From the IMG/VR virus record IMGVR_UViG_3300048631_000217: 64,000 nucleotides of DNA. One strand, 5' to 3'. Each line of letters begins with the position of its first letter. Position 1 is the first letter of the stretch. Source of the stretch: a virus. Lineage: Duplodnaviria; Caudoviricetes. Below are positions 1 to 64,000 of the stretch, piece after piece. A program made the translations under genes and the position numbers. The notes beneath the pieces were generated by a model that saw only the letters and a list, made by a program, of their open reading frames with translations, was not told the origin of the DNA and made no database searches.

Positions 1-206
1 GCCTTTTCACTGTAATTAAGGTTCTCTTCCAATACCTTGAATTCAGAACTTTCATAGGCACATTGGGACAGGAACCCGGCAACCCTTTCGGGGGTCGTAA
101 TATCGTATTGTGGTAACAATTCTAATGCAATAATGTACCATTCACCGACTTCTTTATTGGTCGGAATGGCGGACTTCATATGTTCTAAGGTGAACTCAAA
201 TTCCAT
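1..206 (-). CDS. GH19-family endolysin, N-terminal part (runs off window edge; not in ORF track)
   Basis: Manual translation from ATG 206: MEFEFTLEHMKSAIPTNKEVGEWYIIALELLPQYDITTPERVAGFLSQCAYESSEFKVLEENLNYSEK; matches GH19 phage lysin motif RxAxFLxQCxHESxxFxxLxENLNYS. Confidence 0.8.
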   Translation of the reverse strand, partial: MEFEFTLEHMKSAIPTNKEVGEWYIIALELLPQYDITTPERVAGFLSQCAYESSEFKVLEENLNYSEK

Positions 207-214
207 GATTACAC

Positions 215-1459
215 TCAATACTTGATGATTTTGTTTGGGGTTCTGAAATTGGCCTTGCGCATGATAGTTTTCATTACAACATCAATCTCGTCATTACGTG
301 AATCGTATTCTACGGCTACGGGGATATTCAGGTTCTTTTGAATGTCTTTTAGAACGGCTTCGGCACCGACAATTCCCTTCAGTTTACGTCCTTGGGACGC
401 ATAGATACGTTTGATGAATTCTGCCAATTCCTTTAAGGTAATACATGGGTCATTCCGCCCATGGGAAAGACGTTCACCGAAATGCTTCGTGAATTCGAAG
501 TCGATTCCATACTTCTTGAAAAGCTGATCCACGACACTTTCGAAACGCTTCATCTGTTCCCTTGTCACAAGGGCACATGAATTCTCTTCGAATAGGTCAT
601 TGACTTCCGATTCGGTACGATAGGTTTCGAAACCCTCGGGCACTCCATATGTCTTGGTATAGAGGTTGGCCAATTCACGGGGACCGATGCTGAGGTTGAA
701 TGACCGGGTGATATCGAAGGCATATCCTTGGATAGATTGACGGGCACCTTTCGAAGACACCATCTTGTTCAAGGCGTCCAATGCTTTTTTGATGATATCG
801 TTTTTCGGGTCAGGTTTCTTGTTGCTGCCCTTGCCGCTACGGTAATAGGCATCTTCCCAATTCTCATTCAAACTGGCATTCTCGGACTCCACGACATATT
901 GTGCGAAGTCTGCCAACTCGTAATCGGTCATTTCGTCAACCTTCTTACGGAAGATCTTGAATCTCTTGTCAGTCTTTACCTTTCCGTCCTTTTCCATCAT
1001 CTGATGTGGACGTTTTAGCGGGACATGGCTTTCAAACGCCAGTTCAAACGCTTCATTGACCGATTTACGGAAAAGCTTGGAATTGTCCTTGCGTCGGACA
1101 TTCGGCATAAGACGTGTGGCGATACGGGAAAGGGCTTTCTTGCGTTTCGAAACTCTCTGGTCAATTGTCATCTTCTGACCAATCGACAAGTTCTTGTAAT
1201 CCTTGCCGCCGACTTTGCTTCGCACCAGATTGATAGCCGCTCTACGCGACCGTTTACCTAGCCGTTTCTTGTCGGCTTTGCGACGATCCTGTCTCTTGCG
1301 GCCAATCTCCAAACGCCTCTTGAAGCGGCGCATGGTGCGCGAGCGGCGCTTGCGTTCGGAATATCCGACAGCTTCTTCAACGGCTTCGCTCTCTGGATTG
1401 ATCACGACTTCCGTATCCTTTTGCTTTTTCTTGGCATCTTTTTTCTTGTCTTTTTCCAT
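215..1459 (-). CDS. Basic putative virion/internal protein with possible C-terminal RNase-like domain
   Basis: Arg/Lys-rich N-terminal half; VEE/VNE/LNE sites; C-terminal FTKHFGERL...VVMKTIMRK; late-promoter-like ATAAATA at 1495-1501. Confidence 0.45.
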   Translation of the reverse strand: MEKDKKKDAKKKQKDTEVVINPESEAVEEAVGYSERKRRSRTMRRFKRRLEIGRKRQDRRKADKKRLGKRSRRAAINLVRSKVGGKDYKNLSIGQKMTIDQRVSKRKKALSRIATRLMPNVRRKDNSKLFRKSVNEAFELAFESHVPLKRPHQMMEKDGKVKTDKRFKIFRKKVDEMTDYELADFAQYVVESENASLNENWEDAYYRSGKGSNKKPDPKNDIIKKALDALNKMVSSKGARQSIQGYAFDITRSFNLSIGPRELANLYTKTYGVPEGFETYRTESEVNDLFEENSCALVTREQMKRFESVVDQLFKKYGIDFEFTKHFGERLSHGRNDPCITLKELAEFIKRIYASQGRKLKGIVGAEAVLKDIQKNLNIPVAVEYDSRNDEIDVVMKTIMRKANFRTPNKIIKY

Positions 1460-1497
1460 GATAGGTGATATCCTGAATTGATGTATTTCTATCTTAT

Positions 1498-2157
1498 TTA
1501 TCTAACACGGTATCCCAAAGACTTGATAAGGTCTTTGCCGATTGTGTCGTTGATGGCGTCTATCTGTTTGCGGGTCAGGTATTGAGGCTTCTGAAGTTCG
1601 TAAGCCTCTTTCATGCGTTCCGTGAAATTCCGGGATTGCGAGACTTCACCGGGCATGACCAACCGCCAGCCGTCAACAGGTCTCTTGAACCCCATGGGTT
1701 TCGCCAAACTGTTCAGGAAATAGTCAAGTTCAAGATCATCTAACAGATCTTCGTATCGGATATACCTGACAGGGTAATCGCACCCATTGACACACCAGTT
1801 ACATGCCCAATCCCGATATGTTTTTGCAAGATTGATGATATTCAACCTTTCTTCTCCTAGCAGGTAATCTTCGGAAACGTCTCGCTCATCTGCCGGATAG
1901 TCTGTCTGTCGATATAGCCAATCGACATGATTGCGGATACATAGAGATTCTACCCACAGATAGGGGTTCTTGCGGATACAGAATATCAGACAATAGGGAT
2001 TGATGATTTCCGGTTCATAAGGTTCTATAGAGTGCTTCCAAGCCTCACTCTGACGATTCAGGTTACGACTATTGAAGTTTCGCCATAGCAGTTCGGACAG
2101 GTAATTGGTCCCTGTTCTTTGCAATCCGAAGATGTAGTTGTTTTTGACCATACCCAA
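1498..2157 (-). CDS. Sulfotransferase-like protein
   Basis: GLQRTGTNYL (PAPS 5'-phosphosulfate loop), WKH, IRKNPYLWVES, IRYEDLL. Confidence 0.7.
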   Translation of the reverse strand: MGMVKNNYIFGLQRTGTNYLSELLWRNFNSRNLNRQSEAWKHSIEPYEPEIINPYCLIFCIRKNPYLWVESLCIRNHVDWLYRQTDYPADERDVSEDYLLGEERLNIINLAKTYRDWACNWCVNGCDYPVRYIRYEDLLDDLELDYFLNSLAKPMGFKRPVDGWRLVMPGEVSQSRNFTERMKEAYELQKPQYLTRKQIDAINDTIGKDLIKSLGYRVR

Positions 2158-2184
2158 TCCCCTTTACAGGTAATTAGGGAATAA

Positions 2185-2210
2185 GAAAAGCCGGGGATAA
2201 TACCCCGGCC
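2185..2210 (-). terminator. Intrinsic terminator
   Basis: GCCGGGG-TATTAT-CCCCGGC followed by TTTTC on minus strand. Confidence 0.7.
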
Positions 2211-2214
2211 CACT

Positions 2215-2367
2215 TCATTCAAATTGTCTCATTTTTTCAAGAATTTCTTCTCTGACATGTTCGACAGTTTCGCCTCTGTATTCCGCCCTTTGAATAATGG
2301 CGGCAATCTCGTGGTAGGCTCTTAACTGTCTCGCAATAACAAATCGTTTGAAAAATCTTCGTAACAT
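2215..2367 (-). CDS. Small hypothetical protein (50 aa; not in ORF track)
   Basis: MLRRFFKRFVIARQLRAYHEIAAIIQRAEYRGETVEHVREEILEKMRQFE; GGAG RBS and CTAAATA upstream, terminator downstream. Confidence 0.6.
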   Translation of the reverse strand: MLRRFFKRFVIARQLRAYHEIAAIIQRAEYRGETVEHVREEILEKMRQFE

Positions 2368-2510
2368 TAACTACTCCGTATTTAGGTTATCCTCCCATTT
2401 TATCTAATTCTGGATTGAGCCATGCTTGGGCTTCTGATTTCTTGGCAAACCCGATAGCAATCAATGCGCCATCATTGCGGACCACCGCTCGCACGTTTCT
2501 GGATATCTTA

Positions 2511-2756
2511 CTAAAGAATGTCAAGCACTGATTGCAACATACCATAAACTTTTTTGAGAAAACTTCTTCTAGGTTTCCAGTAGAGGTGTTTGCATCTGTC
2601 TACGGCAAATGATGCCGTAATTGGTAGATATCCCTGCACCGGATCGAATTCAAGAAACTTCTCGAATGTGCAGGAACGGCCATCGTAAAATCGACAGGTT
2701 CGGCAACAGACCGTGATAGGTTTTTTCATGTTACCTGTCCAGCCTCGTTTTCGCAA
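2511..2756 (-). CDS. Small Cys-rich hypothetical protein
   Basis: CCRTCRFY...C...C; co-oriented with neighbours; true start may be MKKP. Confidence 0.45.
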   Translation of the reverse strand: MRKRGWTGNMKKPITVCCRTCRFYDGRSCTFEKFLEFDPVQGYLPITASFAVDRCKHLYWKPRRSFLKKVYGMLQSVLDIL

Positions 2757-3495
2757 TCGCGATATACGTCTCGTCTATGTCCATACCTATCCCACTGTGT
2801 CCCAGTTCTTTGGCGGCAACAAGCGTAGTTCCTGAACCGACAAACGGGTCTAATACAACACCATCAGTTTTACCGTGCATCTTTATACACCTCTTCGGCA
2901 ATTCTAAAGGGAATCCTGCCGGATGATTGAATTTTCCATCCTTATTATTAACTGTTTGATAAGGAATATACCACACATTTCCGGCACATCTTTTGTCTTG
3001 GGAATGACCTCTGCGATTTATATTTGACTTGTCTTTGAATGGAACACCGATAGAAAGCTTGTCAATATATACCTTATTTGATTTGGTAAAATGGAAGATG
3101 TTTTCATGATTGTTGTTAAGGAACCTCTTACTATTGATAGGCTTGAAATGACCTATCGTGTCATTATTCACTGATATAGACTTTACCCAACATATCCTGT
3201 TTTGGAGATAAAAATCTTCTCGGAATATAGACGCCACATCTTGAGTAATCCATGGGTCTTTACAAGTATCGCCTATATTAAGGAAAAGTGACCCATCATC
3301 AATCAAAACACGTTTAATTGCTAAAGAAACTTCTTTCATCCATTTTAGATAATCGTTTCTAGTTTTGTTATCATCATATACGCCATAACCTATGCCAATG
3401 TTATAAGGTGGTGATGTGATGACGATATCTACCGTTTTTTCGGCTAATTCGTTCATATTGGTGACACAATCGCCATTTATTAATAAATGATACAT
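2731..3495 (-). CDS. DNA amino-methyltransferase, beta class (probably N4-cytosine)
   Basis: TSPPY catalytic motif, HPAGFP, VLDPFVGSGTT SAM-binding motif. Confidence 0.9.
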   Translation of the reverse strand: MYHLLINGDCVTNMNELAEKTVDIVITSPPYNIGIGYGVYDDNKTRNDYLKWMKEVSLAIKRVLIDDGSLFLNIGDTCKDPWITQDVASIFREDFYLQNRICWVKSISVNNDTIGHFKPINSKRFLNNNHENIFHFTKSNKVYIDKLSIGVPFKDKSNINRRGHSQDKRCAGNVWYIPYQTVNNKDGKFNHPAGFPLELPKRCIKMHGKTDGVVLDPFVGSGTTLVAAKELGHSGIGMDIDETYIAIAKTRLDR

Positions 3496-3515
3496 TACCC
3501 TACCACTTACCTCGA

Positions 3516-3677
3516 CTACACCCGCCCCATTCTATCGAAGACCAGTTCCACGAATGAATAGGGGGCACCGGACAGTTCCATAGCCTTCGAAAGCATGTCA
3601 GGTTTGGACAGGCCATCGACCTTGACACTATCCAAAGCCTGACGAATTAAGTCACCTACAGTCAGTTTGTCATCCAC
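3516..3677 (-). CDS. Small hypothetical protein (53 aa, GTG start; not in ORF track)
   Basis: MDDKLTVGDLIRQALDSVKVDGLSKPDMLSKAMELSGAPYSFVELVFDRMGRV fills the gap between two minus-strand genes. Confidence 0.45.
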   Translation of the reverse strand: MDDKLTVGDLIRQALDSVKVDGLSKPDMLSKAMELSGAPYSFVELVFDRMGRV

Positions 3678-3894
3678 GTTTTGATCCCTCACACAGTTTC
3701 CGATATTCGTTAATCTTCATAGTAACGGTCGTATCACACGCCGCGCCCATGAATTCCTTCTTTGTCTCGCCATAGAGTAGGGTCATGTATTCACTGATTC
3801 CTATCGTTATCAATGGTTCGGGCGGATCGACCCAGAGCCGATAGGCAACCAATGCCACGCCAATCCCCACCACCAGAAGAACAAGACTCAACAT
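3670..3894 (-). CDS. Small protein with N-terminal transmembrane segment
   Basis: MLSLVLLVVGIGVALVAY hydrophobic helix. Confidence 0.55.
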   Translation of the reverse strand: MLSLVLLVVGIGVALVAYRLWVDPPEPLITIGISEYMTLLYGETKKEFMGAACDTTVTMKINEYRKLCEGSKRG

Positions 3895-4550
3895 TCCGAA
3901 AATCCCTTGATGATCCGTTCCGTTTCGTTCTGGACATACCGGGGATACTTTATCACATTCAGGTCATCGGTCATAGTGACATAATCACCCCACTTTTCGA
4001 CCGATACAGTATCCCATTGACTCGTAATGAGATTTTTCAGTCTCTGGGAAGCCCCGGCGGATAGGATCGGGGTATCAAGACTGTCTGCATACACAGACAG
4101 GATGTACCATGACAGCGCAGAGTCGATATCCAAATCCGACACTTCTTTATCCAAAAACGACATCAGATAGTCCGTAATGACCATCTTTTCAAGATTGTAT
4201 GCGTCAATTTCCCATTCCCTTTCAAGATACGGAACCCTAACAGGTTGGCCCATCCACAATTGAGGTTCCGTTTGGGTCAACCACCTTTCAGAGTATTGTT
4301 TGACATGAACTATTTCATGTATCAATGTGTGAATGGTTTCTGACCACCCTAGGCGTCTATTTATCTCGATATAGCCGGTCGAAGTCTGTTCACAGTAATC
4401 GGCATACCCTTTGGCACCCTTTTCTAACCCTATGAAGTCTATCACCAACAAGTCAATATCCGGTTCCAATAGGTTAAGAGTGAAGTCCGCTATAGAGTTA
4501 AAATCTTCTTTCACAAATCTTTTTGGGAATCCATTGACGACATATATCAA
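3888..4550 (-). CDS. HExxH (SprT/zincin-like) metallopeptidase fused to a degenerate LigA-Ia-like domain
   Basis: TLIHEIVHVKQY...PYLEREWEIDAY; C-terminal WYILSVYADSLDTPILS resembles 11421-11762; start placed at TTG overlapping the gp41 stop (ORF track extends to 4637). Confidence 0.7.
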   Translation of the reverse strand: MIYVVNGFPKRFVKEDFNSIADFTLNLLEPDIDLLVIDFIGLEKGAKGYADYCEQTSTGYIEINRRLGWSETIHTLIHEIVHVKQYSERWLTQTEPQLWMGQPVRVPYLEREWEIDAYNLEKMVITDYLMSFLDKEVSDLDIDSALSWYILSVYADSLDTPILSAGASQRLKNLITSQWDTVSVEKWGDYVTMTDDLNVIKYPRYVQNETERIIKGFSEC

Positions 4551-5905
4551 CTGAACCCCCCGAACTTCGGTTTCGGTTTGTCGTCGTAATCCCGTGTACC
4601 GGCATCCGTCAACTCGTCTTGTGCAGATAGATCGCAATCATACAACCGCATCTTGGCCCGGTCAATACCCACCACGAACCGCTTGTAGTAGTTGATATCC
4701 CCCCATCGGTTCTTGAGTTGCTTAACCATGATCTGTTGCAGATTCTCCAATTCTTCTGTTGACATCAACCCTAGGAACAAGTCTGCGGTAGCCGGTAGAC
4801 CGAATGATTCTGAGGTATCCCCCAATTCAAGGTCAGACGATTGATACCCCGATCTGGTCGTTTGTGTCGCGCTGATGACAGGCACGTTGAATTCTACCGC
4901 CAAACCCCGAAGTTCTTCGGCAATGGCCTTGATATAGGTGTAGCTGTTGACATTCGGCGATGACTTCAGACGGGAAGATGTGCAAATATTCAGGTAGTCA
5001 ATGTAGATGATATCGGGGATGAAGTTCTTCTTCAACCTCAATTCATTCAACAGAAACCGGAAATGGTTGGCCCCGGCACTTGCTGTCGGATATTCCTTGA
5101 CAACAAGCTTGCCGGTAGTTTTCGATTTGACCCTTTCAATTTTTGATTCAAAGGTTTTACGATCAAGACGGCGTAACTCGTCAACCGTCACGTCAAGTAG
5201 ATTGGCGTCTATACGTTCGGAGATACGTTCTTCTGCCATTTCCATAGTGATGTAAAGGACGTTGTGCCCCATCATCATGTTGGCCGCAGCACAATGGCAC
5301 ATGAAGAGAGTTTTCCCGATGCCAGTGCCTGCAAGAATAATCGAGATAGATTTCCGAGAAACCCCGCCTTTTGTAATTTTGTTAAGGATATCAATGTCAA
5401 AAGGTATCTTATCTTCTTTGGTCCTGTAGAAGTCAAACCGTTCGCTGGCATTCTCGATATAATCGTGGCCGATTGAGGAATCGAAAGATACCCCCAAAGC
5501 GTCGGACAGGATTTGTGGAATCGCGCCACGGTCAAGACTCTTATCCTCTTCGTCTAGGATCAAGATCGACTTGCGCACCGCGTTGTAAATCGCCCGATCC
5601 TGACAGAACTTTTCTGTAGCCTCTACCAACCATTCTTGATTGGTTTTGGGGTCATAGGACAGGCTTTCAATGATACCTTTCGCCTTCTCGAACCCGTCTT
5701 GATTGAGAGTCGTAACTTCCCCCAAAGCGATATTCAAAACATCCTTGGTGGGTAGTGAGTTGTATTTCTGAATGTAGTCACGAGACATTTCGAAGACAAG
5801 GCGATATTCCCTATCCTCGAAATAGTCTTCTGAAATGAACGGCAACACCTTCCGGGCATAGTCTTCATTATCAACAAGCCCGGAAAGGATCGAATTTTCA
5901 ATCAA
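4547..5905 (-). CDS. gp41: Replicative DNA helicase
   Basis: AGTGIGKT, YITMEMAEE, IDYLNIC, SATQTTRSG, SESFGLPATAD. Confidence 0.96.
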   Translation of the reverse strand: MIENSILSGLVDNEDYARKVLPFISEDYFEDREYRLVFEMSRDYIQKYNSLPTKDVLNIALGEVTTLNQDGFEKAKGIIESLSYDPKTNQEWLVEATEKFCQDRAIYNAVRKSILILDEEDKSLDRGAIPQILSDALGVSFDSSIGHDYIENASERFDFYRTKEDKIPFDIDILNKITKGGVSRKSISIILAGTGIGKTLFMCHCAAANMMMGHNVLYITMEMAEERISERIDANLLDVTVDELRRLDRKTFESKIERVKSKTTGKLVVKEYPTASAGANHFRFLLNELRLKKNFIPDIIYIDYLNICTSSRLKSSPNVNSYTYIKAIAEELRGLAVEFNVPVISATQTTRSGYQSSDLELGDTSESFGLPATADLFLGLMSTEELENLQQIMVKQLKNRWGDINYYKRFVVGIDRAKMRLYDCDLSAQDELTDAGTRDYDDKPKPKFGGFS

Positions 5906-6573
5906 TCGTCAATCCTTCTATAAAACACTTCCTTGCCTGACCGCTTGATCAATTCCATACCCGGCAAGAGGGTTCTGACACCTTCGTAATCACCGGAATC
6001 CACGTCTATCAAGGCATATCGGAATTGCGACAAGATATCAGAAGACCCGGCAAGCACAAGCTTTTCCGCACCCTCTACGTCTATTTTGACGACAATATCC
6101 CCTGCGATACCAAGACGATCAAGACGAAAACCGGCAACGGATATTCGGCTATGCTCGTACCGTACAAGAGAATGGTGCCCGCTATATCGACCAACATTTA
6201 AGATACACTCCCCTTCAGAGTCGGTTGCACATCCGGGGATAATCGTCACGTTGTCGAAACTATTCAGGTCAACGGATTTCCGAAGCCAAGACAGGTTGTC
6301 AGGATGCGGCTCGATAGAGAACACCCTACCTGCATATCTGGCAGCATGTAAGGTGAAATCGCCCTTGTTTGCCCCAACGTCAATGAAGGTAATATCCTTC
6401 GTCAAAACACTTGACAGAAATCGGAACTTCTCGACCTCATAGTTTTCGGCGGCGCGAGCCTTCATCATGGGGGATTCTGAGGTATCCAGATAGATTTTGA
6501 ACCCGTAGGTTTCGTATATCTCGAACCCCATCAATCCCCCATATGCCTTGAAATCACATTGACCAATTCCCAA
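5902..6573 (-). CDS. FkbM-family SAM-dependent methyltransferase
   Basis: FIDVGANKG, IEPHP, VKIDVEGAE; true start may be MGFEIY. Confidence 0.85.
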   Translation of the reverse strand: MGIGQCDFKAYGGLMGFEIYETYGFKIYLDTSESPMMKARAAENYEVEKFRFLSSVLTKDITFIDVGANKGDFTLHAARYAGRVFSIEPHPDNLSWLRKSVDLNSFDNVTIIPGCATDSEGECILNVGRYSGHHSLVRYEHSRISVAGFRLDRLGIAGDIVVKIDVEGAEKLVLAGSSDILSQFRYALIDVDSGDYEGVRTLLPGMELIKRSGKEVFYRRIDD

Positions 6574-6694
6574 TACAAAGCCGTCTGACCATTACTCAAT
6601 CCCTTGACTTCATCGACCTTCTCGCAAAGGTCATATATCATTTCCCCAAAGATGTATGATATGTCACTAACCTTTCGGGACGGTATTTGTTCCT

Positions 6695-7462
6695 TCATTT
6701 CAGAAATTCTCCGAGATTTGTATAAGCTTCTTTGATACGGGATTGACAGGTTTCGAAATACGTATCGTCTATTTCGATACCGACGAAGTTACGATCCGTG
6801 CGGCCTGCGGCAACACCCGTACTACCAGAACCCATGGTGAAGTCCAGAACCGTTTCGTTTTCATTCGTGAATGTTCTGATAAGGTATTCTAGTAACGCAA
6901 CAGGCTTTTGGGTCGGATGAAATGTCGCATTCTCTGAGGCAAATTCAAGGATGCTTTTGGGATAGTTGGTCTTGGTTTGTTTGTAAGCGGGTCTACCTTT
7001 CCCCGGCGCATGTTTAGATCTGATGGGTCTGACAGGCCGTTCCACGTCGATATCGACCAAACCTTGCGGGTTGTATGTCATGGGGTTCTTGGCATTCTTG
7101 GACGTTCCTCCCCACGAAAACACCACGATATCTTCATGTTCCGTAAGGAAACGATAGGGGGCTTGTGGGAAATTGGCGGCGCGGCTCTTGCGCCAGACAA
7201 GGGTATACTTGAACATGTCCAGATTGGACAGGATCATCTTTGACATGAACGGTTGCACCGCCGTCATGACCACCGTTCCGAAAGGCTTCAGAACCCTTTC
7301 AAGTTCCGGCCACAGCCTGTCAAACGGAACGATAGCATCCCATCCAATCACTGTTGTTCCGTAAGGGGGGTCTGTCAGTATCAAGTCTACTGAATTGTCT
7401 GGAAGTTTCGGTAACACTTCCAGACAATCCCCCTTGTGTAAGCTATATTCACTCATACTCAA
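6695..7462 (-). CDS. DNA N6-adenine methyltransferase, beta class
   Basis: TDPPY, HPTQKP, VLDFTMGSGSTG. Confidence 0.9.
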   Translation of the reverse strand: MSMSEYSLHKGDCLEVLPKLPDNSVDLILTDPPYGTTVIGWDAIVPFDRLWPELERVLKPFGTVVMTAVQPFMSKMILSNLDMFKYTLVWRKSRAANFPQAPYRFLTEHEDIVVFSWGGTSKNAKNPMTYNPQGLVDIDVERPVRPIRSKHAPGKGRPAYKQTKTNYPKSILEFASENATFHPTQKPVALLEYLIRTFTNENETVLDFTMGSGSTGVAAGRTDRNFVGIEIDDTYFETCQSRIKEAYTNLGEFLK

Positions 7463-8513
7463 TCACGCTATCATCGAACAGTTTAACGCCCTCATTTGAC
7501 AGGGTATAGGCTTCGTTAATTTTCTTAGGAAATTCTGTCTCGGTCAACAGGTATTTCCAGTATTCAGCATCTTCCTCTAACTCAGCCTTCCGATAATTCT
7601 TCTCATCAGTGATTTCGCCCGTGTCACCATTGACCTTGTTATACCAACCCTGTTTCGGCTTGTGGATATACCCGAGTGCTAGGGCTAGGTCAAACAGTCC
7701 CGACCATTTTTTCACGCCCCCTGAGAACGATACCGAAATCGGAATTTTCGACCCCTCGCGAACGTGACGCGACTTCTCGATATTGATGATGAAGTCGTAT
7801 CCGGTAATTTCCTTGGTCGCGGTATCCTTGTCCTGTCGCCGCCCGATGATCCAGATAGCATCTGCGGAATAGTAACCGCCCGTGCCGCCACTCACAACGT
7901 CCTTGGCATACATTTCCAACGTCTTGTATGTGTGGTTGATGACAACCATTGGGATGTCTTTGAGGTTCAGGTGTGGCGTGATGATTCGAAAAAGGCTCTT
8001 GAGTTGCTTGGCGCGTGTCATGTCCGCGACAGCCTTTTCGTCAATCGCGTCCTCAACTTCTTTCTTGGATGCAAGGTTGCCGACAGAATCGACAAGGATC
8101 AACAGCTTGTCGCCCTTGACAATTTCTTTTAACTGGTTTGCAATGTCGAACTTGAATTCTTCGATGTTCTCTAATGGTGAGTGAATAACCCGGTCCATGT
8201 CAATCCCGAAACTCTGGAAGTAGGTTTCAGGAGATCCGAACTCGGAATCGTAGAACAGTATATACCCGTCTGGATACTGTTTTTGGAATGCCGCCGCCAT
8301 GATCAAAGCAAAGGCGGTTTTGAAGTGTTTCGAAGGGCCGGCCAACATCAGCATACCCGGCAATAACCCGCCTGACACCTTACCAGACAAGGCAACGTTG
8401 ATCATTGGGACGTTGGTAACGACACTTTCCTTCTTACCAAATACCTCGGAATCCTTGATCATGGATGTTCCCTTGATCTTTGAATTCTTTAACAACTTAT
8501 CGGCTAATGACAT
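7449..8513 (-). CDS. uvsX: RecA-like recombinase
   Basis: LAGPSKHFKT, FYDSEFG, DSVGNLASKKE, ADMTRAK, VVSGGTG. Confidence 0.96.
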   Translation of the reverse strand: MSLADKLLKNSKIKGTSMIKDSEVFGKKESVVTNVPMINVALSGKVSGGLLPGMLMLAGPSKHFKTAFALIMAAAFQKQYPDGYILFYDSEFGSPETYFQSFGIDMDRVIHSPLENIEEFKFDIANQLKEIVKGDKLLILVDSVGNLASKKEVEDAIDEKAVADMTRAKQLKSLFRIITPHLNLKDIPMVVINHTYKTLEMYAKDVVSGGTGGYYSADAIWIIGRRQDKDTATKEITGYDFIINIEKSRHVREGSKIPISVSFSGGVKKWSGLFDLALALGYIHKPKQGWYNKVNGDTGEITDEKNYRKAELEEDAEYWKYLLTETEFPKKINEAYTLSNEGVKLFDDSVIEYE

Positions 8514-8530
8514 AGATACCTCATATTTTG

Positions 8531-8570
8531 AAAAAATTACGGAAGCCCCGTGAGGCTTCCGTTTCTGTTT
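8531..8570. terminator. Intrinsic terminator (possibly bidirectional) closing the 8588-9748 unit
   Basis: ACGGAAGCC-CCGTGA-GGCTTCCGT hairpin (8539-8562) flanked by A- and T-tracts. Confidence 0.75.
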
Positions 8571-8587
8571 AGGGATATGTCGGGGAT

Positions 8588-9748
8588 TTACTTGACCCGG
8601 CAGTTCGTCAGAACCGTTTGACTGATCCCGTTGTAGACCTTGTGTTCCTTGACCGTCCCGTCAAGCACCACATCATCCCCTTCGTCGGCGGTTGCGGCTC
8701 CGGTGAACCACACCATTACATTGCCGTTGTCATCCTTCATCGACAGAAGGTAACGGTCGCCGTAGGCACCACATCCGAGATACACCACCCGCTCAACCCG
8801 CAGTTTCAGACCCCGCAGGCGTTCCTTGACGCTACCGACAAAGGCCGACTGAGCCGCCGCTTTCGCGGTGTTTTCCAACTTGGCCTTTTCCCGAATGGCC
8901 ACCGAAACTGCGGCAACCGCGATCCCAAAGTGGTCAAGGTCGATGTAGTCACCAAGGATGATCAGCCGGGCATTTTCCATGAAATCGTTGTCGAACTTTT
9001 CGTCCTGACGAAACTTTTCCATGGTCATCCGGGCAATTTCCGCGTCCTTTTCGTCGGTATCGACGCGGTATTCCGGGTAGCCCCGCATATCGGCCTTCAC
9101 GTCATCTGCCGTGGTAGAGATACCCTGATCCAGCGCCACTTTCTTCGACACGAAACCGTTCTTCCGAATGTGGGCGGCAGCTTTACTTAGTACGGTTTCG
9201 GTGCGGAAGCTATTGGAACCGAACCCCATGGCCCAATCTTCTTCGTTGCCGATTTCTTCCCGAAGGTCCATGAACATTGCGACCCGCTGAGCAACCGTTT
9301 TCGGATCATCGCAGCCCGTGAAATCCCGAAGGCACGTCCGACCGACCGCGATTTGCTTGCCGTCCTTTTCGAAGACATAGAGATCTTTCCGATAACGGTT
9401 GATCTGGCAATGTTCGCAAAAGGTTCCATGTTCGCGGAACCGGGCGTCAATTTCATGGCCCGGAATGGTGTGGATCAGGCAGTTGCCGTTTTCACCAATC
9501 GGCTCAATCCGGCCCATCAGCTTCCAACCGTCCTGATAGAGCGGTGCGCGACCGACCACGATCAGCGGATAAAAGACCATGGCGATTTTGTCGCCACTCG
9601 GGCCGGTGATCTTGTGGGTTTCGGCTTCACCGAAATGCAGGATGATATCGCCGTTACCGTATTTCTTGGCGCGTTTCTGAAGCTTGGCGACACGCGCCTT
9701 GACGGCCTCGACGCGGCTTGCGGGAACAAGGATGACATCACGAAACAT
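8588..9748 (-). CDS. Hypothetical early protein with putative Zn-binding motif and C-terminal OB-fold-like domain
   Basis: CEHC...GRTC; C-terminal LSMKDDNGNVMVWFT...GTVKEHKVYNGISQTVLT; has own promoter and terminator. Confidence 0.6.
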   Translation of the reverse strand: MFRDVILVPASRVEAVKARVAKLQKRAKKYGNGDIILHFGEAETHKITGPSGDKIAMVFYPLIVVGRAPLYQDGWKLMGRIEPIGENGNCLIHTIPGHEIDARFREHGTFCEHCQINRYRKDLYVFEKDGKQIAVGRTCLRDFTGCDDPKTVAQRVAMFMDLREEIGNEEDWAMGFGSNSFRTETVLSKAAAHIRKNGFVSKKVALDQGISTTADDVKADMRGYPEYRVDTDEKDAEIARMTMEKFRQDEKFDNDFMENARLIILGDYIDLDHFGIAVAAVSVAIREKAKLENTAKAAAQSAFVGSVKERLRGLKLRVERVVYLGCGAYGDRYLLSMKDDNGNVMVWFTGAATADEGDDVVLDGTVKEHKVYNGISQTVLTNCRVK

Positions 9749-9808
9749 GTTGTACCTCTTTTCTATCGCTTACATGATGAATATAGGCGCAAGAAAACGG
9801 TTTGTCAA
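9749..9808 (-). promoter_or_regulatory. Early promoter/leader module, copy 1
   Basis: TTGACA (9808-9803), 17 bp, TATATT (9785-9780), CATCATGTAAGCGATAG, AAAAGAGG RBS, ATG 9748. Confidence 0.85.
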
Positions 9809-10119
9809 CTATCTGATTGAAGATATTTCTCAAGTTTTGTGTATTTTTTGCGGATCGCTTCGCTGATATCTTCTTTTGACAAAATTCCCCGCCCGGTCAA
9901 GGTTTCCACTACTGCAATCAAGTCACCGACTTCTTCCGAGATACGTTCGGTGTTCGTTAGAGGTTGACCCGGTTGCACTTCACTCAACCCGAAACGTAGG
10001 GCTTTACTGACACGTTGGCCGACCTCACAACATTCTTCTGCAAGAATGGTCAACAATTCCCGATCAAGACCTTCGGGCGGGGATTCCGGGCTTACGAACT
10101 TAATGGTATTTTCTGTCAT
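9805..10119 (-). CDS. MazG-like NTP pyrophosphohydrolase domain protein
   Basis: ILAEECCEV...SKALRFG...EEVGDL. Confidence 0.75.
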   Translation of the reverse strand: MTENTIKFVSPESPPEGLDRELLTILAEECCEVGQRVSKALRFGLSEVQPGQPLTNTERISEEVGDLIAVVETLTGRGILSKEDISEAIRKKYTKLEKYLQSDS

Positions 10120-10697
10120 CCCAAAACCTGATCATATTCAGAACCTTTAACAAATTTGTAAACTTTGGCATTCCCATAAATCCGCGAGAAACCATAGACT
10201 TGAGCATCACCGTAAACCTGAGCATCACCGTAAACCTGAGACTTTCCAGAAATTTTAGCATCCCCGTAAACCTGAGCATTCTCGAAAATCTGAGCATACC
10301 CGGAAACCTGAGCATTCCCGTAAATCTGAGCAATCCCGGAAATCTTCGCCCACCAGAAAACTTGAGAATTCCCGGAAACCCAAGCATCCCCGAAAACATG
10401 TGCATAACCGGAAACACGAGCATTCTCGGAAACCCAAGCATTCTCGGAAACCCAAGCATTCTCGGAAACATGAGCCTTCCCAAAAACACGAGCATCCGGC
10501 CCGACATAGGCGGTTTCGGCGACATACGCGGTGTCCGCGACCCATCCGCCGCCGTTCGGGTGTCGGTGGGCCGGTACAGGGCCTTGGCCGTCTTCAAAGT
10601 CAAACAGGTGACGGCATTCAGCTTTCCCATCAATTTTTTCAAGGAAATCCTGAAGTTCATCAACAGTCTTGAACTCGAATGATACAGTCAGATTCAT
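10116..10697 (-). CDS. Hexapeptide-repeat (left-handed beta-helix-like) protein, copy A
   Basis: About 19 A-x-V/I-x-G/E-x repeats after FDFEDGQGPVPAHRHPNGGGWVADTAYV. Confidence 0.8.
   Translation of the reverse strand: MNLTVSFEFKTVDELQDFLEKIDGKAECRHLFDFEDGQGPVPAHRHPNGGGWVADTAYVAETAYVGPDARVFGKAHVSENAWVSENAWVSENARVSGYAHVFGDAWVSGNSQVFWWAKISGIAQIYGNAQVSGYAQIFENAQVYGDAKISGKSQVYGDAQVYGDAQVYGFSRIYGNAKVYKFVKGSEYDQVLG
10484..10606 (-). repeat. 123-bp dispersed inverted repeat (partner 47409-47531)
   Basis: Manual alignment: 6 mismatches in 123 bp. Confidence 0.9.
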
Positions 10698-10740
10698 GAA
10701 AGTCTCCCGTAAACCTTGCTAAGACGTAGAAGCAGGGGCT

Positions 10741-11283
10741 TTATGCCCCTGCCCCTTCTTCTGCCCCCGCATTTTCAGCATCTGCCGCATCGTCTTCAGC
10801 AAGTGCCGCCTCTTCCGGCAGAGGTTCGCCCACCGGCCAGTAGCCCGTTCCGGTATTGGCGATCTTGTCCTTCATCAGCCACAGCTTGTTGCGCAGGAAG
10901 GCGATTTCATCCTTCGAGTCAAACACCATACCCTCCGTACGCATCATGATCAGGATTTGGTCAAGCGGCAGGGGTTCGCCAGCGGCCTTCACGATTTCGA
11001 TAGCCTTTTCGGCAATCGATTCCTTATCCGGGTTGTTGCTCTTGCGACCGCGACGGCCCGGCGTCGGCGCACGAGACAGGGCTTGTGCGATGTCCGAAAA
11101 ATCGCCGGCATCCTTGTCGCGCATCTTGATCGACATGTTCAGGAAAGCCACGGTTTGCGAACGTTCGCGGTTCAGAAGGTCGATTTCACGCTTTTCGCGT
11201 TCCATGTTTTCCACGATAGCCTTCAGGCGGTCATCAATGGCCTTGATGCGCGTTTCGGCAGCTTTGATTGGCGACTTCGACAT
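10741..11283 (-). CDS. Coiled-coil plus winged-helix-like DNA-binding protein
   Basis: Start MSKSPIK after GAAAGGAA RBS; N-terminal coiled coil; AIEIVKAAGEPLPLDQI...LRNKLW...GYW; acidic tail. Confidence 0.6.
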   Translation of the reverse strand: MSKSPIKAAETRIKAIDDRLKAIVENMEREKREIDLLNRERSQTVAFLNMSIKMRDKDAGDFSDIAQALSRAPTPGRRGRKSNNPDKESIAEKAIEIVKAAGEPLPLDQILIMMRTEGMVFDSKDEIAFLRNKLWLMKDKIANTGTGYWPVGEPLPEEAALAEDDAADAENAGAEEGAGA

Positions 11284-11323
11284 TTGGTTAGTTCCTTTCA
11301 AGTTGGTTCGTTTCGATGACCAA

Positions 11324-11352
11324 CATATAACCGGGCAACCATAACCCGACAA
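11324..11352 (-). promoter_or_regulatory. Probable sigma70-type promoter
   Basis: TTGTCG-N17-TATATG about 40 bp upstream of ATG 11283. Confidence 0.5.
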
Positions 11353-11420
11353 GAGGAAAAATCGAAAAACATCACACCATTACCGCGCAATATATACAAC
11401 CTATTGATATACCTATGTTT

Positions 11421-11762
11421 TTAGTCGTCAAAAAATGCGGACAACCCGACCGAAACCGGGGCTTTCTCGGGCATGTCTGCCCCATACTGTCGCAGATGTC
11501 CTAGCGCATCTGTCACGATGGATGGCAGTTTGGTAGGGGCCAGTAGGGTTCCGGCGTCAAGTTCCTCAGCCGTGATCAGTGACTTGTGGCGGTGTTTGAT
11601 ATCAGACCAATGCTGCAACATGTACTTGGCCAGAGAGTCAAAAGCAGAATCCGTCAGAATCGGGGAATCCTCGACATAATAGGCAACAGACGCCATTAGA
11701 TACCAAGGGACAGTCATGTTCTTGTTATGTTCAACAATCCCCCACATGGAGTCATCCATCAT
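11421..11762 (-). CDS. Stand-alone NAD-dependent DNA ligase subdomain Ia-like (Nlig-Ia) protein
   Basis: AYYVEDSPILTDSAFD resembles LigA Ia YYxxDxPxxxDxxYD; start overlaps gp43 stop. Confidence 0.7.
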   Translation of the reverse strand: MMDDSMWGIVEHNKNMTVPWYLMASVAYYVEDSPILTDSAFDSLAKYMLQHWSDIKHRHKSLITAEELDAGTLLAPTKLPSIVTDALGHLRQYGADMPEKAPVSVGLSAFFDD

Positions 11763-14263
11763 CCGAAAAAATCCTCTAGAGTGGCAACATGCTCCAACTG
11801 CCACCCAACCACATCGGTAATGGCACGAATCGGCCCGAGAAACGCCTTTTCAAACTGAGTGTCGAAGTCAACAAATTTCTGAATATCATCAAACCCCGCC
11901 GGTATCCCGTCAGGAAAGGCAATGATGTTGGATCGGACAGGATTAGGCATGACCAGATAAGCGAATCGGATCTTGTCACCATTCCGCAGCATCTGTAGGC
12001 TCTTATCAAGCCCCCTATTGGCAACCTCACGATTAAAAACCAATGCCCCCCTCACATGCGCAGGACATTTAGGTTTCCATCCATGCACATGATCATAGTA
12101 TTTCGTGATACCATTCACCCCGCGCGGGAAGGCGATTTGTTCAAAAGGTAAGGTCTTGAACTTTTTTCGGAAATTCTCGACAAAGGCAATGATTTCGTCA
12201 TTGTCGCCTGACATGATTATTTTCAGGGCACCTTTCATGGCCTCACGACAGGCGGCGGGAGTGGATGATTTGACAACCTCGATACCCATATATTTCAGTT
12301 CGGGTTCGGGAAATGCCACCCCCTCATTGTTCCAGACATTCAAGACATAATGTTTCTTGCCTGTCCACACACCTCTATCCGCGATACATTCACGCTTCAT
12401 CTTCATCATCTGTCGGAACGCATTCACGTAATCCGCCAGCTTCTGATAGGATTCGTCAATATACGGCTCAAACGCCTTAGAGCATACCTTGTCCAGATAA
12501 TCGACTATCTCTTTCTTGTCACTGCCATCTGGATACCTTTTGGTGACGATATCCGCCATGTTGATATAGATGGAGTCCGTATCGGATGCAATCACATAGT
12601 CAACCCCGTCAGTCTTCAGTAAACGATTCATATAGGCATTGATATCACGTTCAATCCACCGAATCGACAATTGACCGGCCATGGTCACGCTTTCGGCATG
12701 ATCAGGGTTGAACCACCGGAAGTATTGATTGGCCAATGCACCATATGCTGAGTTTAATTGGACCTTACGCGCCCCCTGAGCCTTATCATAACGGACATGT
12801 AGTTTCTTAGCATCCAAATCACCTGTTGCCTTATAGATACCTTTTTGCTCTAGCGACATGGATTTGTAACGTTTACGTTCCGTATACAGCTTATCCATCA
12901 ATTCGCCTAGGAATCCCTGCCCTTCCCTATTCCAGACACATCCATTGGGGGTAATGGTCACATTATCGTCTATCAACTCTTTCCGCATCGCGGCTAAAGA
13001 ACCGCCCAATACGTTATCTACCGTCACCCCGTCCCGTTTCTCGACAAACTTTTCTGGGGAAATGTTGTAGCCTGATATCAGGTGCGGATAGAGTGAGTTA
13101 AGGTCGAATGACACGACCCAATCATACGCCCCCGGAACAGGGTCTTTCACATACCCGCCCGAGATCTTGTTGAAGTATTGGGAAGTCTTTTTCTGTGGTA
13201 CAACGATCTTTTTGTTCATCAGGTAGTTGTGGATAATCACATCCCACATACGCACTGACGTTAACGCATCCACGAAATTGATCTTGGCGTCATAGGCAAT
13301 GCTTATAGCCAAGTCGATGTATTTCAACTTGTCTTCGAGCATGTCAATCAATTCGGTATCGCGGATGTTGTATTCCGTGAATCTTTGGAAATCGTTCACA
13401 TAGAATTCATGCAGGCTTCCGTATTCAGAATAGTCAAGCTTCTTTTCGCCTAATTCAAGTTCACCGATGAAATCAAGCTTGTAGGATTCCCGAACGCTGA
13501 GGGTGAATTTCTTGTAAAGGGCCAGATAATCAAGAACCGCCAATCCCACCACATCAATCGTCAGTGACTTGTTGCCGTGTGAATCATAGGTATACCTATC
13601 CATGCAGATACCCCATGGCGACAGACGCTTTGCCCACGAGTCGCCCAAGACACGGGTAATCCGTCGAAACAGGTAAGGTACGTCGAAAAACTCGATATTC
13701 CAGCCTGTCAGGATATCGGGGTCAAGTCGTTCGTAAGACAGGATGAATTTCCTAAGAAGGTCTTCTTCATCATGACATTTGATATAGATGACGTTATCCC
13801 TGTCTGTGACAAAATCACCACATCCAAGTACGATGAATTTCTTGCGATCAGACAAGGTAATCAGGGTGACTTCCTTGTCCGCCGTCTCGATATCCGGGAA
13901 GCCGTCATCGGACATGGTTTCGATATCGGTCGATACCACATTGATCAGGTCAGTATCATACTGGACCTCACCTTCCCAACGATCATTGATATACGGATAC
14001 ACGAAATCCGTCATACCATAGACGTTGAATCCAGCCACATCCTTGTAGCGGTCAATGAAATCCTTTGCGTCACGAATAGACTCGAAAGGAATCTTCTCGA
14101 CAAATCGGCCCGAAATGTTCTTGTATTCACCCTCACCCTTGTTCGAATCGACAAACAGATAGGGGCAGTAATCATGTTTGAACGAAAGCCTTCGCCCGTT
14201 CTGAATAGAACGGACCAAGACCTTGTTACCATATTGCTTGGCATTCAGGTAGAAATCAGACAT
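11759..14263 (-). CDS. gp43: Family B DNA polymerase
   Basis: DIET, GWNIEFFD, YNIRD exonuclease motifs; SFDLNSLYP, KVQLNSAYG, ASDTDS. Confidence 0.97.
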   Translation of the reverse strand: MSDFYLNAKQYGNKVLVRSIQNGRRLSFKHDYCPYLFVDSNKGEGEYKNISGRFVEKIPFESIRDAKDFIDRYKDVAGFNVYGMTDFVYPYINDRWEGEVQYDTDLINVVSTDIETMSDDGFPDIETADKEVTLITLSDRKKFIVLGCGDFVTDRDNVIYIKCHDEEDLLRKFILSYERLDPDILTGWNIEFFDVPYLFRRITRVLGDSWAKRLSPWGICMDRYTYDSHGNKSLTIDVVGLAVLDYLALYKKFTLSVRESYKLDFIGELELGEKKLDYSEYGSLHEFYVNDFQRFTEYNIRDTELIDMLEDKLKYIDLAISIAYDAKINFVDALTSVRMWDVIIHNYLMNKKIVVPQKKTSQYFNKISGGYVKDPVPGAYDWVVSFDLNSLYPHLISGYNISPEKFVEKRDGVTVDNVLGGSLAAMRKELIDDNVTITPNGCVWNREGQGFLGELMDKLYTERKRYKSMSLEQKGIYKATGDLDAKKLHVRYDKAQGARKVQLNSAYGALANQYFRWFNPDHAESVTMAGQLSIRWIERDINAYMNRLLKTDGVDYVIASDTDSIYINMADIVTKRYPDGSDKKEIVDYLDKVCSKAFEPYIDESYQKLADYVNAFRQMMKMKRECIADRGVWTGKKHYVLNVWNNEGVAFPEPELKYMGIEVVKSSTPAACREAMKGALKIIMSGDNDEIIAFVENFRKKFKTLPFEQIAFPRGVNGITKYYDHVHGWKPKCPAHVRGALVFNREVANRGLDKSLQMLRNGDKIRFAYLVMPNPVRSNIIAFPDGIPAGFDDIQKFVDFDTQFEKAFLGPIRAITDVVGWQLEHVATLEDFFG

Positions 14264-14268
14264 ACCGA

Positions 14269-14787
14269 TTATCGCCCGGTTGAGCCGACACCCCCGACGC
14301 GATCAGTTTTTTGGGACGGTTCAACATAACTTTCGACCAGATTGACACGATTTGTCTTGACGATTTCACCTTGGGCAATACGATCTCCGTGACTGATTTC
14401 AACATCTACATCAGAAATGTTGAACAAACTGATATAGGTTTGATGCACATAATCCGAGTCAATGATACCTTCGGCATTGGCCAGTGTCAATCCAAACTTG
14501 ATTGCGATACTGGATCTTGGATGCACTCTCAAGTTTTGAGTGGGGGCAAGATCGAATACAAGCCCGGTCGGGATAAGCGCCCGGTCGCCCGGTCGAATAT
14601 TGAATCTGCGGTTAAATACAGTCCCGTTAACGGCGGCATTAGTCTTGTCAAACACTTTCACTTCTTCACAATCAAGACACGCATATAGATCAAAACAAGC
14701 CGAACCAGAGGTTCCGTAAATCGGTAGAATTGCTTCATCGCTCAGCTTGTAGATTTTAACTTCTTCCATAACAATAACCTCTTTCAC
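14269..14787 (-). CDS. dut: Trimeric dUTPase
   Basis: SACFDL, PRSS, GIIDSDY, RIAQ, RVGGVGSTG. Confidence 0.92.
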   Translation of the reverse strand: MKEVIVMEEVKIYKLSDEAILPIYGTSGSACFDLYACLDCEEVKVFDKTNAAVNGTVFNRRFNIRPGDRALIPTGLVFDLAPTQNLRVHPRSSIAIKFGLTLANAEGIIDSDYVHQTYISLFNISDVDVEISHGDRIAQGEIVKTNRVNLVESYVEPSQKTDRVGGVGSTGR

Positions 14788-15182
14788 TGTTTTTTACCAA
14801 TGGTGTATTTTGACACCAGTTCCCAATTCGTCTTGTCTTTGAATGGGATGATCGTGACAACCGCCTTTTCGCCCAGACTCCGCATTTTCGACACGATCCT
14901 AATCAATCCCCAACTCTCTAGAAGATTTACAATCTCATACAACCTACTCAAATCAGTATCGTCTATATCCGCAGGTTTCCCGTCCAACCTAAACATCTGT
15001 TTGAAATGGACGATGTAGTATCTACCTCTCTTGTGCAGAATGTGACAGGATTGCGTCAACCTTTTCCTGTTTCTAGACGCAACCCCGATCCGTGTCAACG
15101 TCTCTTTTACCTTCAGAAAGTTCTCTTGATCCGTTAATTCTACCTCAATCAGATCCCCTAGCACGTCTTTCATTAACACCAC
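14784..15182 (-). CDS. regA: Translational repressor RegA
   Basis: FLKVKETLTRIGVAS...QSCHILHKRGRYYIVHFK; position after gp62. Confidence 0.95.
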   Translation of the reverse strand: MVLMKDVLGDLIEVELTDQENFLKVKETLTRIGVASRNRKRLTQSCHILHKRGRYYIVHFKQMFRLDGKPADIDDTDLSRLYEIVNLLESWGLIRIVSKMRSLGEKAVVTIIPFKDKTNWELVSKYTIGKKQ

Positions 15183-15561
15183 CTTTATCTTGTTCTTTTT
15201 TCATGGTTTCTAGTTGTTCCTCGGAAAGCAGGGTCATGTATTCGTAACCGATACGCCTGTTGCACCCGTAACGTTCACATACGATATCCAATGTTTCCGT
15301 ATCCAGTTTCTTCGGCCAAGCGCCACCATAACGTTTTGCTGGCCTTACGGTATTTAGCAGGTATTCGTATTGCGCACGATTCGGTAGATGATGATAGAGA
15401 TTCATTTCATTGGCGAATAGGATCGTATCTACGTGCATGGACAGGGCCATATTGGTAAGGTATGGGACATAGGCGCTTTCGGCCAATTCGTCGTTTTCTG
15501 TTCCCCGCATCAGGTTAGATTTAGTGGTGCAAATGTCATTTACATAATCAAAGGGTTTCAT
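15145..15561 (-). CDS. gp62: Clamp loader small subunit
   Basis: KPFDYVN, YVPYLTNMALS, DTILFANEMN; synteny. Confidence 0.9.
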   Translation of the reverse strand: MKPFDYVNDICTTKSNLMRGTENDELAESAYVPYLTNMALSMHVDTILFANEMNLYHHLPNRAQYEYLLNTVRPAKRYGGAWPKKLDTETLDIVCERYGCNRRIGYEYMTLLSEEQLETMKKEQDKGGVNERRARGSD

Positions 15562-15754
15562 GGGTATCCAAATCCGCCTGTCTATCGAATTCCGCCGTAC
15601 ATTCCTCGCATAGAGGGGCTTCAGAAAACTTCATTTGACCATCATCGAAATAACGATACCGAAGCACCGAAGCCGGTTTCTTGATACTTTTGTCACATTT
15701 TAGACACTTCTTACCGCGCCTAAACACTCTCATTATCCGCCGAATCACTTCCAT
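15548..15754 (-). CDS. Small CxxC...CxxC protein between gp44 and gp62
   Basis: CLKC...CEEC; overlaps both neighbours. Confidence 0.55.
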   Translation of the reverse strand: MEVIRRIMRVFRRGKKCLKCDKSIKKPASVLRYRYFDDGQMKFSEAPLCEECTAEFDRQADLDTHETL

Positions 15755-16683
15755 TGTACGGTCGCCATAATCATTGCCAAAGCCGCCGAACGGTTGATGG
15801 CCGAATTCGCGACAAAGGCTTCCTTATACTGGTATTCCGCTAGGATGTTGATAGCATCCGCCACACTGGATTCATTGGCCAACATGTCAGGTAGCATATC
15901 GTATAGACGCGAATACAGGTAAGCCGAGTCGATATCAAGGTTCTCGCTCACCCATGACCTGATTTCCGAGAATCGCTTACCCTTCATGGATGCGATAAGA
16001 GGTTTGAAGATGTTGTGATTGCGGGCCGCGATGATACCGGAGTCAATCTTGCCGACTGCACTATATCTCTGCAATTCATTAAGACAACGCCGCCAATCCG
16101 GGAAGAACACCTTGACCGCCGCCGCTAGGGCCTTTGCGTCGAATTCAACCCCTTCCTTGGTCAAAATGACCTTGGCCCGCTTGAAGAATTCCAGCGCCAG
16201 CTTGTCACCTTCATCTTTGGGAATCTGGAATGAAATCAGGCTACACCGCGATTGCAAAGGGTCAATGATCCGATCCTTCAGGTTACATGTCAAGATGAAC
16301 CCGCAGTTTTTAGAGAATTCTTCCATGAAATTGCGCAAAGCGGGCTGTGTAGAATTGGGGTTTAGGTAATCGGCTTCATCTAGGATGACGTATTTCCGCC
16401 CACCTTTTAGCGACATGGAAGATGCAAATTGCTGGATATCGTTCCGTAACGTGTCGATGCCCCCATCTTTCGAAGCGTTGATGACCTTCACATCGGCACC
16501 GATTTCGTTCAAAACCGCCTTTGCGGAAGTTGTCTTGCCGATCCCCGGCCCGCCGCTTAACAGGAGATTCGGGACATTCTTCTGCTGTACAAAGGTGTTA
16601 AGGGTCTTCTTGATCTCACTCGGCAGGATCGTATCGTCCACAGTCTTAGGACGATACTTCTCTACCCATAAAAATTCTTGCAT
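15745..16683 (-). CDS. gp44: Clamp loader large subunit
   Basis: LWVEKYRP, GGPGIGKT, LDEAD, LQSRC. Confidence 0.96.
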   Translation of the reverse strand: MQEFLWVEKYRPKTVDDTILPSEIKKTLNTFVQQKNVPNLLLSGGPGIGKTTSAKAVLNEIGADVKVINASKDGGIDTLRNDIQQFASSMSLKGGRKYVILDEADYLNPNSTQPALRNFMEEFSKNCGFILTCNLKDRIIDPLQSRCSLISFQIPKDEGDKLALEFFKRAKVILTKEGVEFDAKALAAAVKVFFPDWRRCLNELQRYSAVGKIDSGIIAARNHNIFKPLIASMKGKRFSEIRSWVSENLDIDSAYLYSRLYDMLPDMLANESSVADAINILAEYQYKEAFVANSAINRSAALAMIMATVQWK

Positions 16684-16687
16684 TCAA

Positions 16688-16846
16688 TTACTCCGTATCT
16701 GTTCCCGAACCCTGTTCATCAGAAATTGCCATAACTACCCGTGCCCGTAAAGAGGCTACCGAAGCCATTTCATCACCACGAATAGCCCCACGCTGAGCCA
16801 TGGCGTCAATGAACTTCAGCATGTATTCCAAATCTTCCTTGTCCAT
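16688..16846 (-). CDS. Small hypothetical protein (52 aa; not in ORF track)
   Basis: MDKEDLEYMLKFIDAMAQRGAIRGDEMASVASLRARVVMAISDEQGSGTDTE; ATG overlaps gp45 stop and fills the gap exactly. Confidence 0.7.
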   Translation of the reverse strand: MDKEDLEYMLKFIDAMAQRGAIRGDEMASVASLRARVVMAISDEQGSGTDTE

Positions 16847-17502
16847 TATTCTGCCTCCAAACTGATCCAGTATTGAATATCTTCCCCGATGAAATGTGCG
16901 ATACCTTTAGTAGAGATAGACACATCATAATCATTCGGCAGAAGCTTCAAATTCTCGGTACGGATGTAAACCGCAGCATCATCGGCATTCACCTGCACAT
17001 CATCAAGAGTGACCGAATAGCTATCGGCAGTAGGGTTCTTGCGATCAACGGCTTTCATGACTACCGATCCACCGGACACGACAAAAGAAATTTCCGGTAG
17101 ATGTAGCACATTTGCCGCCTTGATAACCGCTTGCAGATCCTTCCATGATACCTTTGCCTGCAATTCGGGCGACGGTACTTTCAGATCCTTGGAAGGCGGC
17201 GATACCAGCATATCCGGCGATGTATAGGTGTAGGACACACTACGGTTGTCGTCCGTAATCTCGAATGCGCTATCGCCGAATTGGACTTCCGGGCTAGCCC
17301 CGAACAAGGACAGTGTGGCAAGAAAACGCGACAGGTCATAGACTGCCGCATCACCCTCAAATGTATCAGGCACAACAGCACTCGCCACAATCGTCTTCAT
17401 GTTCGACACTGTACGGATACCTGTACCTTTCTTGAACATGACGCTTTGATTGATTGCCGAAAAGTTCTTGAGAACTTCTAAGGTTTTTTCACTGAATTTC
17501 AT
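16846..17502 (-). CDS. gp45: Sliding clamp
   Basis: MKFSEKTLEVLKNFSAINQS, YDLSRFL, YWISLE. Confidence 0.95.
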   Translation of the reverse strand: MKFSEKTLEVLKNFSAINQSVMFKKGTGIRTVSNMKTIVASAVVPDTFEGDAAVYDLSRFLATLSLFGASPEVQFGDSAFEITDDNRSVSYTYTSPDMLVSPPSKDLKVPSPELQAKVSWKDLQAVIKAANVLHLPEISFVVSGGSVVMKAVDRKNPTADSYSVTLDDVQVNADDAAVYIRTENLKLLPNDYDVSISTKGIAHFIGEDIQYWISLEAE

Positions 17503-18425
17503 TTTCTACCTTTCATGGCCTTGCGGCGTTCCTTGCGGTTCTTGAACCCATCCGCCGCTTGATTGAGATCTGGTTGGTTACTATAGCTTTTCTGATTCGA
17601 TTTGGCGTCTGCGGTAGGGCTGGACTGAATCAACCCCATCGCCCTCACGCTCCCACCAAACGTATAAGTGCCGACATGCTGTAATTCCATCCAAGGACAT
17701 AGCCACACTTTCATACCAGCCTTTCGGACGTTCTGGCAGAACATGTAATCCTCAGACAGATACCTTCGGGTTTCGGGGTCGATTATCGTGTCAAAGAAGG
17801 CGTGAATATCCCGAGACCCGTCGAAATTCGCATCCCGAACATGGTCCGGTTTATACCGCAGGTCGGGATAGGCTTCAACGTATTTCTCAAATACCCCGCG
17901 ATGAATCATCATGAAACCCGTGCCGGTTTCTGACACTTCGACAGGTTCATCTACCCGGAATGATTCCTGTCCCGCGACATTATTGAACACGAAGTCTCCA
18001 ATAAAGGCACTCAGTTCGAACGGGTTTGACTTACCGTACCCCATATCGGAAGCCTTTTTGACCTTTTCCCAAGCAATCGTCTTTTTTGGGTATGGACCGG
18101 CTACGATATCATAGCCATTATCAGGGCCGCAAAGGTGCATTAACAAGAACACATCCGACGCATTGAATCCGATATCGGAGTCGATGAATAGTAAATGAGT
18201 GCAATCGGAACGCAAGAACGAATCGACACAATAGTTTCGGGCACGGGTAATCAGTGACTCGTTAAAGAGGTAATAGAACCTAACGTCAAGCCCATTCGCC
18301 CCGGAGATCTTGGCCAATTCATTGGTACTCTTGTTATAGATACCGGCACATTGCCCACCATACATGGGGGTTGCTACCATCAGTTTCTTGTCTTTTAGGT
18401 CATCTGTCGTAACTGTCAATTTCAT
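17499..18425 (-). CDS. GT-A fold (GT2-like) glycosyltransferase
   Basis: VATPMYGG, ESLITRARN, LLFIDSDI (DxD), GTGFMMI, YLSEDYMFC. Confidence 0.75.
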   Translation of the reverse strand: MKLTVTTDDLKDKKLMVATPMYGGQCAGIYNKSTNELAKISGANGLDVRFYYLFNESLITRARNYCVDSFLRSDCTHLLFIDSDIGFNASDVFLLMHLCGPDNGYDIVAGPYPKKTIAWEKVKKASDMGYGKSNPFELSAFIGDFVFNNVAGQESFRVDEPVEVSETGTGFMMIHRGVFEKYVEAYPDLRYKPDHVRDANFDGSRDIHAFFDTIIDPETRRYLSEDYMFCQNVRKAGMKVWLCPWMELQHVGTYTFGGSVRAMGLIQSSPTADAKSNQKSYSNQPDLNQAADGFKNRKERRKAMKGRK

Positions 18426-20143
18426 ACTATTTCTTCAATCTCCGAAAAGTTTTTCACTTTGTTGACTTTAAGTATCCGCTGAAACTTGTCGTAATACCCT
18501 TCACCCTTATGCGAGATAATGTAGATACTGGTATCCTTGGTAACGTTCCTGATGATTTTGAGGAAATCATCAGTGCCAGATTCATCAAGCGATGAATCAA
18601 GGATTTCGTCCATGAATAGGATGTTCGCGGAAATGCTGTTACGCATACGGGCAATATCCCGCCATGTAAAGAGTAACGCTAGGTCAATTCTAAGCTTTTC
18701 GCCTTCCGAGAAATTGAAGTAGCTGAAACTATCCCTATGCCGTGACTTGATCGTTTCATTGAATTCCTCGTCAATCTCCATCTGAACAAACAGGTCCATT
18801 TCAGATAGATACTTGTTGATACTGGCATTCATGACAGGGATGTATTGCTTGATGATATTGGCCTTGATACCACCATCTTTCAGTAGCATTGCAGCGTATT
18901 TATAACGCTCCGATTCAGCCGTTTTCGTATCAACAGATTTCTTCAGTTTATCGTGTTCCTTGGCAAGCCTCTTGATATCCCCTTCATCGACCGTTTCCGG
19001 TTCTTTTGATGAATCCTCTATCTCCCTTCGGATAGACTTGATGCTCGTTTGGTGAATCTGGATATTGGAATTGTTACGGGAAATGGCGAATTGTTCCTCG
19101 GAAATACGGTTCTGCACTTCCGATATCTCATCAAGTCGTCGTCTTACACTATCAAGTTTTTCGGCAAGTTTCTTGGCCCCTTCGTTCAACTTCTGGTATT
19201 CATCACGTCTCGAATCGGCTATAGATTTCTTGAAGTCCTTGGCGATAGGTTGTCTGCATGTCGGGCAGTCATCATTGCGATTGTAGAAGTCAACTTCTTT
19301 CTTGATGGATGATTTTCGGGTGTCAATCTTGGTCCCGTAACTCTCCAATTCTCGCAGTTTATCGTTGATATCGCTCCGATCCTTGATCTGTTCCTGTAGC
19401 GAATGAACAGACTCCGATAGACGGCTGTTATCATCTTCAAGCTGTTTGATTTGACTCTCAAGTTCTGCAATCCTCTCATTAAGCTTCCCTACTTCTGCCG
19501 ATTTCATGTTTCGGATCTCGGCAAGATGCGCCTTCAACGTATCAAGTTCCCGCTTGGTAATGGACAAGGACGTTTCCAGCTTGGTCAATTCATCCTTGTT
19601 GACCTTTACACGATCCTTCAGGATACTATTCATCTTTCCGAAAATCTGGATATCCAGAAGGTCTTCGATAACCGCACGTCTTTCCGGCAATGTCAACTGC
19701 ATGAAGGGGGTAAAGGTGCTAGCCCCCAAGACGACAATCTGTGTGAATGCCTTGTAGGACATTTTCAGGATATCGCGTTCAAGCCGTTCCTGATCGAACT
19801 TGGCGGATGATTCCTGACTGATAACCTCGTCATTCTTGACGATTTCGAAGACATTAGGCTTGATACCTCGTCTGACGAGATAGTTCGCTTTTCCGATTCT
19901 AAACTCTACCTCGACCAGCAATTCTTTCTTGTTGATGCTGTTGACAAGATTGGGTTTGTTGATCTTGCGGAAAGGCTTGTTATAGAGTGCAAAGCACAAG
20001 GCGTCAAGGATCGTTGACTTGCCTGCACCATTGGTCCCGACAATCAAGTTGGATTGTGCGTGGTCGAAATCGACTTCACTAAAGACGTTGCCGGTTGACA
20101 AAATGTTCTTGAACCGTAACCGCTTGAAAATAATCATCACCAC
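18422..20143 (-). CDS. gp46: Recombination nuclease SbcC/Rad50-like subunit
   Basis: GTNGAGKS, CPTC zinc hook, FSEGEK, MDEILD. Confidence 0.96.
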   Translation of the reverse strand: MVMIIFKRLRFKNILSTGNVFSEVDFDHAQSNLIVGTNGAGKSTILDALCFALYNKPFRKINKPNLVNSINKKELLVEVEFRIGKANYLVRRGIKPNVFEIVKNDEVISQESSAKFDQERLERDILKMSYKAFTQIVVLGASTFTPFMQLTLPERRAVIEDLLDIQIFGKMNSILKDRVKVNKDELTKLETSLSITKRELDTLKAHLAEIRNMKSAEVGKLNERIAELESQIKQLEDDNSRLSESVHSLQEQIKDRSDINDKLRELESYGTKIDTRKSSIKKEVDFYNRNDDCPTCRQPIAKDFKKSIADSRRDEYQKLNEGAKKLAEKLDSVRRRLDEISEVQNRISEEQFAISRNNSNIQIHQTSIKSIRREIEDSSKEPETVDEGDIKRLAKEHDKLKKSVDTKTAESERYKYAAMLLKDGGIKANIIKQYIPVMNASINKYLSEMDLFVQMEIDEEFNETIKSRHRDSFSYFNFSEGEKLRIDLALLFTWRDIARMRNSISANILFMDEILDSSLDESGTDDFLKIIRNVTKDTSIYIISHKGEGYYDKFQRILKVNKVKNFSEIEEIV

Positions 20144-20166
20144 CTCATAGTTTTTTCACAAAAGTA

Positions 20167-20225
20167 TTGACATAGAGTGAGTCATACCCTATATTAATCA
20201 TGTAAGCGATAGAAAGGAATACCTG
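20167..20225 (+). promoter_or_regulatory. Early promoter/leader module, copy 2
   Basis: TTGACA 20167-72, 17 bp, TATATT 20190-95, AATCATGTAAGCGATAG, AAAGGAA RBS. Confidence 0.85.
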
Positions 20226-20519
20226 ATGGGCCGTTCGTATACTCCCAAATACCGCGTCGAATACCGGGACAACACCATGAACCGTCTCGGCACCGACCGC
20301 ATTTTGTCTTACGACGCGAAGCGTTACGGCAAGCCGACCGATGCCAAAGCCGAAGATTTGCGCCGTGCCTTGAACAAATCCTTCAATGTCGGCGGGGTCA
20401 ACTGGCACGTATCCGAAGCCGCCGGTGTTGTCGTGTCGGTCAACCGTCTCCGCATCATCAACCAGCGTTCGGGGCAGGTAGTGGCCGAATCGAATGCACC
20501 GATGTTCGAAGTAGTCTAA
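20226..20519 (+). CDS. Hypothetical early protein inserted antisense between gp47 and gp46
   Basis: 97 aa with promoter and RBS; stop overlaps the gp47 stop. Confidence 0.8.
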   Translation: MGRSYTPKYRVEYRDNTMNRLGTDRILSYDAKRYGKPTDAKAEDLRRALNKSFNVGGVNWHVSEAAGVVVSVNRLRIINQRSGQVVAESNAPMFEVV

Positions 20520-21544
20520 AGAGCATTCGCCTCTTTGTAAAGGTCGGAAATCAGATCGTAAAGGCCCGGCACTCGGGCCTTTTCTTGTACCGCATCCACG
20601 CTTTTCTTGATGATGGAAAGTGTATCTTCGGTGTTTTCGACATCATCAAGAACCGGCATATCCATCGCGGTAGTGCGATCCACCAAGGTAAGGTCATAGG
20701 CACCGGCATTTTCGACACTCTCACGGAAGGTATCCAATGCCGATTTATCCTTGGAGTCCGATACGATCACCCTCACGAACTTTTCTGAAAACTGGTCATA
20801 GTCCATCGTATCGACTTCGGACTCATCATACTGACAGAGCATGAACAGGTCTTTCGGGTTTTGAACGAATTCGATATCCAAGGTGTCTGTATCAAAGATG
20901 TGGAACCCTCTTGCGCCCCCGCAATCGTTCCAATCCATCTGATAAGGTGCCCCGAGATACCGCACGTTACCTTGCTGGCCCGGTAGATGAAAATGCCCGG
21001 AGAAGACTTGTGCGAAATTCTTGAAAAGCGTTTGGGACAGGCCATGTTCGGCCTTGTGCCCTCGCGTCATTTCGAACCCGTTGATCTCGAAATGACCCAT
21101 GACGATACCGGATTGAGTCTGGTCTAGGGCATCCATGCAAGCCGAATGATTGTCACGGCTGATCCATGGCACCAGCAACATGCCATCTACATCAAGCGGT
21201 TCGTCAACGATATGAACGATGTTGTCGAATTCTTCTGTAACTTTAGCCGAATTGACTCGATTCGTATCCTTGTAATATACATCATGGTTTCCCATGATCC
21301 AATACATTTTGATACCCATCTGACGTAACGGGACCAATACCCGTTCCTTTACCTCTTTCACAACCGCGATGTTGATATTGCGTCTCTGGTCGAACAAATC
21401 CCCCATATGCACGACCGTATCAATACCCTCTTCGGATAGCTTGGGCAGGAACACCTTTTCGATGAATTCTAGTTGGTGCCTCAGAAACCTATCGTTTCCC
21501 GAACGAACACCGAAATGTGTGTCTGTGATAATCGCTAACTTCAC
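20516..21544 (-). CDS. gp47: Recombination nuclease SbcD/Mre11-like subunit
   Basis: DTHFG, GDLFD, GNHD, SGHFH. Confidence 0.96.
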   Translation of the reverse strand: MKLAIITDTHFGVRSGNDRFLRHQLEFIEKVFLPKLSEEGIDTVVHMGDLFDQRRNINIAVVKEVKERVLVPLRQMGIKMYWIMGNHDVYYKDTNRVNSAKVTEEFDNIVHIVDEPLDVDGMLLVPWISRDNHSACMDALDQTQSGIVMGHFEINGFEMTRGHKAEHGLSQTLFKNFAQVFSGHFHLPGQQGNVRYLGAPYQMDWNDCGGARGFHIFDTDTLDIEFVQNPKDLFMLCQYDESEVDTMDYDQFSEKFVRVIVSDSKDKSALDTFRESVENAGAYDLTLVDRTTAMDMPVLDDVENTEDTLSIIKKSVDAVQEKARVPGLYDLISDLYKEANAL

Positions 21545-21581
21545 GTCAATCCCCTATAACAAATTCTATGATAGAATAGAG

Positions 21582-22091
21582 TTATTGTGTGTCTGGTCCA
21601 GCCTCTTCGGCAAATTGATCCAAGGGGCCGGTTCTTTGTTGCTTTTCGGCAACAGTCTTTCGTTGCAAGCTTTCTTCGAAATTCTGGATGAAGTCGCTGA
21701 TATGGTCATAGCTAAGGTCGCTGTCATGGTGCATGGCCGATAGCTTGTACCGCTTGTACAACTCCTTCTTTTCCGTCTTGATTCGTGTGAGAAAGGCAAA
21801 CCATATCACACGGGTAAAGTATGCGAAAGGGTTTTGTGACTTGTCTGGTGTGAAATTGTCAACTGCCTGAATGGCCGTCTGGATGCCATCCGAGATCATT
21901 TCATCCTTGAAGACGTAGCCACTGAAGTTCGGACGGGATGCCAGCCGGGTTGCGATCTTGTAGATACATTCGCCGATATACTCAGGAATCTTGGGTAAAG
22001 GCTTGCCAGCCGCTTCGCATGATTCCCTATCTGCAATGTACCTTTCCATCTGTTCTAGGAAATCTGCATTATTCACGTAGTTTTTAGCCAT
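21582..22091 (-). CDS. gp55: Late-transcription sigma factor
   Basis: NYVNNADF, RPNFSGY, EMISDGI, NPFAYFT. Confidence 0.95.
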   Translation of the reverse strand: MAKNYVNNADFLEQMERYIADRESCEAAGKPLPKIPEYIGECIYKIATRLASRPNFSGYVFKDEMISDGIQTAIQAVDNFTPDKSQNPFAYFTRVIWFAFLTRIKTEKKELYKRYKLSAMHHDSDLSYDHISDFIQNFEESLQRKTVAEKQQRTGPLDQFAEEAGPDTQ

Positions 22092-22119
22092 GTTATTGAT
22101 ATTCCTTGATTCTTTTCTG

Positions 22120-22147
22120 TTGACAGGTTTTCGGGGGTCGGTATAAT
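22120..22147 (+). promoter_or_regulatory. Consensus sigma70 promoter with no credible downstream ORF (antisense to uvsW operon)
   Basis: TTGACA 22120-25, 16 bp, TATAAT 22142-47, then an AT-rich tract. Confidence 0.7.
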
Positions 22148-22189
22148 CGTTATTAACGCAATGAAGAATTATATAATTATTATAGAGTC

Positions 22190-22564
22190 TTAATGATACT
22201 TGTACTTCTTAGATAGACTACTAGCAGAAAGAATTTCATCAAGAAGGTCCGTAGGACCGTCTTCCGTAGGAAGACCTTCAGAGTCATTATCCTGATCCCT
22301 TTCATGGAACTTGTTGTAGTATTCCATGGCCGTTTCTGAAGCGGGATGAACATACATGATATCCCCCTTATGGACCCTTACCTGATCTTCGGATGACAGG
22401 AACAACATGTCTTCCATGAATGGCCCGTATTGCATATTTATCTGGTATCTGACGGGACTTGTTAGGGTCAGGAATGACTTGTCGGTTTCCGTCAACTCGT
22501 CATTGTCATATATATAGGCAAGCACGTCATCCCCACATCTGTATTTCAGATAGTATAAACTCAT
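22190..22564 (-). CDS. Hypothetical protein between uvsW and gp55 (possible Sm-like fold)
   Basis: YLKYRCGDDVLA...LTLTSPV; syntenic position typical of T4-like phages. Confidence 0.6.
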   Translation of the reverse strand: MSLYYLKYRCGDDVLAYIYDNDELTETDKSFLTLTSPVRYQINMQYGPFMEDMLFLSSEDQVRVHKGDIMYVHPASETAMEYYNKFHERDQDNDSEGLPTEDGPTDLLDEILSASSLSKKYKYH

Positions 22565-24027
22565 TTCAACTCCACTTTGTAAATCTTGACCTTGAAGCCT
22601 TCCTTGGTATACATGTCCATTCTCTCGCGAAAATGCTTCATGGAATAGTTCTCACCAACGGTTGACAGGTCATCAACTATATCATATAGCTTCGTGTGTG
22701 TGCTGTCTTTCCCTCGTCTTAACCCCCGCCCGATGGATTGCAACACCCGTTTCTTCGACTTATAGGCAATCGTGAATATGATGTTGTCAAGGCGTTTGAT
22801 GTTGGTTCCGCGCGAAAAGGTTCCATATGACCCCAATACTACAGCATTGTCCGACTTCTCGACAATGGCCCGAACCTTTTCCCTAACGTCAGCATCGACT
22901 TTTCCATGTACGTAATGTACAGGTTTCTTACCAGATTCGAGAATAGGTTTGATGATATCCCCGTGTCTCTTGATATGCGTGAATAACAAGAGGCTATTAC
23001 CGTCTATGTTTTCAGCAAGCTTCGCAATGTATTTATTGCGACATTCAAGGTTCTCAAGGAATTCTATTTCCTTGTCATATGATGACTTCCCCTTACCATT
23101 CTTCAATGCTTTGCGTGTCGTCTCCGAATGAGATAAGACCAATACATTGATTGTCAGTTCTGATAGATATCCTTGGTCTATGAGATCCTTAGTCGTTACG
23201 TATTGCCTGATCGGACCAAATAACCCTGTCAACACAAGACGATCTGTTTTGCAATCCTCTAGGGTTCCGGTGAACCCATAACGATACGGAACCTGCACAC
23301 ATTTTTCAAGTAGTTTTTTAAGAGATTCCGCAGAGAATTCGTCTGCCTCATCCCCTATCACGCAATCGAATTGCGAGAACCATGATTCAGGTAATCGGAA
23401 AATGCTTTGCCATGTTGACAGGACGATAGGGGCGTCAGTGTCCTTGGAAGACCCTTCGGCGATCATATGCAAATCTGTTGCATTTCCGCCAGCATAGTCT
23501 GCAAAATCACCTGCAATCTGTTTCACCAACCCGACCGAAGGCAAGACGACAAGAGTTCGTTTCCCTTTGGCCTTCATGTATTGAGCCAATAGGTATACCA
23601 CAAAGGACTTGCCGGATGCGGTAGGAGAAATGTAGAACCCTCTTCCATTTCTAAGGGCATCCGCGACTAACAGACTCTGATAGTAACGCGGTTTGAATTC
23701 ATCACTTGTTCCGATAGATTTTGTGATAACTTCTGCCGCATTGTCGGGAACGTTTTTGGTATTCCTGACGCCTTCGCCGACCGCTACACTGTACCCATTG
23801 TCACTACACCATGCCTCGACTTCATCAACCAACCCGGTATAAATCTGACGATTGTTCTTGTTGAGCAGACGTATCTTTCCGTCCCAAAACCCTTCTTTAA
23901 ACTTCGGGGAAAATTGCGCACCTTCCACGAAGAATGTGAAATGATCCGACATTTGACGAATGATGTGGATTTCGGCATCTACTGCAATATAAGTTTCGTT
24001 AACCTTACGTAATGTTACGTCATGCAC
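22561..24027 (-). CDS. uvsW: SF2 RNA-DNA/DNA helicase
   Basis: WDGKIRL, SPTASGKS, STWQS, GDEAD, LQSIGRGLR. Confidence 0.95.
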   Translation of the reverse strand: MHDVTLRKVNETYIAVDAEIHIIRQMSDHFTFFVEGAQFSPKFKEGFWDGKIRLLNKNNRQIYTGLVDEVEAWCSDNGYSVAVGEGVRNTKNVPDNAAEVITKSIGTSDEFKPRYYQSLLVADALRNGRGFYISPTASGKSFVVYLLAQYMKAKGKRTLVVLPSVGLVKQIAGDFADYAGGNATDLHMIAEGSSKDTDAPIVLSTWQSIFRLPESWFSQFDCVIGDEADEFSAESLKKLLEKCVQVPYRYGFTGTLEDCKTDRLVLTGLFGPIRQYVTTKDLIDQGYLSELTINVLVLSHSETTRKALKNGKGKSSYDKEIEFLENLECRNKYIAKLAENIDGNSLLLFTHIKRHGDIIKPILESGKKPVHYVHGKVDADVREKVRAIVEKSDNAVVLGSYGTFSRGTNIKRLDNIIFTIAYKSKKRVLQSIGRGLRRGKDSTHTKLYDIVDDLSTVGENYSMKHFRERMDMYTKEGFKVKIYKVELK

Positions 24028-24457
24028 CTGTCTTGAACCTTTCCCAATCTACGATGGCTCGGATTGAATATCCTCTTTGCTTGATTTCCTTGATGATGCT
24101 TTCCAGAAAATTAACCTTCTGTTTCTGGTATGCTACTCGAAGCTGTTCCGTCTTCACCTCATCATCATCATTGATGATTTCTGGTAGGTCTTGCTTCAGG
24201 ATGCGGAGCGGATAGGGTTTCCAGCCGCGTTCGCGCATGATATCGTCATCAAGTGTTCCTGAATAATGCTCGCGTTTCAAACGCTTCAGATGACCTAGTT
24301 CTATCATCATCTTTTCGAGTTTGAGATATTCGCGCACATAGATACCATAATACTTGTTGTGCAGCTTCGGGGTTCGGCGGGTTTCGTCTGTCATATCCGG
24401 GCCAAATACCCCGTCTTTTTCCCACGCCTCTTCAATTTCTTCCAGCTTCATGATCAT
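24020..24457 (-). CDS. uvsY: Recombination mediator
   Basis: PKLHNKY, RGYSIRAIVDWERF; synteny. Confidence 0.9.
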   Translation of the reverse strand: MIMKLEEIEEAWEKDGVFGPDMTDETRRTPKLHNKYYGIYVREYLKLEKMMIELGHLKRLKREHYSGTLDDDIMRERGWKPYPLRILKQDLPEIINDDDEVKTEQLRVAYQKQKVNFLESIIKEIKQRGYSIRAIVDWERFKTGA

Positions 24458-24465
24458 CCTTGTTT

Positions 24466-24948
24466 TCAGAGTTTTTTGTAAGAAAAGCTTTCATAGTTGA
24501 AAGTTACTTGACATTCCGAATATTGCACATCTGCGTTGGTTATGTCAAGGTCTATGTCGCCCAATGCCATCGGCCACATGTTCTTGAATGTTACCTCTAT
24601 GTTCGGATTTTGGTTGCTGTTCAGGATGATCAAAGACCCGTCCGAGTATAGACCATCATCTGCCTTCAGGTTGGCAAACTGGCCGAAATCGTCGGGGAAG
24701 GTAAGACCGATCATCCATCCCATGATTTCAGCATGGTTCCGCATGTCTTCATCGACTTTGAACGTTAGTGTGAATTCCCCGAATTCTAGTTGGTCTCCGT
24801 GGATAGGAAGTGACTTGAATGGTGTCGGAAAATTCACCTTGTTGGCGGTAAGGCCGGGTAAGTTTGCCTTCTGTCCGAAGTAGGATACTTGCGGCAACCT
24901 CTTGATATTAAAACGAAAACCGTTTGGTGAAAGGTAGTTGTTCAACAT
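24466..24948 (-). CDS. gp3: Tail tube terminator / completion protein
   Basis: NYLSPNGFRF, FKVDEDMRN, YSDGSLIILNS; synteny gp23-gp3-uvsY; ATAAATA upstream. Confidence 0.85.
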   Translation of the reverse strand: MLNNYLSPNGFRFNIKRLPQVSYFGQKANLPGLTANKVNFPTPFKSLPIHGDQLEFGEFTLTFKVDEDMRNHAEIMGWMIGLTFPDDFGQFANLKADDGLYSDGSLIILNSNQNPNIEVTFKNMWPMALGDIDLDITNADVQYSECQVTFNYESFSYKKL

Positions 24949-24980
24949 GTTAAAAATCCTCGTTTTCTTGTATTTATCCC

Positions 24981-25039
24981 TTGACTAAAGGTTATGTTGG
25001 CCCTATATTAATCATGTAAGCGATAGAAAGGACTGACAG
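24981..25039 (+). promoter_or_regulatory. Early promoter/leader module, copy 3
   Basis: TTGACT 24981-86, 17 bp, TATATT 25004-09, AATCATGTAAGCGATAG, AAAGGA RBS. Confidence 0.85.
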
Positions 25040-25405
25040 ATGGCCTATATCTCTACCGAAAAAGTCAAGACCATTCGCGAACGCCTGAAAGAAGCTTTCC
25101 CCCGCAAGGACGGCTGGAAGTTTTCGGTCACGCGGCGGAATGCGATGGCGGTTTGTGTCGTCATCCTTGAAGGCCCCATCGAATTCAAGGACGCTGAGGG
25201 GAACGATCTCTCCTATAGTCAGGTCAACAAATACCACATCGACCGTTTCAACGCCAAGGAATCTGCGGAAGTTCTCAAAAAGATTCTCGACATCATGACC
25301 ATTGACTACTATGATAATAGTGACATCATGACCGACTACTTCGATGTTGCCTATTATCGGGATCTGATGGTCGGTCGCTGGGATCGTCCCTACAAGAAGG
25401 TGTGA
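25040..25405 (+). CDS. LPD29-like (large polyvalent protein-associated domain) early protein
   Basis: IRERLKEAFP...KFSV...EGP...DNSDIMTDYFD pattern. Confidence 0.6.
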   Translation: MAYISTEKVKTIRERLKEAFPRKDGWKFSVTRRNAMAVCVVILEGPIEFKDAEGNDLSYSQVNKYHIDRFNAKESAEVLKKILDIMTIDYYDNSDIMTDYFDVAYYRDLMVGRWDRPYKKV

Positions 25406-25409
25406 GGCT

Positions 25410-25628
25410 ATGAACATTACCAAACCCTACAATATGTTCCGCGTTCTCGGAAAAGAGGATTTCGAAATCGAAGTCATCGGCGGCACGATCTATGCCTTCG
25501 GTAGTGAGGTAGGAACCCTGCGTCTCTTCAAGGAATACAATAAGGTCACACGTAACGAGCGAACCGATCAAGGGTTTTCTAAGAACCTGCAAAAGTTCTA
25601 TTTCCGCCTTGAACTTCGGCATAGCTAG
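25410..25628 (+). CDS. Small hypothetical protein
   Basis: 72 aa, GAGG RBS, tightly packed operon. Confidence 0.7.
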   Translation: MNITKPYNMFRVLGKEDFEIEVIGGTIYAFGSEVGTLRLFKEYNKVTRNERTDQGFSKNLQKFYFRLELRHS

Positions 25629-25630
25629 TA

Positions 25631-27115
25631 ATGAACCAGAACGATTTAAGAAAACTCTTCCAAGACGAAGGAATGTCTGTGGCCGATATCTCGAATGAAT
25701 TCGGGGTATCGGTCGCGACCGTTTATCGTAGCCTGAAAAGATTTGATCTTCTGCCAAAGACAACCAAACCATCCAAAGACGAGTTGTCAAAGGTGTATGA
25801 CAGACCCGGAATGTCGATTACCGGGCTTGCGAAGCATTATAGCAAATCTGCGGTGACGATTCGTCAATGGCTTGACGAATACGGAATCGTTCGCAAGGGG
25901 CATCTTCAGACATGTCGCGAAGTGAATGCAGGTAAACAGGCGAATACGCCCGCCCGAGACATATTCGAAAACGACTATAAGTCGCATACTATACAGGAAT
26001 TGCTAAGGAAATACAACACTTCCCCCGCAACTCTTTACACATGGATAAATGGTTTCGGGTTGTCGCGGGACCATTCTGAATCCTGTGTCAAAGCCAAAGC
26101 CGTAGAACATGCCGATATCAGGCCGGGGAAGGAAGAATTCGAACGCCTGTATAATGATCACGGAAATCTTAAATCCGTGGCTGAGGTGATTGGATGTTCC
26201 TATTCCCATGTCAGGATGTTGGCACGTCAATATGATATTGAGGTTGATAAACCGTGGCGATCACATGCGGAAAAGACCCTACAAGAGACCCTTAATACCA
26301 CCATACCTGACGGGAATTGGATTGGATGTGATCGGACCATTATCGCCCCATATGAACTTGATATCGTATCCGAACCCTATCGGATAGCCATAGAATACTG
26401 TGGTTCATATTGGCATTCTGAAGGGTTTGGACAAAAGCCGCGCGACTATCATAGGCGGAAAATGCTTTCGGTTAATGAGGCGGGTTACAGGCTCGTTACC
26501 ATCTTTGAATGGGATGATCCTGCCAAAGTCATATCTCTGATTAGAACCATGACCGGACAGACGATCCGTATCCACGGGCGAAAGACGAAACCTGTATTGA
26601 TAGAATCGAATATAGCCGCAGATTTCCACAACACTCACCACCTTTCAGGTGCTAGAGGTGGGTCTTATCATATCGGGCTGTATCATGCCGATACGCTTGT
26701 CATGGTTCTGACAATGGGCAGACCACGTTTCAAATCCAAGGCAGAATGGGAATGTGTGCGTATGACATCGCACTCGGATTACAGGGTTGTCGGCGGGGCG
26801 TCCAAACTATTCAAGGCGTTTCGGGGAATGATAGACACCGGCTCTATATTGACCTTTGCTGATCTACGTTTCGGAAACGGTTCTGTATATGAGAAATGCG
26901 GATTTGAACGTTTGAAGGATTCGCCCCCGAACTACTGGTATTTCCATAAGGATAGACCGCAATCGTGCTATTCTAGGGTCAAGTTTCAGAAACACAAATT
27001 GGTCAATGAGTTGGAACATTTTGATGATGGATTGACCGAATACGAAAACATGAAAGCAAACAATTGGGATCGTGTTTGGGATTGTGGAAATGCTGTCTAT
27101 GTTTGGGCAAAATAA
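25631..27115 (+). CDS. Hef-like free-standing homing endonuclease (HTH repeats + PD-(D/E)xK-type nuclease + GNAT/Mom-like C-terminus)
   Basis: Four HTH-like repeats; YELDIV...IAIEYCGSYWHS; VVGGASKLF...FADLRFGNGSVYEKCGF; convergent with gp23. Confidence 0.75.
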   Translation: MNQNDLRKLFQDEGMSVADISNEFGVSVATVYRSLKRFDLLPKTTKPSKDELSKVYDRPGMSITGLAKHYSKSAVTIRQWLDEYGIVRKGHLQTCREVNAGKQANTPARDIFENDYKSHTIQELLRKYNTSPATLYTWINGFGLSRDHSESCVKAKAVEHADIRPGKEEFERLYNDHGNLKSVAEVIGCSYSHVRMLARQYDIEVDKPWRSHAEKTLQETLNTTIPDGNWIGCDRTIIAPYELDIVSEPYRIAIEYCGSYWHSEGFGQKPRDYHRRKMLSVNEAGYRLVTIFEWDDPAKVISLIRTMTGQTIRIHGRKTKPVLIESNIAADFHNTHHLSGARGGSYHIGLYHADTLVMVLTMGRPRFKSKAEWECVRMTSHSDYRVVGGASKLFKAFRGMIDTGSILTFADLRFGNGSVYEKCGFERLKDSPPNYWYFHKDRPQSCYSRVKFQKHKLVNELEHFDDGLTEYENMKANNWDRVWDCGNAVYVWAK

Positions 27116-27137
27116 AAGGGGGCCGAAGCCCCCTTTT
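27114..27137. terminator. Bidirectional intrinsic terminator (cUUCGg loop on minus strand)
   Basis: AAAAGGGGGC-CGAA-GCCCCCTTTT between convergent genes. Confidence 0.9.
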
Positions 27138-27159
27138 CGGATAGTTGACCTATCTCTTA

Positions 27160-28431
27160 TTAGATTAGGTTGCTGATCAGCGAACGGCGATAGTAGACGT
27201 TGCTGTTCGGGGTCAACGCACCAGCACCTTTTACTGCACCTTCGGCAAACGGGTTTGCGACCAGACCGTAACGGGTTTTGAAGCCAATTTTCGGCTGGAA
27301 AGTATTCTCACCCATTGCGCGTACGAATTGCAGCGGCACGTAAGGGCAGTAGAACAATCCGGCATCGAAAGAACTTGCGCCCTTATATCCGACAACCATG
27401 TATTCGCCACCGGCATACGGATCGACGTAGACTTTGTAACGGCCATTGATCGTACCGGCGAACGTGTTTCCGGTATCATCGACATTCAGGCTGTCTTTTA
27501 GTGCAGGAGTATAATCCAACACGCCAGCCATTGTCAGAGCCGAAGCCACGTTTGAAGAACATAGAATGATGTTACCGCGACCACGGCGAGTCTCTTTGGC
27601 GATCTGGTTAGCCTCACGCTCGATCTGGAACATCAGACCCTTGAACTTCTCAACTAGCCAACGCCCGTTTGCATCAACGTCCAAGTCGAATGTTCCGGCG
27701 ACGGCAACACCAGTCTGAGAACCAGCTTTAGCGGTATTGTAAACGGTACGAACCGCTTCACGGTTAATGTCGGCAAGAATTTCAGCCGTCAGGATGTTCG
27801 AAAGTTCTTTCTCGGCGTCCAGACCGTGAATGGCTTTCAAATCCTGTGCCATTTCTGTAGTGTATTCGGCTTTCAGGGCACGGCTACCGGCAGTCACTGA
27901 AACCTTTTCGATTTCGAACGCCATTTCAGGGAAGGCGTTGTTGGCGCTATCACCAAGGGCTTCGGCAGCGGCTGTGGTCATTGACGTACCAGTATTTGCC
28001 GTAGCGGCAGTACCAGTTGTTCCCGCTTGTGTCCCTGCACCGGAGAAGTCGGTTTGCGCTTCATTATAGAAGGCTTCCGTACCTGCCGGGCTTGTGTATT
28101 TCGAACGCATTGCGAAAACAAGTCCGGTCGGTCCTGTCATCGGCTGAACGCCCATAATATCATAACTGACAAGATTGGGCATCGAACGGCGCACTAGCGA
28201 CACAAGAACCGGGTCATAGTTCTGGACACCGCCAGCGGATACCGAGTTCGTCGGCGCGGCTTCGGCCAGTAGACCGTTTTGTGACGTGATATCGCCATTC
28301 TTGATAGCAACTTCCGTATTTTCCAGAAGCTGAGCCACAACACCCTTGCGGGTATGGTCGCCAATTTTCGGCAATTCACTGTGTTCTAATACAGCTTGCC
28401 ACTTTTTCTTTAGGTCTTCGATAGACATCAA
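27160..28431 (-). CDS. gp23: Major capsid protein
   Basis: GVQPMTGPTGLVFAMR, SRALKAEY, AQDLKAIHGLDAE, FQPKIGFKTRYG. Confidence 0.97.
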   Translation of the reverse strand: MMSIEDLKKKWQAVLEHSELPKIGDHTRKGVVAQLLENTEVAIKNGDITSQNGLLAEAAPTNSVSAGGVQNYDPVLVSLVRRSMPNLVSYDIMGVQPMTGPTGLVFAMRSKYTSPAGTEAFYNEAQTDFSGAGTQAGTTGTAATANTGTSMTTAAAEALGDSANNAFPEMAFEIEKVSVTAGSRALKAEYTTEMAQDLKAIHGLDAEKELSNILTAEILADINREAVRTVYNTAKAGSQTGVAVAGTFDLDVDANGRWLVEKFKGLMFQIEREANQIAKETRRGRGNIILCSSNVASALTMAGVLDYTPALKDSLNVDDTGNTFAGTINGRYKVYVDPYAGGEYMVVGYKGASSFDAGLFYCPYVPLQFVRAMGENTFQPKIGFKTRYGLVANPFAEGAVKGAGALTPNSNVYYRRSLISNLI

Positions 28432-28462
28432 AACTCTCCTGTATGGTGTTGTTTCTTATGGT

Positions 28463-28469
28463 TATTTAG
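28463..28469 (-). promoter_or_regulatory. Late (gp55) promoter, representative of NTAAATA motif
   Basis: (C/A/G)TAAATA upstream of late genes also at about 1495, 2379, 24971, 29443, 37272, 38801, 40340, 42809, 47306. Confidence 0.75.
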
Positions 28470-28475
28470 GTTATC

Positions 28476-29414
28476 TTATTTTCTAATTGATTTAGAAATT
28501 GCTTCGATGTATCCCGCCATTTCGGGGTCTACTTTCTTCACGTCTTCTTCTAATTCAACTTCCTCATAAAGATCGTTGCCGGGTTTTACGACAGATTTCG
28601 AACCAAAATAGTTTTCCTTGATAATCGAAATCTTGCGTTTGAAATCATCGGTATTCTTGTATTCAAGACCTTCAGTCAGGCTACGGAACTTTTCAATGCT
28701 CGTTTCGACCAGACCTTCCGAAACCTCTTCGAAAACGTCTTTGATTTCTGTTTCAAGTAGACGCTTGTTCAATTCGATTTGAGTATTTTCCGATTCATCA
28801 AGCTTTGCTTTCAGTTGCTCAATTTCTTCAGACATTTCCGCAATCGCGTCGATCTTGTCTTCTGGTACGTCGATATTATGTTCTGTGAACAGTTCTTTCA
28901 GCCCATTCAGGAAGCTTTCAGCCATTTCCGAACGGATACCCTGTTCAATAGCGACCGAGTTTTCTTCTAGCCAATTCTCGACAACCGCATCAAGATACGT
29001 ATCAAGTTTTTCGGTAATGTCTTTAAGAACAACGTCAGTCTCTTCGGCAAGACGTGTTTCGTATTCTTCTTCAAGACGACCATGTTCTTTCGAAATAGCT
29101 TCGTTAACCGCAGCTTCGAAAACGACAGTCACCTTGTCTTTGAATTCTTCGGAAAGATCCTGCCCGGCGAACATTTCGTCAACCGACTCTTTCACTGTAC
29201 CTTTGTCTGCCAATCTCTTAGGTGCCTTTTTGATTGTGGTATCCCCTTGCGGCGTCTTTACATCATCTTCGACTTCACCCGCATTCGGGTCTACGCTTTG
29301 ATGTTTATCTGCGGCGCGGTTCTTACCTTTCGCTGCACCACCAGCGGCAGGAACGGGATCATTAACCTCGTTTTCGCCGCGTGTGGCTTTTAGTTCGTCA
29401 AGTTGTTCCGACAT
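28476..29414 (-). CDS. gp22: Prohead core scaffold protein
   Basis: LSEEFKDKVTVVFEAAV, acidic coiled coil; synteny. Confidence 0.93.
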   Translation of the reverse strand: MSEQLDELKATRGENEVNDPVPAAGGAAKGKNRAADKHQSVDPNAGEVEDDVKTPQGDTTIKKAPKRLADKGTVKESVDEMFAGQDLSEEFKDKVTVVFEAAVNEAISKEHGRLEEEYETRLAEETDVVLKDITEKLDTYLDAVVENWLEENSVAIEQGIRSEMAESFLNGLKELFTEHNIDVPEDKIDAIAEMSEEIEQLKAKLDESENTQIELNKRLLETEIKDVFEEVSEGLVETSIEKFRSLTEGLEYKNTDDFKRKISIIKENYFGSKSVVKPGNDLYEEVELEEDVKKVDPEMAGYIEAISKSIRK

Positions 29415-29462
29415 TGAAAAACTCCTTTGTTGAATTCTGTTGTATTTATGTATTTGTGATTT

Positions 29463-30125
29463 TTACGTTAAAGTCTTTATGAATTTGTTGAATAGGCGGA
29501 TAGCGTTTTCTTCCAATTCCTTGCTATTCATGGTCTTGACTTCTTCCTCAATTTGACCAAGGGTCGTTTCCCTGATCCAGCTACCAGAAGCAACATCATA
29601 GACCCATTCGACACCTTCCATGATACCTCTCACGAAGGCTGAGGGTGCCGATGGATCAGCAACGATATCCCCGGCTGTCGCCAGTCTGAAATCGTTCTGT
29701 ACTTCCATGATACCTTGTCTATTCGCCTTCAAAGACCCCATACCTCTAGAAGAGATACCTAGGGTCGCTCCCTCATCCATAAGCGATTTGACGATCTTGC
29801 CCATAGGCGTATGATCCGTGACTTTAGCGCGACCAACAAAGTTTGAGCCGTCTTGCTTCAATTCGGTAATGATATGCGAAACCCGGTCAAGGTTGATTGT
29901 CGGACCTTGGGGATGCCCTAATTCTCCGAAGGCTCGTTTCTTGGTCACGTAATTCGCATTGTATCGGTCAACCTCTTCGGCTATGATACTGCTAGGGTAT
30001 ACGCGACCATTACGATTCTTAATGTCACCCTGCATGAAGATACCTTCGATGAAGTATTTCTTTTCACCGTCGATATCCTCTTTGAGATACTTAATCTCTT
30101 CCGTGACTTCGCAAATCAGTTTCAT
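29463..30125 (-). CDS. gp21: Prohead protease
   Basis: KNRNGRVY, GELGHP, ISSRGMGS, DIVADPSAP. Confidence 0.96.
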   Translation of the reverse strand: MKLICEVTEEIKYLKEDIDGEKKYFIEGIFMQGDIKNRNGRVYPSSIIAEEVDRYNANYVTKKRAFGELGHPQGPTINLDRVSHIITELKQDGSNFVGRAKVTDHTPMGKIVKSLMDEGATLGISSRGMGSLKANRQGIMEVQNDFRLATAGDIVADPSAPSAFVRGIMEGVEWVYDVASGSWIRETTLGQIEEEVKTMNSKELEENAIRLFNKFIKTLT

Positions 30126-30139
30126 GTTAGTTCCTTATC

Positions 30140-33100
30140 TTAGACTGGCGTTGCCGTTATTCTTGTAATGTCGTAATAGGCCCCGGCAGGAGCCGTTCCG
30201 CGCCATGTCGCGCCTACCGTGACTTCTTTTCCGTCAGGAATTACCACACCCGTAATCGTCAATGTTCCGGGACCACTCAAACGTGCTGTAGACACGCCTA
30301 GGTTATCGTAACCGACTCCGACTTGTCCGACACGCATATCAATCTGACCCGAGCCGTTCACTGCGGAAATCTCTAGTGAGAAATCATAGGTTGCCCCGGC
30401 AATTAGACTGCTTCCAATCGGTGTGTATACCGTTGCGAATGCTGTCCCGTTGGGTGTGCATCTGATAGACCCATCGGCAGATTGATATGCGTATGTTGCG
30501 CCTGAAGGATCGGCATAGATGACCGTTGGTTCGGTTGACAGGGTATTATCTACCGTAACCTTCGTTGGCATAGTCAACCAGTTGCTGTAAGTTATAGTAG
30601 ATGCGCCAAGACCGTCATCTACAGTGATTTTACAACGTACGTCTCTGGTATTTGTCGCATCCGACAACAAGGCAGGATCACGAAGCCAAGTCTGAGAAGT
30701 TGCCCCGACAATATCGCTTTCGACACCGGCATTGGTTCTTGTTTGCCATTGGTAAGTTTCGTTTAGAACCCCGTTCTGCCAAAGACCAATACCGGAAACC
30801 AGATTCTGTCTATCGTTCGGCATAGTCCCGGTTAATTCAACATAATCCCAAAACTTAGATTCTTCGGCCCAACGGTAACGATAGAGTTTCGGAATTTCCG
30901 TATTGACGGGTGCGCCCGCAGGTACGGTCCCCCCATCTACAATGTTTCTACGAACGCCTGTGATACCGTTCCATAACGGGAAGTTGACGGACCAAGGCGA
31001 ATACCCTAAACTGTTCTGTCTTCTTTCCTGAATCCATCTTGTTCCGGTGAATGCAATGCTGCCTGTGGTATTTGCTGCAACAGGTGTGGTGAATTGGACA
31101 CCATCATGCGACGTTCTGATTTCCCGCCCGGTCAACGGAATTGTTGATCCTGTGAATTCCGCTACCTTATCAGGAGATAGGGCGGTATAATCGTAATTCG
31201 CCCCGCTCGCAGTAGGAGTCAGGAAACCATTTGAAACAAGGTCAATGGATGTTTGCATAGGCGGCGCGTCTTGGATCGCAATAGCCCCACCACCTTCGGG
31301 CATGGTCGCACGATGCGCGTCCCAAAGGGTCAACACATAATCGTCGGCGTCGTTGCCCCCGGCTGTAAAAATAGGGGTTCTCGACACATTACGCATTTGG
31401 TCCATGACCATAATAGCAGAAAAACGGTTATTTGTATTTGTCCAAGACGCTCTAGGACCAAAGATCTTTTCCCAACCATTTCTGATAAGACCTAAGACCA
31501 TGATACCCGAAATACTCATACCATATGACACGTCGCGATATCTTGCGGTAGGTAACGAGTTTGTGGGGTATTTTGTCGTATCAGGATCAGATAGACCACG
31601 CGAGTCCCAATACCCATAACCCACATGTTCCGGCAACATGGGCTGTTGGTTATGTGCGTTATCTTGCCCCGGTCCCGCAACAGAGTTGAATGGCGCGGGT
31701 AGACCTATATCAATTGCATCAGCCCATCGGTATTGGTCGTTCAGGTTAGAACGCATGGCTTCGGCTAATGTTGAAAATGTCGTGTTATTCGGACATAGCG
31801 CCGAAACGACACTCACACAGAAATGGTCAGCAATAATCTGTCCAGCGCCGCCCCACATTCTTAAACCGCCTTGATAGGCCCCGTAAGCGTCTGTCGCTCT
31901 CATCATGAATCCTGCAAGAATTTCTTGTCGATCCGTCGCAGAAACGTTTGGGTCCATCATGTAAAGGGCGGCGGGGGCTAATAGCTTTCTGATAATGTCT
32001 CGCGCATAGTTCTCACTATAGCAGAGACCGCGACGGCGTTCCCCCTCGTTATAATGCGATAGCTGAGGCATACGCATATAAGTCTTACAAGTTGCCAGAG
32101 TGTTTGGCAAACCGGCAGGTAATGTAAAGGCTCTTACCCGACTGAAATCAGCTTCATTGATATTGATGACAGACGGTAGACTTCCGCCGCCTGACAACGG
32201 CGGGCGAATATCTCCAATATTGGCAGATTGATTCACCGCCGTAATAACGTAGATACCTTCAAGAATTTGCGTGGCATCACGTTTACCATTAGCTGTAGGA
32301 ATATTTGATGCCGGGGTTCTGACAACCTTGACTGCGGTTCCGGTAGCACCTAATGAGGCTAGGGTAACTGGCGTTCCTGTTCTGGAAGGCGCGATATTCA
32401 ATGCTGGATCATACGCGATAGAATAGGTATTTTTTGCAAGAACGGCATCGCTGATAAGTTGGTCAAGACCCTGTGTACCACCCGAAAGAGGAACGATAGC
32501 GGGAGACAATTCCATGCCATGCATGACCCATCCGTCCGCATCCGGGGCGGATGCGGGTGTGTCTCCTGATACGATAGCCGGGGCCGCATCTGTCAGAATA
32601 CCATATGAACCATCTGCCCATTGAAAAACCGGCATGTTACGATCCAAGGTGAAGGTAACTGCACCCGGTCCATAGTCGATAAGATTCGTTGAAGTCGCTG
32701 CAATGGTTCCGGTCGAACTCGTCGTCGCCGAAGCTGTATTCGACCAAGGACCGGCACCCGCTGCATTGACTGCACGAGTTTCAACATCTGCTTTAGTTTG
32801 GGCCGCAAGACCGGAGATATTATAAGGACTCACGACATTGATAACTTCGGTCCACGTCGCCTTGTTATCTGTCGAATATCGCAAATCCCTTGAAGTGATT
32901 GTGCTGTAATTGTCGGCAGGATCTGCGGCTAGAGTAACCTCAATTGTCGAAGCGTCCAGAACAGCGGCTGTAGGTGCCGCCATTTTGGCAGGAACGTCAA
33001 TTACCGTTACATCTGTTAATACACCAGTTCCGTCATCTACTTCATAAATGTTGGGCGAAAGATTGGCCACGGTAAAGGGTGGGGTTCCTGTAACCCGCAC

Positions 33101-33145
33101 CCATTCACCTACCGGGGATTTGACTCTGTAAAGGATTCTTGGCAT
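30140..33145 (-). CDS. Large appendage protein: FN3, helical putative catalytic core, Ig-like, CBM-like
   Basis: FN3 (DLRYSTD...ETRAVNAAGAGPWS); TYQWQ...DIVGATSQT Ig-like; beta-sandwich C-terminus; N-terminal ~140 aa paralogous to 33157-36288. Confidence 0.6.
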   Translation of the reverse strand: MPRILYRVKSPVGEWVRVTGTPPFTVANLSPNIYEVDDGTGVLTDVTVIDVPAKMAAPTAAVLDASTIEVTLAADPADNYSTITSRDLRYSTDNKATWTEVINVVSPYNISGLAAQTKADVETRAVNAAGAGPWSNTASATTSSTGTIAATSTNLIDYGPGAVTFTLDRNMPVFQWADGSYGILTDAAPAIVSGDTPASAPDADGWVMHGMELSPAIVPLSGGTQGLDQLISDAVLAKNTYSIAYDPALNIAPSRTGTPVTLASLGATGTAVKVVRTPASNIPTANGKRDATQILEGIYVITAVNQSANIGDIRPPLSGGGSLPSVININEADFSRVRAFTLPAGLPNTLATCKTYMRMPQLSHYNEGERRRGLCYSENYARDIIRKLLAPAALYMMDPNVSATDRQEILAGFMMRATDAYGAYQGGLRMWGGAGQIIADHFCVSVVSALCPNNTTFSTLAEAMRSNLNDQYRWADAIDIGLPAPFNSVAGPGQDNAHNQQPMLPEHVGYGYWDSRGLSDPDTTKYPTNSLPTARYRDVSYGMSISGIMVLGLIRNGWEKIFGPRASWTNTNNRFSAIMVMDQMRNVSRTPIFTAGGNDADDYVLTLWDAHRATMPEGGGAIAIQDAPPMQTSIDLVSNGFLTPTASGANYDYTALSPDKVAEFTGSTIPLTGREIRTSHDGVQFTTPVAANTTGSIAFTGTRWIQERRQNSLGYSPWSVNFPLWNGITGVRRNIVDGGTVPAGAPVNTEIPKLYRYRWAEESKFWDYVELTGTMPNDRQNLVSGIGLWQNGVLNETYQWQTRTNAGVESDIVGATSQTWLRDPALLSDATNTRDVRCKITVDDGLGASTITYSNWLTMPTKVTVDNTLSTEPTVIYADPSGATYAYQSADGSIRCTPNGTAFATVYTPIGSSLIAGATYDFSLEISAVNGSGQIDMRVGQVGVGYDNLGVSTARLSGPGTLTITGVVIPDGKEVTVGATWRGTAPAGAYYDITRITATPV

Positions 33146-33156
33146 AATTTAACCTC

Positions 33157-36100
33157 TTATGCTGGCCTTAAAGCCAATGTCATAGTTGCGTAAGTGTCGC
33201 TCGTGCTGTCTCCGGTTATCGTCAATGGTGCCGGATCATATGCGCCACTATTGTTCCATTTTACCGAACCCATTAACGCAGACACGTTATAGCTTCCGCC
33301 GTCGAATGTCTGATTACTGACATTACTTAGGTAAGGCGCTGTCAGGGCTGGCATGGCGGCATCATTATGAGAAGATGTTGCAATAACAACAATCATTGAA
33401 TCTGCGGTTACGGGTGTAATCGGATTCGGATCGGGTACGCGCGTACCTTGTACCGTTCTCGTAACTGCTGCAACGTCTATAGGATTGGCCAAATTAACAT
33501 TTTTGAAAACTTGGATTGTCACAACCGAAGCTTCTGCCGAAGAACCTGTAGACGAAACGCTTAATGTCGTGTCAGGTGTTGCCCCCATGAATTTCCACGC
33601 GGCTTTCATTGAGGTATCGTTTGTACCGTTCGAAAAGAGTTGCGAGAATTCTGTATATCCGGCGGTGTTATATGTAATCGTCCTATTCGTTACTGTACCT
33701 GCACCATAAGATACCAATACGAAATCATTTTCGACTAGGTTCAAAGGTGTTAGGTCGATATTATATCCGATGTTTGCTCCGCTTGTTGCCGTCAACTGAC
33801 CAGCATACGCAACACCTGTTACAGCGGTTGTCGTGAACGAAGCTGCACTGATGGCATTGGATGTTGCTGCCGATGCGTTTTCGTGAACGAAATGAGTATA
33901 ATAGACAGTGGACGGCGTTAGACCCGCCACCGTCCCGCTTACGGTCCCTGCTGCCGACACGGCAACGCTACCGCTGGCAGGAGCCGCGACACCTGTATTG
34001 TCTTGCCCCGCCTTGATTTGGGCGGCTGTGGGGGTTGTCGCCGAAGCTGTTACCACCCAATAAACGGAACCTGTCGTGCCTGTTGTGTCCACACTCCATG
34101 TCGAACCATTCGGGCCACTTGCGGCGTTTACAGGATTCGATAGGACCGGGGCACTGACCCACGGCGAAGTGAATGTGTATGGCGAAACAAAACTCTGGTG
34201 TGGTAGGGCACCGATGACCGGCGATGCGGTTGCCAGTGGCCCGCCAGCTTTCGGCGCATAGGCTGTCGTGCCGACCGTGGCCCCCTCACCCGTCGAAGGC
34301 GCGTCGAACGCCGCCGCATATGACGCGGAATCGACCGTCAGAATTTGGTTAGAAGATGTGGTAGCGGAAAGAGACGCGATATTGTTGGTAACGTTTCCAC
34401 GAATGATACACCCACTATCATTTGTAACAGAAATACGGCTTGTGCCAGATCTTAAAGGATGACCAAGCTTTTTTACACAAACGTTGTTCTGAATCGTGCA
34501 ATTCACGGCACGGTCGATAGTGATGCCATTGACCATCGTATGTTCGATGATATTACCTTCGACTAAGGCGTTTGTGATATTGACAGGCGAGACGATATCC
34601 GTCAAGAAAATACCTTGACCTTCGGCCATGTATTCGCTTCCGACACCTCTTGTTAAAACGTTTCCTCTAACGATGATATCGTCAACATCACCTGCCGCCG
34701 CACCACTAAAGCTTCCCTGAATGAAGTCAGGATGATCGGTCACGTAACGGGCAGTACCACCACTCGTATAAGGCGTGTAGCCTGTAGAGTTTACATCAAT
34801 GGTAACATCGTTTCCGGTAACTGCGGAAATGTTGAAAACACGTCCCGCCAATTCATCGGCCCCCGTCATACCCACTAACACAAAATCGTTGGTTACTGTA
34901 ATTCCGGTAGCATCTGTTACGGTTACTACGGTCGATGTACCATAGGTGATATTCGTAATCGTATAAGGGGTATAAGAGGCTTTCTTATCAGTAAAGCTGT
35001 TGCCGATGATCTTACCACGGGCAAATGGCGACGAAACCTTGATACAGTCTTCCCAAAGACGGACACCAGTATTACCTTGAATAACGCTATCGCGGCCCTT
35101 GATATTGATACCAAGAGACACGTCAGTCATTTCGTTATTCGTAATTATAATGTTGCCGTTCAATGTGCTATTGAAGTCGATAGCCGCTTTCAAATCGCCT
35201 CTATTGTAACGGGCAGGATTTTCGGTTCCGATGAACTTGTTATTCTCTACCCGAACATAGGAAGCCTGATTTCGTCCGATAAGGGCGGTTGTTTGTCCTG
35301 CACCTCTTACATCACAATTAAAGGTCAGTTTCTCGAATGAGAAATAGCAATCCTTGATTGTGATACCATCAATTCCGATATGACCAATAATGGCCTTGTA
35401 AGGATTTTCCGATTTGACGACACAATAATTGGAACCATTCCAAGTTCCGGTAAGCTGTGCGCCTCTTTTTATACGGAAATCTGCGTCAGTAGAGTTATAT
35501 TCACCGTCACGTAATTCGATGATGTCACCCATTGCACGAGTGCTTAACTCTGCGGCAATTTCCAATTGTGACGCATTGCTTACATGCGCGACATTAGCGG
35601 GCACGGATAGAGTGATCGTTGCCGAACCCTGATCCGCCGTTACATTGATTGTGGTAGAATCCTGCCCCGCCAGACTGCCGTCGGTTGTCGGGGTAATCAC
35701 ACCTGACGTAGACAGGGTGTATCCTGTTGCTGTGCCGCCGCCAGCATCCACAACATTCGTGGCCGGAATTCCATCACTGTTGACAATCTGATAACCACCG
35801 GCCCCACCAAGAGTAAGGGCACCGATACGGGCTGTCTGGTTCGGGAAGGTCGCGGCGGTATTCGTTGTGGCACTTGCCGAAGCCGACCAAGGACCGGGAC
35901 CAACGGCGTTGACCGCGCGAGTCTGGACATAGTATAGAGTTGCGGCTGTCAAAGACCCTAGAACATAAGGATCTGTGACACCAAGAACTTCTGTCCAAGT
36001 TGTCTGATCGGTCGAATAGCGAATATCTAGCGATGTAATAGGTGAATTATTATCATTTGGCGCAACCGCCAAATCTACTGTAAATTCGTTTGATTTTATT

Positions 36101-36288
36101 TGTACTAGGGTTGGTGCGGCCATTTGTGCCGGAACATCGGTCACGGTCGCATTTACAAGAACATCTGAACCATCGTCAACTTCATAGATATCGGCCACCA
36201 GACCTGTAATAGCAAACGGCACCGTTCCCGTGGCTCTTTGCCAAGGTCCGACCGGGCTTTTTACTCTGTAGAAAATACTACGCGCCAT
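33157..36288 (-). CDS. Large appendage protein: FN3 + right-handed beta-helix (depolymerase-like)
   Basis: FN3; GDIIELRDGEY then repeated I..NN/I.GN parallel beta-helix rungs; DHPDFIQ. Confidence 0.7.
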   Translation of the reverse strand: MARSIFYRVKSPVGPWQRATGTVPFAITGLVADIYEVDDGSDVLVNATVTDVPAQMAAPTLVQIKSNEFTVDLAVAPNDNNSPITSLDIRYSTDQTTWTEVLGVTDPYVLGSLTAATLYYVQTRAVNAVGPGPWSASASATTNTAATFPNQTARIGALTLGGAGGYQIVNSDGIPATNVVDAGGGTATGYTLSTSGVITPTTDGSLAGQDSTTINVTADQGSATITLSVPANVAHVSNASQLEIAAELSTRAMGDIIELRDGEYNSTDADFRIKRGAQLTGTWNGSNYCVVKSENPYKAIIGHIGIDGITIKDCYFSFEKLTFNCDVRGAGQTTALIGRNQASYVRVENNKFIGTENPARYNRGDLKAAIDFNSTLNGNIIITNNEMTDVSLGINIKGRDSVIQGNTGVRLWEDCIKVSSPFARGKIIGNSFTDKKASYTPYTITNITYGTSTVVTVTDATGITVTNDFVLVGMTGADELAGRVFNISAVTGNDVTIDVNSTGYTPYTSGGTARYVTDHPDFIQGSFSGAAAGDVDDIIVRGNVLTRGVGSEYMAEGQGIFLTDIVSPVNITNALVEGNIIEHTMVNGITIDRAVNCTIQNNVCVKKLGHPLRSGTSRISVTNDSGCIIRGNVTNNIASLSATTSSNQILTVDSASYAAAFDAPSTGEGATVGTTAYAPKAGGPLATASPVIGALPHQSFVSPYTFTSPWVSAPVLSNPVNAASGPNGSTWSVDTTGTTGSVYWVVTASATTPTAAQIKAGQDNTGVAAPASGSVAVSAAGTVSGTVAGLTPSTVYYTHFVHENASAATSNAISAASFTTTAVTGVAYAGQLTATSGANIGYNIDLTPLNLVENDFVLVSYGAGTVTNRTITYNTAGYTEFSQLFSNGTNDTSMKAAWKFMGATPDTTLSVSSTGSSAEASVVTIQVFKNVNLANPIDVAAVTRTVQGTRVPDPNPITPVTADSMIVVIATSSHNDAAMPALTAPYLSNVSNQTFDGGSYNVSALMGSVKWNNSGAYDPAPLTITGDSTSDTYATMTLALRPA

Positions 36289-36680
36289 TATGACACCTCA
36301 ATTGATTGTGCGGTTCCATTAACCGTAACCGGGGCAAGGCTCGCAAGACCGTTGACAATGATGCTTCGCGTTCCACCGACGATATTCGTCGTCGCGTCTG
36401 AAACGGTTAACGAGAAACCGCTAGATGTACTACCACTAAGGTTCTGATATGTGATGACAACGGATACCGAACTACGCAGAGTGCTTGTCGGAATACTGAT
36501 CGTCCCGTCATTGTTATTTATGACCCATGCAGGAGTAACCGACCATTGCCCACCGCCGATGTTCTGAAAGTCGCCCGAAACAGTTACAAGCTGATTACCG
36601 GTATTGTAGTTCAGAAGAACGTCTGGAAGGGCACCGTTCGATTTCGGCTTGAGTCTAAGCGTTGGGGGAGCGAAAAACAT
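36288..36680 (-). CDS. Small structural/adaptor protein
   Basis: Ser/Thr/Val-rich, beta-rich; repeated C-terminal V.G...SI.V. Confidence 0.55.
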   Translation of the reverse strand: MFFAPPTLRLKPKSNGALPDVLLNYNTGNQLVTVSGDFQNIGGGQWSVTPAWVINNNDGTISIPTSTLRSSVSVVITYQNLSGSTSSGFSLTVSDATTNIVGGTRSIIVNGLASLAPVTVNGTAQSIEVS

Positions 36681-37246
36681 TATTGAAGGGCTTTCACTGA
36701 AACTAGGGATTTACCGTTGTTACGGGTAATATAAACGAAGAATTCGTCTCCATTTGTCGTCGTCAACAAATCCCCATCGGTCTTGGTATACCCTGTCAGA
36801 GTCACCGCACCGGCTGTCGCATTATTGACAAGATGTAGACAGATGCTTGTGTCAGATGCGGGAACGGCTAGAGTGAATGCCCCACCATTGATGGCGGTTT
36901 GCATGTTTCCGTTTGCAGGGTCTAGCGTTAGGGTAGAATTTGCTGATGTTGTTCCGGCATTATAGCTGGTGTATTGGACATTGGGATTCGTTCTTAGAGG
37001 ATACGGATTGCTTGTATCCATCTTGATTTTACCTAGGTCACTTGTATCCGAAAACAATACGCCATCGGTTTTGGTAATCGTGGCAACAGTTTTCGCTTTA
37101 CCTGTGATGTAATTCCAGATATCCGAGAATAGGAAGTTTGCCGTAGAGCCTGCTGCACTCTGAGTAGTATCAGCTACGTTTACGCCTAAGACATAATCAT
37201 TATCCGCGATGTTAGGATCTGTTCCGAATGAATTCTGCTTTGCCAT
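36680..37246 (-). CDS. Fibre adaptor protein; C-terminal domain paralogous to tail fibre 50931-53582
   Basis: NGGAFTLAVP...NNATAGAVTLTGYTKTDGDLLTTTNGDEF vs NGGSFTLGAP...NNGTAGNVTFSGWNKVYGDTLSTVNGKEF. Confidence 0.65.
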   Translation of the reverse strand: MAKQNSFGTDPNIADNDYVLGVNVADTTQSAAGSTANFLFSDIWNYITGKAKTVATITKTDGVLFSDTSDLGKIKMDTSNPYPLRTNPNVQYTSYNAGTTSANSTLTLDPANGNMQTAINGGAFTLAVPASDTSICLHLVNNATAGAVTLTGYTKTDGDLLTTTNGDEFFVYITRNNGKSLVSVKALQ

Positions 37247-37274
37247 TTTTCTTGCTCCGATTAGATTGGTTTAT

Positions 37275-37625
37275 TTAGAGTTTTCTGATAATTACGCCTG
37301 CCATGTCTTCAATGGCTGTGTTAGCCATATCCTGAATGACAGTATCGTCAGCGACCACCGATTTACCAACCTGATTTGCGGTTCTGGCGACCACATGAAA
37401 ATTAAACGCGGGACATACAATTGGTGTATTCGCCTGTAATTGAGTTGAGTTGACGTTGATCGTCGTCACACCATCAACGTCGATAAGGATATCATCCCCC
37501 CATTCGGACAATGGACCGTAACCGTGAATGGTCAGGTTATCGCCTTCAAAGGCGACAGATGAACTTTCACCATTGACCTTGATACGGAATGTTCTTATGG
37601 GTTTCTTTTCGGATAGGCTTTCCAT
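37275..37625 (-). CDS. Small structural protein, paralogue of 37630-37926, ends in IQDMAN/IEDMAG motif
   Basis: VNG...GD.L...G.GP.SEWG...I..DGV.T.NV...CPAF shared with neighbour. Confidence 0.6.
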   Translation of the reverse strand: MESLSEKKPIRTFRIKVNGESSSVAFEGDNLTIHGYGPLSEWGDDILIDVDGVTTINVNSTQLQANTPIVCPAFNFHVVARTANQVGKSVVADDTVIQDMANTAIEDMAGVIIRKL

Positions 37626-37629
37626 TATC

Positions 37630-37926
37630 TTAACCCCTCTTCAATCTGTTGCTGATAACGGAATTGACACCTACACCGAACCTGCCTAATATATCCACGG
37701 TAAATGCCGGGCAACTTATGGTATTACCTGAACGCAATTCCAATGGTGTCACGTTAACCGTAGCAACACCATCAGCCTCTATCACAAGATTCGTGCCCCA
37801 TTCCGAAACAGGCCCGTCCCCCGTAAATGATAATACATCGCCGGGAATTGCGGTCGCGGAACGCTTGCCGTTGACTAGAATAACCGGCTTGGGGGTTGGG
37901 GTTCTATTGACGAATGGGGATTTCAT
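37630..37926 (-). CDS. Small structural protein (start MKSPFV), paralogue of 37275-37625
   Basis: Shared domain; ATG 37926 directly follows the stop of 37929-38204. Confidence 0.6.
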   Translation of the reverse strand: MKSPFVNRTPTPKPVILVNGKRSATAIPGDVLSFTGDGPVSEWGTNLVIEADGVATVNVTPLELRSGNTISCPAFTVDILGRFGVGVNSVISNRLKRG

Positions 37927-37928
37927 GA

Positions 37929-38204
37929 TTATGCGGTTTCTACAAAGATACGCCCGGTATGCGCAAAGGTTCTGGCCCATACGTAATTGCTTGCCGCGCC
38001 ATATGTCAAATCTGCGGTCAAGGTTTTCAATTCACCTAGGCCGGGGTAGTATGGTAGACCGAAATCGGCAACTGGTGGGGTAACACCATCAACCGAGAAC
38101 CCGATATAGATCGGGTTTTGTCCCATATTAACGAAAGTTATCTCCGTCACGTTGCTGGCAATGAGTGTCCATGTCTCATCAAGTTTTACGTTGTTTTTGG
38201 CCAT
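37929..38204 (-). CDS. Putative head spike-base / decoration protein
   Basis: 91 aa all-beta (WTLI...ITFVN.G..PIYI...VWAR); first gene of appendage cluster in the head module. Confidence 0.45.
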   Translation of the reverse strand: MAKNNVKLDETWTLIASNVTEITFVNMGQNPIYIGFSVDGVTPPVADFGLPYYPGLGELKTLTADLTYGAASNYVWARTFAHTGRIFVETA

Positions 38205-38776
38205 TATCTAATCTCTCTCGCGAAATGTAGAACCTCGTCAAATCCGTCCTTATCCATCATCAAAAGACTTTCCATGGCTTTGCGATTGGATTCGTTAAGG
38301 TCTTCCGATAGATCGTTGATGGCCTCAATATCCTCTAGAACCATTTCAACGATAGTGCCGTCTTTCAATTCCATTTCGAATTTTTCGGCAACCAATTCAT
38401 CATCGTTGAATGATTCCACCTGACCATCCGCGAATCTGACAGTCTGTGCTTGCTTGCCTTTATCGACCCGATGGACGGTTCCGACTTCACCGAAACGTTC
38501 CTCGTGCGGGTTTAGAATACGAACCTTGTCGCCTTTCTTGAAGGCTTCGACAAGCTTGCCGATCCGCTTTTCTTTTGCGGATTCATATACTTTCTTGTCT
38601 TCCCCATCTTCATAGGATGCCCGGTTTGTCCTTGATTTCTTGGTAGTCCCTTTGAATACCTCATCCCCGGCAGTAGGATGCGGAATCTTGACCGTCTTAT
38701 GTTTGTCCAAGAAACGCTTGTCTTTGCCAGATTTCGGCATTTCCACTTCTGATATGATTTGCTTGAATCTCTTCAT
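38204..38776 (-). CDS. Prohead core/internal head protein with KOW-like insert
   Basis: N-terminal MKRFKQIISE resembles T4 capsid-targeting sequence; FKKGDKVRI...GEVGTV; follows gp20 (gp67/68 position). Confidence 0.6.
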   Translation of the reverse strand: MKRFKQIISEVEMPKSGKDKRFLDKHKTVKIPHPTAGDEVFKGTTKKSRTNRASYEDGEDKKVYESAKEKRIGKLVEAFKKGDKVRILNPHEERFGEVGTVHRVDKGKQAQTVRFADGQVESFNDDELVAEKFEMELKDGTIVEMVLEDIEAINDLSEDLNESNRKAMESLLMMDKDGFDEVLHFAREIR

Positions 38777-38799
38777 TTGAATCCCCGTGTGCTTTTATG

Positions 38800-40326
38800 T
38801 TATTTAGGAAACCCTCTATTCTGGTCTTCGTCTTGTTCCTCTTTCGGCTCGGCTTTGATTTCCTTATCCATATCCTTGATGTCTTCGTCCGTCTGCATAA
38901 GGACGTTCTTACGTATCCAAAGCTTAGAGAAATAGCCCCCGATTGCGCCATTGATCGAATCTATGTCACGTAACGTCGATAGTCTTTCTCTCAAAATCTC
39001 CATTTCCTTCATTTCCTCGAAATGGTTATCCTTGCGGAAATCGTATCTGATGTTGTTCTTGATAATCGACCATTCTTCGGCGGTAACGATACCTTTCAGG
39101 AGCAATTGTTTTTCCATGATACCGTCGAAAAATTGCGTAAAACGGTTGCGTAATCTGAAGATGAAACGTGAAAACTTGATTTCGTCTCTACTGATTTCGG
39201 ATGCTCGCCCGATTTGGAACCCCATTTCAGGTTCTAGACGACTAACCGGAACGTTAAGCGATTTGTATAGCTTTTTCTGGAAATATACGATATCATCCAT
39301 TTCACCTAGATTCTGCCCGCCTTGCAGGGTTTCGACTTCGGTTCCACGACCACCTTCCCGGCGGGGCAACCAGAAATCTTCCAGCATGGTCATGAACTTC
39401 CGGTCATCCCGAATCTCACCTGTCGATGCGTCATAAACAAGACGATTCTTGTGTTTGACCATCGTATCACGTAGGTATTGTTCGGCCTTGACTTTCGGTA
39501 GGTTTCCTACGTCGATATAGAATACACGGCGTTCCGGGGCGCGTGAAATGCGATAGATGACTGAGGCGTCTTCCAGCATTCGTAATTGATTGAGCGGCTT
39601 GATTGCCTTATGTAAATGTGATAGAACAAGAGTATTATGTTCATTAAGAATGCCTGATGTGGCTTCGACAACCGAATCCTTGGCGATAGCGACCCCCTGA
39701 GCGGCAGTAGCCTTTCCTTGAATTGCGGCGGTTGGGGCAAACCCGGAATCGTTATAGATATAGTATTCAGACTTCGTGACCTTGCGGATTACACCTGTTG
39801 CCGGATCGGGTAATTCCTGAATTTCCCGAACCTTTCGAATCTTTCTAGGGTCGATATACCGTAATTCCTTGATACCTTCTTTCGGGGTTTCGTTGTCGAT
39901 AATGACATGATAGCGGATACGCCCATCGACATAGAAACGTTGGAAAATGTCATACGCCTTGTTAGAGAAATCCAACATAGCGGTAACGTTCTCGAATTCT
40001 TCTGTAATGAGTTTCTTGATCCTGTCCGGTAAATCAACGTCATCCAGATTGATTTCGACCGGCTTTTCCTTGTCCGTAACAATGATACATTCGTTGATGA
40101 TATCGTCAACTGCATTATCGACTTCGGCTTGGAGAAGCATACCCCTGTATTTGGTAATCAATTCGGCTTCGGTCTTGGCCGAACCGTCCATGTCAACAAA
40201 GGTTCCGTAAGAGCCACCTGTTGCCATGACGGTAACTGCGCCGTCTTCTTCAACCTTTTCGGTAAATGACGGTCTTTCTACAACACTGTCGTCTTTTCTC
40301 TTGATTTCAAATCCGAAAAGTTTCAT
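38800..40326 (-). CDS. gp20: Portal protein
   Basis: LFGFEI, YRISRAPERRVFYIDVGNLP, EDFWLPRREGGRGTE. Confidence 0.97.
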   Translation of the reverse strand: MKLFGFEIKRKDDSVVERPSFTEKVEEDGAVTVMATGGSYGTFVDMDGSAKTEAELITKYRGMLLQAEVDNAVDDIINECIIVTDKEKPVEINLDDVDLPDRIKKLITEEFENVTAMLDFSNKAYDIFQRFYVDGRIRYHVIIDNETPKEGIKELRYIDPRKIRKVREIQELPDPATGVIRKVTKSEYYIYNDSGFAPTAAIQGKATAAQGVAIAKDSVVEATSGILNEHNTLVLSHLHKAIKPLNQLRMLEDASVIYRISRAPERRVFYIDVGNLPKVKAEQYLRDTMVKHKNRLVYDASTGEIRDDRKFMTMLEDFWLPRREGGRGTEVETLQGGQNLGEMDDIVYFQKKLYKSLNVPVSRLEPEMGFQIGRASEISRDEIKFSRFIFRLRNRFTQFFDGIMEKQLLLKGIVTAEEWSIIKNNIRYDFRKDNHFEEMKEMEILRERLSTLRDIDSINGAIGGYFSKLWIRKNVLMQTDEDIKDMDKEIKAEPKEEQDEDQNRGFPK

Positions 40327-40346
40327 TATTCACCCCGTATATTTAC

Positions 40347-40374
40347 TGAAAAGGGCGGCTTAGCCGCCCTCTTT
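40347..40374 (-). terminator. Intrinsic terminator after gp19
   Basis: AGGGCGGC-TAA-GCCGCCCT followed by TTTC. Confidence 0.75.
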
Positions 40375-40376
40375 AT

Positions 40377-40931
40377 TTAGTCGCGTGTTCCGGCGTTTCC
40401 GGTAATTCCACCCGAGATATCCCACCAATCATATTGGAAAGTGACAGTGAATTCCTGAATAGTGTCTGTCGATTCCCAATTCATTTCAACTTCCGAGATT
40501 TCAGACGGCCATAAACCGTTGAATTGGTATACCCGGATCGGGGTTCCGGTTTTAGAGAATTGCGTGATTTGGGCCTGTGCTTTGTATTGCAACGGCGAAG
40601 ATGAATTGAACGAAGTCAGGTTCCCTTCATGGCTGTTGATAGAATGTGACCATTCTTCCAAAGCGTTCTTGATCAGAAAGTCTTCATCGTTGATGACAGT
40701 GACTGTCCAAGGTTCGAATGTCCTGTCGCCCGACAATTTGACCTTACGCCCCATATAAGGGGCTTCGATGACCCCCAAAGCCGAAGGCGGTTGCGAAGCT
40801 GCCTTGACCATGAAGGGAACCTTTAGATCCCCAAGGGAATTGACCGGGTTTTGAATTTGCACTTGGAATAGGGTAGGTCGCGCCCCACCGAAGGTTAGTT
40901 GCGACCTGATTTCATTGATAGAGAATGCCAT
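40377..40931 (-). CDS. gp19: Tail tube protein
   Basis: GGARPTLF, GDRTFEPWTVTVINDEDF, IQEFTVTFQYDWW. Confidence 0.95.
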   Translation of the reverse strand: MAFSINEIRSQLTFGGARPTLFQVQIQNPVNSLGDLKVPFMVKAASQPPSALGVIEAPYMGRKVKLSGDRTFEPWTVTVINDEDFLIKNALEEWSHSINSHEGNLTSFNSSSPLQYKAQAQITQFSKTGTPIRVYQFNGLWPSEISEVEMNWESTDTIQEFTVTFQYDWWDISGGITGNAGTRD

Positions 40932-40956
40932 TTGAATTGTCTCCTGTTAATATCTA

Positions 40957-42762
40957 TTAGACGCGACCAACAATCTCTTCAAATTCGACACCCGAACGAA
41001 CGGCCACGAAATTAAGCTGGATGAAGTTGATTGATTTTGCCGGTTTGATGTAGATATCGCCACGGAATTCGTTACGGCCAATTACGTCTGCCGTGTTATT
41101 CGTTTCATCACAGACAACGCGGAAATCATAGATACCACGTCTACCCTGAACGTCTCTCAAAAACGGCTCGATAAGGTTTCTGAATTGGGCACGAGTAAAA
41201 TCGTCGTTGAATTCAAACAATGTTGATTTTGATGCTCTGGCGATAGCCTTTTCCAGAACGATAAACAGACGACGAACGTTGATACGATCAAATGCACTCG
41301 GGCGACCTAATAGAGTCTTATCACCGAATAGCAAGGTTCCTTGTCCCGGTTGACTGATAACCGGGTTGCACCCTCTACCGTATAGAAGATCACGTTCGGC
41401 CTTGTTCGGGTTGAATGCCAGCTTGACAATGTTCTTGATCGTGCCACGATTATATCCGGCAAATGAGAACCACGGGTCGCGCACGTTATCTGTACGTGCC
41501 GCCAGACCGGCAATATCACCGTTTAGCGGAGTGTAGCGATACACGTCATTATATTTGTCGTAACGGAACTTGTATCCTGAATCTAGGAAGGCGTAAGAAC
41601 TACGGCTAACGGCGTTGGTGAAGGCGGTAATAGCCGCAACTTCGCCGCCCGGATTATTGACCACATCCGTATATTCAGGTGACACGAATACCACACAATC
41701 TTTACGGACTTCGGCGATATTGTCGATAAGGTAATTGGCCAGCCCGGAACCATCCGTCCCTAGGCGAGATTTACCCGTCATGATCAAGGATACGTCAACG
41801 TCTTCCGGCGAAATGTAAAGGTCGTATGCCGCAGCAAGCGCCGAAAGACCGATAGTCTTTTCATCGTCGCCATTCGTCCCCTCGATCAGAGTTGTGTAAG
41901 TTGCCGTCCCGGTTGCGGTAATCGTATCAGCCGTTGAATAAAGCCAATTCGAACCACGATTGATTACAGTCTTATAGAAGTTGGTCGCACCAGTTTCCGT
42001 CTTTGCGGTTGACAGGACCGAAACGTTTTCGTATACTTCGAGAATTGTTCCGGCGTTTCCGGTAATCAATCCATCTTCGTCAATGACCGCCACATGAATT
42101 TCATTCGCGCCCGGTGCCGTTTCCACGCTGCGATAGTTGCCCCAATAGCGTGTTGTCACAAGAGCCGTGTTCGAAGCTAGACGATACTTTTCTAGGAATT
42201 CCACATCGGTTCCGGTCACTGACGAAACAGTCAGATCCTGATATCCGATTGAATCGTTGCCGATATGAAGGATATCACCCGCCGCAAGATCGCCGGTTGT
42301 GGTAATCGTGGCAGTATTCGCACCTGTCGAAATCGTCACACCGCTTACGGCAGACGAATAGGCATTAGCCGATGGACATACCGAAACCTTCAGGCTATTT
42401 CCCAAAACCCCCGGATAGCGGGCAATGAAATTCGCGCCAGTAAAGGCTAGGGCGGAATCCTCGGTCAATACTTGTGTATTTGCGGCACCGGCATTGAATG
42501 CGGTATTCGAAACCGCACGGGATACGTACAGGCTATTTGAATACGATAGGAAATCTGCGGCGGTAAAGAACGTTTCGGCGTTGTCATTGGTCGGCGTTGA
42601 AAAGCGTGATACCAGATCGGTTTCCGAAGTCACAAGCACACGCTCATTGACCGGACCCCAATTGAATACCCCCGCGATAACACCTTCGGTAGTGGCAACA
42701 GATGGAACAACTGAGGTAGAATCCACCTCACTTACGTTCACACCGGGACTTACTTGGAACAT
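40957..42762 (-). CDS. gp18: Tail sheath protein
   Basis: SPGVNVSEVD, FNWGP, AFDRINVRRLF, KPAKSINFIQLNFVA. Confidence 0.97.
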   Translation of the reverse strand: MFQVSPGVNVSEVDSTSVVPSVATTEGVIAGVFNWGPVNERVLVTSETDLVSRFSTPTNDNAETFFTAADFLSYSNSLYVSRAVSNTAFNAGAANTQVLTEDSALAFTGANFIARYPGVLGNSLKVSVCPSANAYSSAVSGVTISTGANTATITTTGDLAAGDILHIGNDSIGYQDLTVSSVTGTDVEFLEKYRLASNTALVTTRYWGNYRSVETAPGANEIHVAVIDEDGLITGNAGTILEVYENVSVLSTAKTETGATNFYKTVINRGSNWLYSTADTITATGTATYTTLIEGTNGDDEKTIGLSALAAAYDLYISPEDVDVSLIMTGKSRLGTDGSGLANYLIDNIAEVRKDCVVFVSPEYTDVVNNPGGEVAAITAFTNAVSRSSYAFLDSGYKFRYDKYNDVYRYTPLNGDIAGLAARTDNVRDPWFSFAGYNRGTIKNIVKLAFNPNKAERDLLYGRGCNPVISQPGQGTLLFGDKTLLGRPSAFDRINVRRLFIVLEKAIARASKSTLFEFNDDFTRAQFRNLIEPFLRDVQGRRGIYDFRVVCDETNNTADVIGRNEFRGDIYIKPAKSINFIQLNFVAVRSGVEFEEIVGRV

Positions 42763-42826
42763 GTAATTTCTCCTTGTAAAACAGGCATTGATAGACTTAT
42801 TTCTGTTGTATTTAGGTTATGACGAT

Positions 42827-45427
42827 TTAGAAATCACTCACAACCCCATCATCAATACCGTTTTCTACAAATCCGAAAGGCAGCATGTCCATTTCCAATT
42901 CTTCTTCAGTCTTTTGACGTAGAGTATTTAGAGTGTTGATGTCGGTCATATCCTTGAAGTATTGTTGTGTTGTCATCCAAGAAAACAACACAAGAGTCAT
43001 GACCATATCGTCATGGCAACCGGGTTCGGCTTCGAACGATACGCCTTTCTTGGAAAAGGTCGATAATTCGTTGATTGTAGCAAAATCGTTTACGATCAAT
43101 TGTTCCTGTTCTATCAGGAGTTTCAGCACACTACATCCCACCGATTTTACACTCTTTGTAGTGCGAATGCCTTTGTCAATATTCTTACCATAACCAGAAG
43201 ATATACGCTTCCCGACCCTTCCGGCGTTTTCGGTATAGATAAGGGTTTCGCACTCGAATTCCCAATGAAGTGAGTCCGAAATAGCCTCCCCCATGTCATT
43301 CACTTCCACCAAGATATAGGCGTCGTTATATTGTTTCGAAAGTCGATAGATGACCGAAGAAAAGTCAACAGGTGTAATCAAATTGTCTCGGAATGTGGCA
43401 ACCTGTTTGTAAGGCATTTTCGTGATGTCGATGACCGAGAAAGTCGAATAGTCCAGTCCCTTGCCGCGTCCTACATCAACAATGATCGTATAGACATTAC
43501 CGGGTTCCGGTTTGTTGTAGATCTTCAGTTTATCGTATTCGAATGACGGTTCATTGATGACGAGTTGTTTCAATCGCCAACCGTCAATAAGAGTGCCCGA
43601 AGACCCCATGAACGCGCATTCGAATTCTTGGGCAAACTTTTCTGTATCGAAATCCATGGCGGCTAGTGTAGATTGACGCCACGCCTCATCCCGCCCCGGA
43701 ACCCTGTTCCAAGGAACTTCGATATAGTGATACCCGTTCCACCTATCAGGTTCGGACTCTTTCTTCTGCGCAGATTCACATATCTTGTAGAAGTGATTCA
43801 ATCCTTTCGGGGTAGATGTGAAAAGAACCTTAGTCGTCTTACCAGACGAAATTGTCGGATAGACTGAGGCAAAGAATTCGTCCCAATTTTCAACGAAGGC
43901 CGTCTCATCAATATATACAAGAGAACAAGATTTTCCTCGCACTGCCGAAGATGACGTAGACGCGGCAATGACCTTGCATCCATTTTCCAAGGTGACGGAA
44001 CCTTTGTTCCATTCTACGACACCCTGTTGCAACCATTGCGGAAGGGCTTCGTATGCAATTTGAATGCGGTCAAGGATTTCGCGGGCCGCATCGCCCTTGT
44101 TGGCCAGTAATGCGACCAGCTTGTATTCATTGAAGATGATGTAGTGCAGGATTACGGCAACGGCTGTCGTGGTATTATGGGTCGGAATGTAACTTTTGCT
44201 ACATAGAAAAAGATGCTCTTTATTATCGACCTGTATACACCTTACCGGCACACTTTCTATCGGTTCGATTTCATGTATGTAATAATGGTCATTCTTCACA
44301 TGACCCAGACACGATTCCTGATTACTGGCCTTCCTTTCCAACTTAGCGACAACATGTTTCTTGGTAGAGAACGACAAGGTAAAATATCGCCCATAGCCTG
44401 AAACGTTCTTGTGCCGCTTTCTAACCTTTATGCCCAAAGATGAAAGAATCTGTCGCACAATATCAAGAAGTTTTTCATCTTTCTGATAGAATTCACATCT
44501 TCCTTTCCTATCAACCGAACCGTCAGAATCAATCAATCCCCTGATCAATTCGAGTCTCTGCTTTTTAGAAGCAAATTGATAAGCATCCGGGATATGTTTA
44601 TTGTCTAGAAATCCATTAAGACGCAAAAGTCTGTTAAGGCCGATGACGTTAAAACGTGCAGAATTATGGGTTCTATGATCTCTCTTTGATTTACTTACAT
44701 CGAAACCGCACTCTTTCACATGATCCATAATCTCGTCTACATCCTGTATCGACGTGTATATAATGCCATTGCGACGACAACCATCACCTAACCATAACCC
44801 CAATACATAAGGATGTATCGGCAGGTCTCTTTCTGGATATTCTACACCGTCATGGTTTCTAATTCTGATCGACTGTCCGACAGATTTCGCCTTATCCAGA
44901 ATCGGGATCAATTGTTCGGTCGTCAGATTCGTTTCCTTGCCGGAATTGTGGACATTACTGGACACCTTCCATATATGGTCGGCATCCGCCTTGACAGTTT
45001 CCCCGTTGTCGAATTTGATTGAATACACGTTTCTAGCGTGATATGTTTCGGTAGCGAAAGTGATCTTCGTTGGTTTTCCATCACCGCCGAATATGATATC
45101 ACCGACGATTAATTCGCCCATCGTCTTCCAACCGGACGGGGTAGGGATAGGGGTATCTAACGAAAGGGCTTTTCCGGCTTGCCTTGATGTACATACCGCA
45201 ACCTGCCGCTCATTCGTAATGGCTCGGGTAATGTCTTTCTGATACTCGTACATTTCCATGGGAATAAGCCCATGGTCCACATGCACAATCTGTACGTATT
45301 TCTCTGCGAAATAGATAGGATCTTTGGCGCATTTGATCCATTCCTGAACCTGTTCTTCAGTGAATTCCTGAATCGCCCCTTTCTTTTTCAGATTGGCGTT
45401 GCCGCGATATGTGACGGTATCAGTCAT
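42827..45427 (-). CDS. gp17: Terminase large subunit (intein-containing)
   Basis: SRQAGK|TTT Walker A split by intein; YIDETAF; DVGRG; HDDMVM. Confidence 0.96.
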   Translation of the reverse strand: MTDTVTYRGNANLKKKGAIQEFTEEQVQEWIKCAKDPIYFAEKYVQIVHVDHGLIPMEMYEYQKDITRAITNERQVAVCTSRQAGKALSLDTPIPTPSGWKTMGELIVGDIIFGGDGKPTKITFATETYHARNVYSIKFDNGETVKADADHIWKVSSNVHNSGKETNLTTEQLIPILDKAKSVGQSIRIRNHDGVEYPERDLPIHPYVLGLWLGDGCRRNGIIYTSIQDVDEIMDHVKECGFDVSKSKRDHRTHNSARFNVIGLNRLLRLNGFLDNKHIPDAYQFASKKQRLELIRGLIDSDGSVDRKGRCEFYQKDEKLLDIVRQILSSLGIKVRKRHKNVSGYGRYFTLSFSTKKHVVAKLERKASNQESCLGHVKNDHYYIHEIEPIESVPVRCIQVDNKEHLFLCSKSYIPTHNTTTAVAVILHYIIFNEYKLVALLANKGDAAREILDRIQIAYEALPQWLQQGVVEWNKGSVTLENGCKVIAASTSSSAVRGKSCSLVYIDETAFVENWDEFFASVYPTISSGKTTKVLFTSTPKGLNHFYKICESAQKKESEPDRWNGYHYIEVPWNRVPGRDEAWRQSTLAAMDFDTEKFAQEFECAFMGSSGTLIDGWRLKQLVINEPSFEYDKLKIYNKPEPGNVYTIIVDVGRGKGLDYSTFSVIDITKMPYKQVATFRDNLITPVDFSSVIYRLSKQYNDAYILVEVNDMGEAISDSLHWEFECETLIYTENAGRVGKRISSGYGKNIDKGIRTTKSVKSVGCSVLKLLIEQEQLIVNDFATINELSTFSKKGVSFEAEPGCHDDMVMTLVLFSWMTTQQYFKDMTDINTLNTLRQKTEEELEMDMLPFGFVENGIDDGVVSDF
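44174..45169 (-). mobile_element. Intein (332 aa) with LAGLIDADG endonuclease; Ala-start, class-3 signature
   Basis: ALSLDTPIPTPSGW...ADADHIW...LGLWLGDG...IRGLIDSDG...VRCIQVD...IPTHN/T. Confidence 0.92.
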
Positions 45428-45827
45428 CGGAATCCTTGCTATTCTTCAAAGCTTTCTGTAGGTCCGATGTTGACCCTATGAAGAATGTATTGTTTACAGG
45501 TTGTTCTTTGTCGGTTTCGTTCTTTTTCTTGAAACGTTCCTGTTTCTTCATATCAAGGTCTATCAAATCCTTGTTACCATCAAGTATAGTTTTGATAAGA
45601 CCGGCCATTACCTCATAGGCTCTAGGATGCTCCGAAGCCTTCGCGACATCCATAAGATCCTGTAAGGCCGAACCACCTATGGCCAGCGTATCAAGAATGT
45701 TCTGACGTGCTATCCGATAATCGGCCTGCTCATCACCTTCATCCGGTAATACGTCACCGGACAAAGGTTCTTCCCTTTCCGGTTCATACGGCACCATTCC
45801 GAGACTCTTCGATAATTTGTCTTCCAT
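45420..45827 (-). CDS. gp16: Terminase small subunit
   Basis: DYRIARQN, SEHPRAYEV, NNTFFIGSTSDLQK. Confidence 0.93.
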   Translation of the reverse strand: MEDKLSKSLGMVPYEPEREEPLSGDVLPDEGDEQADYRIARQNILDTLAIGGSALQDLMDVAKASEHPRAYEVMAGLIKTILDGNKDLIDLDMKKQERFKKKNETDKEQPVNNTFFIGSTSDLQKALKNSKDSDD

Positions 45828-45835
45828 TTCTAGAC

Positions 45836-46624
45836 CTATTCAATTTTTACAATGTAATCCCAATCATCCCCAAGCTTGATATCCGTGAATGGAATAGTTT
45901 GTGTGATATCTGTCGTAGGGGTTCCGTTAGCGGTCAATCCGGGTTGAACCGTTACCTTCTCTAGCAGATCTGTCGAAGTCATGGTGCCATATACAGATGT
46001 ATTGGCGAACTTGATGACTTTCTTGTTTGTGACGGGGCCAAAATAGTATCCCTTTAAGGTGAATTGCAGCGTCCATGTCAGAATACGTCTTTCCTCGAAC
46101 GTGCCTTCGTATTGGTCTTCGGATGTGACAGAATTGAGAATGATCGGAACATCCCAATAGATTTCCAAATCGTCTATCAGGCGTACGCTACTTGTCCATT
46201 GCGGCTTGAAGAATGGTAAAATCTGTTCCACGATCTTCAAGGCGTCTTCGGGGTACTTGGCCATGATATTCAATTCTATCTGGATATCATACGGGGCCGG
46301 GTAGAAATGTTTCTTGAAATAGGAAGCATCTATTGCCTGCGCCCTTACATTCTGTAATGATGATTGGGCGCGTGTCCCGTCATATTCCATTGACATGATT
46401 TCGAAAGACATTCTCGGAAGAACGATAGCCGGTGCCTTGAATTCGGGGTCTTGTTTGACCTTGGACAAGAATTTCTGTGCCGGGCCATATGCCAGAGGAA
46501 CCTTGAATTTCTGGATTTCTACGTTGGTGTTGTCGGTTCGGGAAATGCTGATATCATTGAATATCGTCCCGAACATCACCATATATCTACGTGTAGTCTC
46601 GTTATAGAAGTCATATCCGAACAT
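45836..46624 (-). CDS. gp15: Tail sheath stabiliser / terminator
   Basis: FGTIFNDI, VPLAYGPAQKFL, LPRMSFE, VEQILPFFKP. Confidence 0.94.
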   Translation of the reverse strand: MFGYDFYNETTRRYMVMFGTIFNDISISRTDNTNVEIQKFKVPLAYGPAQKFLSKVKQDPEFKAPAIVLPRMSFEIMSMEYDGTRAQSSLQNVRAQAIDASYFKKHFYPAPYDIQIELNIMAKYPEDALKIVEQILPFFKPQWTSSVRLIDDLEIYWDVPIILNSVTSEDQYEGTFEERRILTWTLQFTLKGYYFGPVTNKKVIKFANTSVYGTMTSTDLLEKVTVQPGLTANGTPTTDITQTIPFTDIKLGDDWDYIVKIE

Positions 46625-47277
46625 TACCAACTACCCCCTGCCGAAAATGGATCGGCTTCCGAAAAATCAATGAACGTGTTTGCGGTGTTCTGGATCGTTG
46701 TGTTATCTGCCCATGGGTCAATGTCTTCAATATCCGTGTTGGCCGTCATGTCGTAATCAGCGAACAATGCGTCTATCTCGGCATTACCTGTCTGGAACCT
46801 TTGGTTACTGTATTCCAGCAACTCAACCTTCAAATCGTACATCTGAAGCTTACCGAATTGATAGAAGATTGATTCATGTTCAACGTGCATGATTTCGAAC
46901 ATTTTCCTGTTCAAAGGGAAATAGATCAAATCGCCCTCATCAGGTCTAGGGAGTCCTGTCGGTGTGCCGATAGACTCGTTGAACCGCTTGATGGCTACCG
47001 ATAGTGTCATGGCATCCCGTATCTGGATACCGAATTTGGAAAAAAGGTCGCCTTCGCCCTCGAACGAGTCCACGTTCTTGATGTACATTTCGATAGCATC
47101 CGCTCTTTGGAACAAAGGCAGATCATCGGAGTTCATCAGCTTGTCTTCCGACCCAAGAGTCCGGGGCAGATAGAAAACATCAAGACCGTGTATCTTGATT
47201 GATTCTATGATCAGGTCTTCTATAAGACCTTGTTCGCCAGCATGACCAAGTTGTGTGAAATAGCTGTTTGTTGCCAT
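46624..47277 (-). CDS. gp14: Neck protein
   Basis: EQGLIEDLIIESIKIHG, FSKFGIQIRD, PDEGDLIYFP. Confidence 0.94.
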   Translation of the reverse strand: MATNSYFTQLGHAGEQGLIEDLIIESIKIHGLDVFYLPRTLGSEDKLMNSDDLPLFQRADAIEMYIKNVDSFEGEGDLFSKFGIQIRDAMTLSVAIKRFNESIGTPTGLPRPDEGDLIYFPLNRKMFEIMHVEHESIFYQFGKLQMYDLKVELLEYSNQRFQTGNAEIDALFADYDMTANTDIEDIDPWADNTTIQNTANTFIDFSEADPFSAGGSW

Positions 47278-47338
47278 GTTCCTACCATTATTCAGATATT
47301 TCAGTTATTTAGTAGGGGGAATTTTTCGTATTACTCAC

Positions 47339-47398
47339 TTGACAAAGTGTTTGGGAGAACCTATATTCATCATGTAAGCGATAGGAAAGGAATCAGAA
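47339..47398 (+). promoter_or_regulatory. Early promoter/leader module, copy 4
   Basis: TTGACA 47339-44, 17 bp, TATATT 47362-67, CATCATGTAAGCGATAG, GAAAGGAA RBS. Confidence 0.85.
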
Positions 47399-48166
47399 AT
47401 GACCACCATGTTTGACTTTGAAGACGGCAAAGGCCCTGTCCCGGCCCATCAACATCCGAACGGCGGCGGATGGGTCGCGGACACCGCGTATGTGGCCGAA
47501 ACCGCCTATGTCGGGCCGGATGCTCGTGTTTACGGGGATGCTTGGGTTTCCGGGCAGGCTCGTGTTTACGGGCAGGCTCAGGTTTCCGGGCAGGCTCGTG
47601 TTTTCGGGTATGCTCATGTTTTCGGGTATGCTCATGTTTTCGGGCAGGCTCAGGTTTACGGGCAGGCTCGTGTTTACGGGCAGGCTCAGGTTTCCGGGGA
47701 TGCTCAGGTTTTCGGGCAGGCTCAGGTTTCCGGGCAGGCTCGTGTTTCCGGGCAGGCTCGTGTTTACGGGCAGGCTCAGGTTTCCGGGCAGGCTCGTGTT
47801 TTCGGGTATGCTCATGTTTTCGGGTATGCTCATGTTTTCGGGTATGCTCATGTTTCCGGGCAGGCTCGTGTTTACGGGCAGGCTCAGGTTTTCGGGGATG
47901 CTCAGGTTTTCGGGCAGGCTCAGGTTTACGGGGATGCTTGGGTTTCCGGGCAGGCTCGGGTGAAAGGAATGGTGGCCAAGACCCCTATTGTGATCACTGG
48001 ATTTCCGTTCAATGTCACGATTGAGGACGAGTTGATCAACATCGGGTGCAAATCCATGACTCTTGAAGAATGGGAATCTGAGAAGGGTCGCGAGGCTTTT
48101 GATGGAGATTTCTCAAACAAATACGAAAATGCTATGACCGCGATCAAGGCCCTAAAAAACGTCTAA
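47399..48166 (+). CDS. Hexapeptide-repeat protein, copy B
   Basis: 24 A(R/Q/H/W)V(Y/S/F)G(Q/D/Y) repeats plus C-terminal IGCKSMTLEEW domain. Confidence 0.85.
   Translation: MTTMFDFEDGKGPVPAHQHPNGGGWVADTAYVAETAYVGPDARVYGDAWVSGQARVYGQAQVSGQARVFGYAHVFGYAHVFGQAQVYGQARVYGQAQVSGDAQVFGQAQVSGQARVSGQARVYGQAQVSGQARVFGYAHVFGYAHVFGYAHVSGQARVYGQAQVFGDAQVFGQAQVYGDAWVSGQARVKGMVAKTPIVITGFPFNVTIEDELINIGCKSMTLEEWESEKGREAFDGDFSNKYENAMTAIKALKNV
47522..47953 (+). repeat. 24 x 18-bp coding tandem repeat GCT-NNN-GTT-TNC-GGG-NAN
   Basis: Directly visible; invariant codons at positions 1, 3 and 5. Confidence 0.92.
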
Positions 48167-48171
48167 GACGA

Positions 48172-49485
48172 TCAACGAAAGATAAGGCAACCACTGTCAT
48201 AGACAACATGGTGGCCTAACACGACAGGCGAAGGCGGGGTTTCGGCTATGATAGCGAACCCCGCCTCCTTGTATGTTATGTAATCATCATAACGTCTGTC
48301 GCACCTTATTAATGCGTTGTGGTATTCATCTTTTCTTTTCAAAAATTCGATGATACGAAGGGGCGCGTCAGGTAGAAAATAACCGATTTTCGTAGCATAG
48401 TTGTTTATGACCAACCCATTGTCGTATGACATTCCAACAACATACAAGAGTGTGTTACCCGAAAAAATACCAAAGGCGCGCGTCATTTCCGGTATGTGTA
48501 AATGATTCTCATCAAAGAACCTCTCAGCAACGTTTGTGGGTATCTGAGTAATGTTGCTGATGTCTGGTAGGGGTTTACCGTAATGCAGCGCCTGTTCTAT
48601 CATGCTGATGACGATATCAGGTTTCTCTTCCCCTTCATGTTGATGAAAATGTAGAAGCCTTATACCCAATCTCTCACAAGCCAAAGTCTTGTCCAGATGA
48701 TAATTCTTCCCGACCTTTTCGGCACTATGCCAGTACGTTCCATTAACCTCTACAGCGACCTTGTGTGTTGGGAAATACAGGTCAAGTTCCTTTGGGGGAA
48801 TGATTTTCCGGCTGTTGTGAATCGCCTTCGGAAAACGGTCTTGCAGGAACCGTTCTATAGATGATGTGGCCCGGTTGTTAGGTATAAGCCCTCTTGTCCG
48901 CACCGATACATAATCCCGAGAACACCCAAGAAATTCAGCAAAGTCTTTCGTGGTCCAGCCTAGGCTTACCTTATCCTTGACCCAATCAGTGTCAGACAAT
49001 CTTACGTCAATGCGACCGAAACGTTTTTTCAACCCCTCGCGAAAAACGTTTCGACTTCGATGCGGATCGGTATCAAGTTCCTGTCTTAGTCGATATAGAG
49101 AAACCCCATAACGTTCCGAAAGTTCATTTAAAGTCACCGAACCATCATTCATGTATTCGGCGCGGGCCGTCTCTATGGAATTGGTAAGATCGTGTCTGGC
49201 GGATTCTGCTCTTACCCGGTTTCTCTTCGCATTGGTAGCCGTGTTACGTTGGCCTGTAGCCGTATACGCACACGACTTCCCGCAATACTTCCCGTAGCCT
49301 TTCTTCAATGAAATGAACCTGACCGGCTCATTATTGCATACCTGACATAAGGGGCGTTCAAGGTTATGAGCGGTTCGATACGCCAATTCCTTGTCTGGCA
49401 CATCCCCCGGCAACACGCCCATTTTCCGACCATTGGGCGACTTCCCGTCTCTGAGACACCGGACCACATATTCAAATTTTGTCAA
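48172..49485 (-). CDS. Second Hef-like homing endonuclease (degenerate C-terminal GNAT-like region)
   Basis: CQVC...YCGKSC; KELDLYFP...VAVEVNGTYWHS; YDSGCLIF; between gp13 and gp14. Confidence 0.7.
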   Translation of the reverse strand: MTKFEYVVRCLRDGKSPNGRKMGVLPGDVPDKELAYRTAHNLERPLCQVCNNEPVRFISLKKGYGKYCGKSCAYTATGQRNTATNAKRNRVRAESARHDLTNSIETARAEYMNDGSVTLNELSERYGVSLYRLRQELDTDPHRSRNVFREGLKKRFGRIDVRLSDTDWVKDKVSLGWTTKDFAEFLGCSRDYVSVRTRGLIPNNRATSSIERFLQDRFPKAIHNSRKIIPPKELDLYFPTHKVAVEVNGTYWHSAEKVGKNYHLDKTLACERLGIRLLHFHQHEGEEKPDIVISMIEQALHYGKPLPDISNITQIPTNVAERFFDENHLHIPEMTRAFGIFSGNTLLYVVGMSYDNGLVINNYATKIGYFLPDAPLRIIEFLKRKDEYHNALIRCDRRYDDYITYKEAGFAIIAETPPSPVVLGHHVVYDSGCLIFR

Positions 49486-49487
49486 AG

Positions 49488-50228
49488 CTATCCGATCATG
49501 TTGTGAACCGGAAGACTATAACTGCTAATCATTTCGTCTTCAAGCTGCATTATCTCGTCTCTGGCGTCCGACAGGATTTGTTGGCCATTAAACATTACAC
49601 CGCCGGGCAATTGCATGTTCTCAAATTTGGTCAAATTCGACCCCCATTGATATTTCATTTTGGCAGTTGCGTAATTCTGTAGCCAACGGTCTTTCCAAAC
49701 ATCAACATAGATATTTGGATCAACGATGTTATAGCATTCCGCCACGACATATTGACCTTCGACAACCTTCTTCCAATCCATGTCAATATACAGGCGGTTC
49801 ATATGCCTATTGTATCTCATTGGGGATTGACCTGACAAAATGTCTTCCATCAATTCGATATGCTGTCTGGTCATGACGTAATTCAACATAGAATATGAGG
49901 CAATATCGGTAATGTTGTTTAACATGAATTGGTATTTCGCATTGAACATACCGGAAGCTGTCAAATAGCTACTGATATCAAATATGTTCACAACCCCTAT
50001 AATGCTTTCAGGAATGGTGATATATCCATTTGCGATATCTGTGGCCGTTAGCTGATACTTGAAATAGGTCTTCTCTGTACCGTCGAAATGGTAATCCCAA
50101 TAGTATGACAAAGCTTCGTCAATTCTATCTTCGGCTTGATCATCTGAAATGTTGATATCAATGACAGGTTTGCCTAATTTACGTAGGCACCATTCTTTGA
50201 AATCAAGTCTATTGGTCGGTTGTGGCAT
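49488..50228 (-). CDS. gp13: Neck protein
   Basis: CLRKLGKPVIDINI, DYHFDG, QWGSNLTKF, LPGGV. Confidence 0.95.
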   Translation of the reverse strand: MPQPTNRLDFKEWCLRKLGKPVIDINISDDQAEDRIDEALSYYWDYHFDGTEKTYFKYQLTATDIANGYITIPESIIGVVNIFDISSYLTASGMFNAKYQFMLNNITDIASYSMLNYVMTRQHIELMEDILSGQSPMRYNRHMNRLYIDMDWKKVVEGQYVVAECYNIVDPNIYVDVWKDRWLQNYATAKMKYQWGSNLTKFENMQLPGGVMFNGQQILSDARDEIMQLEDEMISSYSLPVHNMIG

Positions 50229-50312
50229 TGTTAATTCCTTACCAGAATGCGGGCAGGACCATATACAAGGAAGGGTCCAATGTCAGGATACGTTGGTATA
50301 TGGCACGATAGA

Positions 50313-50528
50313 TCATTTGAAAACTGAATCCTTTCCTTCATCATCTTCCTTTGATTTGACTAGGTGTCCCTTGTCAATCAATTCAAGGAAGTTACCCAAA
50401 CGATACCAATACCATTTATGTTGACCTTTGGCCGCTCTCGATGAAATGGTTTCGTCGGGATCACCAAAGAGGATCGTGTTTGCGAGTTGATCCAATGCTA
50501 TAAGAATGTTCCAGATATATCGTTTCAT
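50313..50528 (-). CDS. Small conserved phage protein
   Basis: DQLANTILFGDPDETISSRA motif. Confidence 0.65.
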   Translation of the reverse strand: MKRYIWNILIALDQLANTILFGDPDETISSRAAKGQHKWYWYRLGNFLELIDKGHLVKSKEDDEGKDSVFK

Positions 50529-50920
50529 GCTTCTATCGTCATTGCTAATCGGAATAAGTCATCCACTTGGGTTTCGGTCAATCCGATCAATGCCGACAGG
50601 TTGGCAATCGTCGGGCTGTTACGGCGGAACTCGACGGCTTCGGCCCATGCCAGTTTCGACACGGAATCGGCATTGGCCAATGCTGCCTCGACTTGAGGTA
50701 ACAAACCCTGTTGCATCAATGCTGCCTTTGCCTGAAACCGGGAACATACCATTTTGGTGCGTTCCTTGTCAATCGTGTCGGCTTCGTCGCGGATGACAAA
50801 ATCCTTGTCGGACCAACCGGCCCTTACCGGAGTCACGAAATTGCCATTCGGAAGTCTCAGGATAGTATCGTCAGACACATCCATGACATATTCACCAGTT
50901 TTTCGAAACAGTTTAAGCAT
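50525..50920 (-). CDS. Putative tail-fibre assembly/chaperone protein
   Basis: SRFQAKAAL...LAWAEAVEFRR...QVDDLF; directly after fibre gene. Confidence 0.55.
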   Translation of the reverse strand: MLKLFRKTGEYVMDVSDDTILRLPNGNFVTPVRAGWSDKDFVIRDEADTIDKERTKMVCSRFQAKAALMQQGLLPQVEAALANADSVSKLAWAEAVEFRRNSPTIANLSALIGLTETQVDDLFRLAMTIEA

Positions 50921-50930
50921 ATCCTATCCC

Positions 50931-53582
50931 TTATAGTGCAATGATCTGGACGGTTTTTCGTCCGTCAATTACCAGAATATCAAATATGAATTCCTTACCA
51001 TTGACGGTACTCAATGTGTCTCCATATACCTTGTTCCAGCCCGAAAATGTAACATTACCCGCAGTGCCGTTATTGGTCATCAAGACACTTAACCTGAAGT
51101 TTCCTGTCAATGTCGGGGCACCTAACGTAAAGCTTCCCCCGTTGATGAATTTCTTGTAGTTTGAATTGACAGGTTCCGGTGTATATGTTCCGCCAGTGAC
51201 GGGCGAAGCCAGAGCATATGTTGTGGTTGATTTGATACAACCCGCATAGCTATCGTCTTCAACTTTCGATATCGCCTTGTCTTTAGTCAATACGTCGATA
51301 CCGCCGAATTGCAGTTTATCGGGGTAGATATTGAATTGAGAACCCCAAGCGACTGCCGTGCCGGAATTTGCTGTCGGGTTGCTGGCCACCTTGATCGTCA
51401 ATGGGGTTAGCGTCGTGCTGTCGATATTACCGCCAATATACCATGCGTTTCCGGGTTGGGTAAACGTTTCGGTATATGTCGTGACTGTATTACCCCCCGT
51501 CCCGGTTATGGTCGATGCAACGTAATGACCAAGACGAATTTGCACGTTCCCGGCCCCGTCATTATGGGTAATCCGGTGATTGCCACTCTTCCACTGGTAG
51601 CCATCAGCCGATGAAATCTTCAGTGAAATAGCAGTCAAGTTCTGTGCCGAAGAATCTACATCAGCCCTGACAAAACGGCTGTCGCTTGTCGTGCGGTCGT
51701 AGAATGTTCCGTCTACCTGCGCCTTAGTGTAATAGCGTAGGTCATGGGTATGCGAATCGTCGTCCACTGCTACAGTCAGAGTGACATTGGAAGATCCGTC
51801 AAAAGCCACAGAACCCGTTGCATCGCCGGATAGAGATATGGTGCGGGCCGTGCCAAGACGGGATGCTGTCGTGGCGCTGGTGGCCGTGCTGGCATTACCA
51901 CTCAGTTCCCCGTAGAAAGTCGTTGCCTGTAGTGCATTTCCTTCTGTAGAGAAACGATTAAGAGACTCATTCCATACGAAACTGACATTCGACAGGTTTC
52001 CGCGTTCAACCTCGAAACCTGCATTCTGTGTCGGGGAACCTGTTTCATTCGAATTCAGAAGGATGATGTTGTCGGCGATTGTCACGGTTTCTGTATTGAC
52101 AATAGTAGTGTTACCGCTAACTGTCAGATCCCCGCCGATTACGACACTTCCGGTTGTGGTCATGGTATTGGCGTTGATAGGCCCGTTAAATGTCACTGTA
52201 CGGCTTGTTGAAGCCCCTCGTGCCAAAACACTATCGAAACTATCTGTTGATGCGATAACCGCGTTTCCGCCTGCGGTATTACCCCCCGTGACGCTAATTC
52301 CAGACCCCGCCGAAATGCTTCGTGTGTAATTACCGCTGGTATGGGTTCCGAGAACGATACTGTTATTTGCAGTCACGGCCAAGTTCAATGAGCCGCTTGC
52401 CAATTCAGTAAGCGTAACGTTTGCACTACCTTGGACAACCCCTGACAGGTTCAATGAAATATTCGGACTCGGAACGTTCAACAGGTTCGCCCATGCCAAT
52501 TTCCCTTCAAGGGCTTGGGCGAATACAGTATTCCAACGCTGTCCAGTAGACCCGAGATTGTAGACGATATTCGCAGAAGGTGTTATCGCCGAAGATACTC
52601 TGGCATTGAACGTCACTCTATCGGTATTAGCATTACCTAATACAGTATTTCCTTGTGAATCAAGAAGTCCCAATACCGTGATCGTATTAGCGGTACTTGT
52701 ATCATATGCGAATGAAGCGTTTGACGAAAAAGTAGTCGTGCCAGTAACGGTCAGGTTTCCACCGATAGTCATGCTACCAGAGATATCGTGAACGGCATTC
52801 GCAGAATTTGCGGTCAATACCCCACCGAATGTTGCTGGACCACTTACCGACATAGTATTGGCGGTTAATGTGTCGTTCACCACCGTATTTGATGTTGTGG
52901 CAGTTTGTGCATACAGGTTGCGCCAGCGCAAGGCAGCTTCACCCAAATCATACGTGATATCAGTAAACGGCTTTACTGAATTCTGATCAACCGTCAAAAT
53001 GTCCTTGACATTGTTCGTTGATGTTTTCAGAGTGAAGGTGATCGACCTATACCCGGTATTTGTCGATTGGGCGACAACCTTTCTATCCGTAGACCCTCTT
53101 AGGATCAGGTCGGATTTCAAATCGACTGTGCCATCCGCAACCACGTTGTTAGCGTAAACGAATGACCATAAAGCTGTCGGGGTTCCGAGTGAAACCAGAC
53201 CGTTAGGTGTGATATCGCTTGTGACGTTGGCGGTCAGAGAAAAGGTTGATGTGGCGATAGAAAAGGTGTTGACACTAGATACCGAAAACTGTTCGAACCC
53301 CTGAAAGATCGTATTCGACAATACATTCAGGTTGCCGGGGACACTTGCCGAACCGCCCCGAATCCCATCGAAAACGGCCAAGGTATTTGACGACAAGACG
53401 CCTTCAACATGAACGTTTCCTGTCGTCTGTCCACCATTTGTCGTATTCGGTTGTGCTACGGCGGCGGCGGTAACAGTCACCGTGCCCATATCATAGACAA
53501 CCTGATTAAGCTTGTTAATCAGACCACCGAACGTATCGGTTGTAATCTCGACATTTGCACCCTGATAGGAAGATTTAGCCAT
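50931..53582 (-). CDS. Tail fibre protein
   Basis: Thr/Ser/Asn-rich fibre repeats: GNLTVTGTTT, LGTARTISLSGDATGS, DNIILLN. Confidence 0.8.
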   Translation of the reverse strand: MAKSSYQGANVEITTDTFGGLINKLNQVVYDMGTVTVTAAAVAQPNTTNGGQTTGNVHVEGVLSSNTLAVFDGIRGGSASVPGNLNVLSNTIFQGFEQFSVSSVNTFSIATSTFSLTANVTSDITPNGLVSLGTPTALWSFVYANNVVADGTVDLKSDLILRGSTDRKVVAQSTNTGYRSITFTLKTSTNNVKDILTVDQNSVKPFTDITYDLGEAALRWRNLYAQTATTSNTVVNDTLTANTMSVSGPATFGGVLTANSANAVHDISGSMTIGGNLTVTGTTTFSSNASFAYDTSTANTITVLGLLDSQGNTVLGNANTDRVTFNARVSSAITPSANIVYNLGSTGQRWNTVFAQALEGKLAWANLLNVPSPNISLNLSGVVQGSANVTLTELASGSLNLAVTANNSIVLGTHTSGNYTRSISAGSGISVTGGNTAGGNAVIASTDSFDSVLARGASTSRTVTFNGPINANTMTTTGSVVIGGDLTVSGNTTIVNTETVTIADNIILLNSNETGSPTQNAGFEVERGNLSNVSFVWNESLNRFSTEGNALQATTFYGELSGNASTATSATTASRLGTARTISLSGDATGSVAFDGSSNVTLTVAVDDDSHTHDLRYYTKAQVDGTFYDRTTSDSRFVRADVDSSAQNLTAISLKISSADGYQWKSGNHRITHNDGAGNVQIRLGHYVASTITGTGGNTVTTYTETFTQPGNAWYIGGNIDSTTLTPLTIKVASNPTANSGTAVAWGSQFNIYPDKLQFGGIDVLTKDKAISKVEDDSYAGCIKSTTTYALASPVTGGTYTPEPVNSNYKKFINGGSFTLGAPTLTGNFRLSVLMTNNGTAGNVTFSGWNKVYGDTLSTVNGKEFIFDILVIDGRKTVQIIAL

Positions 53583-53760
53583 CTGTTACCTTTTCTTTTA
53601 CAATCTGTTCTAGCATGGCAATTCGCTTTTCAAGTCCGTTCAAACGGTCTTCCAGCATCCGGTTACGATACTGCATTTCCTTTTGTTGACGGCGTTGTTC
53701 CAATGCCCTTTTGTTGGTATTTAGTAGAACATCGCCGTGTCTCTCGTAATCGCTTTTCAT
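53575..53760 (-). CDS. Small coiled-coil hypothetical protein
   Basis: 61 aa; overlaps both neighbours. Confidence 0.6.
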   Translation of the reverse strand: MKSDYERHGDVLLNTNKRALEQRRQQKEMQYRNRMLEDRLNGLEKRIAMLEQIVKEKVTDG

Positions 53761-56700
53761 CAGGATAGGGCAATCGCTCTAACGTCTCGTAGACGGGGAA
53801 CACGATTGTAGCTTGACGATAGCATGACGATCTTGATTGCATAGACCTTGTATCTATCGAATACTGCGCCATCCTTGCCCTGATATCTCAGGATACCTGT
53901 CGTGCTTTCCAGACCCGCACCACCGCCATTGGTGAATGTGGTTTTGGTAGGGACGAAATACTCGATTTCGCGGAAATCGTCTCTATTGGCATTCGAAGAG
54001 AATCCGTCAGTCTCGGCTTTCTTGGTTAGTTGCGTCCATTCGATTTCTTTGAAGTCTCTTGTATCGAATTCGTTCTTGAATCTCACATACACTTCTACAT
54101 CCGTTCCGGGCGGTCTATAGGCTGTCAGGAATACCTTCAGATCGTCGGCATCCATTCCTTCGGCCAATTCCACGGTCTTAGATATGTATTTCGAAGCCGC
54201 ATTACCCGAACTTGTCGTTTCGCTTGTGGTATCATTATTGATATCATAGGCATAGACAATCATGTTGGATGCTTCGTGATCAACGAATGGAGTCGAATCC
54301 TCGTTATTGTAGAGATTCATTCTCAATCTGAATGAACGTCCGGTATTATCCGAAACCTCATTCGAACGGCTCTTGATGACCGTGTTACGTGTCGTCAGAT
54401 ACTTGTTGCTGCCGAATGCCATAGGCGAAGTATATGTACCACCCCCGTCAATCGACAAGGTATCGGCAACGATATCCAGACTTGTCTTGGTCGTCGTCGC
54501 TTTGGCAATACTTGCTTGCAGGTAACTCACTTGCTGGTTATCAACAGATACTGTGTTAGCTGTCGTGCCGCTGTCCAGACCAAGCAAACTTGAGCCTGCT
54601 ACAAACACCTTACCACTTCGGGCTGTTGAATCCTGTAGCACAAGCTTTGCAGGTTCATTCGGCGACCAATAGGATGCCCGACCCACAATGCTTTCAAAAT
54701 AGGATGCGGCACTGTTTGAAGTTTCGATAGCCTCTTTGACGGTCAGAACCGTATTCGATGTAATTGCCGATATCTCGGCCAATTCATAGGTATTGGCTCC
54801 GGTATAGATAACCAGAGTATCCCCCAACTGGTGTTGACTGAAATTGGTTCCGGTCCCGGTAATCGTCGTATTCCCAGATGTTACCGAAATGGTTCCGGCA
54901 GAATTTGCAGTTACTTTGGCAACATATTCACCTTCCGCAAAATCTCCGGTAGCACTATCGACAGTCAGGAATTCACAATCTCTTGTTCCAAGATATATTG
55001 TGGATTTCTTGGTTGTGTATTCATTGCGGAAAATCGCGAATTTCAGGTTCTCGTTCTGGAAAGCTGTCCAAGCACGGTTATTCGTTGACGCGAACAACGT
55101 TCCGCTGCTCATATCTCGGACAATCGGACGCCCGGAAATAACCCCGTTTTCGCCGGGGGTAGACGTGAATACACGGTAATCGGGACTATTGGCATCCGGC
55201 TTGATGACCAGAGCATATTCCTGACCGCTTTTCAGATAAATCGGTTTATCGAAAATGAACGGAGTCCATACGCTACCGTCCCCGGATACTGTAACCTCAT
55301 CTGAAGTCAAATGCTTCGTGGCAAATGGAATCTTGCGTTTGGCTGGATATCCATTGACAGTTTCCCGAATCTCGACAGTCACACCGAATGTCGGAGATTT
55401 CTTGCGGAAGAATAGCCATACCTTGTCAACCGCCAAAGCGTTATCGTTAGTCTCACCTCTCGGGACAAAGAAGGTTTGGGCAATAGGATCAGACCCCTCA
55501 TCCGAACTTTGTTGGATCGGGAAGTTCTGAACCAATACCCGTGCCGTTGTCTCGACTTCGGGCAAGCGTGTCGATAGCCCCGCCTTCTCAACCGACATAT
55601 TGAATGCGCGGTAGATGAAGGAAGCCCGTGACGTAGATGTGTCTCGATCCTGATAGAGTTGAGTATCGTAGATCTCAAGCTTGCGATCCCCGGTGAAGAA
55701 CGTTTTCGGCGGGATGCGGAAGATTGCCCTCAGAACGCCCTTGGCATCGGTTCTGACGCCTGTTCCGAACTTTCCTGCCCTTACCATATCCATAGGACGA
55801 GTTGCCCCGTTACGGCGTCTTGCAGGCGCTATGTTTGGGTTGACGGCTGTACCATCGAAGAAAAACCAATGCAGGGTATTTGGGCGTAGACCGGATACGA
55901 AGATCCGCACGTTACGTCCGCGCATGAACGGAGAATATGAAACGTTTGTTACAAAATCCCCGACCTCTACCGTATTGGTCCCGGCATTCTGGAATCGAAT
56001 ATCAGTGTTCGTGACAGTGACATTCTGTGCCCCGATACGAGTGCTTTCCACCTGAAGCGGAACGATAGAATTCAGAGAATCCACGAAATCGCTGAATACG
56101 TTTCCAACGTCTATTGTCACATCAGGGGCACGACTTGTATCGTATGCAGCGTCATATGAAGGCTGCATATACGCTTTACCCGAGAAGATATAGTAATCGG
56201 TAACGCAGTTACGGGTTCCCGTAGCGGTTAATTGCTTGACCAAGAACCTGTCAGTATTCGGAGTGATCGTCGCGATTGTATCGTCATAGTTTCTTGCCGA
56301 AACCCAAGAATTTTCATCAACTGCCGTCAAGTCAAGAGGAATGGCGCGGAACTTTGGTGTAATTTCGCTCTTGGCAGGATCAATACCCGCCTTGAATTCC
56401 GTGTCCTTGATATCGGCAATCTTCAGGTTATTGAAATTGTCAACGAAAATCCCGTTCTTGAACCTGTCGGCACCTGTCGCATCGGTAATCAACATATTGA
56501 CCGCCTTTTGCTCCAAGGCATTCAATGCTGTGTAATATTCAAGCGAATCCAGACGGCGTTCGATTCCCCCAATATCGCGCATTGTGTAACGGCGATTCTC
56601 ATTGGTCTTTATCGTGACCCCGAATTCCGGGCGGTTCTTCCGATCCGCAAGGTTTTTCGGTAGGGACGGATAGGCAGGAACATTGATCGTTGCCAGAATC

Positions 56701-59213
56701 ATACCAGAACTAGGCGGCGCTGGTGGAGTCGGTTTTTCGCTCGCCTCACCTTTATCGACCACGAAATTACCCTCACTGTCGATATACAGGATATCGAAAC
56801 GGTTCATGTAGTATTCGTAATCTGTTTCGATATTCTCATTCGGGGCGGGGATGTATAGATCGCCACTCCCGAAGGTTGTCGTGCCATTCGGGTTGATTGT
56901 AGCCGCAGCTTCCGTTTCGGCATAAGATGCGGTGTTTTCGGCATAGGGGCGGAAGTCTATGCAATTACGCAAATCGTATCTCTTTCCGTCTTTGGCGACA
57001 AAGATCGGAATATCTTCCGTGCGAATTGAGGTATTCGGTGCCCCATCACTATCATTGATCGGGTAGCTATCGACCGTGAAGAACCCTTCGGCATAAGAGC
57101 CGGTTGTGTTCTTTCTATAGACTTTCAACTTGACCAATAGTTTGCTATTCGCCGGAATTGAATATCCGGCTGTCACCAGTCTGGAAAGGTTGTATGTCTC
57201 TAGAGTATCGTTTTTCAGAACCCGGAATTTAGACTTGACCGAAGGATTGCTTTCGGAATAGGTATTACCCTGCCAAACGTTTTCGATACCGATAACATCC
57301 GGCAGACCTAGACTATAGGAACCGCTATTCGTATTCGGGTGCGTTGCTGTGTCGATCTTGACATAGACATACTTGATGTCTTTCTTGCGAGGTGCAGCAA
57401 TGGTTCTCTTTACATTGTAATAGACGATAGCCGCCATATCCGCCGCTGGTGTAGACGGCAGAGTGATTGTCAATGATTGGCTGCTGGTAACTTCGATTGT
57501 CGCTCCTGTCAGATTGATCGGAACCCCTTGGGTATATGGACTTTGAGTAGCATTCGCGATAACTTCGAAATCAGCCTTTTGAGTATCATTCAGGATACCG
57601 ATACCATATGGCCATTCATCGTTTCCTGTCAGGTTGATAACGATATTCGCGGTAATGGAATCTGCGGTTAGCGAACTATTTACCGTACGATATACATAAT
57701 CAGTGGTAGCCGATACAACCGATTTGATGGCACTTCTGCCAATTTCGAAAATGTATGAACCGAACGCGCGTTCCTTGATGACCGGACGCCCGCTTTCCAG
57801 AATGAGATCGGCGGCACCTTTGATACTTCCGTCATGGAATACCGAACGAACGTCATCGAAGTTCTTTCCAGAATCCATGACGATATCGGTAATGTAAAGA
57901 CGATATTGTGTCTGGGCAGAACCTAACGTACCGGCATGTTTCATCACCGAACGAATCTTTGCCGTGCCGATTTTCGATGCACTAGGATATGTTCCGGTGC
58001 TACCCGCCGTAGCGCGAGCCAATGCCACATCATGCAAGGTAACGGTCGCGGCATTCTGATAAGAGAAGCCGCCCATGTATTCCTTGACGATTACATATGA
58101 TCCGTAATTGGTCGTAATATTCTGTTGAATTTCTGTTTCGAATTCCGTCGCCTTATCCAGCGGCAATACATAGCGGTCAAGCAATTCGACACGGCGACCG
58201 TCAACATATCCAAGACCTCGACCCACTGAAAGATCAAGTAGGGATGAATTTGCTGAATTGTTCGTAATAGCAAGAGGAAATTCGTTTACTGTGTAGTTAC
58301 CAGATTCCTCGAATGTACGTTTCTGCACTTCATTGAAAATGGTCGAATACTGTGTAGTCAGGTTTTGGCTGACAATTCGTCCACCTTGGTATTTCTGTAA
58401 TTCAAGGAAGGTTTCGTCATCATCTGCAATTGTCGAATCCACGGCGATAAGCCTAGGAGTCAATACGATACGATCAGCGCCCGGCGCATTTTCGTTCGGA
58501 TGCCCTTGGGCATTATCCAATAGCGACGTATCGTTGTTGGAATTTACGATAGATTCGTCAGTGACGAACCCTAGGGAAATGTTATCTGGCAGGTTCGTGT
58601 ATTTTGAAACGATTGTCAATTGCTCGTCAACGCGAACAAAGAACCCCTTTTGATAAATGATGCCATCACTTAGACGTACCGCATAGGCTGTGCCTACGGA
58701 ATCTGTATCGACTGTACCGGCTGCAACAACTTCAGCAATCAAGGCATCTGTATCAATATCTCTAATCTCAATCGTTTCCGTTCCAGAAAACACCTTGTCA
58801 TCATTCGCCCCTGTTCCGGTATAGGTGACGAATAGAGTATTCAAGTCAGGAACTTGGCTTTCCAAACCTGTTGCCACTTCGGTAACAATAGCCGTAACAC
58901 CTGTAGTCTTACCCACGGCTTTATGGGTCTTGTAGGATGACATGGATACGGGTGCGCCGTTTCCTTGAAGATCAAGGATTTTGACAAAACCAAGATTACG
59001 GATTTCGCTGAAGCTGCACCCGCTGATGACCGTCCCTTGGCGCAGGATATTGTCACCAAACCGTTCGATCTGGTTTTGGAGAATGGTTTGAAGTTGGGTT
59101 AATTCACGCGCCTGAACCGCCACCGAAGGCTTGAATAGAATCCGATGAAAGTTCTTGCTTTCATCGAAATCGTCAAAATACGGCGACTGGTTGGTGTTTG
59201 TGTTAAGGCTCAT
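53760..59213 (-). CDS. VrlC/DUF4815-like large baseplate/tail structural protein
   Basis: PYFDDFD...ILFKP..AVQARELTQLQ; RTFEESGNYTV; RRYTMRDIG; RFKNGIFVDNF; DPIAQTF. Confidence 0.85.
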   Translation of the reverse strand: MSLNTNTNQSPYFDDFDESKNFHRILFKPSVAVQARELTQLQTILQNQIERFGDNILRQGTVISGCSFSEIRNLGFVKILDLQGNGAPVSMSSYKTHKAVGKTTGVTAIVTEVATGLESQVPDLNTLFVTYTGTGANDDKVFSGTETIEIRDIDTDALIAEVVAAGTVDTDSVGTAYAVRLSDGIIYQKGFFVRVDEQLTIVSKYTNLPDNISLGFVTDESIVNSNNDTSLLDNAQGHPNENAPGADRIVLTPRLIAVDSTIADDDETFLELQKYQGGRIVSQNLTTQYSTIFNEVQKRTFEESGNYTVNEFPLAITNNSANSSLLDLSVGRGLGYVDGRRVELLDRYVLPLDKATEFETEIQQNITTNYGSYVIVKEYMGGFSYQNAATVTLHDVALARATAGSTGTYPSASKIGTAKIRSVMKHAGTLGSAQTQYRLYITDIVMDSGKNFDDVRSVFHDGSIKGAADLILESGRPVIKERAFGSYIFEIGRSAIKSVVSATTDYVYRTVNSSLTADSITANIVINLTGNDEWPYGIGILNDTQKADFEVIANATQSPYTQGVPINLTGATIEVTSSQSLTITLPSTPAADMAAIVYYNVKRTIAAPRKKDIKYVYVKIDTATHPNTNSGSYSLGLPDVIGIENVWQGNTYSESNPSVKSKFRVLKNDTLETYNLSRLVTAGYSIPANSKLLVKLKVYRKNTTGSYAEGFFTVDSYPINDSDGAPNTSIRTEDIPIFVAKDGKRYDLRNCIDFRPYAENTASYAETEAAATINPNGTTTFGSGDLYIPAPNENIETDYEYYMNRFDILYIDSEGNFVVDKGEASEKPTPPAPPSSGMILATINVPAYPSLPKNLADRKNRPEFGVTIKTNENRRYTMRDIGGIERRLDSLEYYTALNALEQKAVNMLITDATGADRFKNGIFVDNFNNLKIADIKDTEFKAGIDPAKSEITPKFRAIPLDLTAVDENSWVSARNYDDTIATITPNTDRFLVKQLTATGTRNCVTDYYIFSGKAYMQPSYDAAYDTSRAPDVTIDVGNVFSDFVDSLNSIVPLQVESTRIGAQNVTVTNTDIRFQNAGTNTVEVGDFVTNVSYSPFMRGRNVRIFVSGLRPNTLHWFFFDGTAVNPNIAPARRRNGATRPMDMVRAGKFGTGVRTDAKGVLRAIFRIPPKTFFTGDRKLEIYDTQLYQDRDTSTSRASFIYRAFNMSVEKAGLSTRLPEVETTARVLVQNFPIQQSSDEGSDPIAQTFFVPRGETNDNALAVDKVWLFFRKKSPTFGVTVEIRETVNGYPAKRKIPFATKHLTSDEVTVSGDGSVWTPFIFDKPIYLKSGQEYALVIKPDANSPDYRVFTSTPGENGVISGRPIVRDMSSGTLFASTNNRAWTAFQNENLKFAIFRNEYTTKKSTIYLGTRDCEFLTVDSATGDFAEGEYVAKVTANSAGTISVTSGNTTITGTGTNFSQHQLGDTLVIYTGANTYELAEISAITSNTVLTVKEAIETSNSAASYFESIVGRASYWSPNEPAKLVLQDSTARSGKVFVAGSSLLGLDSGTTANTVSVDNQQVSYLQASIAKATTTKTSLDIVADTLSIDGGGTYTSPMAFGSNKYLTTRNTVIKSRSNEVSDNTGRSFRLRMNLYNNEDSTPFVDHEASNMIVYAYDINNDTTSETTSSGNAASKYISKTVELAEGMDADDLKVFLTAYRPPGTDVEVYVRFKNEFDTRDFKEIEWTQLTKKAETDGFSSNANRDDFREIEYFVPTKTTFTNGGGAGLESTTGILRYQGKDGAVFDRYKVYAIKIVMLSSSYNRVPRLRDVRAIALS

Positions 59214-59223
59214 TAACTACCTC

Positions 59224-61035
59224 TTAGAAATCTATGATGAACTTAATTCGTTCTCTTTGTGTTGCCGAACGTGAAATCGGCTCCATACTCTCAATATATA
59301 GGATATCCCCGGAACCGTCTTCGAGATCTCCGAGAACTTTGCCGTTGACCTTGGCCACGGCGGAACTTGTCTTCCCAAAGACTTCGGCGACTTTACCGGA
59401 CGCATCATCCGAAACCCCGAAATACCCTTTCACGTTTGCCACCTGAATGACTGTGCTATTGGCTGAATATACTATACCTGTCGCTCCGGTTTCAGGTTGG
59501 TCGATAACCTCGTCTTCAAGGAACCCCGAACCATTCGGCCCCTGATCCGTCACGTTTACCGATAGGGATTGTAATTGATTGAATGTGCCGATATTCCGAT
59601 CAACCGCTACAACATTTGATGTAGCTATGGATGTATTTGTCGTGTTTGATGATGTTACAGAAACCCCGTCAACGAACTGTCCCAATACCTTTCTAAGACG
59701 AATGGTATTGTCACCATCTGCCCCGATCCCGGCAATCTCCGCAGTCACCAGACCTTGCGTTAATATCTGACCATCGGCAAAGCCTGAAGTATCTTCAAGG
59801 GTCAACACAGTGTTGGCGAAATATGGGTTCTTCAATAACCCGAATTTCCTGAAATCGTTCTGGTAGGGTATTGTACCGTTTTCGTCCCCGTTGAATTCAA
59901 CGGATATTACGACACCTGTTGAATACAATTCATCAAAGACATTCGACCCATGCCCGCCTTTAGGTGAAATGATCGGACGAACTTTTGCGGCCACCGGCAG
60001 TTTCGCTTGATTTGTCTGTAGGTCGATATATCCTGTATTTGCTACAATCGTTACATCGGCATATGTATACCCCGATCCTCTATTGACAACCTCTATGCTG
60101 GCGATTGAATTAGAGGTTGAATTGACTGTAGCAATAGCTACGGCATCTTGTCCGTCTCCGGTTATTCTAACTCTCGGGCCAATGTCGAAATTTGATGTAA
60201 AATCTGGTAGAATGTCGAATTCCTTATCCACCAGAATTCGTCTTTCGTTTCCGGTCACGATATATTCGGCAATCGTTCTGGCCTGTCCAGCCCCGCGACC
60301 GCTTCGGATAAAGAACGTATTGTTCTTGTAGAAATCAGTATTGGCAGATAATTGTGATTCACTCTGGATCGACATAATCAAGTTGTTACCCGCTACAGCA
60401 GATTCCTTTACGGTTCCGCTAACATAGCTGTTGTAATCATAACCGGGCGTTTCGATGATGAAGGTTTCCAAAGCACCGTTAACCGCATTGGCAGCAACAT
60501 TTACATCCTCGACAACAGGAATGAAATTCAAGGTAGAAAAATTGTTGAAAACTGTATCAGAAATTGAGTAACAAAACTTCCACACATAGCCGTCATTGGT
60601 TCTGTAATACTCATCATCAGGTGACGTTTCGGATTTCAAGGGCATGTCTGTAGAAGGTGCCCCAGAATTGTTGTCTAGACATTTGAACACGGAATACTCG
60701 GAACTTTCGCTTGTCACAACAAAAAAATTCTTGTAGGGTAAGTCAATATCGGTATGGTCATAGATATCATAGACCACGCCGCTATCCCACATCACCTTTT
60801 TGACAACACGATATACGTCATTCGTCGTAACCCTTTTGCCGAATGACAATTCATCGTGAATGTCAATATATGTTTCGGTAATGGATGGGGATATGTCGGG
60901 TGGATTGGAATCGTCAGGAAATGTGTCGCTTTTGGCAGCATACAGGTAATAGTAGTTGTTCTCCGAAGGATCGAATGTATCCACGAAGTTTTCAGCCATC
61001 TTGATTCTGAAATTAGGTGTGACTAGCTTTCCCAT
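59224..61035 (-). CDS. gp8: Baseplate wedge subunit
   Basis: VFKCLDNN, DGYVWKF, ISPKGGHG, DFRKFGLLKNP, SGDILYIE. Confidence 0.9.
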   Translation of the reverse strand: MGKLVTPNFRIKMAENFVDTFDPSENNYYYLYAAKSDTFPDDSNPPDISPSITETYIDIHDELSFGKRVTTNDVYRVVKKVMWDSGVVYDIYDHTDIDLPYKNFFVVTSESSEYSVFKCLDNNSGAPSTDMPLKSETSPDDEYYRTNDGYVWKFCYSISDTVFNNFSTLNFIPVVEDVNVAANAVNGALETFIIETPGYDYNSYVSGTVKESAVAGNNLIMSIQSESQLSANTDFYKNNTFFIRSGRGAGQARTIAEYIVTGNERRILVDKEFDILPDFTSNFDIGPRVRITGDGQDAVAIATVNSTSNSIASIEVVNRGSGYTYADVTIVANTGYIDLQTNQAKLPVAAKVRPIISPKGGHGSNVFDELYSTGVVISVEFNGDENGTIPYQNDFRKFGLLKNPYFANTVLTLEDTSGFADGQILTQGLVTAEIAGIGADGDNTIRLRKVLGQFVDGVSVTSSNTTNTSIATSNVVAVDRNIGTFNQLQSLSVNVTDQGPNGSGFLEDEVIDQPETGATGIVYSANSTVIQVANVKGYFGVSDDASGKVAEVFGKTSSAVAKVNGKVLGDLEDGSGDILYIESMEPISRSATQRERIKFIIDF

Positions 61036-61046
61036 CGGTTCCCTTG

Positions 61047-64000
61047 CTAGGTTATTGTAATGACCGAATCCTTGGCCTGTGCCTTGGATTCAACTTGCGT
61101 CACCTTTCGGATACCCCCGAATAGCTTTGTGCCAGCGACATGAAGAACATTACGTAAAACGGTTTCGTATCTATTTAGCGAACGCCCTGATAGAACATCA
61201 TACGAGAATTCTTGGTAATAGTCGCTGTCCTGAATTTTCTTTGATGACGAAAGGTGTGAAATATTACTACGCCAGTAACCCGAACCTTTACCGTGATTGA
61301 CGACATTCGCGTTTCCGGTAATGATGAAAGGGGTATTCGGATTTGCCAGAGTGACTTCCCCAAGATCCTCGTATCCGAATCCTGAGTCGATCACTTCCAC
61401 CTCAACCGCGATACCGTTGGCAGACACGACATCCCCGTCAATATTCGCATTATCCCCCATGATATTGTAATCTTCGATAGCCACGACTTCATCGACATTG
61501 GCCGAAGCCCCTGTCAGGTTTCCGGTAATATGGACACCCTTGACAAAGGCTGTCTGGAAATTCGTTCTTTCGATTATGACATGTGTGGTATTGGCAGAGA
61601 TTACCTTACCCTTACCATATGTCCGGGTAATAGACGAACTCATCAACTGGATCTGATCTCCTGCCATATCCAGAATAGGTGCCCCGGCCATGTCTTCGAT
61701 GACCGAACCTTCGGTTGAATCCATGGTAAGAATTTTTGTCCCGGACATATCTTCGATAGCGACACCGGCCATGTCTTCGATATAAGTTTCATCTGCGATA
61801 ACCGCACCCTGCACGATCAATTCACCGGGCACGAAAGAACCAGACAATGAGGAAATCTTGATGATATAGTTACCGCGTTTATGTGATGCGATATACTTGT
61901 TTCTTACCGTAATGAAAGGATCGGCATTATATCCGGTTCCGGGGTTGATTGAAGTCAGTCTTGAAATCTCACCAATCGTAAAATTATCGTTTGTCAGAAG
62001 ATCGGCAATGATTGTCGAAGAATCTCCGTTCGGACTTCTTTCGAAACCATATCCATAATCCATGACAGGTTCGACATTGGCCGTGATTCCACTCGTCGTA
62101 CCTATATCCATGACAGGCATTTCGAAATACCCTTCGCCCGGATTGGTTACTGTAATACTGGTTATTGAGCCATTAGCATCTGTCGTGATATTACCTTCGG
62201 CGGCGACCAAAGGGTTTCCGTTGGCATATCCGCCACCCGAGAAGGTCACGATTGTTCCATTAGAATACATGGTTCCGCCATTGTAGATAGTAACGGAATC
62301 CACGAAACCGACACCCGAACCTGACCCATCAAGACCCACATTCACAAACGGAATGTTTGCGAAATTGTTCGCACCTATAAGGTCGGTATTCAGAGTAACG
62401 ACTTCCTCATTGGCAATATCACCTATTTTGAAGTCTGCCGAATTGCCAGTAGAAACGCTATTGATTTCTTTCTGTTTCAATTCCTTGATATTACCGGGAA
62501 TGGCATCGGCATTCTCGGGACGCCACCATATTTGCAGCGGAGATAGGATCTTGCCCGCCCATGGGCGATTTGGTTCACCTGCCGGAATGACATTCGGGTT
62601 GCCATAATTACCCGGCACATTCCCGAACGCCTTGACATATCCGCTGGCACTCGCCTGTAACAATCCGTTGATATACAGCTTCATGTCACCGGCTGTTCCA
62701 AAGACGATATGCGCCGCCATGTCACCGGATAGAGGTAGTTGGGACACGGGCACGTCGATAAGGGCCGTGTTGGCCGTTACAGCGGCCCCGTAGCCCGCTC
62801 TCACGCGGAAGAGATATCCCCCTACCCCGTCACTGCGGATACCGGCCCACAGGGCGTTTGTCTGTCCCCCCATCGACATCAGGCTTCCGGTCGGATCGCC
62901 GATATTGAAATCAGGTAGTTTCACATCGAATTTGAAGATTTTGGCCACGTCAGGTCCAGAATAAAGACTCAGATCGTCAATGGAAGCATTGGCCGAATAG
63001 GTAAGGTCAGGATTCGGAAACCCGTATGTCGGTTCAAATTTCTCGAATTTCGGCGGGTTCCACAATTCATCGCGAACGGTTTTTATAAATGTTCCGTCGC
63101 CTGAATAGAAACGTTCGCTGTTGCCATATACCCCTATCGCGGATGTGTTTTGTCCTATCACGATACCAGAAATGGTCTTGTCAGATACAATGTCGATAAC
63201 TGCATTGGCCGATGTATTGGCCCCGATTCTGACATCAACTGCACCATCATTAGTCGCGGATAGCAGGGTTGCTTGCAGACGCGATTTTCCCCCCCTTACC
63301 ACGCCATTAACGTCGAAGATTCCGAAGATCTCATCAACGATAATGGTATTGGCATCGACAACCGACGATACTTTGGCTCTGGCACCAACTTGATCTACCG
63401 TGACATTCGACACCGTTGATGTAGCACCATTAGCGCCCACCAATGATTCATTGGTCACGAAATCACCGAAACATTCTGACAATACCAGAATCGCCCCGTT
63501 GATGGAGTCGATAACCCCATATGAATAGCTTGTAGTGAAATCCGTATTGCTGATTGTCTTGGTAACTGTCTGTTTTACAGTTTCGCCGACAGAATAGGTT
63601 CCGGTCACATTAGACACATTCAGAGTAACAAGATCCTCTTCCTCGACAATATCCCCAACAGACACACCGATAGGGCCAGACAAAGCAAGACGTTCCTGCA
63701 ATCGGAATGAACCGCTTGTCAGGAGAACTTTGATATTGCCGTTTGCCGATGGAATACTTATTGAAACGCCATTCGCATCCGTATTGGCTGAGGAAATCAC
63801 CTTGCCGGTCGCAATGACCGTATTCGATGAATTGTACCCTTCAAGAACGGTTCCATAAACGACATTCGAAAGAACATCGGTTCCTGACAGAACAGATAGA
63901 GTTTCAAGAGGTTGTTCAACCCTCTCGTATTTGATGAAATCCTTGTTGGGGTTATCTAGGAAGACGACAGAATCCGAGATATAGATATCGGTCGTATCGG
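61047..64000 (-). CDS. gp7: Baseplate wedge protein gp7-like (5'-partial; frame open to window edge)
   Basis: C-terminal IQDSDYYQEFSY...VLHVAGTKLFG; repeated I.V.NPG.GY; upstream of gp8. Confidence 0.75.
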   Translation of the reverse strand, partial: DTTDIYISDSVVFLDNPNKDFIKYERVEQPLETLSVLSGTDVLSNVVYGTVLEGYNSSNTVIATGKVISSANTDANGVSISIPSANGNIKVLLTSGSFRLQERLALSGPIGVSVGDIVEEEDLVTLNVSNVTGTYSVGETVKQTVTKTISNTDFTTSYSYGVIDSINGAILVLSECFGDFVTNESLVGANGATSTVSNVTVDQVGARAKVSSVVDANTIIVDEIFGIFDVNGVVRGGKSRLQATLLSATNDGAVDVRIGANTSANAVIDIVSDKTISGIVIGQNTSAIGVYGNSERFYSGDGTFIKTVRDELWNPPKFEKFEPTYGFPNPDLTYSANASIDDLSLYSGPDVAKIFKFDVKLPDFNIGDPTGSLMSMGGQTNALWAGIRSDGVGGYLFRVRAGYGAAVTANTALIDVPVSQLPLSGDMAAHIVFGTAGDMKLYINGLLQASASGYVKAFGNVPGNYGNPNVIPAGEPNRPWAGKILSPLQIWWRPENADAIPGNIKELKQKEINSVSTGNSADFKIGDIANEEVVTLNTDLIGANNFANIPFVNVGLDGSGSGVGFVDSVTIYNGGTMYSNGTIVTFSGGGYANGNPLVAAEGNITTDANGSITSITVTNPGEGYFEMPVMDIGTTSGITANVEPVMDYGYGFERSPNGDSSTIIADLLTNDNFTIGEISRLTSINPGTGYNADPFITVRNKYIASHKRGNYIIKISSLSGSFVPGELIVQGAVIADETYIEDMAGVAIEDMSGTKILTMDSTEGSVIEDMAGAPILDMAGDQIQLMSSSITRTYGKGKVISANTTHVIIERTNFQTAFVKGVHITGNLTGASANVDEVVAIEDYNIMGDNANIDGDVVSANGIAVEVEVIDSGFGYEDLGEVTLANPNTPFIITGNANVVNHGKGSGYWRSNISHLSSSKKIQDSDYYQEFSYDVLSGRSLNRYETVLRNVLHVAGTKLFGGIRKVTQVESKAQAKDSVITIT

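What the first reader, a model, noticed from the sequence alone, without database searches (positions are those of the whole stretch)
9749..47398. Four-copy promoter-leader-RBS module driving accessory genes wedged into core operons
Seen: four loci (9749-9808 minus; 20167-20225, 24981-25039, 47339-47398 plus) share TTGACW-N15-CC-TATATT-(A/C)ATCATGTAAGCGATAG, then a purine RBS and ATG. The spacers differ, but the 16 nt after the variable base next to the -10 box are identical, which promoter function alone does not require. Each heads an unrelated gene: an OB-fold protein with its own terminator before uvsX, an orphan between gp47 and gp46, an LPD29-like/Hef operon between gp3 and gp23, and a hexapeptide protein between gp14 and gp13. 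Three are antisense to the operon they interrupt. Known analogue: PeSL promoter cassettes of RB49/phi1-type phages. Inference: a portable early-expression module that recombines through its conserved core to capture or shuffle genes, and/or an operator or leader RNA for coordinated control.
Basis: partly seen in the sequence, partly recalled or inferred. Interest (0 to 1): 0.8.

Follow-up and report, generated by a model that had tools for sequence, protein, structure and literature searches.

The report
Shared early promoter-leader on phage accessory genes
A T4-like phage puts the same strong host-type promoter, short leader and ribosome site in front of four unrelated accessory genes inserted among its core genes; this is a tidy variant of the early-promoter cassettes already known in T4-type phages, not a new kind of element.

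Summary
There are four exact copies of ATCATGTAAGCGATAG (0.03 expected by chance). Each sits in the layout TTGACW-N15-CC-TATATT-M-[16-mer]-SD-ATG. The window holds no degenerate copies, and this is its only dispersed non-coding repeat.

All other genes in the window lie on the minus strand. The three plus-strand gene islands are each headed by the module. In distant relatives gp23|gp3, gp47|gp46, gp13|gp14 and gp43|uvsX are adjacent, so all four modules sit in lineage-specific insertions.

One correction: the "gp13" next to the solenoid gene is a second Hef-like homing endonuclease. True gp13 is 49488-50228.

The claim that promoter function does not need the 16-mer holds only in part. Its first half (MATCWTGTA) recurs in three places: a variant promoter of this genome with a different leader, the promoters of the orthologous 386-aa gene in three relatives, and other relatives' early promoters. 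Only about AGCGATAG is specific to this genome.

Best reading: this is the phage's stereotyped sigma-70 early promoter plus an unstructured leader of about 25 nt. It resembles a PeSL cassette or a moron and is kept uniform by concerted evolution and/or a phage-specific factor.

Capture of genes by recombination through the core is not supported for these four sites. The scan had already noted the same cassette family in overlapping and neighbouring windows of this genome.

The parts
9749..9808 (-). Cassette 1: TTGACA, N17, TATATT, CATCATGTAAGCGATAG, AAAAGAGG, ATG. It is the only copy oriented with the local operon. The TGA stop of the upstream MazG-like ORF lies inside the -35 box.
   Evidence: The read-through RNA folds into a hairpin that pairs spacer and upstream bases with leader, SD and AUG (-18.1 kcal/mol, z -2.2).
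8588..9748 (-). Cargo 1: 386-aa protein of unknown function (phrog_2319) with an invariant Cys/His cluster and an OB-like beta-barrel.
   Evidence: Orthologues in relatives carry their own similar promoter.
8539..8562 (-). Intrinsic terminator hairpin closing cargo 1, upstream of uvsX (7449-8513).
20167..20225 (+). Cassette 2, antisense to the gp47-gp46 operon.
20226..20519 (+). Cargo 2: 97-aa protein. Its 3' end overlaps the gp47 stop by 4 nt (convergent), and no terminator follows.
   Evidence: 48% identical homologue in an Ochrobactrum jumbo phage
24981..25039 (+). Cassette 3 (-35 is TTGACT). It stands back to back with a late-promoter-like ATAAATA box (24971-24977, minus strand) that serves gp3.
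25040..27115 (+). Cargo 3 operon: LPD29-like protein (25040-25405), 72-aa ORF (25410-25628) and a 494-aa Hef-like HTH/HNH homing endonuclease (25631-27115).
27115..27138 (.). Bidirectional terminator hairpin (AAAAGGGGGCCGAAGCCCCCTTTT) between the convergent endonuclease gene and gp23.
47339..47398 (+). Cassette 4. It stands back to back with the CTAAATA late promoter (47306-47312, minus strand) of gp14.
47399..48166 (+). Cargo 4: 255-aa YdcK-type beta-solenoid protein with an 18-nt repeat. It is 60% identical to a paralogue at 10116-10697 that has no cassette.
48172..49485 (-). Second Hef-like homing endonuclease gene, part of the same insertion between gp13 (49488-50228) and gp14 (46624-47277). 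It is only 24% identical to the first.

Best explanation
The four loci are copies of this phage's stereotyped early expression unit. The unit is a near-consensus host sigma-70 promoter (TTGACW, a 17-nt spacer, TATATT) with a fixed discriminator. The predicted start is the G of ATCATG, the 7th base after the -10 box, with a pyrimidine at -1 and a purine at +1. The leader is unstructured and 24-28 nt long (GUAAGCGAUAG plus an AAAGGA-type SD). The unit gives autonomous early transcription and translation to accessory genes that lie in lineage-specific insertions inside the replication and virion modules. Everything else here is read from the minus strand, so any gene inserted on the plus strand needs such a unit. 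That explains why all three plus-strand islands carry one. The islands themselves probably arrived by other routes: homing endonuclease genes in two of them, and a self-contained promoter-gene-terminator 'moron' in one. The block from CC-TATATT to TGTA is the promoter and start-site consensus of this phage clade. The AGCGATAG-SD part is specific to this genome and is kept identical among copies, either by concerted evolution (gene conversion between copies) or by selection from a phage-specific factor. Shown here: the sequence anatomy, the copy number, the strand logic, the insertion status, the lack of RNA structure, and the conservation pattern. Inferred: promoter activity, the start site, early timing, and the cause of the uniformity.
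For: Four exact copies against 0.03 expected. These are 4 of the 5 sites matching the strict TTGACW-N15-19-TATAWT pattern in 64 kb; the fifth (22120) has no ORF behind it. All non-cassette genes lie on the minus strand and all three plus-strand islands are cassette-headed (gene tables). Late promoters (CTAAATA or ATAAATA) precede gp23, gp14, gp3 and other virion genes, so the cassette is a separate promoter class (the CTAAATA late motif is known from phage Aeh1, PMC1524935). In relatives gp23|gp3 are adjacent in most of about 55 loci, and gp47|gp46, gp13|gp14 and gp43|uvsX are adjacent in the larger contigs. The leaders fold no better than shuffles (z +0.5 to +0.7 in three copies). Only the co-oriented copy 1 forms an RBS-occluding hairpin in read-through RNA, as known for T4 genes e, soc, 49 and I-TevI (PMC3014915). 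A variant promoter about 8.5 kb before the window shares TTGACAAA..CC-TATATT-AATAATGTA and then has a different leader. Orthologues of the 386-aa gene in three relatives each have TTGACA-N17-TATCTT-(A/C)ATCTTGTA.. or a similar sequence directly upstream. Other relatives show TATATT-AAT-nn-T-R-TAA promoters with short leaders. RB49 PeSL promoters also share loose leader families. PeSLs are defined as a sigma-70 promoter plus stem-loop plus SD and start, a few of them occur inside conserved modules next to unknown genes (PMC2839356), and early promoters in front of novel ORFs are general in T4-like phages (PMC1524935).
Against: There are no transcript data, so the promoter, the start site and the timing are inferred from consensus. 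The host is unknown. The exact identity of about 31 nt among four copies, next to largely diverged spacers, is stricter than in RB49 PeSLs or in the relatives examined. Promoter and translation needs alone do not explain the invariant AGCGATAG. The whole genome could not be read here. Copy numbers outside the window (at least 5 more) rest on unchecked notes from other windows, except for the one variant checked.
Confidence: 0.75

Rival explanations
1. The module is a mobile recombination cassette in the strict PeSL sense. Copies recombine through the identical 26-31 nt core, and this is how genes were captured at, or moved to, these four sites. It might also produce excised circles.
For: Identity within the genome (100% over 26-31 nt) exceeds the conservation of the orthologous promoter in relatives, which is the signature of concerted evolution between copies. 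LPD29 homologues in two relatives lie elsewhere and have no promoter of their own. PeSL-mediated shuffling and mini-circles were shown for RB49 and phi1 (PMC2839356). Unchecked notes from neighbouring windows report tandem cassette arrays.
Against: Each island in this window has one cassette at one end only; the other end is a terminator or a convergent gene. Recombination between the direct copies (20197, 25011, 47369) would delete gp47, gp55, uvsW, uvsY, gp3 and more. Two islands contain homing endonuclease genes, and the gp23|gp3 junction holds Hef-like genes in three relatives (L179, L193, L201), which gives a sufficient alternative route. The 386-aa unit keeps an orthologous promoter and terminator at different positions in relatives, so there the promoter moves with its gene. 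No relative closer than 70% MCP identity was available to look for breakpoints.
Confidence: 0.25
2. The genome-specific part of the leader (AGCGAUAG next to the SD) is a shared cis-regulatory address for coordinate shut-off of cassette genes. Three routes are conceivable: the phage's RegA translational repressor, a DNA-binding repressor sitting over the start site, or pairing with antisense RNA made when operon transcription reads through the inverted cassettes.
For: These 8 nt are invariant in 4 of 4 copies, yet absent from the variant promoter of the same genome and from most relatives' promoters. The leader is unstructured, like RegA sites (PMC3014915). A regA homologue lies at 14784-15182 (phrog_242, 2.7e-51). 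The DNA motif contains AUGUAA, also present in the T4 RegA SELEX consensus aaAAUUGUUAUGUAA (PMC3014915). gp46 has no promoter of its own, so gp47-to-gp46 read-through RNA must carry a perfect complement of the shared leader.
Against: The predicted start at the G leaves AUG out of the RNA. The block is G+C-rich, whereas RegA sites are A+U-rich and at or next to the start codon. The translation-initiation regions of gp44, gp45 and regA in this window show no similar motif. There is no convincing dyad symmetry (only CTAT..ATAG). The window holds no complementary element other than the cassettes' own opposite strand. Eight unexplained bases are a thin basis.
Confidence: 0.2
3. The copies are recent duplicates without special constraint: copying was recent enough that the core has not yet diverged.
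For: Some residual similarity in the 5' half of the spacers (AA..GTT) suggests common descent.
Against: The 3' half of the spacers and all flanks are unrelated, while 26-31 contiguous bases are identical with sharp edges that coincide with functional elements (-10 box, SD). The cargo genes are unrelated. The two solenoid paralogues are only 60% identical and only one has the cassette.
Confidence: 0.05

Closest known systems
PeSLs (promoter-early stem-loops) of RB49/phi1-type T4 phages (Arbiol et al. 2010, PMC2839356)
   Same: A strong sigma-70 consensus promoter whose 3' end is the SD and start codon of the next gene. The stop codon of the upstream gene lies at its 5' edge (copy 1). It is associated with accessory or unknown genes. 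A few copies occur inside the conserved replication and virion modules. Sub-families share post -10 sequence, as seen directly in RB49.
   Different: Three of the four copies have no stem-loop; the one hairpin uses the leader itself as its 3' arm. The block from the -10 box to the SD is invariant rather than loosely similar. The phage belongs to a distant (cyanophage/phiM12-like) T4 lineage. Each island has a single cassette, so the mini-circle geometry is absent here.
Phage-specific early-promoter consensus in front of novel ORFs in T4-like genomes (Nolan et al. 2006, PMC1524935)
   Same: Each T4-like phage has its own extended early-promoter consensus, including preferred bases between -10 and +1. 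Many early promoters sit in front of novel ORFs.
   Different: Here conservation runs about 17 nt into the transcript and is exact.
Morons (promoter-gene-terminator units inserted between phage genes; concept recalled from my own knowledge of the lambdoid-phage literature)
   Same: Cargo 1 has its own promoter and its own terminator, between gp43-side genes and uvsX. The same unit occurs at other positions in relatives.
   Different: Morons do not usually share one stereotyped promoter-leader within a genome.
Free-standing homing endonuclease insertions of T4-type phages (seg, mob and hef genes; RBS-occluding hairpins, PMC3014915)
   Same: Hef-like genes are inserted between conserved genes (gp23|gp3, gp13|gp14), and the same junction is occupied by Hef-like genes in some relatives.
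   Different: The cassette drives passenger genes (LPD29, solenoid) as well as, or instead of, the endonuclease. No cleavage site was studied.

Membership tests
PeSL (promoter-early stem-loop) | Strong sigma-70-like -35 and -10 boxes | tested here: met
   10-11 of 12 consensus bases with a 17-nt spacer in all four copies
PeSL (promoter-early stem-loop) | Stable stem-loop within or next to the promoter that acts as a terminator or attenuator of upstream transcription | tested here: not met
   Three copies fold no better than shuffles (z +0.3 to +1.4). Only copy 1 forms a hairpin (z -2.2), and it occludes the RBS rather than looking like a G/C terminator.
PeSL (promoter-early stem-loop) | SD and start codon of the downstream gene at the 3' end | tested here: met
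PeSL (promoter-early stem-loop) | Preferential association with ORFans or plastic loci | tested here: met
   All four sit in insertions absent from relatives.
PeSL (promoter-early stem-loop) | Recombination between copies causing insertion, deletion or replacement, and mini-circles | not testable with these tools
   No close relative was retrievable. The geometry here argues against excision.
Moron | Own promoter and own terminator around a gene that is dispensable for the neighbouring operon | tested here: met
   Met for cargo 1 (terminator 8539-8562) and cargo 3 (terminator 27115-27138). Cargo 2 and cargo 4 have no terminator.
RegA translational operator | Unstructured, A+U-rich site at or just 5' of the start codon that is bound by RegA | tested here: inconclusive
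   The leader is unstructured and regA is present. However, the block is G+C-rich, lies 5' of the SD, and is not shared with the gp44, gp45 or regA initiation regions. Binding cannot be tested here.
Rfam RNA families, tRNA and tmRNA | Match to a curated RNA model | tested here: not met
   No Rfam hit and no tRNA in the window

The most novel reading that the evidence does not exclude
The genome-specific leader block (AGCGAUAG plus SD) is an address tag that lets the phage switch off all cassette-driven accessory genes together after the early period. This could work through RegA or another phage factor. It could also work because read-through of the core operons across the inverted cassettes (for example gp47 to gp46) makes RNA perfectly complementary to every cassette leader.
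Probability: 0.15. Interest if true: 0.6.

Novelty: new variant of a known kind. Interest (0 to 1): 0.35.

Why it matters
The finding shows how a T4-type phage from a little-studied lineage expresses foreign or accessory genes wedged into otherwise one-stranded core operons: it gives them one standard early promoter, leader and RBS. It separates which part of the conserved block is clade-wide promoter and start-site consensus (CC-TATATT-MATCWTGTA) from which part is specific to this genome (AGCGATAG). The second part is a short, well-defined target for testing coordinate post-transcriptional control or concerted evolution. It also gives a ready motif for annotating early genes in this genome. 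It does not reveal a new class of element.

Tried and rejected
Retrieving the whole genome failed: no genome is held for this window. Only three identical Logan contigs could be fetched, and they add about 10 kb before the window.

Searching the 23-nt motif in IMG/VR gave nothing.

No near relative exists in the phage collection. The best MCP identity in IMG/VR is 70%, so breakpoints at the motif could not be examined.

Rfam and tRNA scans were empty. The solenoid homologues fetched lie in unrelated phages and said nothing about the cassette. A pattern search of the 139.7-kb relative behind L280 was not possible.

Ideas considered and dropped:
- A start-stop mini-ORF (AUG UAA) or leaderless start. 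The start-site rules place +1 at the G, so AUG is not transcribed.
- A RegB-type cleavage site. There is no GGAG-RAYARAA match.
- A homing-endonuclease target at the cassette. The phage would then cut its own genome at every copy.
- A dyad-symmetric operator. Only CTAT..ATAG is symmetric.
- A late promoter on the opposite strand of the core. There is no CTAAATA there.
Full report
**Observation.** The 16-mer ATCATGTAAGCGATAG occurs four times: 9763-9778 on the minus strand, and 20197, 25011 and 47369 on the plus strand. There are no extra hits at up to 2 mismatches, against 0.03 expected. Direct reads and a regular-expression scan show the same layout in all four copies. The layout is TTGACA/T, a 17-nt spacer ending in CC, TATATT, then A or C, the 16-mer, a purine-rich SD, and ATG 5-9 nt later. 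Scans with a 31-nt core (up to 11 mismatches) and a 13-nt leader (up to 2 mismatches) found nothing else. The repeat finder lists this as the only dispersed non-coding repeat of the window; the rest is the 18-nt coding repeat of two solenoid genes. In the alignment the invariant block runs from CC to the SD. The flanks are unrelated. The spacer keeps three invariant positions, and copies 1, 3 and 4 share 7-9 of 15 spacer bases.

**Context.** The window is part of a T4-like phage with the gene order of cyanophage and phiM12-like relatives. Reading down the minus strand, the order is gp13, gp14, terminase, portal, gp21, gp22, gp23, gp3, uvsY, uvsW, gp55, gp47, gp46, gp45, gp44, gp62, regA, gp43, uvsX, gp41.
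- A greedy gene model puts every gene on the minus strand except three islands (20226-20519, 25040-27115, 47399-48166), and each island is headed by a cassette.
- The gene calls on identical Logan contigs agree with this.
- Four of the five sites in 64 kb that match the strict TTGACW-N15-19-TATAWT pattern are the cassettes. The fifth (22120-22147, plus strand) has no ORF behind it.
- Virion genes are preceded by CTAAATA or ATAAATA boxes. This is the late-promoter variant already described for phage Aeh1 (PMC1524935).
- Two of these boxes stand back to back with cassettes 3 and 4.

**Cargo.**
- Cargo 1 is a 386-aa protein of unknown function (phrog_2319), followed by a good terminator (8539-8562). 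Its family has an invariant C-x-H-C...C cluster. The model has pLDDT 86, and its only, weak, Foldseek matches are OB-fold ssDNA/RNA binders.
- Cargo 2 (97 aa) has one phage homologue, 48% identical.
- Cargo 3 is an operon of LPD29, a 72-aa ORF and a 494-aa Hef-like homing endonuclease. It is closed by a bidirectional terminator shared with gp23.
- Cargo 4 is a 255-aa YdcK-type solenoid protein.
It is only 24% identical to the first. gp13 is the next gene.

**Are these insertions?** No close relative exists in the collections; the best MCP identity is 70%.
- In about 55 IMG/VR loci that hold both genes, gp23 and gp3 are 100-150 nt apart in most.
- A minority carry inserts at that junction, and three of these contain Hef-like genes (L179, L193, L201).
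- In four large contigs gp47|gp46, gp13|gp14 and gp43|uvsX|gp41 are adjacent or nearly so.

All four cassettes therefore lie in lineage-specific insertions. Other insertions in the window ride on the minus strand without a cassette (for example 10116-11804, 5902-7462 and 30140-38204). The simplest rule is that a gene placed against the operon needs its own promoter.

**What part of the block is promoter?** Three comparisons bear on this.
1. About 8.5 kb before the window, on an identical Logan contig, there is a promoter reading TTGACAAAACCGT..CC-TATATT-AATAATGTAG. It continues into an unrelated leader of about 75 nt that contains a G/C hairpin.
2. Orthologues (41-46% identical) of the 386-aa gene in three T4-like metagenomic contigs each have their own promoter directly upstream. 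Examples are TTGACA-N17-TATCTT-AATCTTGTAGCTGATA.. and ..CATCTTGTAACC... The distance from the -10 box to ATG matches that in this phage (31 nt in L280, 30 nt in L283), and a terminator follows the gene in L280. These units sit at other genome positions: after the gp41 cluster, or next to DHFR/thyA.
3. Early promoters of other relatives read TATATT-AAT-nn-T-R-TAA with short A-rich leaders and AAAGGA-type SDs. Their similarity to this leader is modestly above background.

So CC-TATATT-MATCWTGTA is the promoter, discriminator and start-site consensus of the clade. It has a pyrimidine at -1 and a purine at +1 at the 7th base after the -10 box, which is the preferred start position (my knowledge of E. 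coli start-site selection). Only about AGCGATAG plus the exact SD is peculiar to this genome. Five other large relatives show no fixed leader within a genome. RB49 PeSL promoters show loose leader families.

**RNA level.** Leaders folded from the predicted start are no more stable than shuffles. Read-through RNAs across copies 2-4 are also unstructured. Copy 1 is the only one with co-directional upstream transcription. It forms a long imperfect hairpin that pairs its own spacer and upstream bases with leader, SD and AUG (-18.1 kcal/mol, z -2.2, 5 of 200 shuffles). This matches the T4 principle that longer transcripts sequester an RBS which the proximal promoter's transcript leaves free (genes e, soc, 49, I-TevI; PMC3014915). 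An unchecked note from another window had suggested such an arrangement. I confirm it only for this copy, and at modest significance.

**Mechanism.** The best-supported reading is a stereotyped early promoter, leader and RBS unit of the PeSL/moron kind (PMC2839356, PMC1524935). The pattern of exact identity within the genome, but divergence of the orthologous promoter between genomes, has two possible causes: concerted evolution among copies, or co-evolution with a phage-specific factor. The data do not separate them.

Capture or shuffling through the core is not supported for these four sites, for three reasons.
- Each island has one cassette only, so recombination between direct copies would delete essential genes.
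- Homing endonuclease genes in two islands give a sufficient alternative route.
- The 386-aa unit carries its promoter with it.

A RegA operator or an antisense-based shut-off remains possible but thinly supported. regA is present and AUGUAA resembles the T4 SELEX consensus (PMC3014915). Against this, the AUG is probably not transcribed and the block is not A+U-rich.

**Verdict.** The feature is real and cleanly defined, and it belongs to a known kind. The same cassette family had already been noted by this scan in overlapping and neighbouring windows of the same genome. Those notes report at least five further copies, which I could not verify apart from the one variant.

Noticed in passing
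window 22120-22147 (+): A perfect TTGACA-N16-TATAAT promoter lies in the gp55-upstream intergenic region. It has no cassette leader and no ORF behind it, and it fires antisense into the 3' end of ORF 22190-22564. It could drive an antisense or small RNA.
   Followed up: partly
window 48172-49485 (-) and 25631-27115 (+): There are two Hef-like (phrog_3339) homing endonuclease genes, only 24% identical to each other, at the gp13|gp14 and gp23|gp3 junctions. The gp23|gp3 junction also holds Hef-like genes in relatives L179, L193 and L201, so it is a recurrent landing site.
   Followed up: partly
window 8588-9748 (-): The 386-aa protein family (phrog_2319) is widespread in large phages of Vibrio, Aeromonas, Cronobacter, Rhodococcus and Streptomyces. 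It has invariant C111, H113, C114 and C139 (a probable zinc site) and an OB-like barrel. It is always annotated as hypothetical.
   Followed up: partly
window 10116-10697 (-) and 47399-48166 (+): Two YdcK-type beta-solenoid paralogues are 60% identical at the protein level and 77% identical at the nucleotide level over 447 nt. Homologues sit in early-gene arrays of unrelated phages (L266-L268). Logan assemblies of this phage break inside these repeats.
   Followed up: partly
window 20144-20225 (minus-strand reading): gp46 has no recognisable promoter of its own. Its mRNA must come from gp47 read-through across the antisense of orf97 and cassette 2, so it carries a 31-nt perfect complement of the shared leader.
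   Followed up: no
window 27115-27138 and L280 about 11160-11200: The same GGGGGCCGAAGCCCCC terminator hairpin closes the endonuclease/gp23 pair here and the 383-aa orthologue unit in a distant relative.
   Followed up: no
window 30140-38204 and 1498-4637: These are long stretches of minus-strand genes with no homologues in the four large relatives. They are further lineage-specific insertions without cassettes.
   Followed up: no
L197 (G010) 3833 and 5698, L188 4177: Relatives have their own near-identical promoter-leader sub-family (TATATT-AGATATATCAAnTCnAAA). Within-genome leader families are therefore not unique to this phage.
   Followed up: partly
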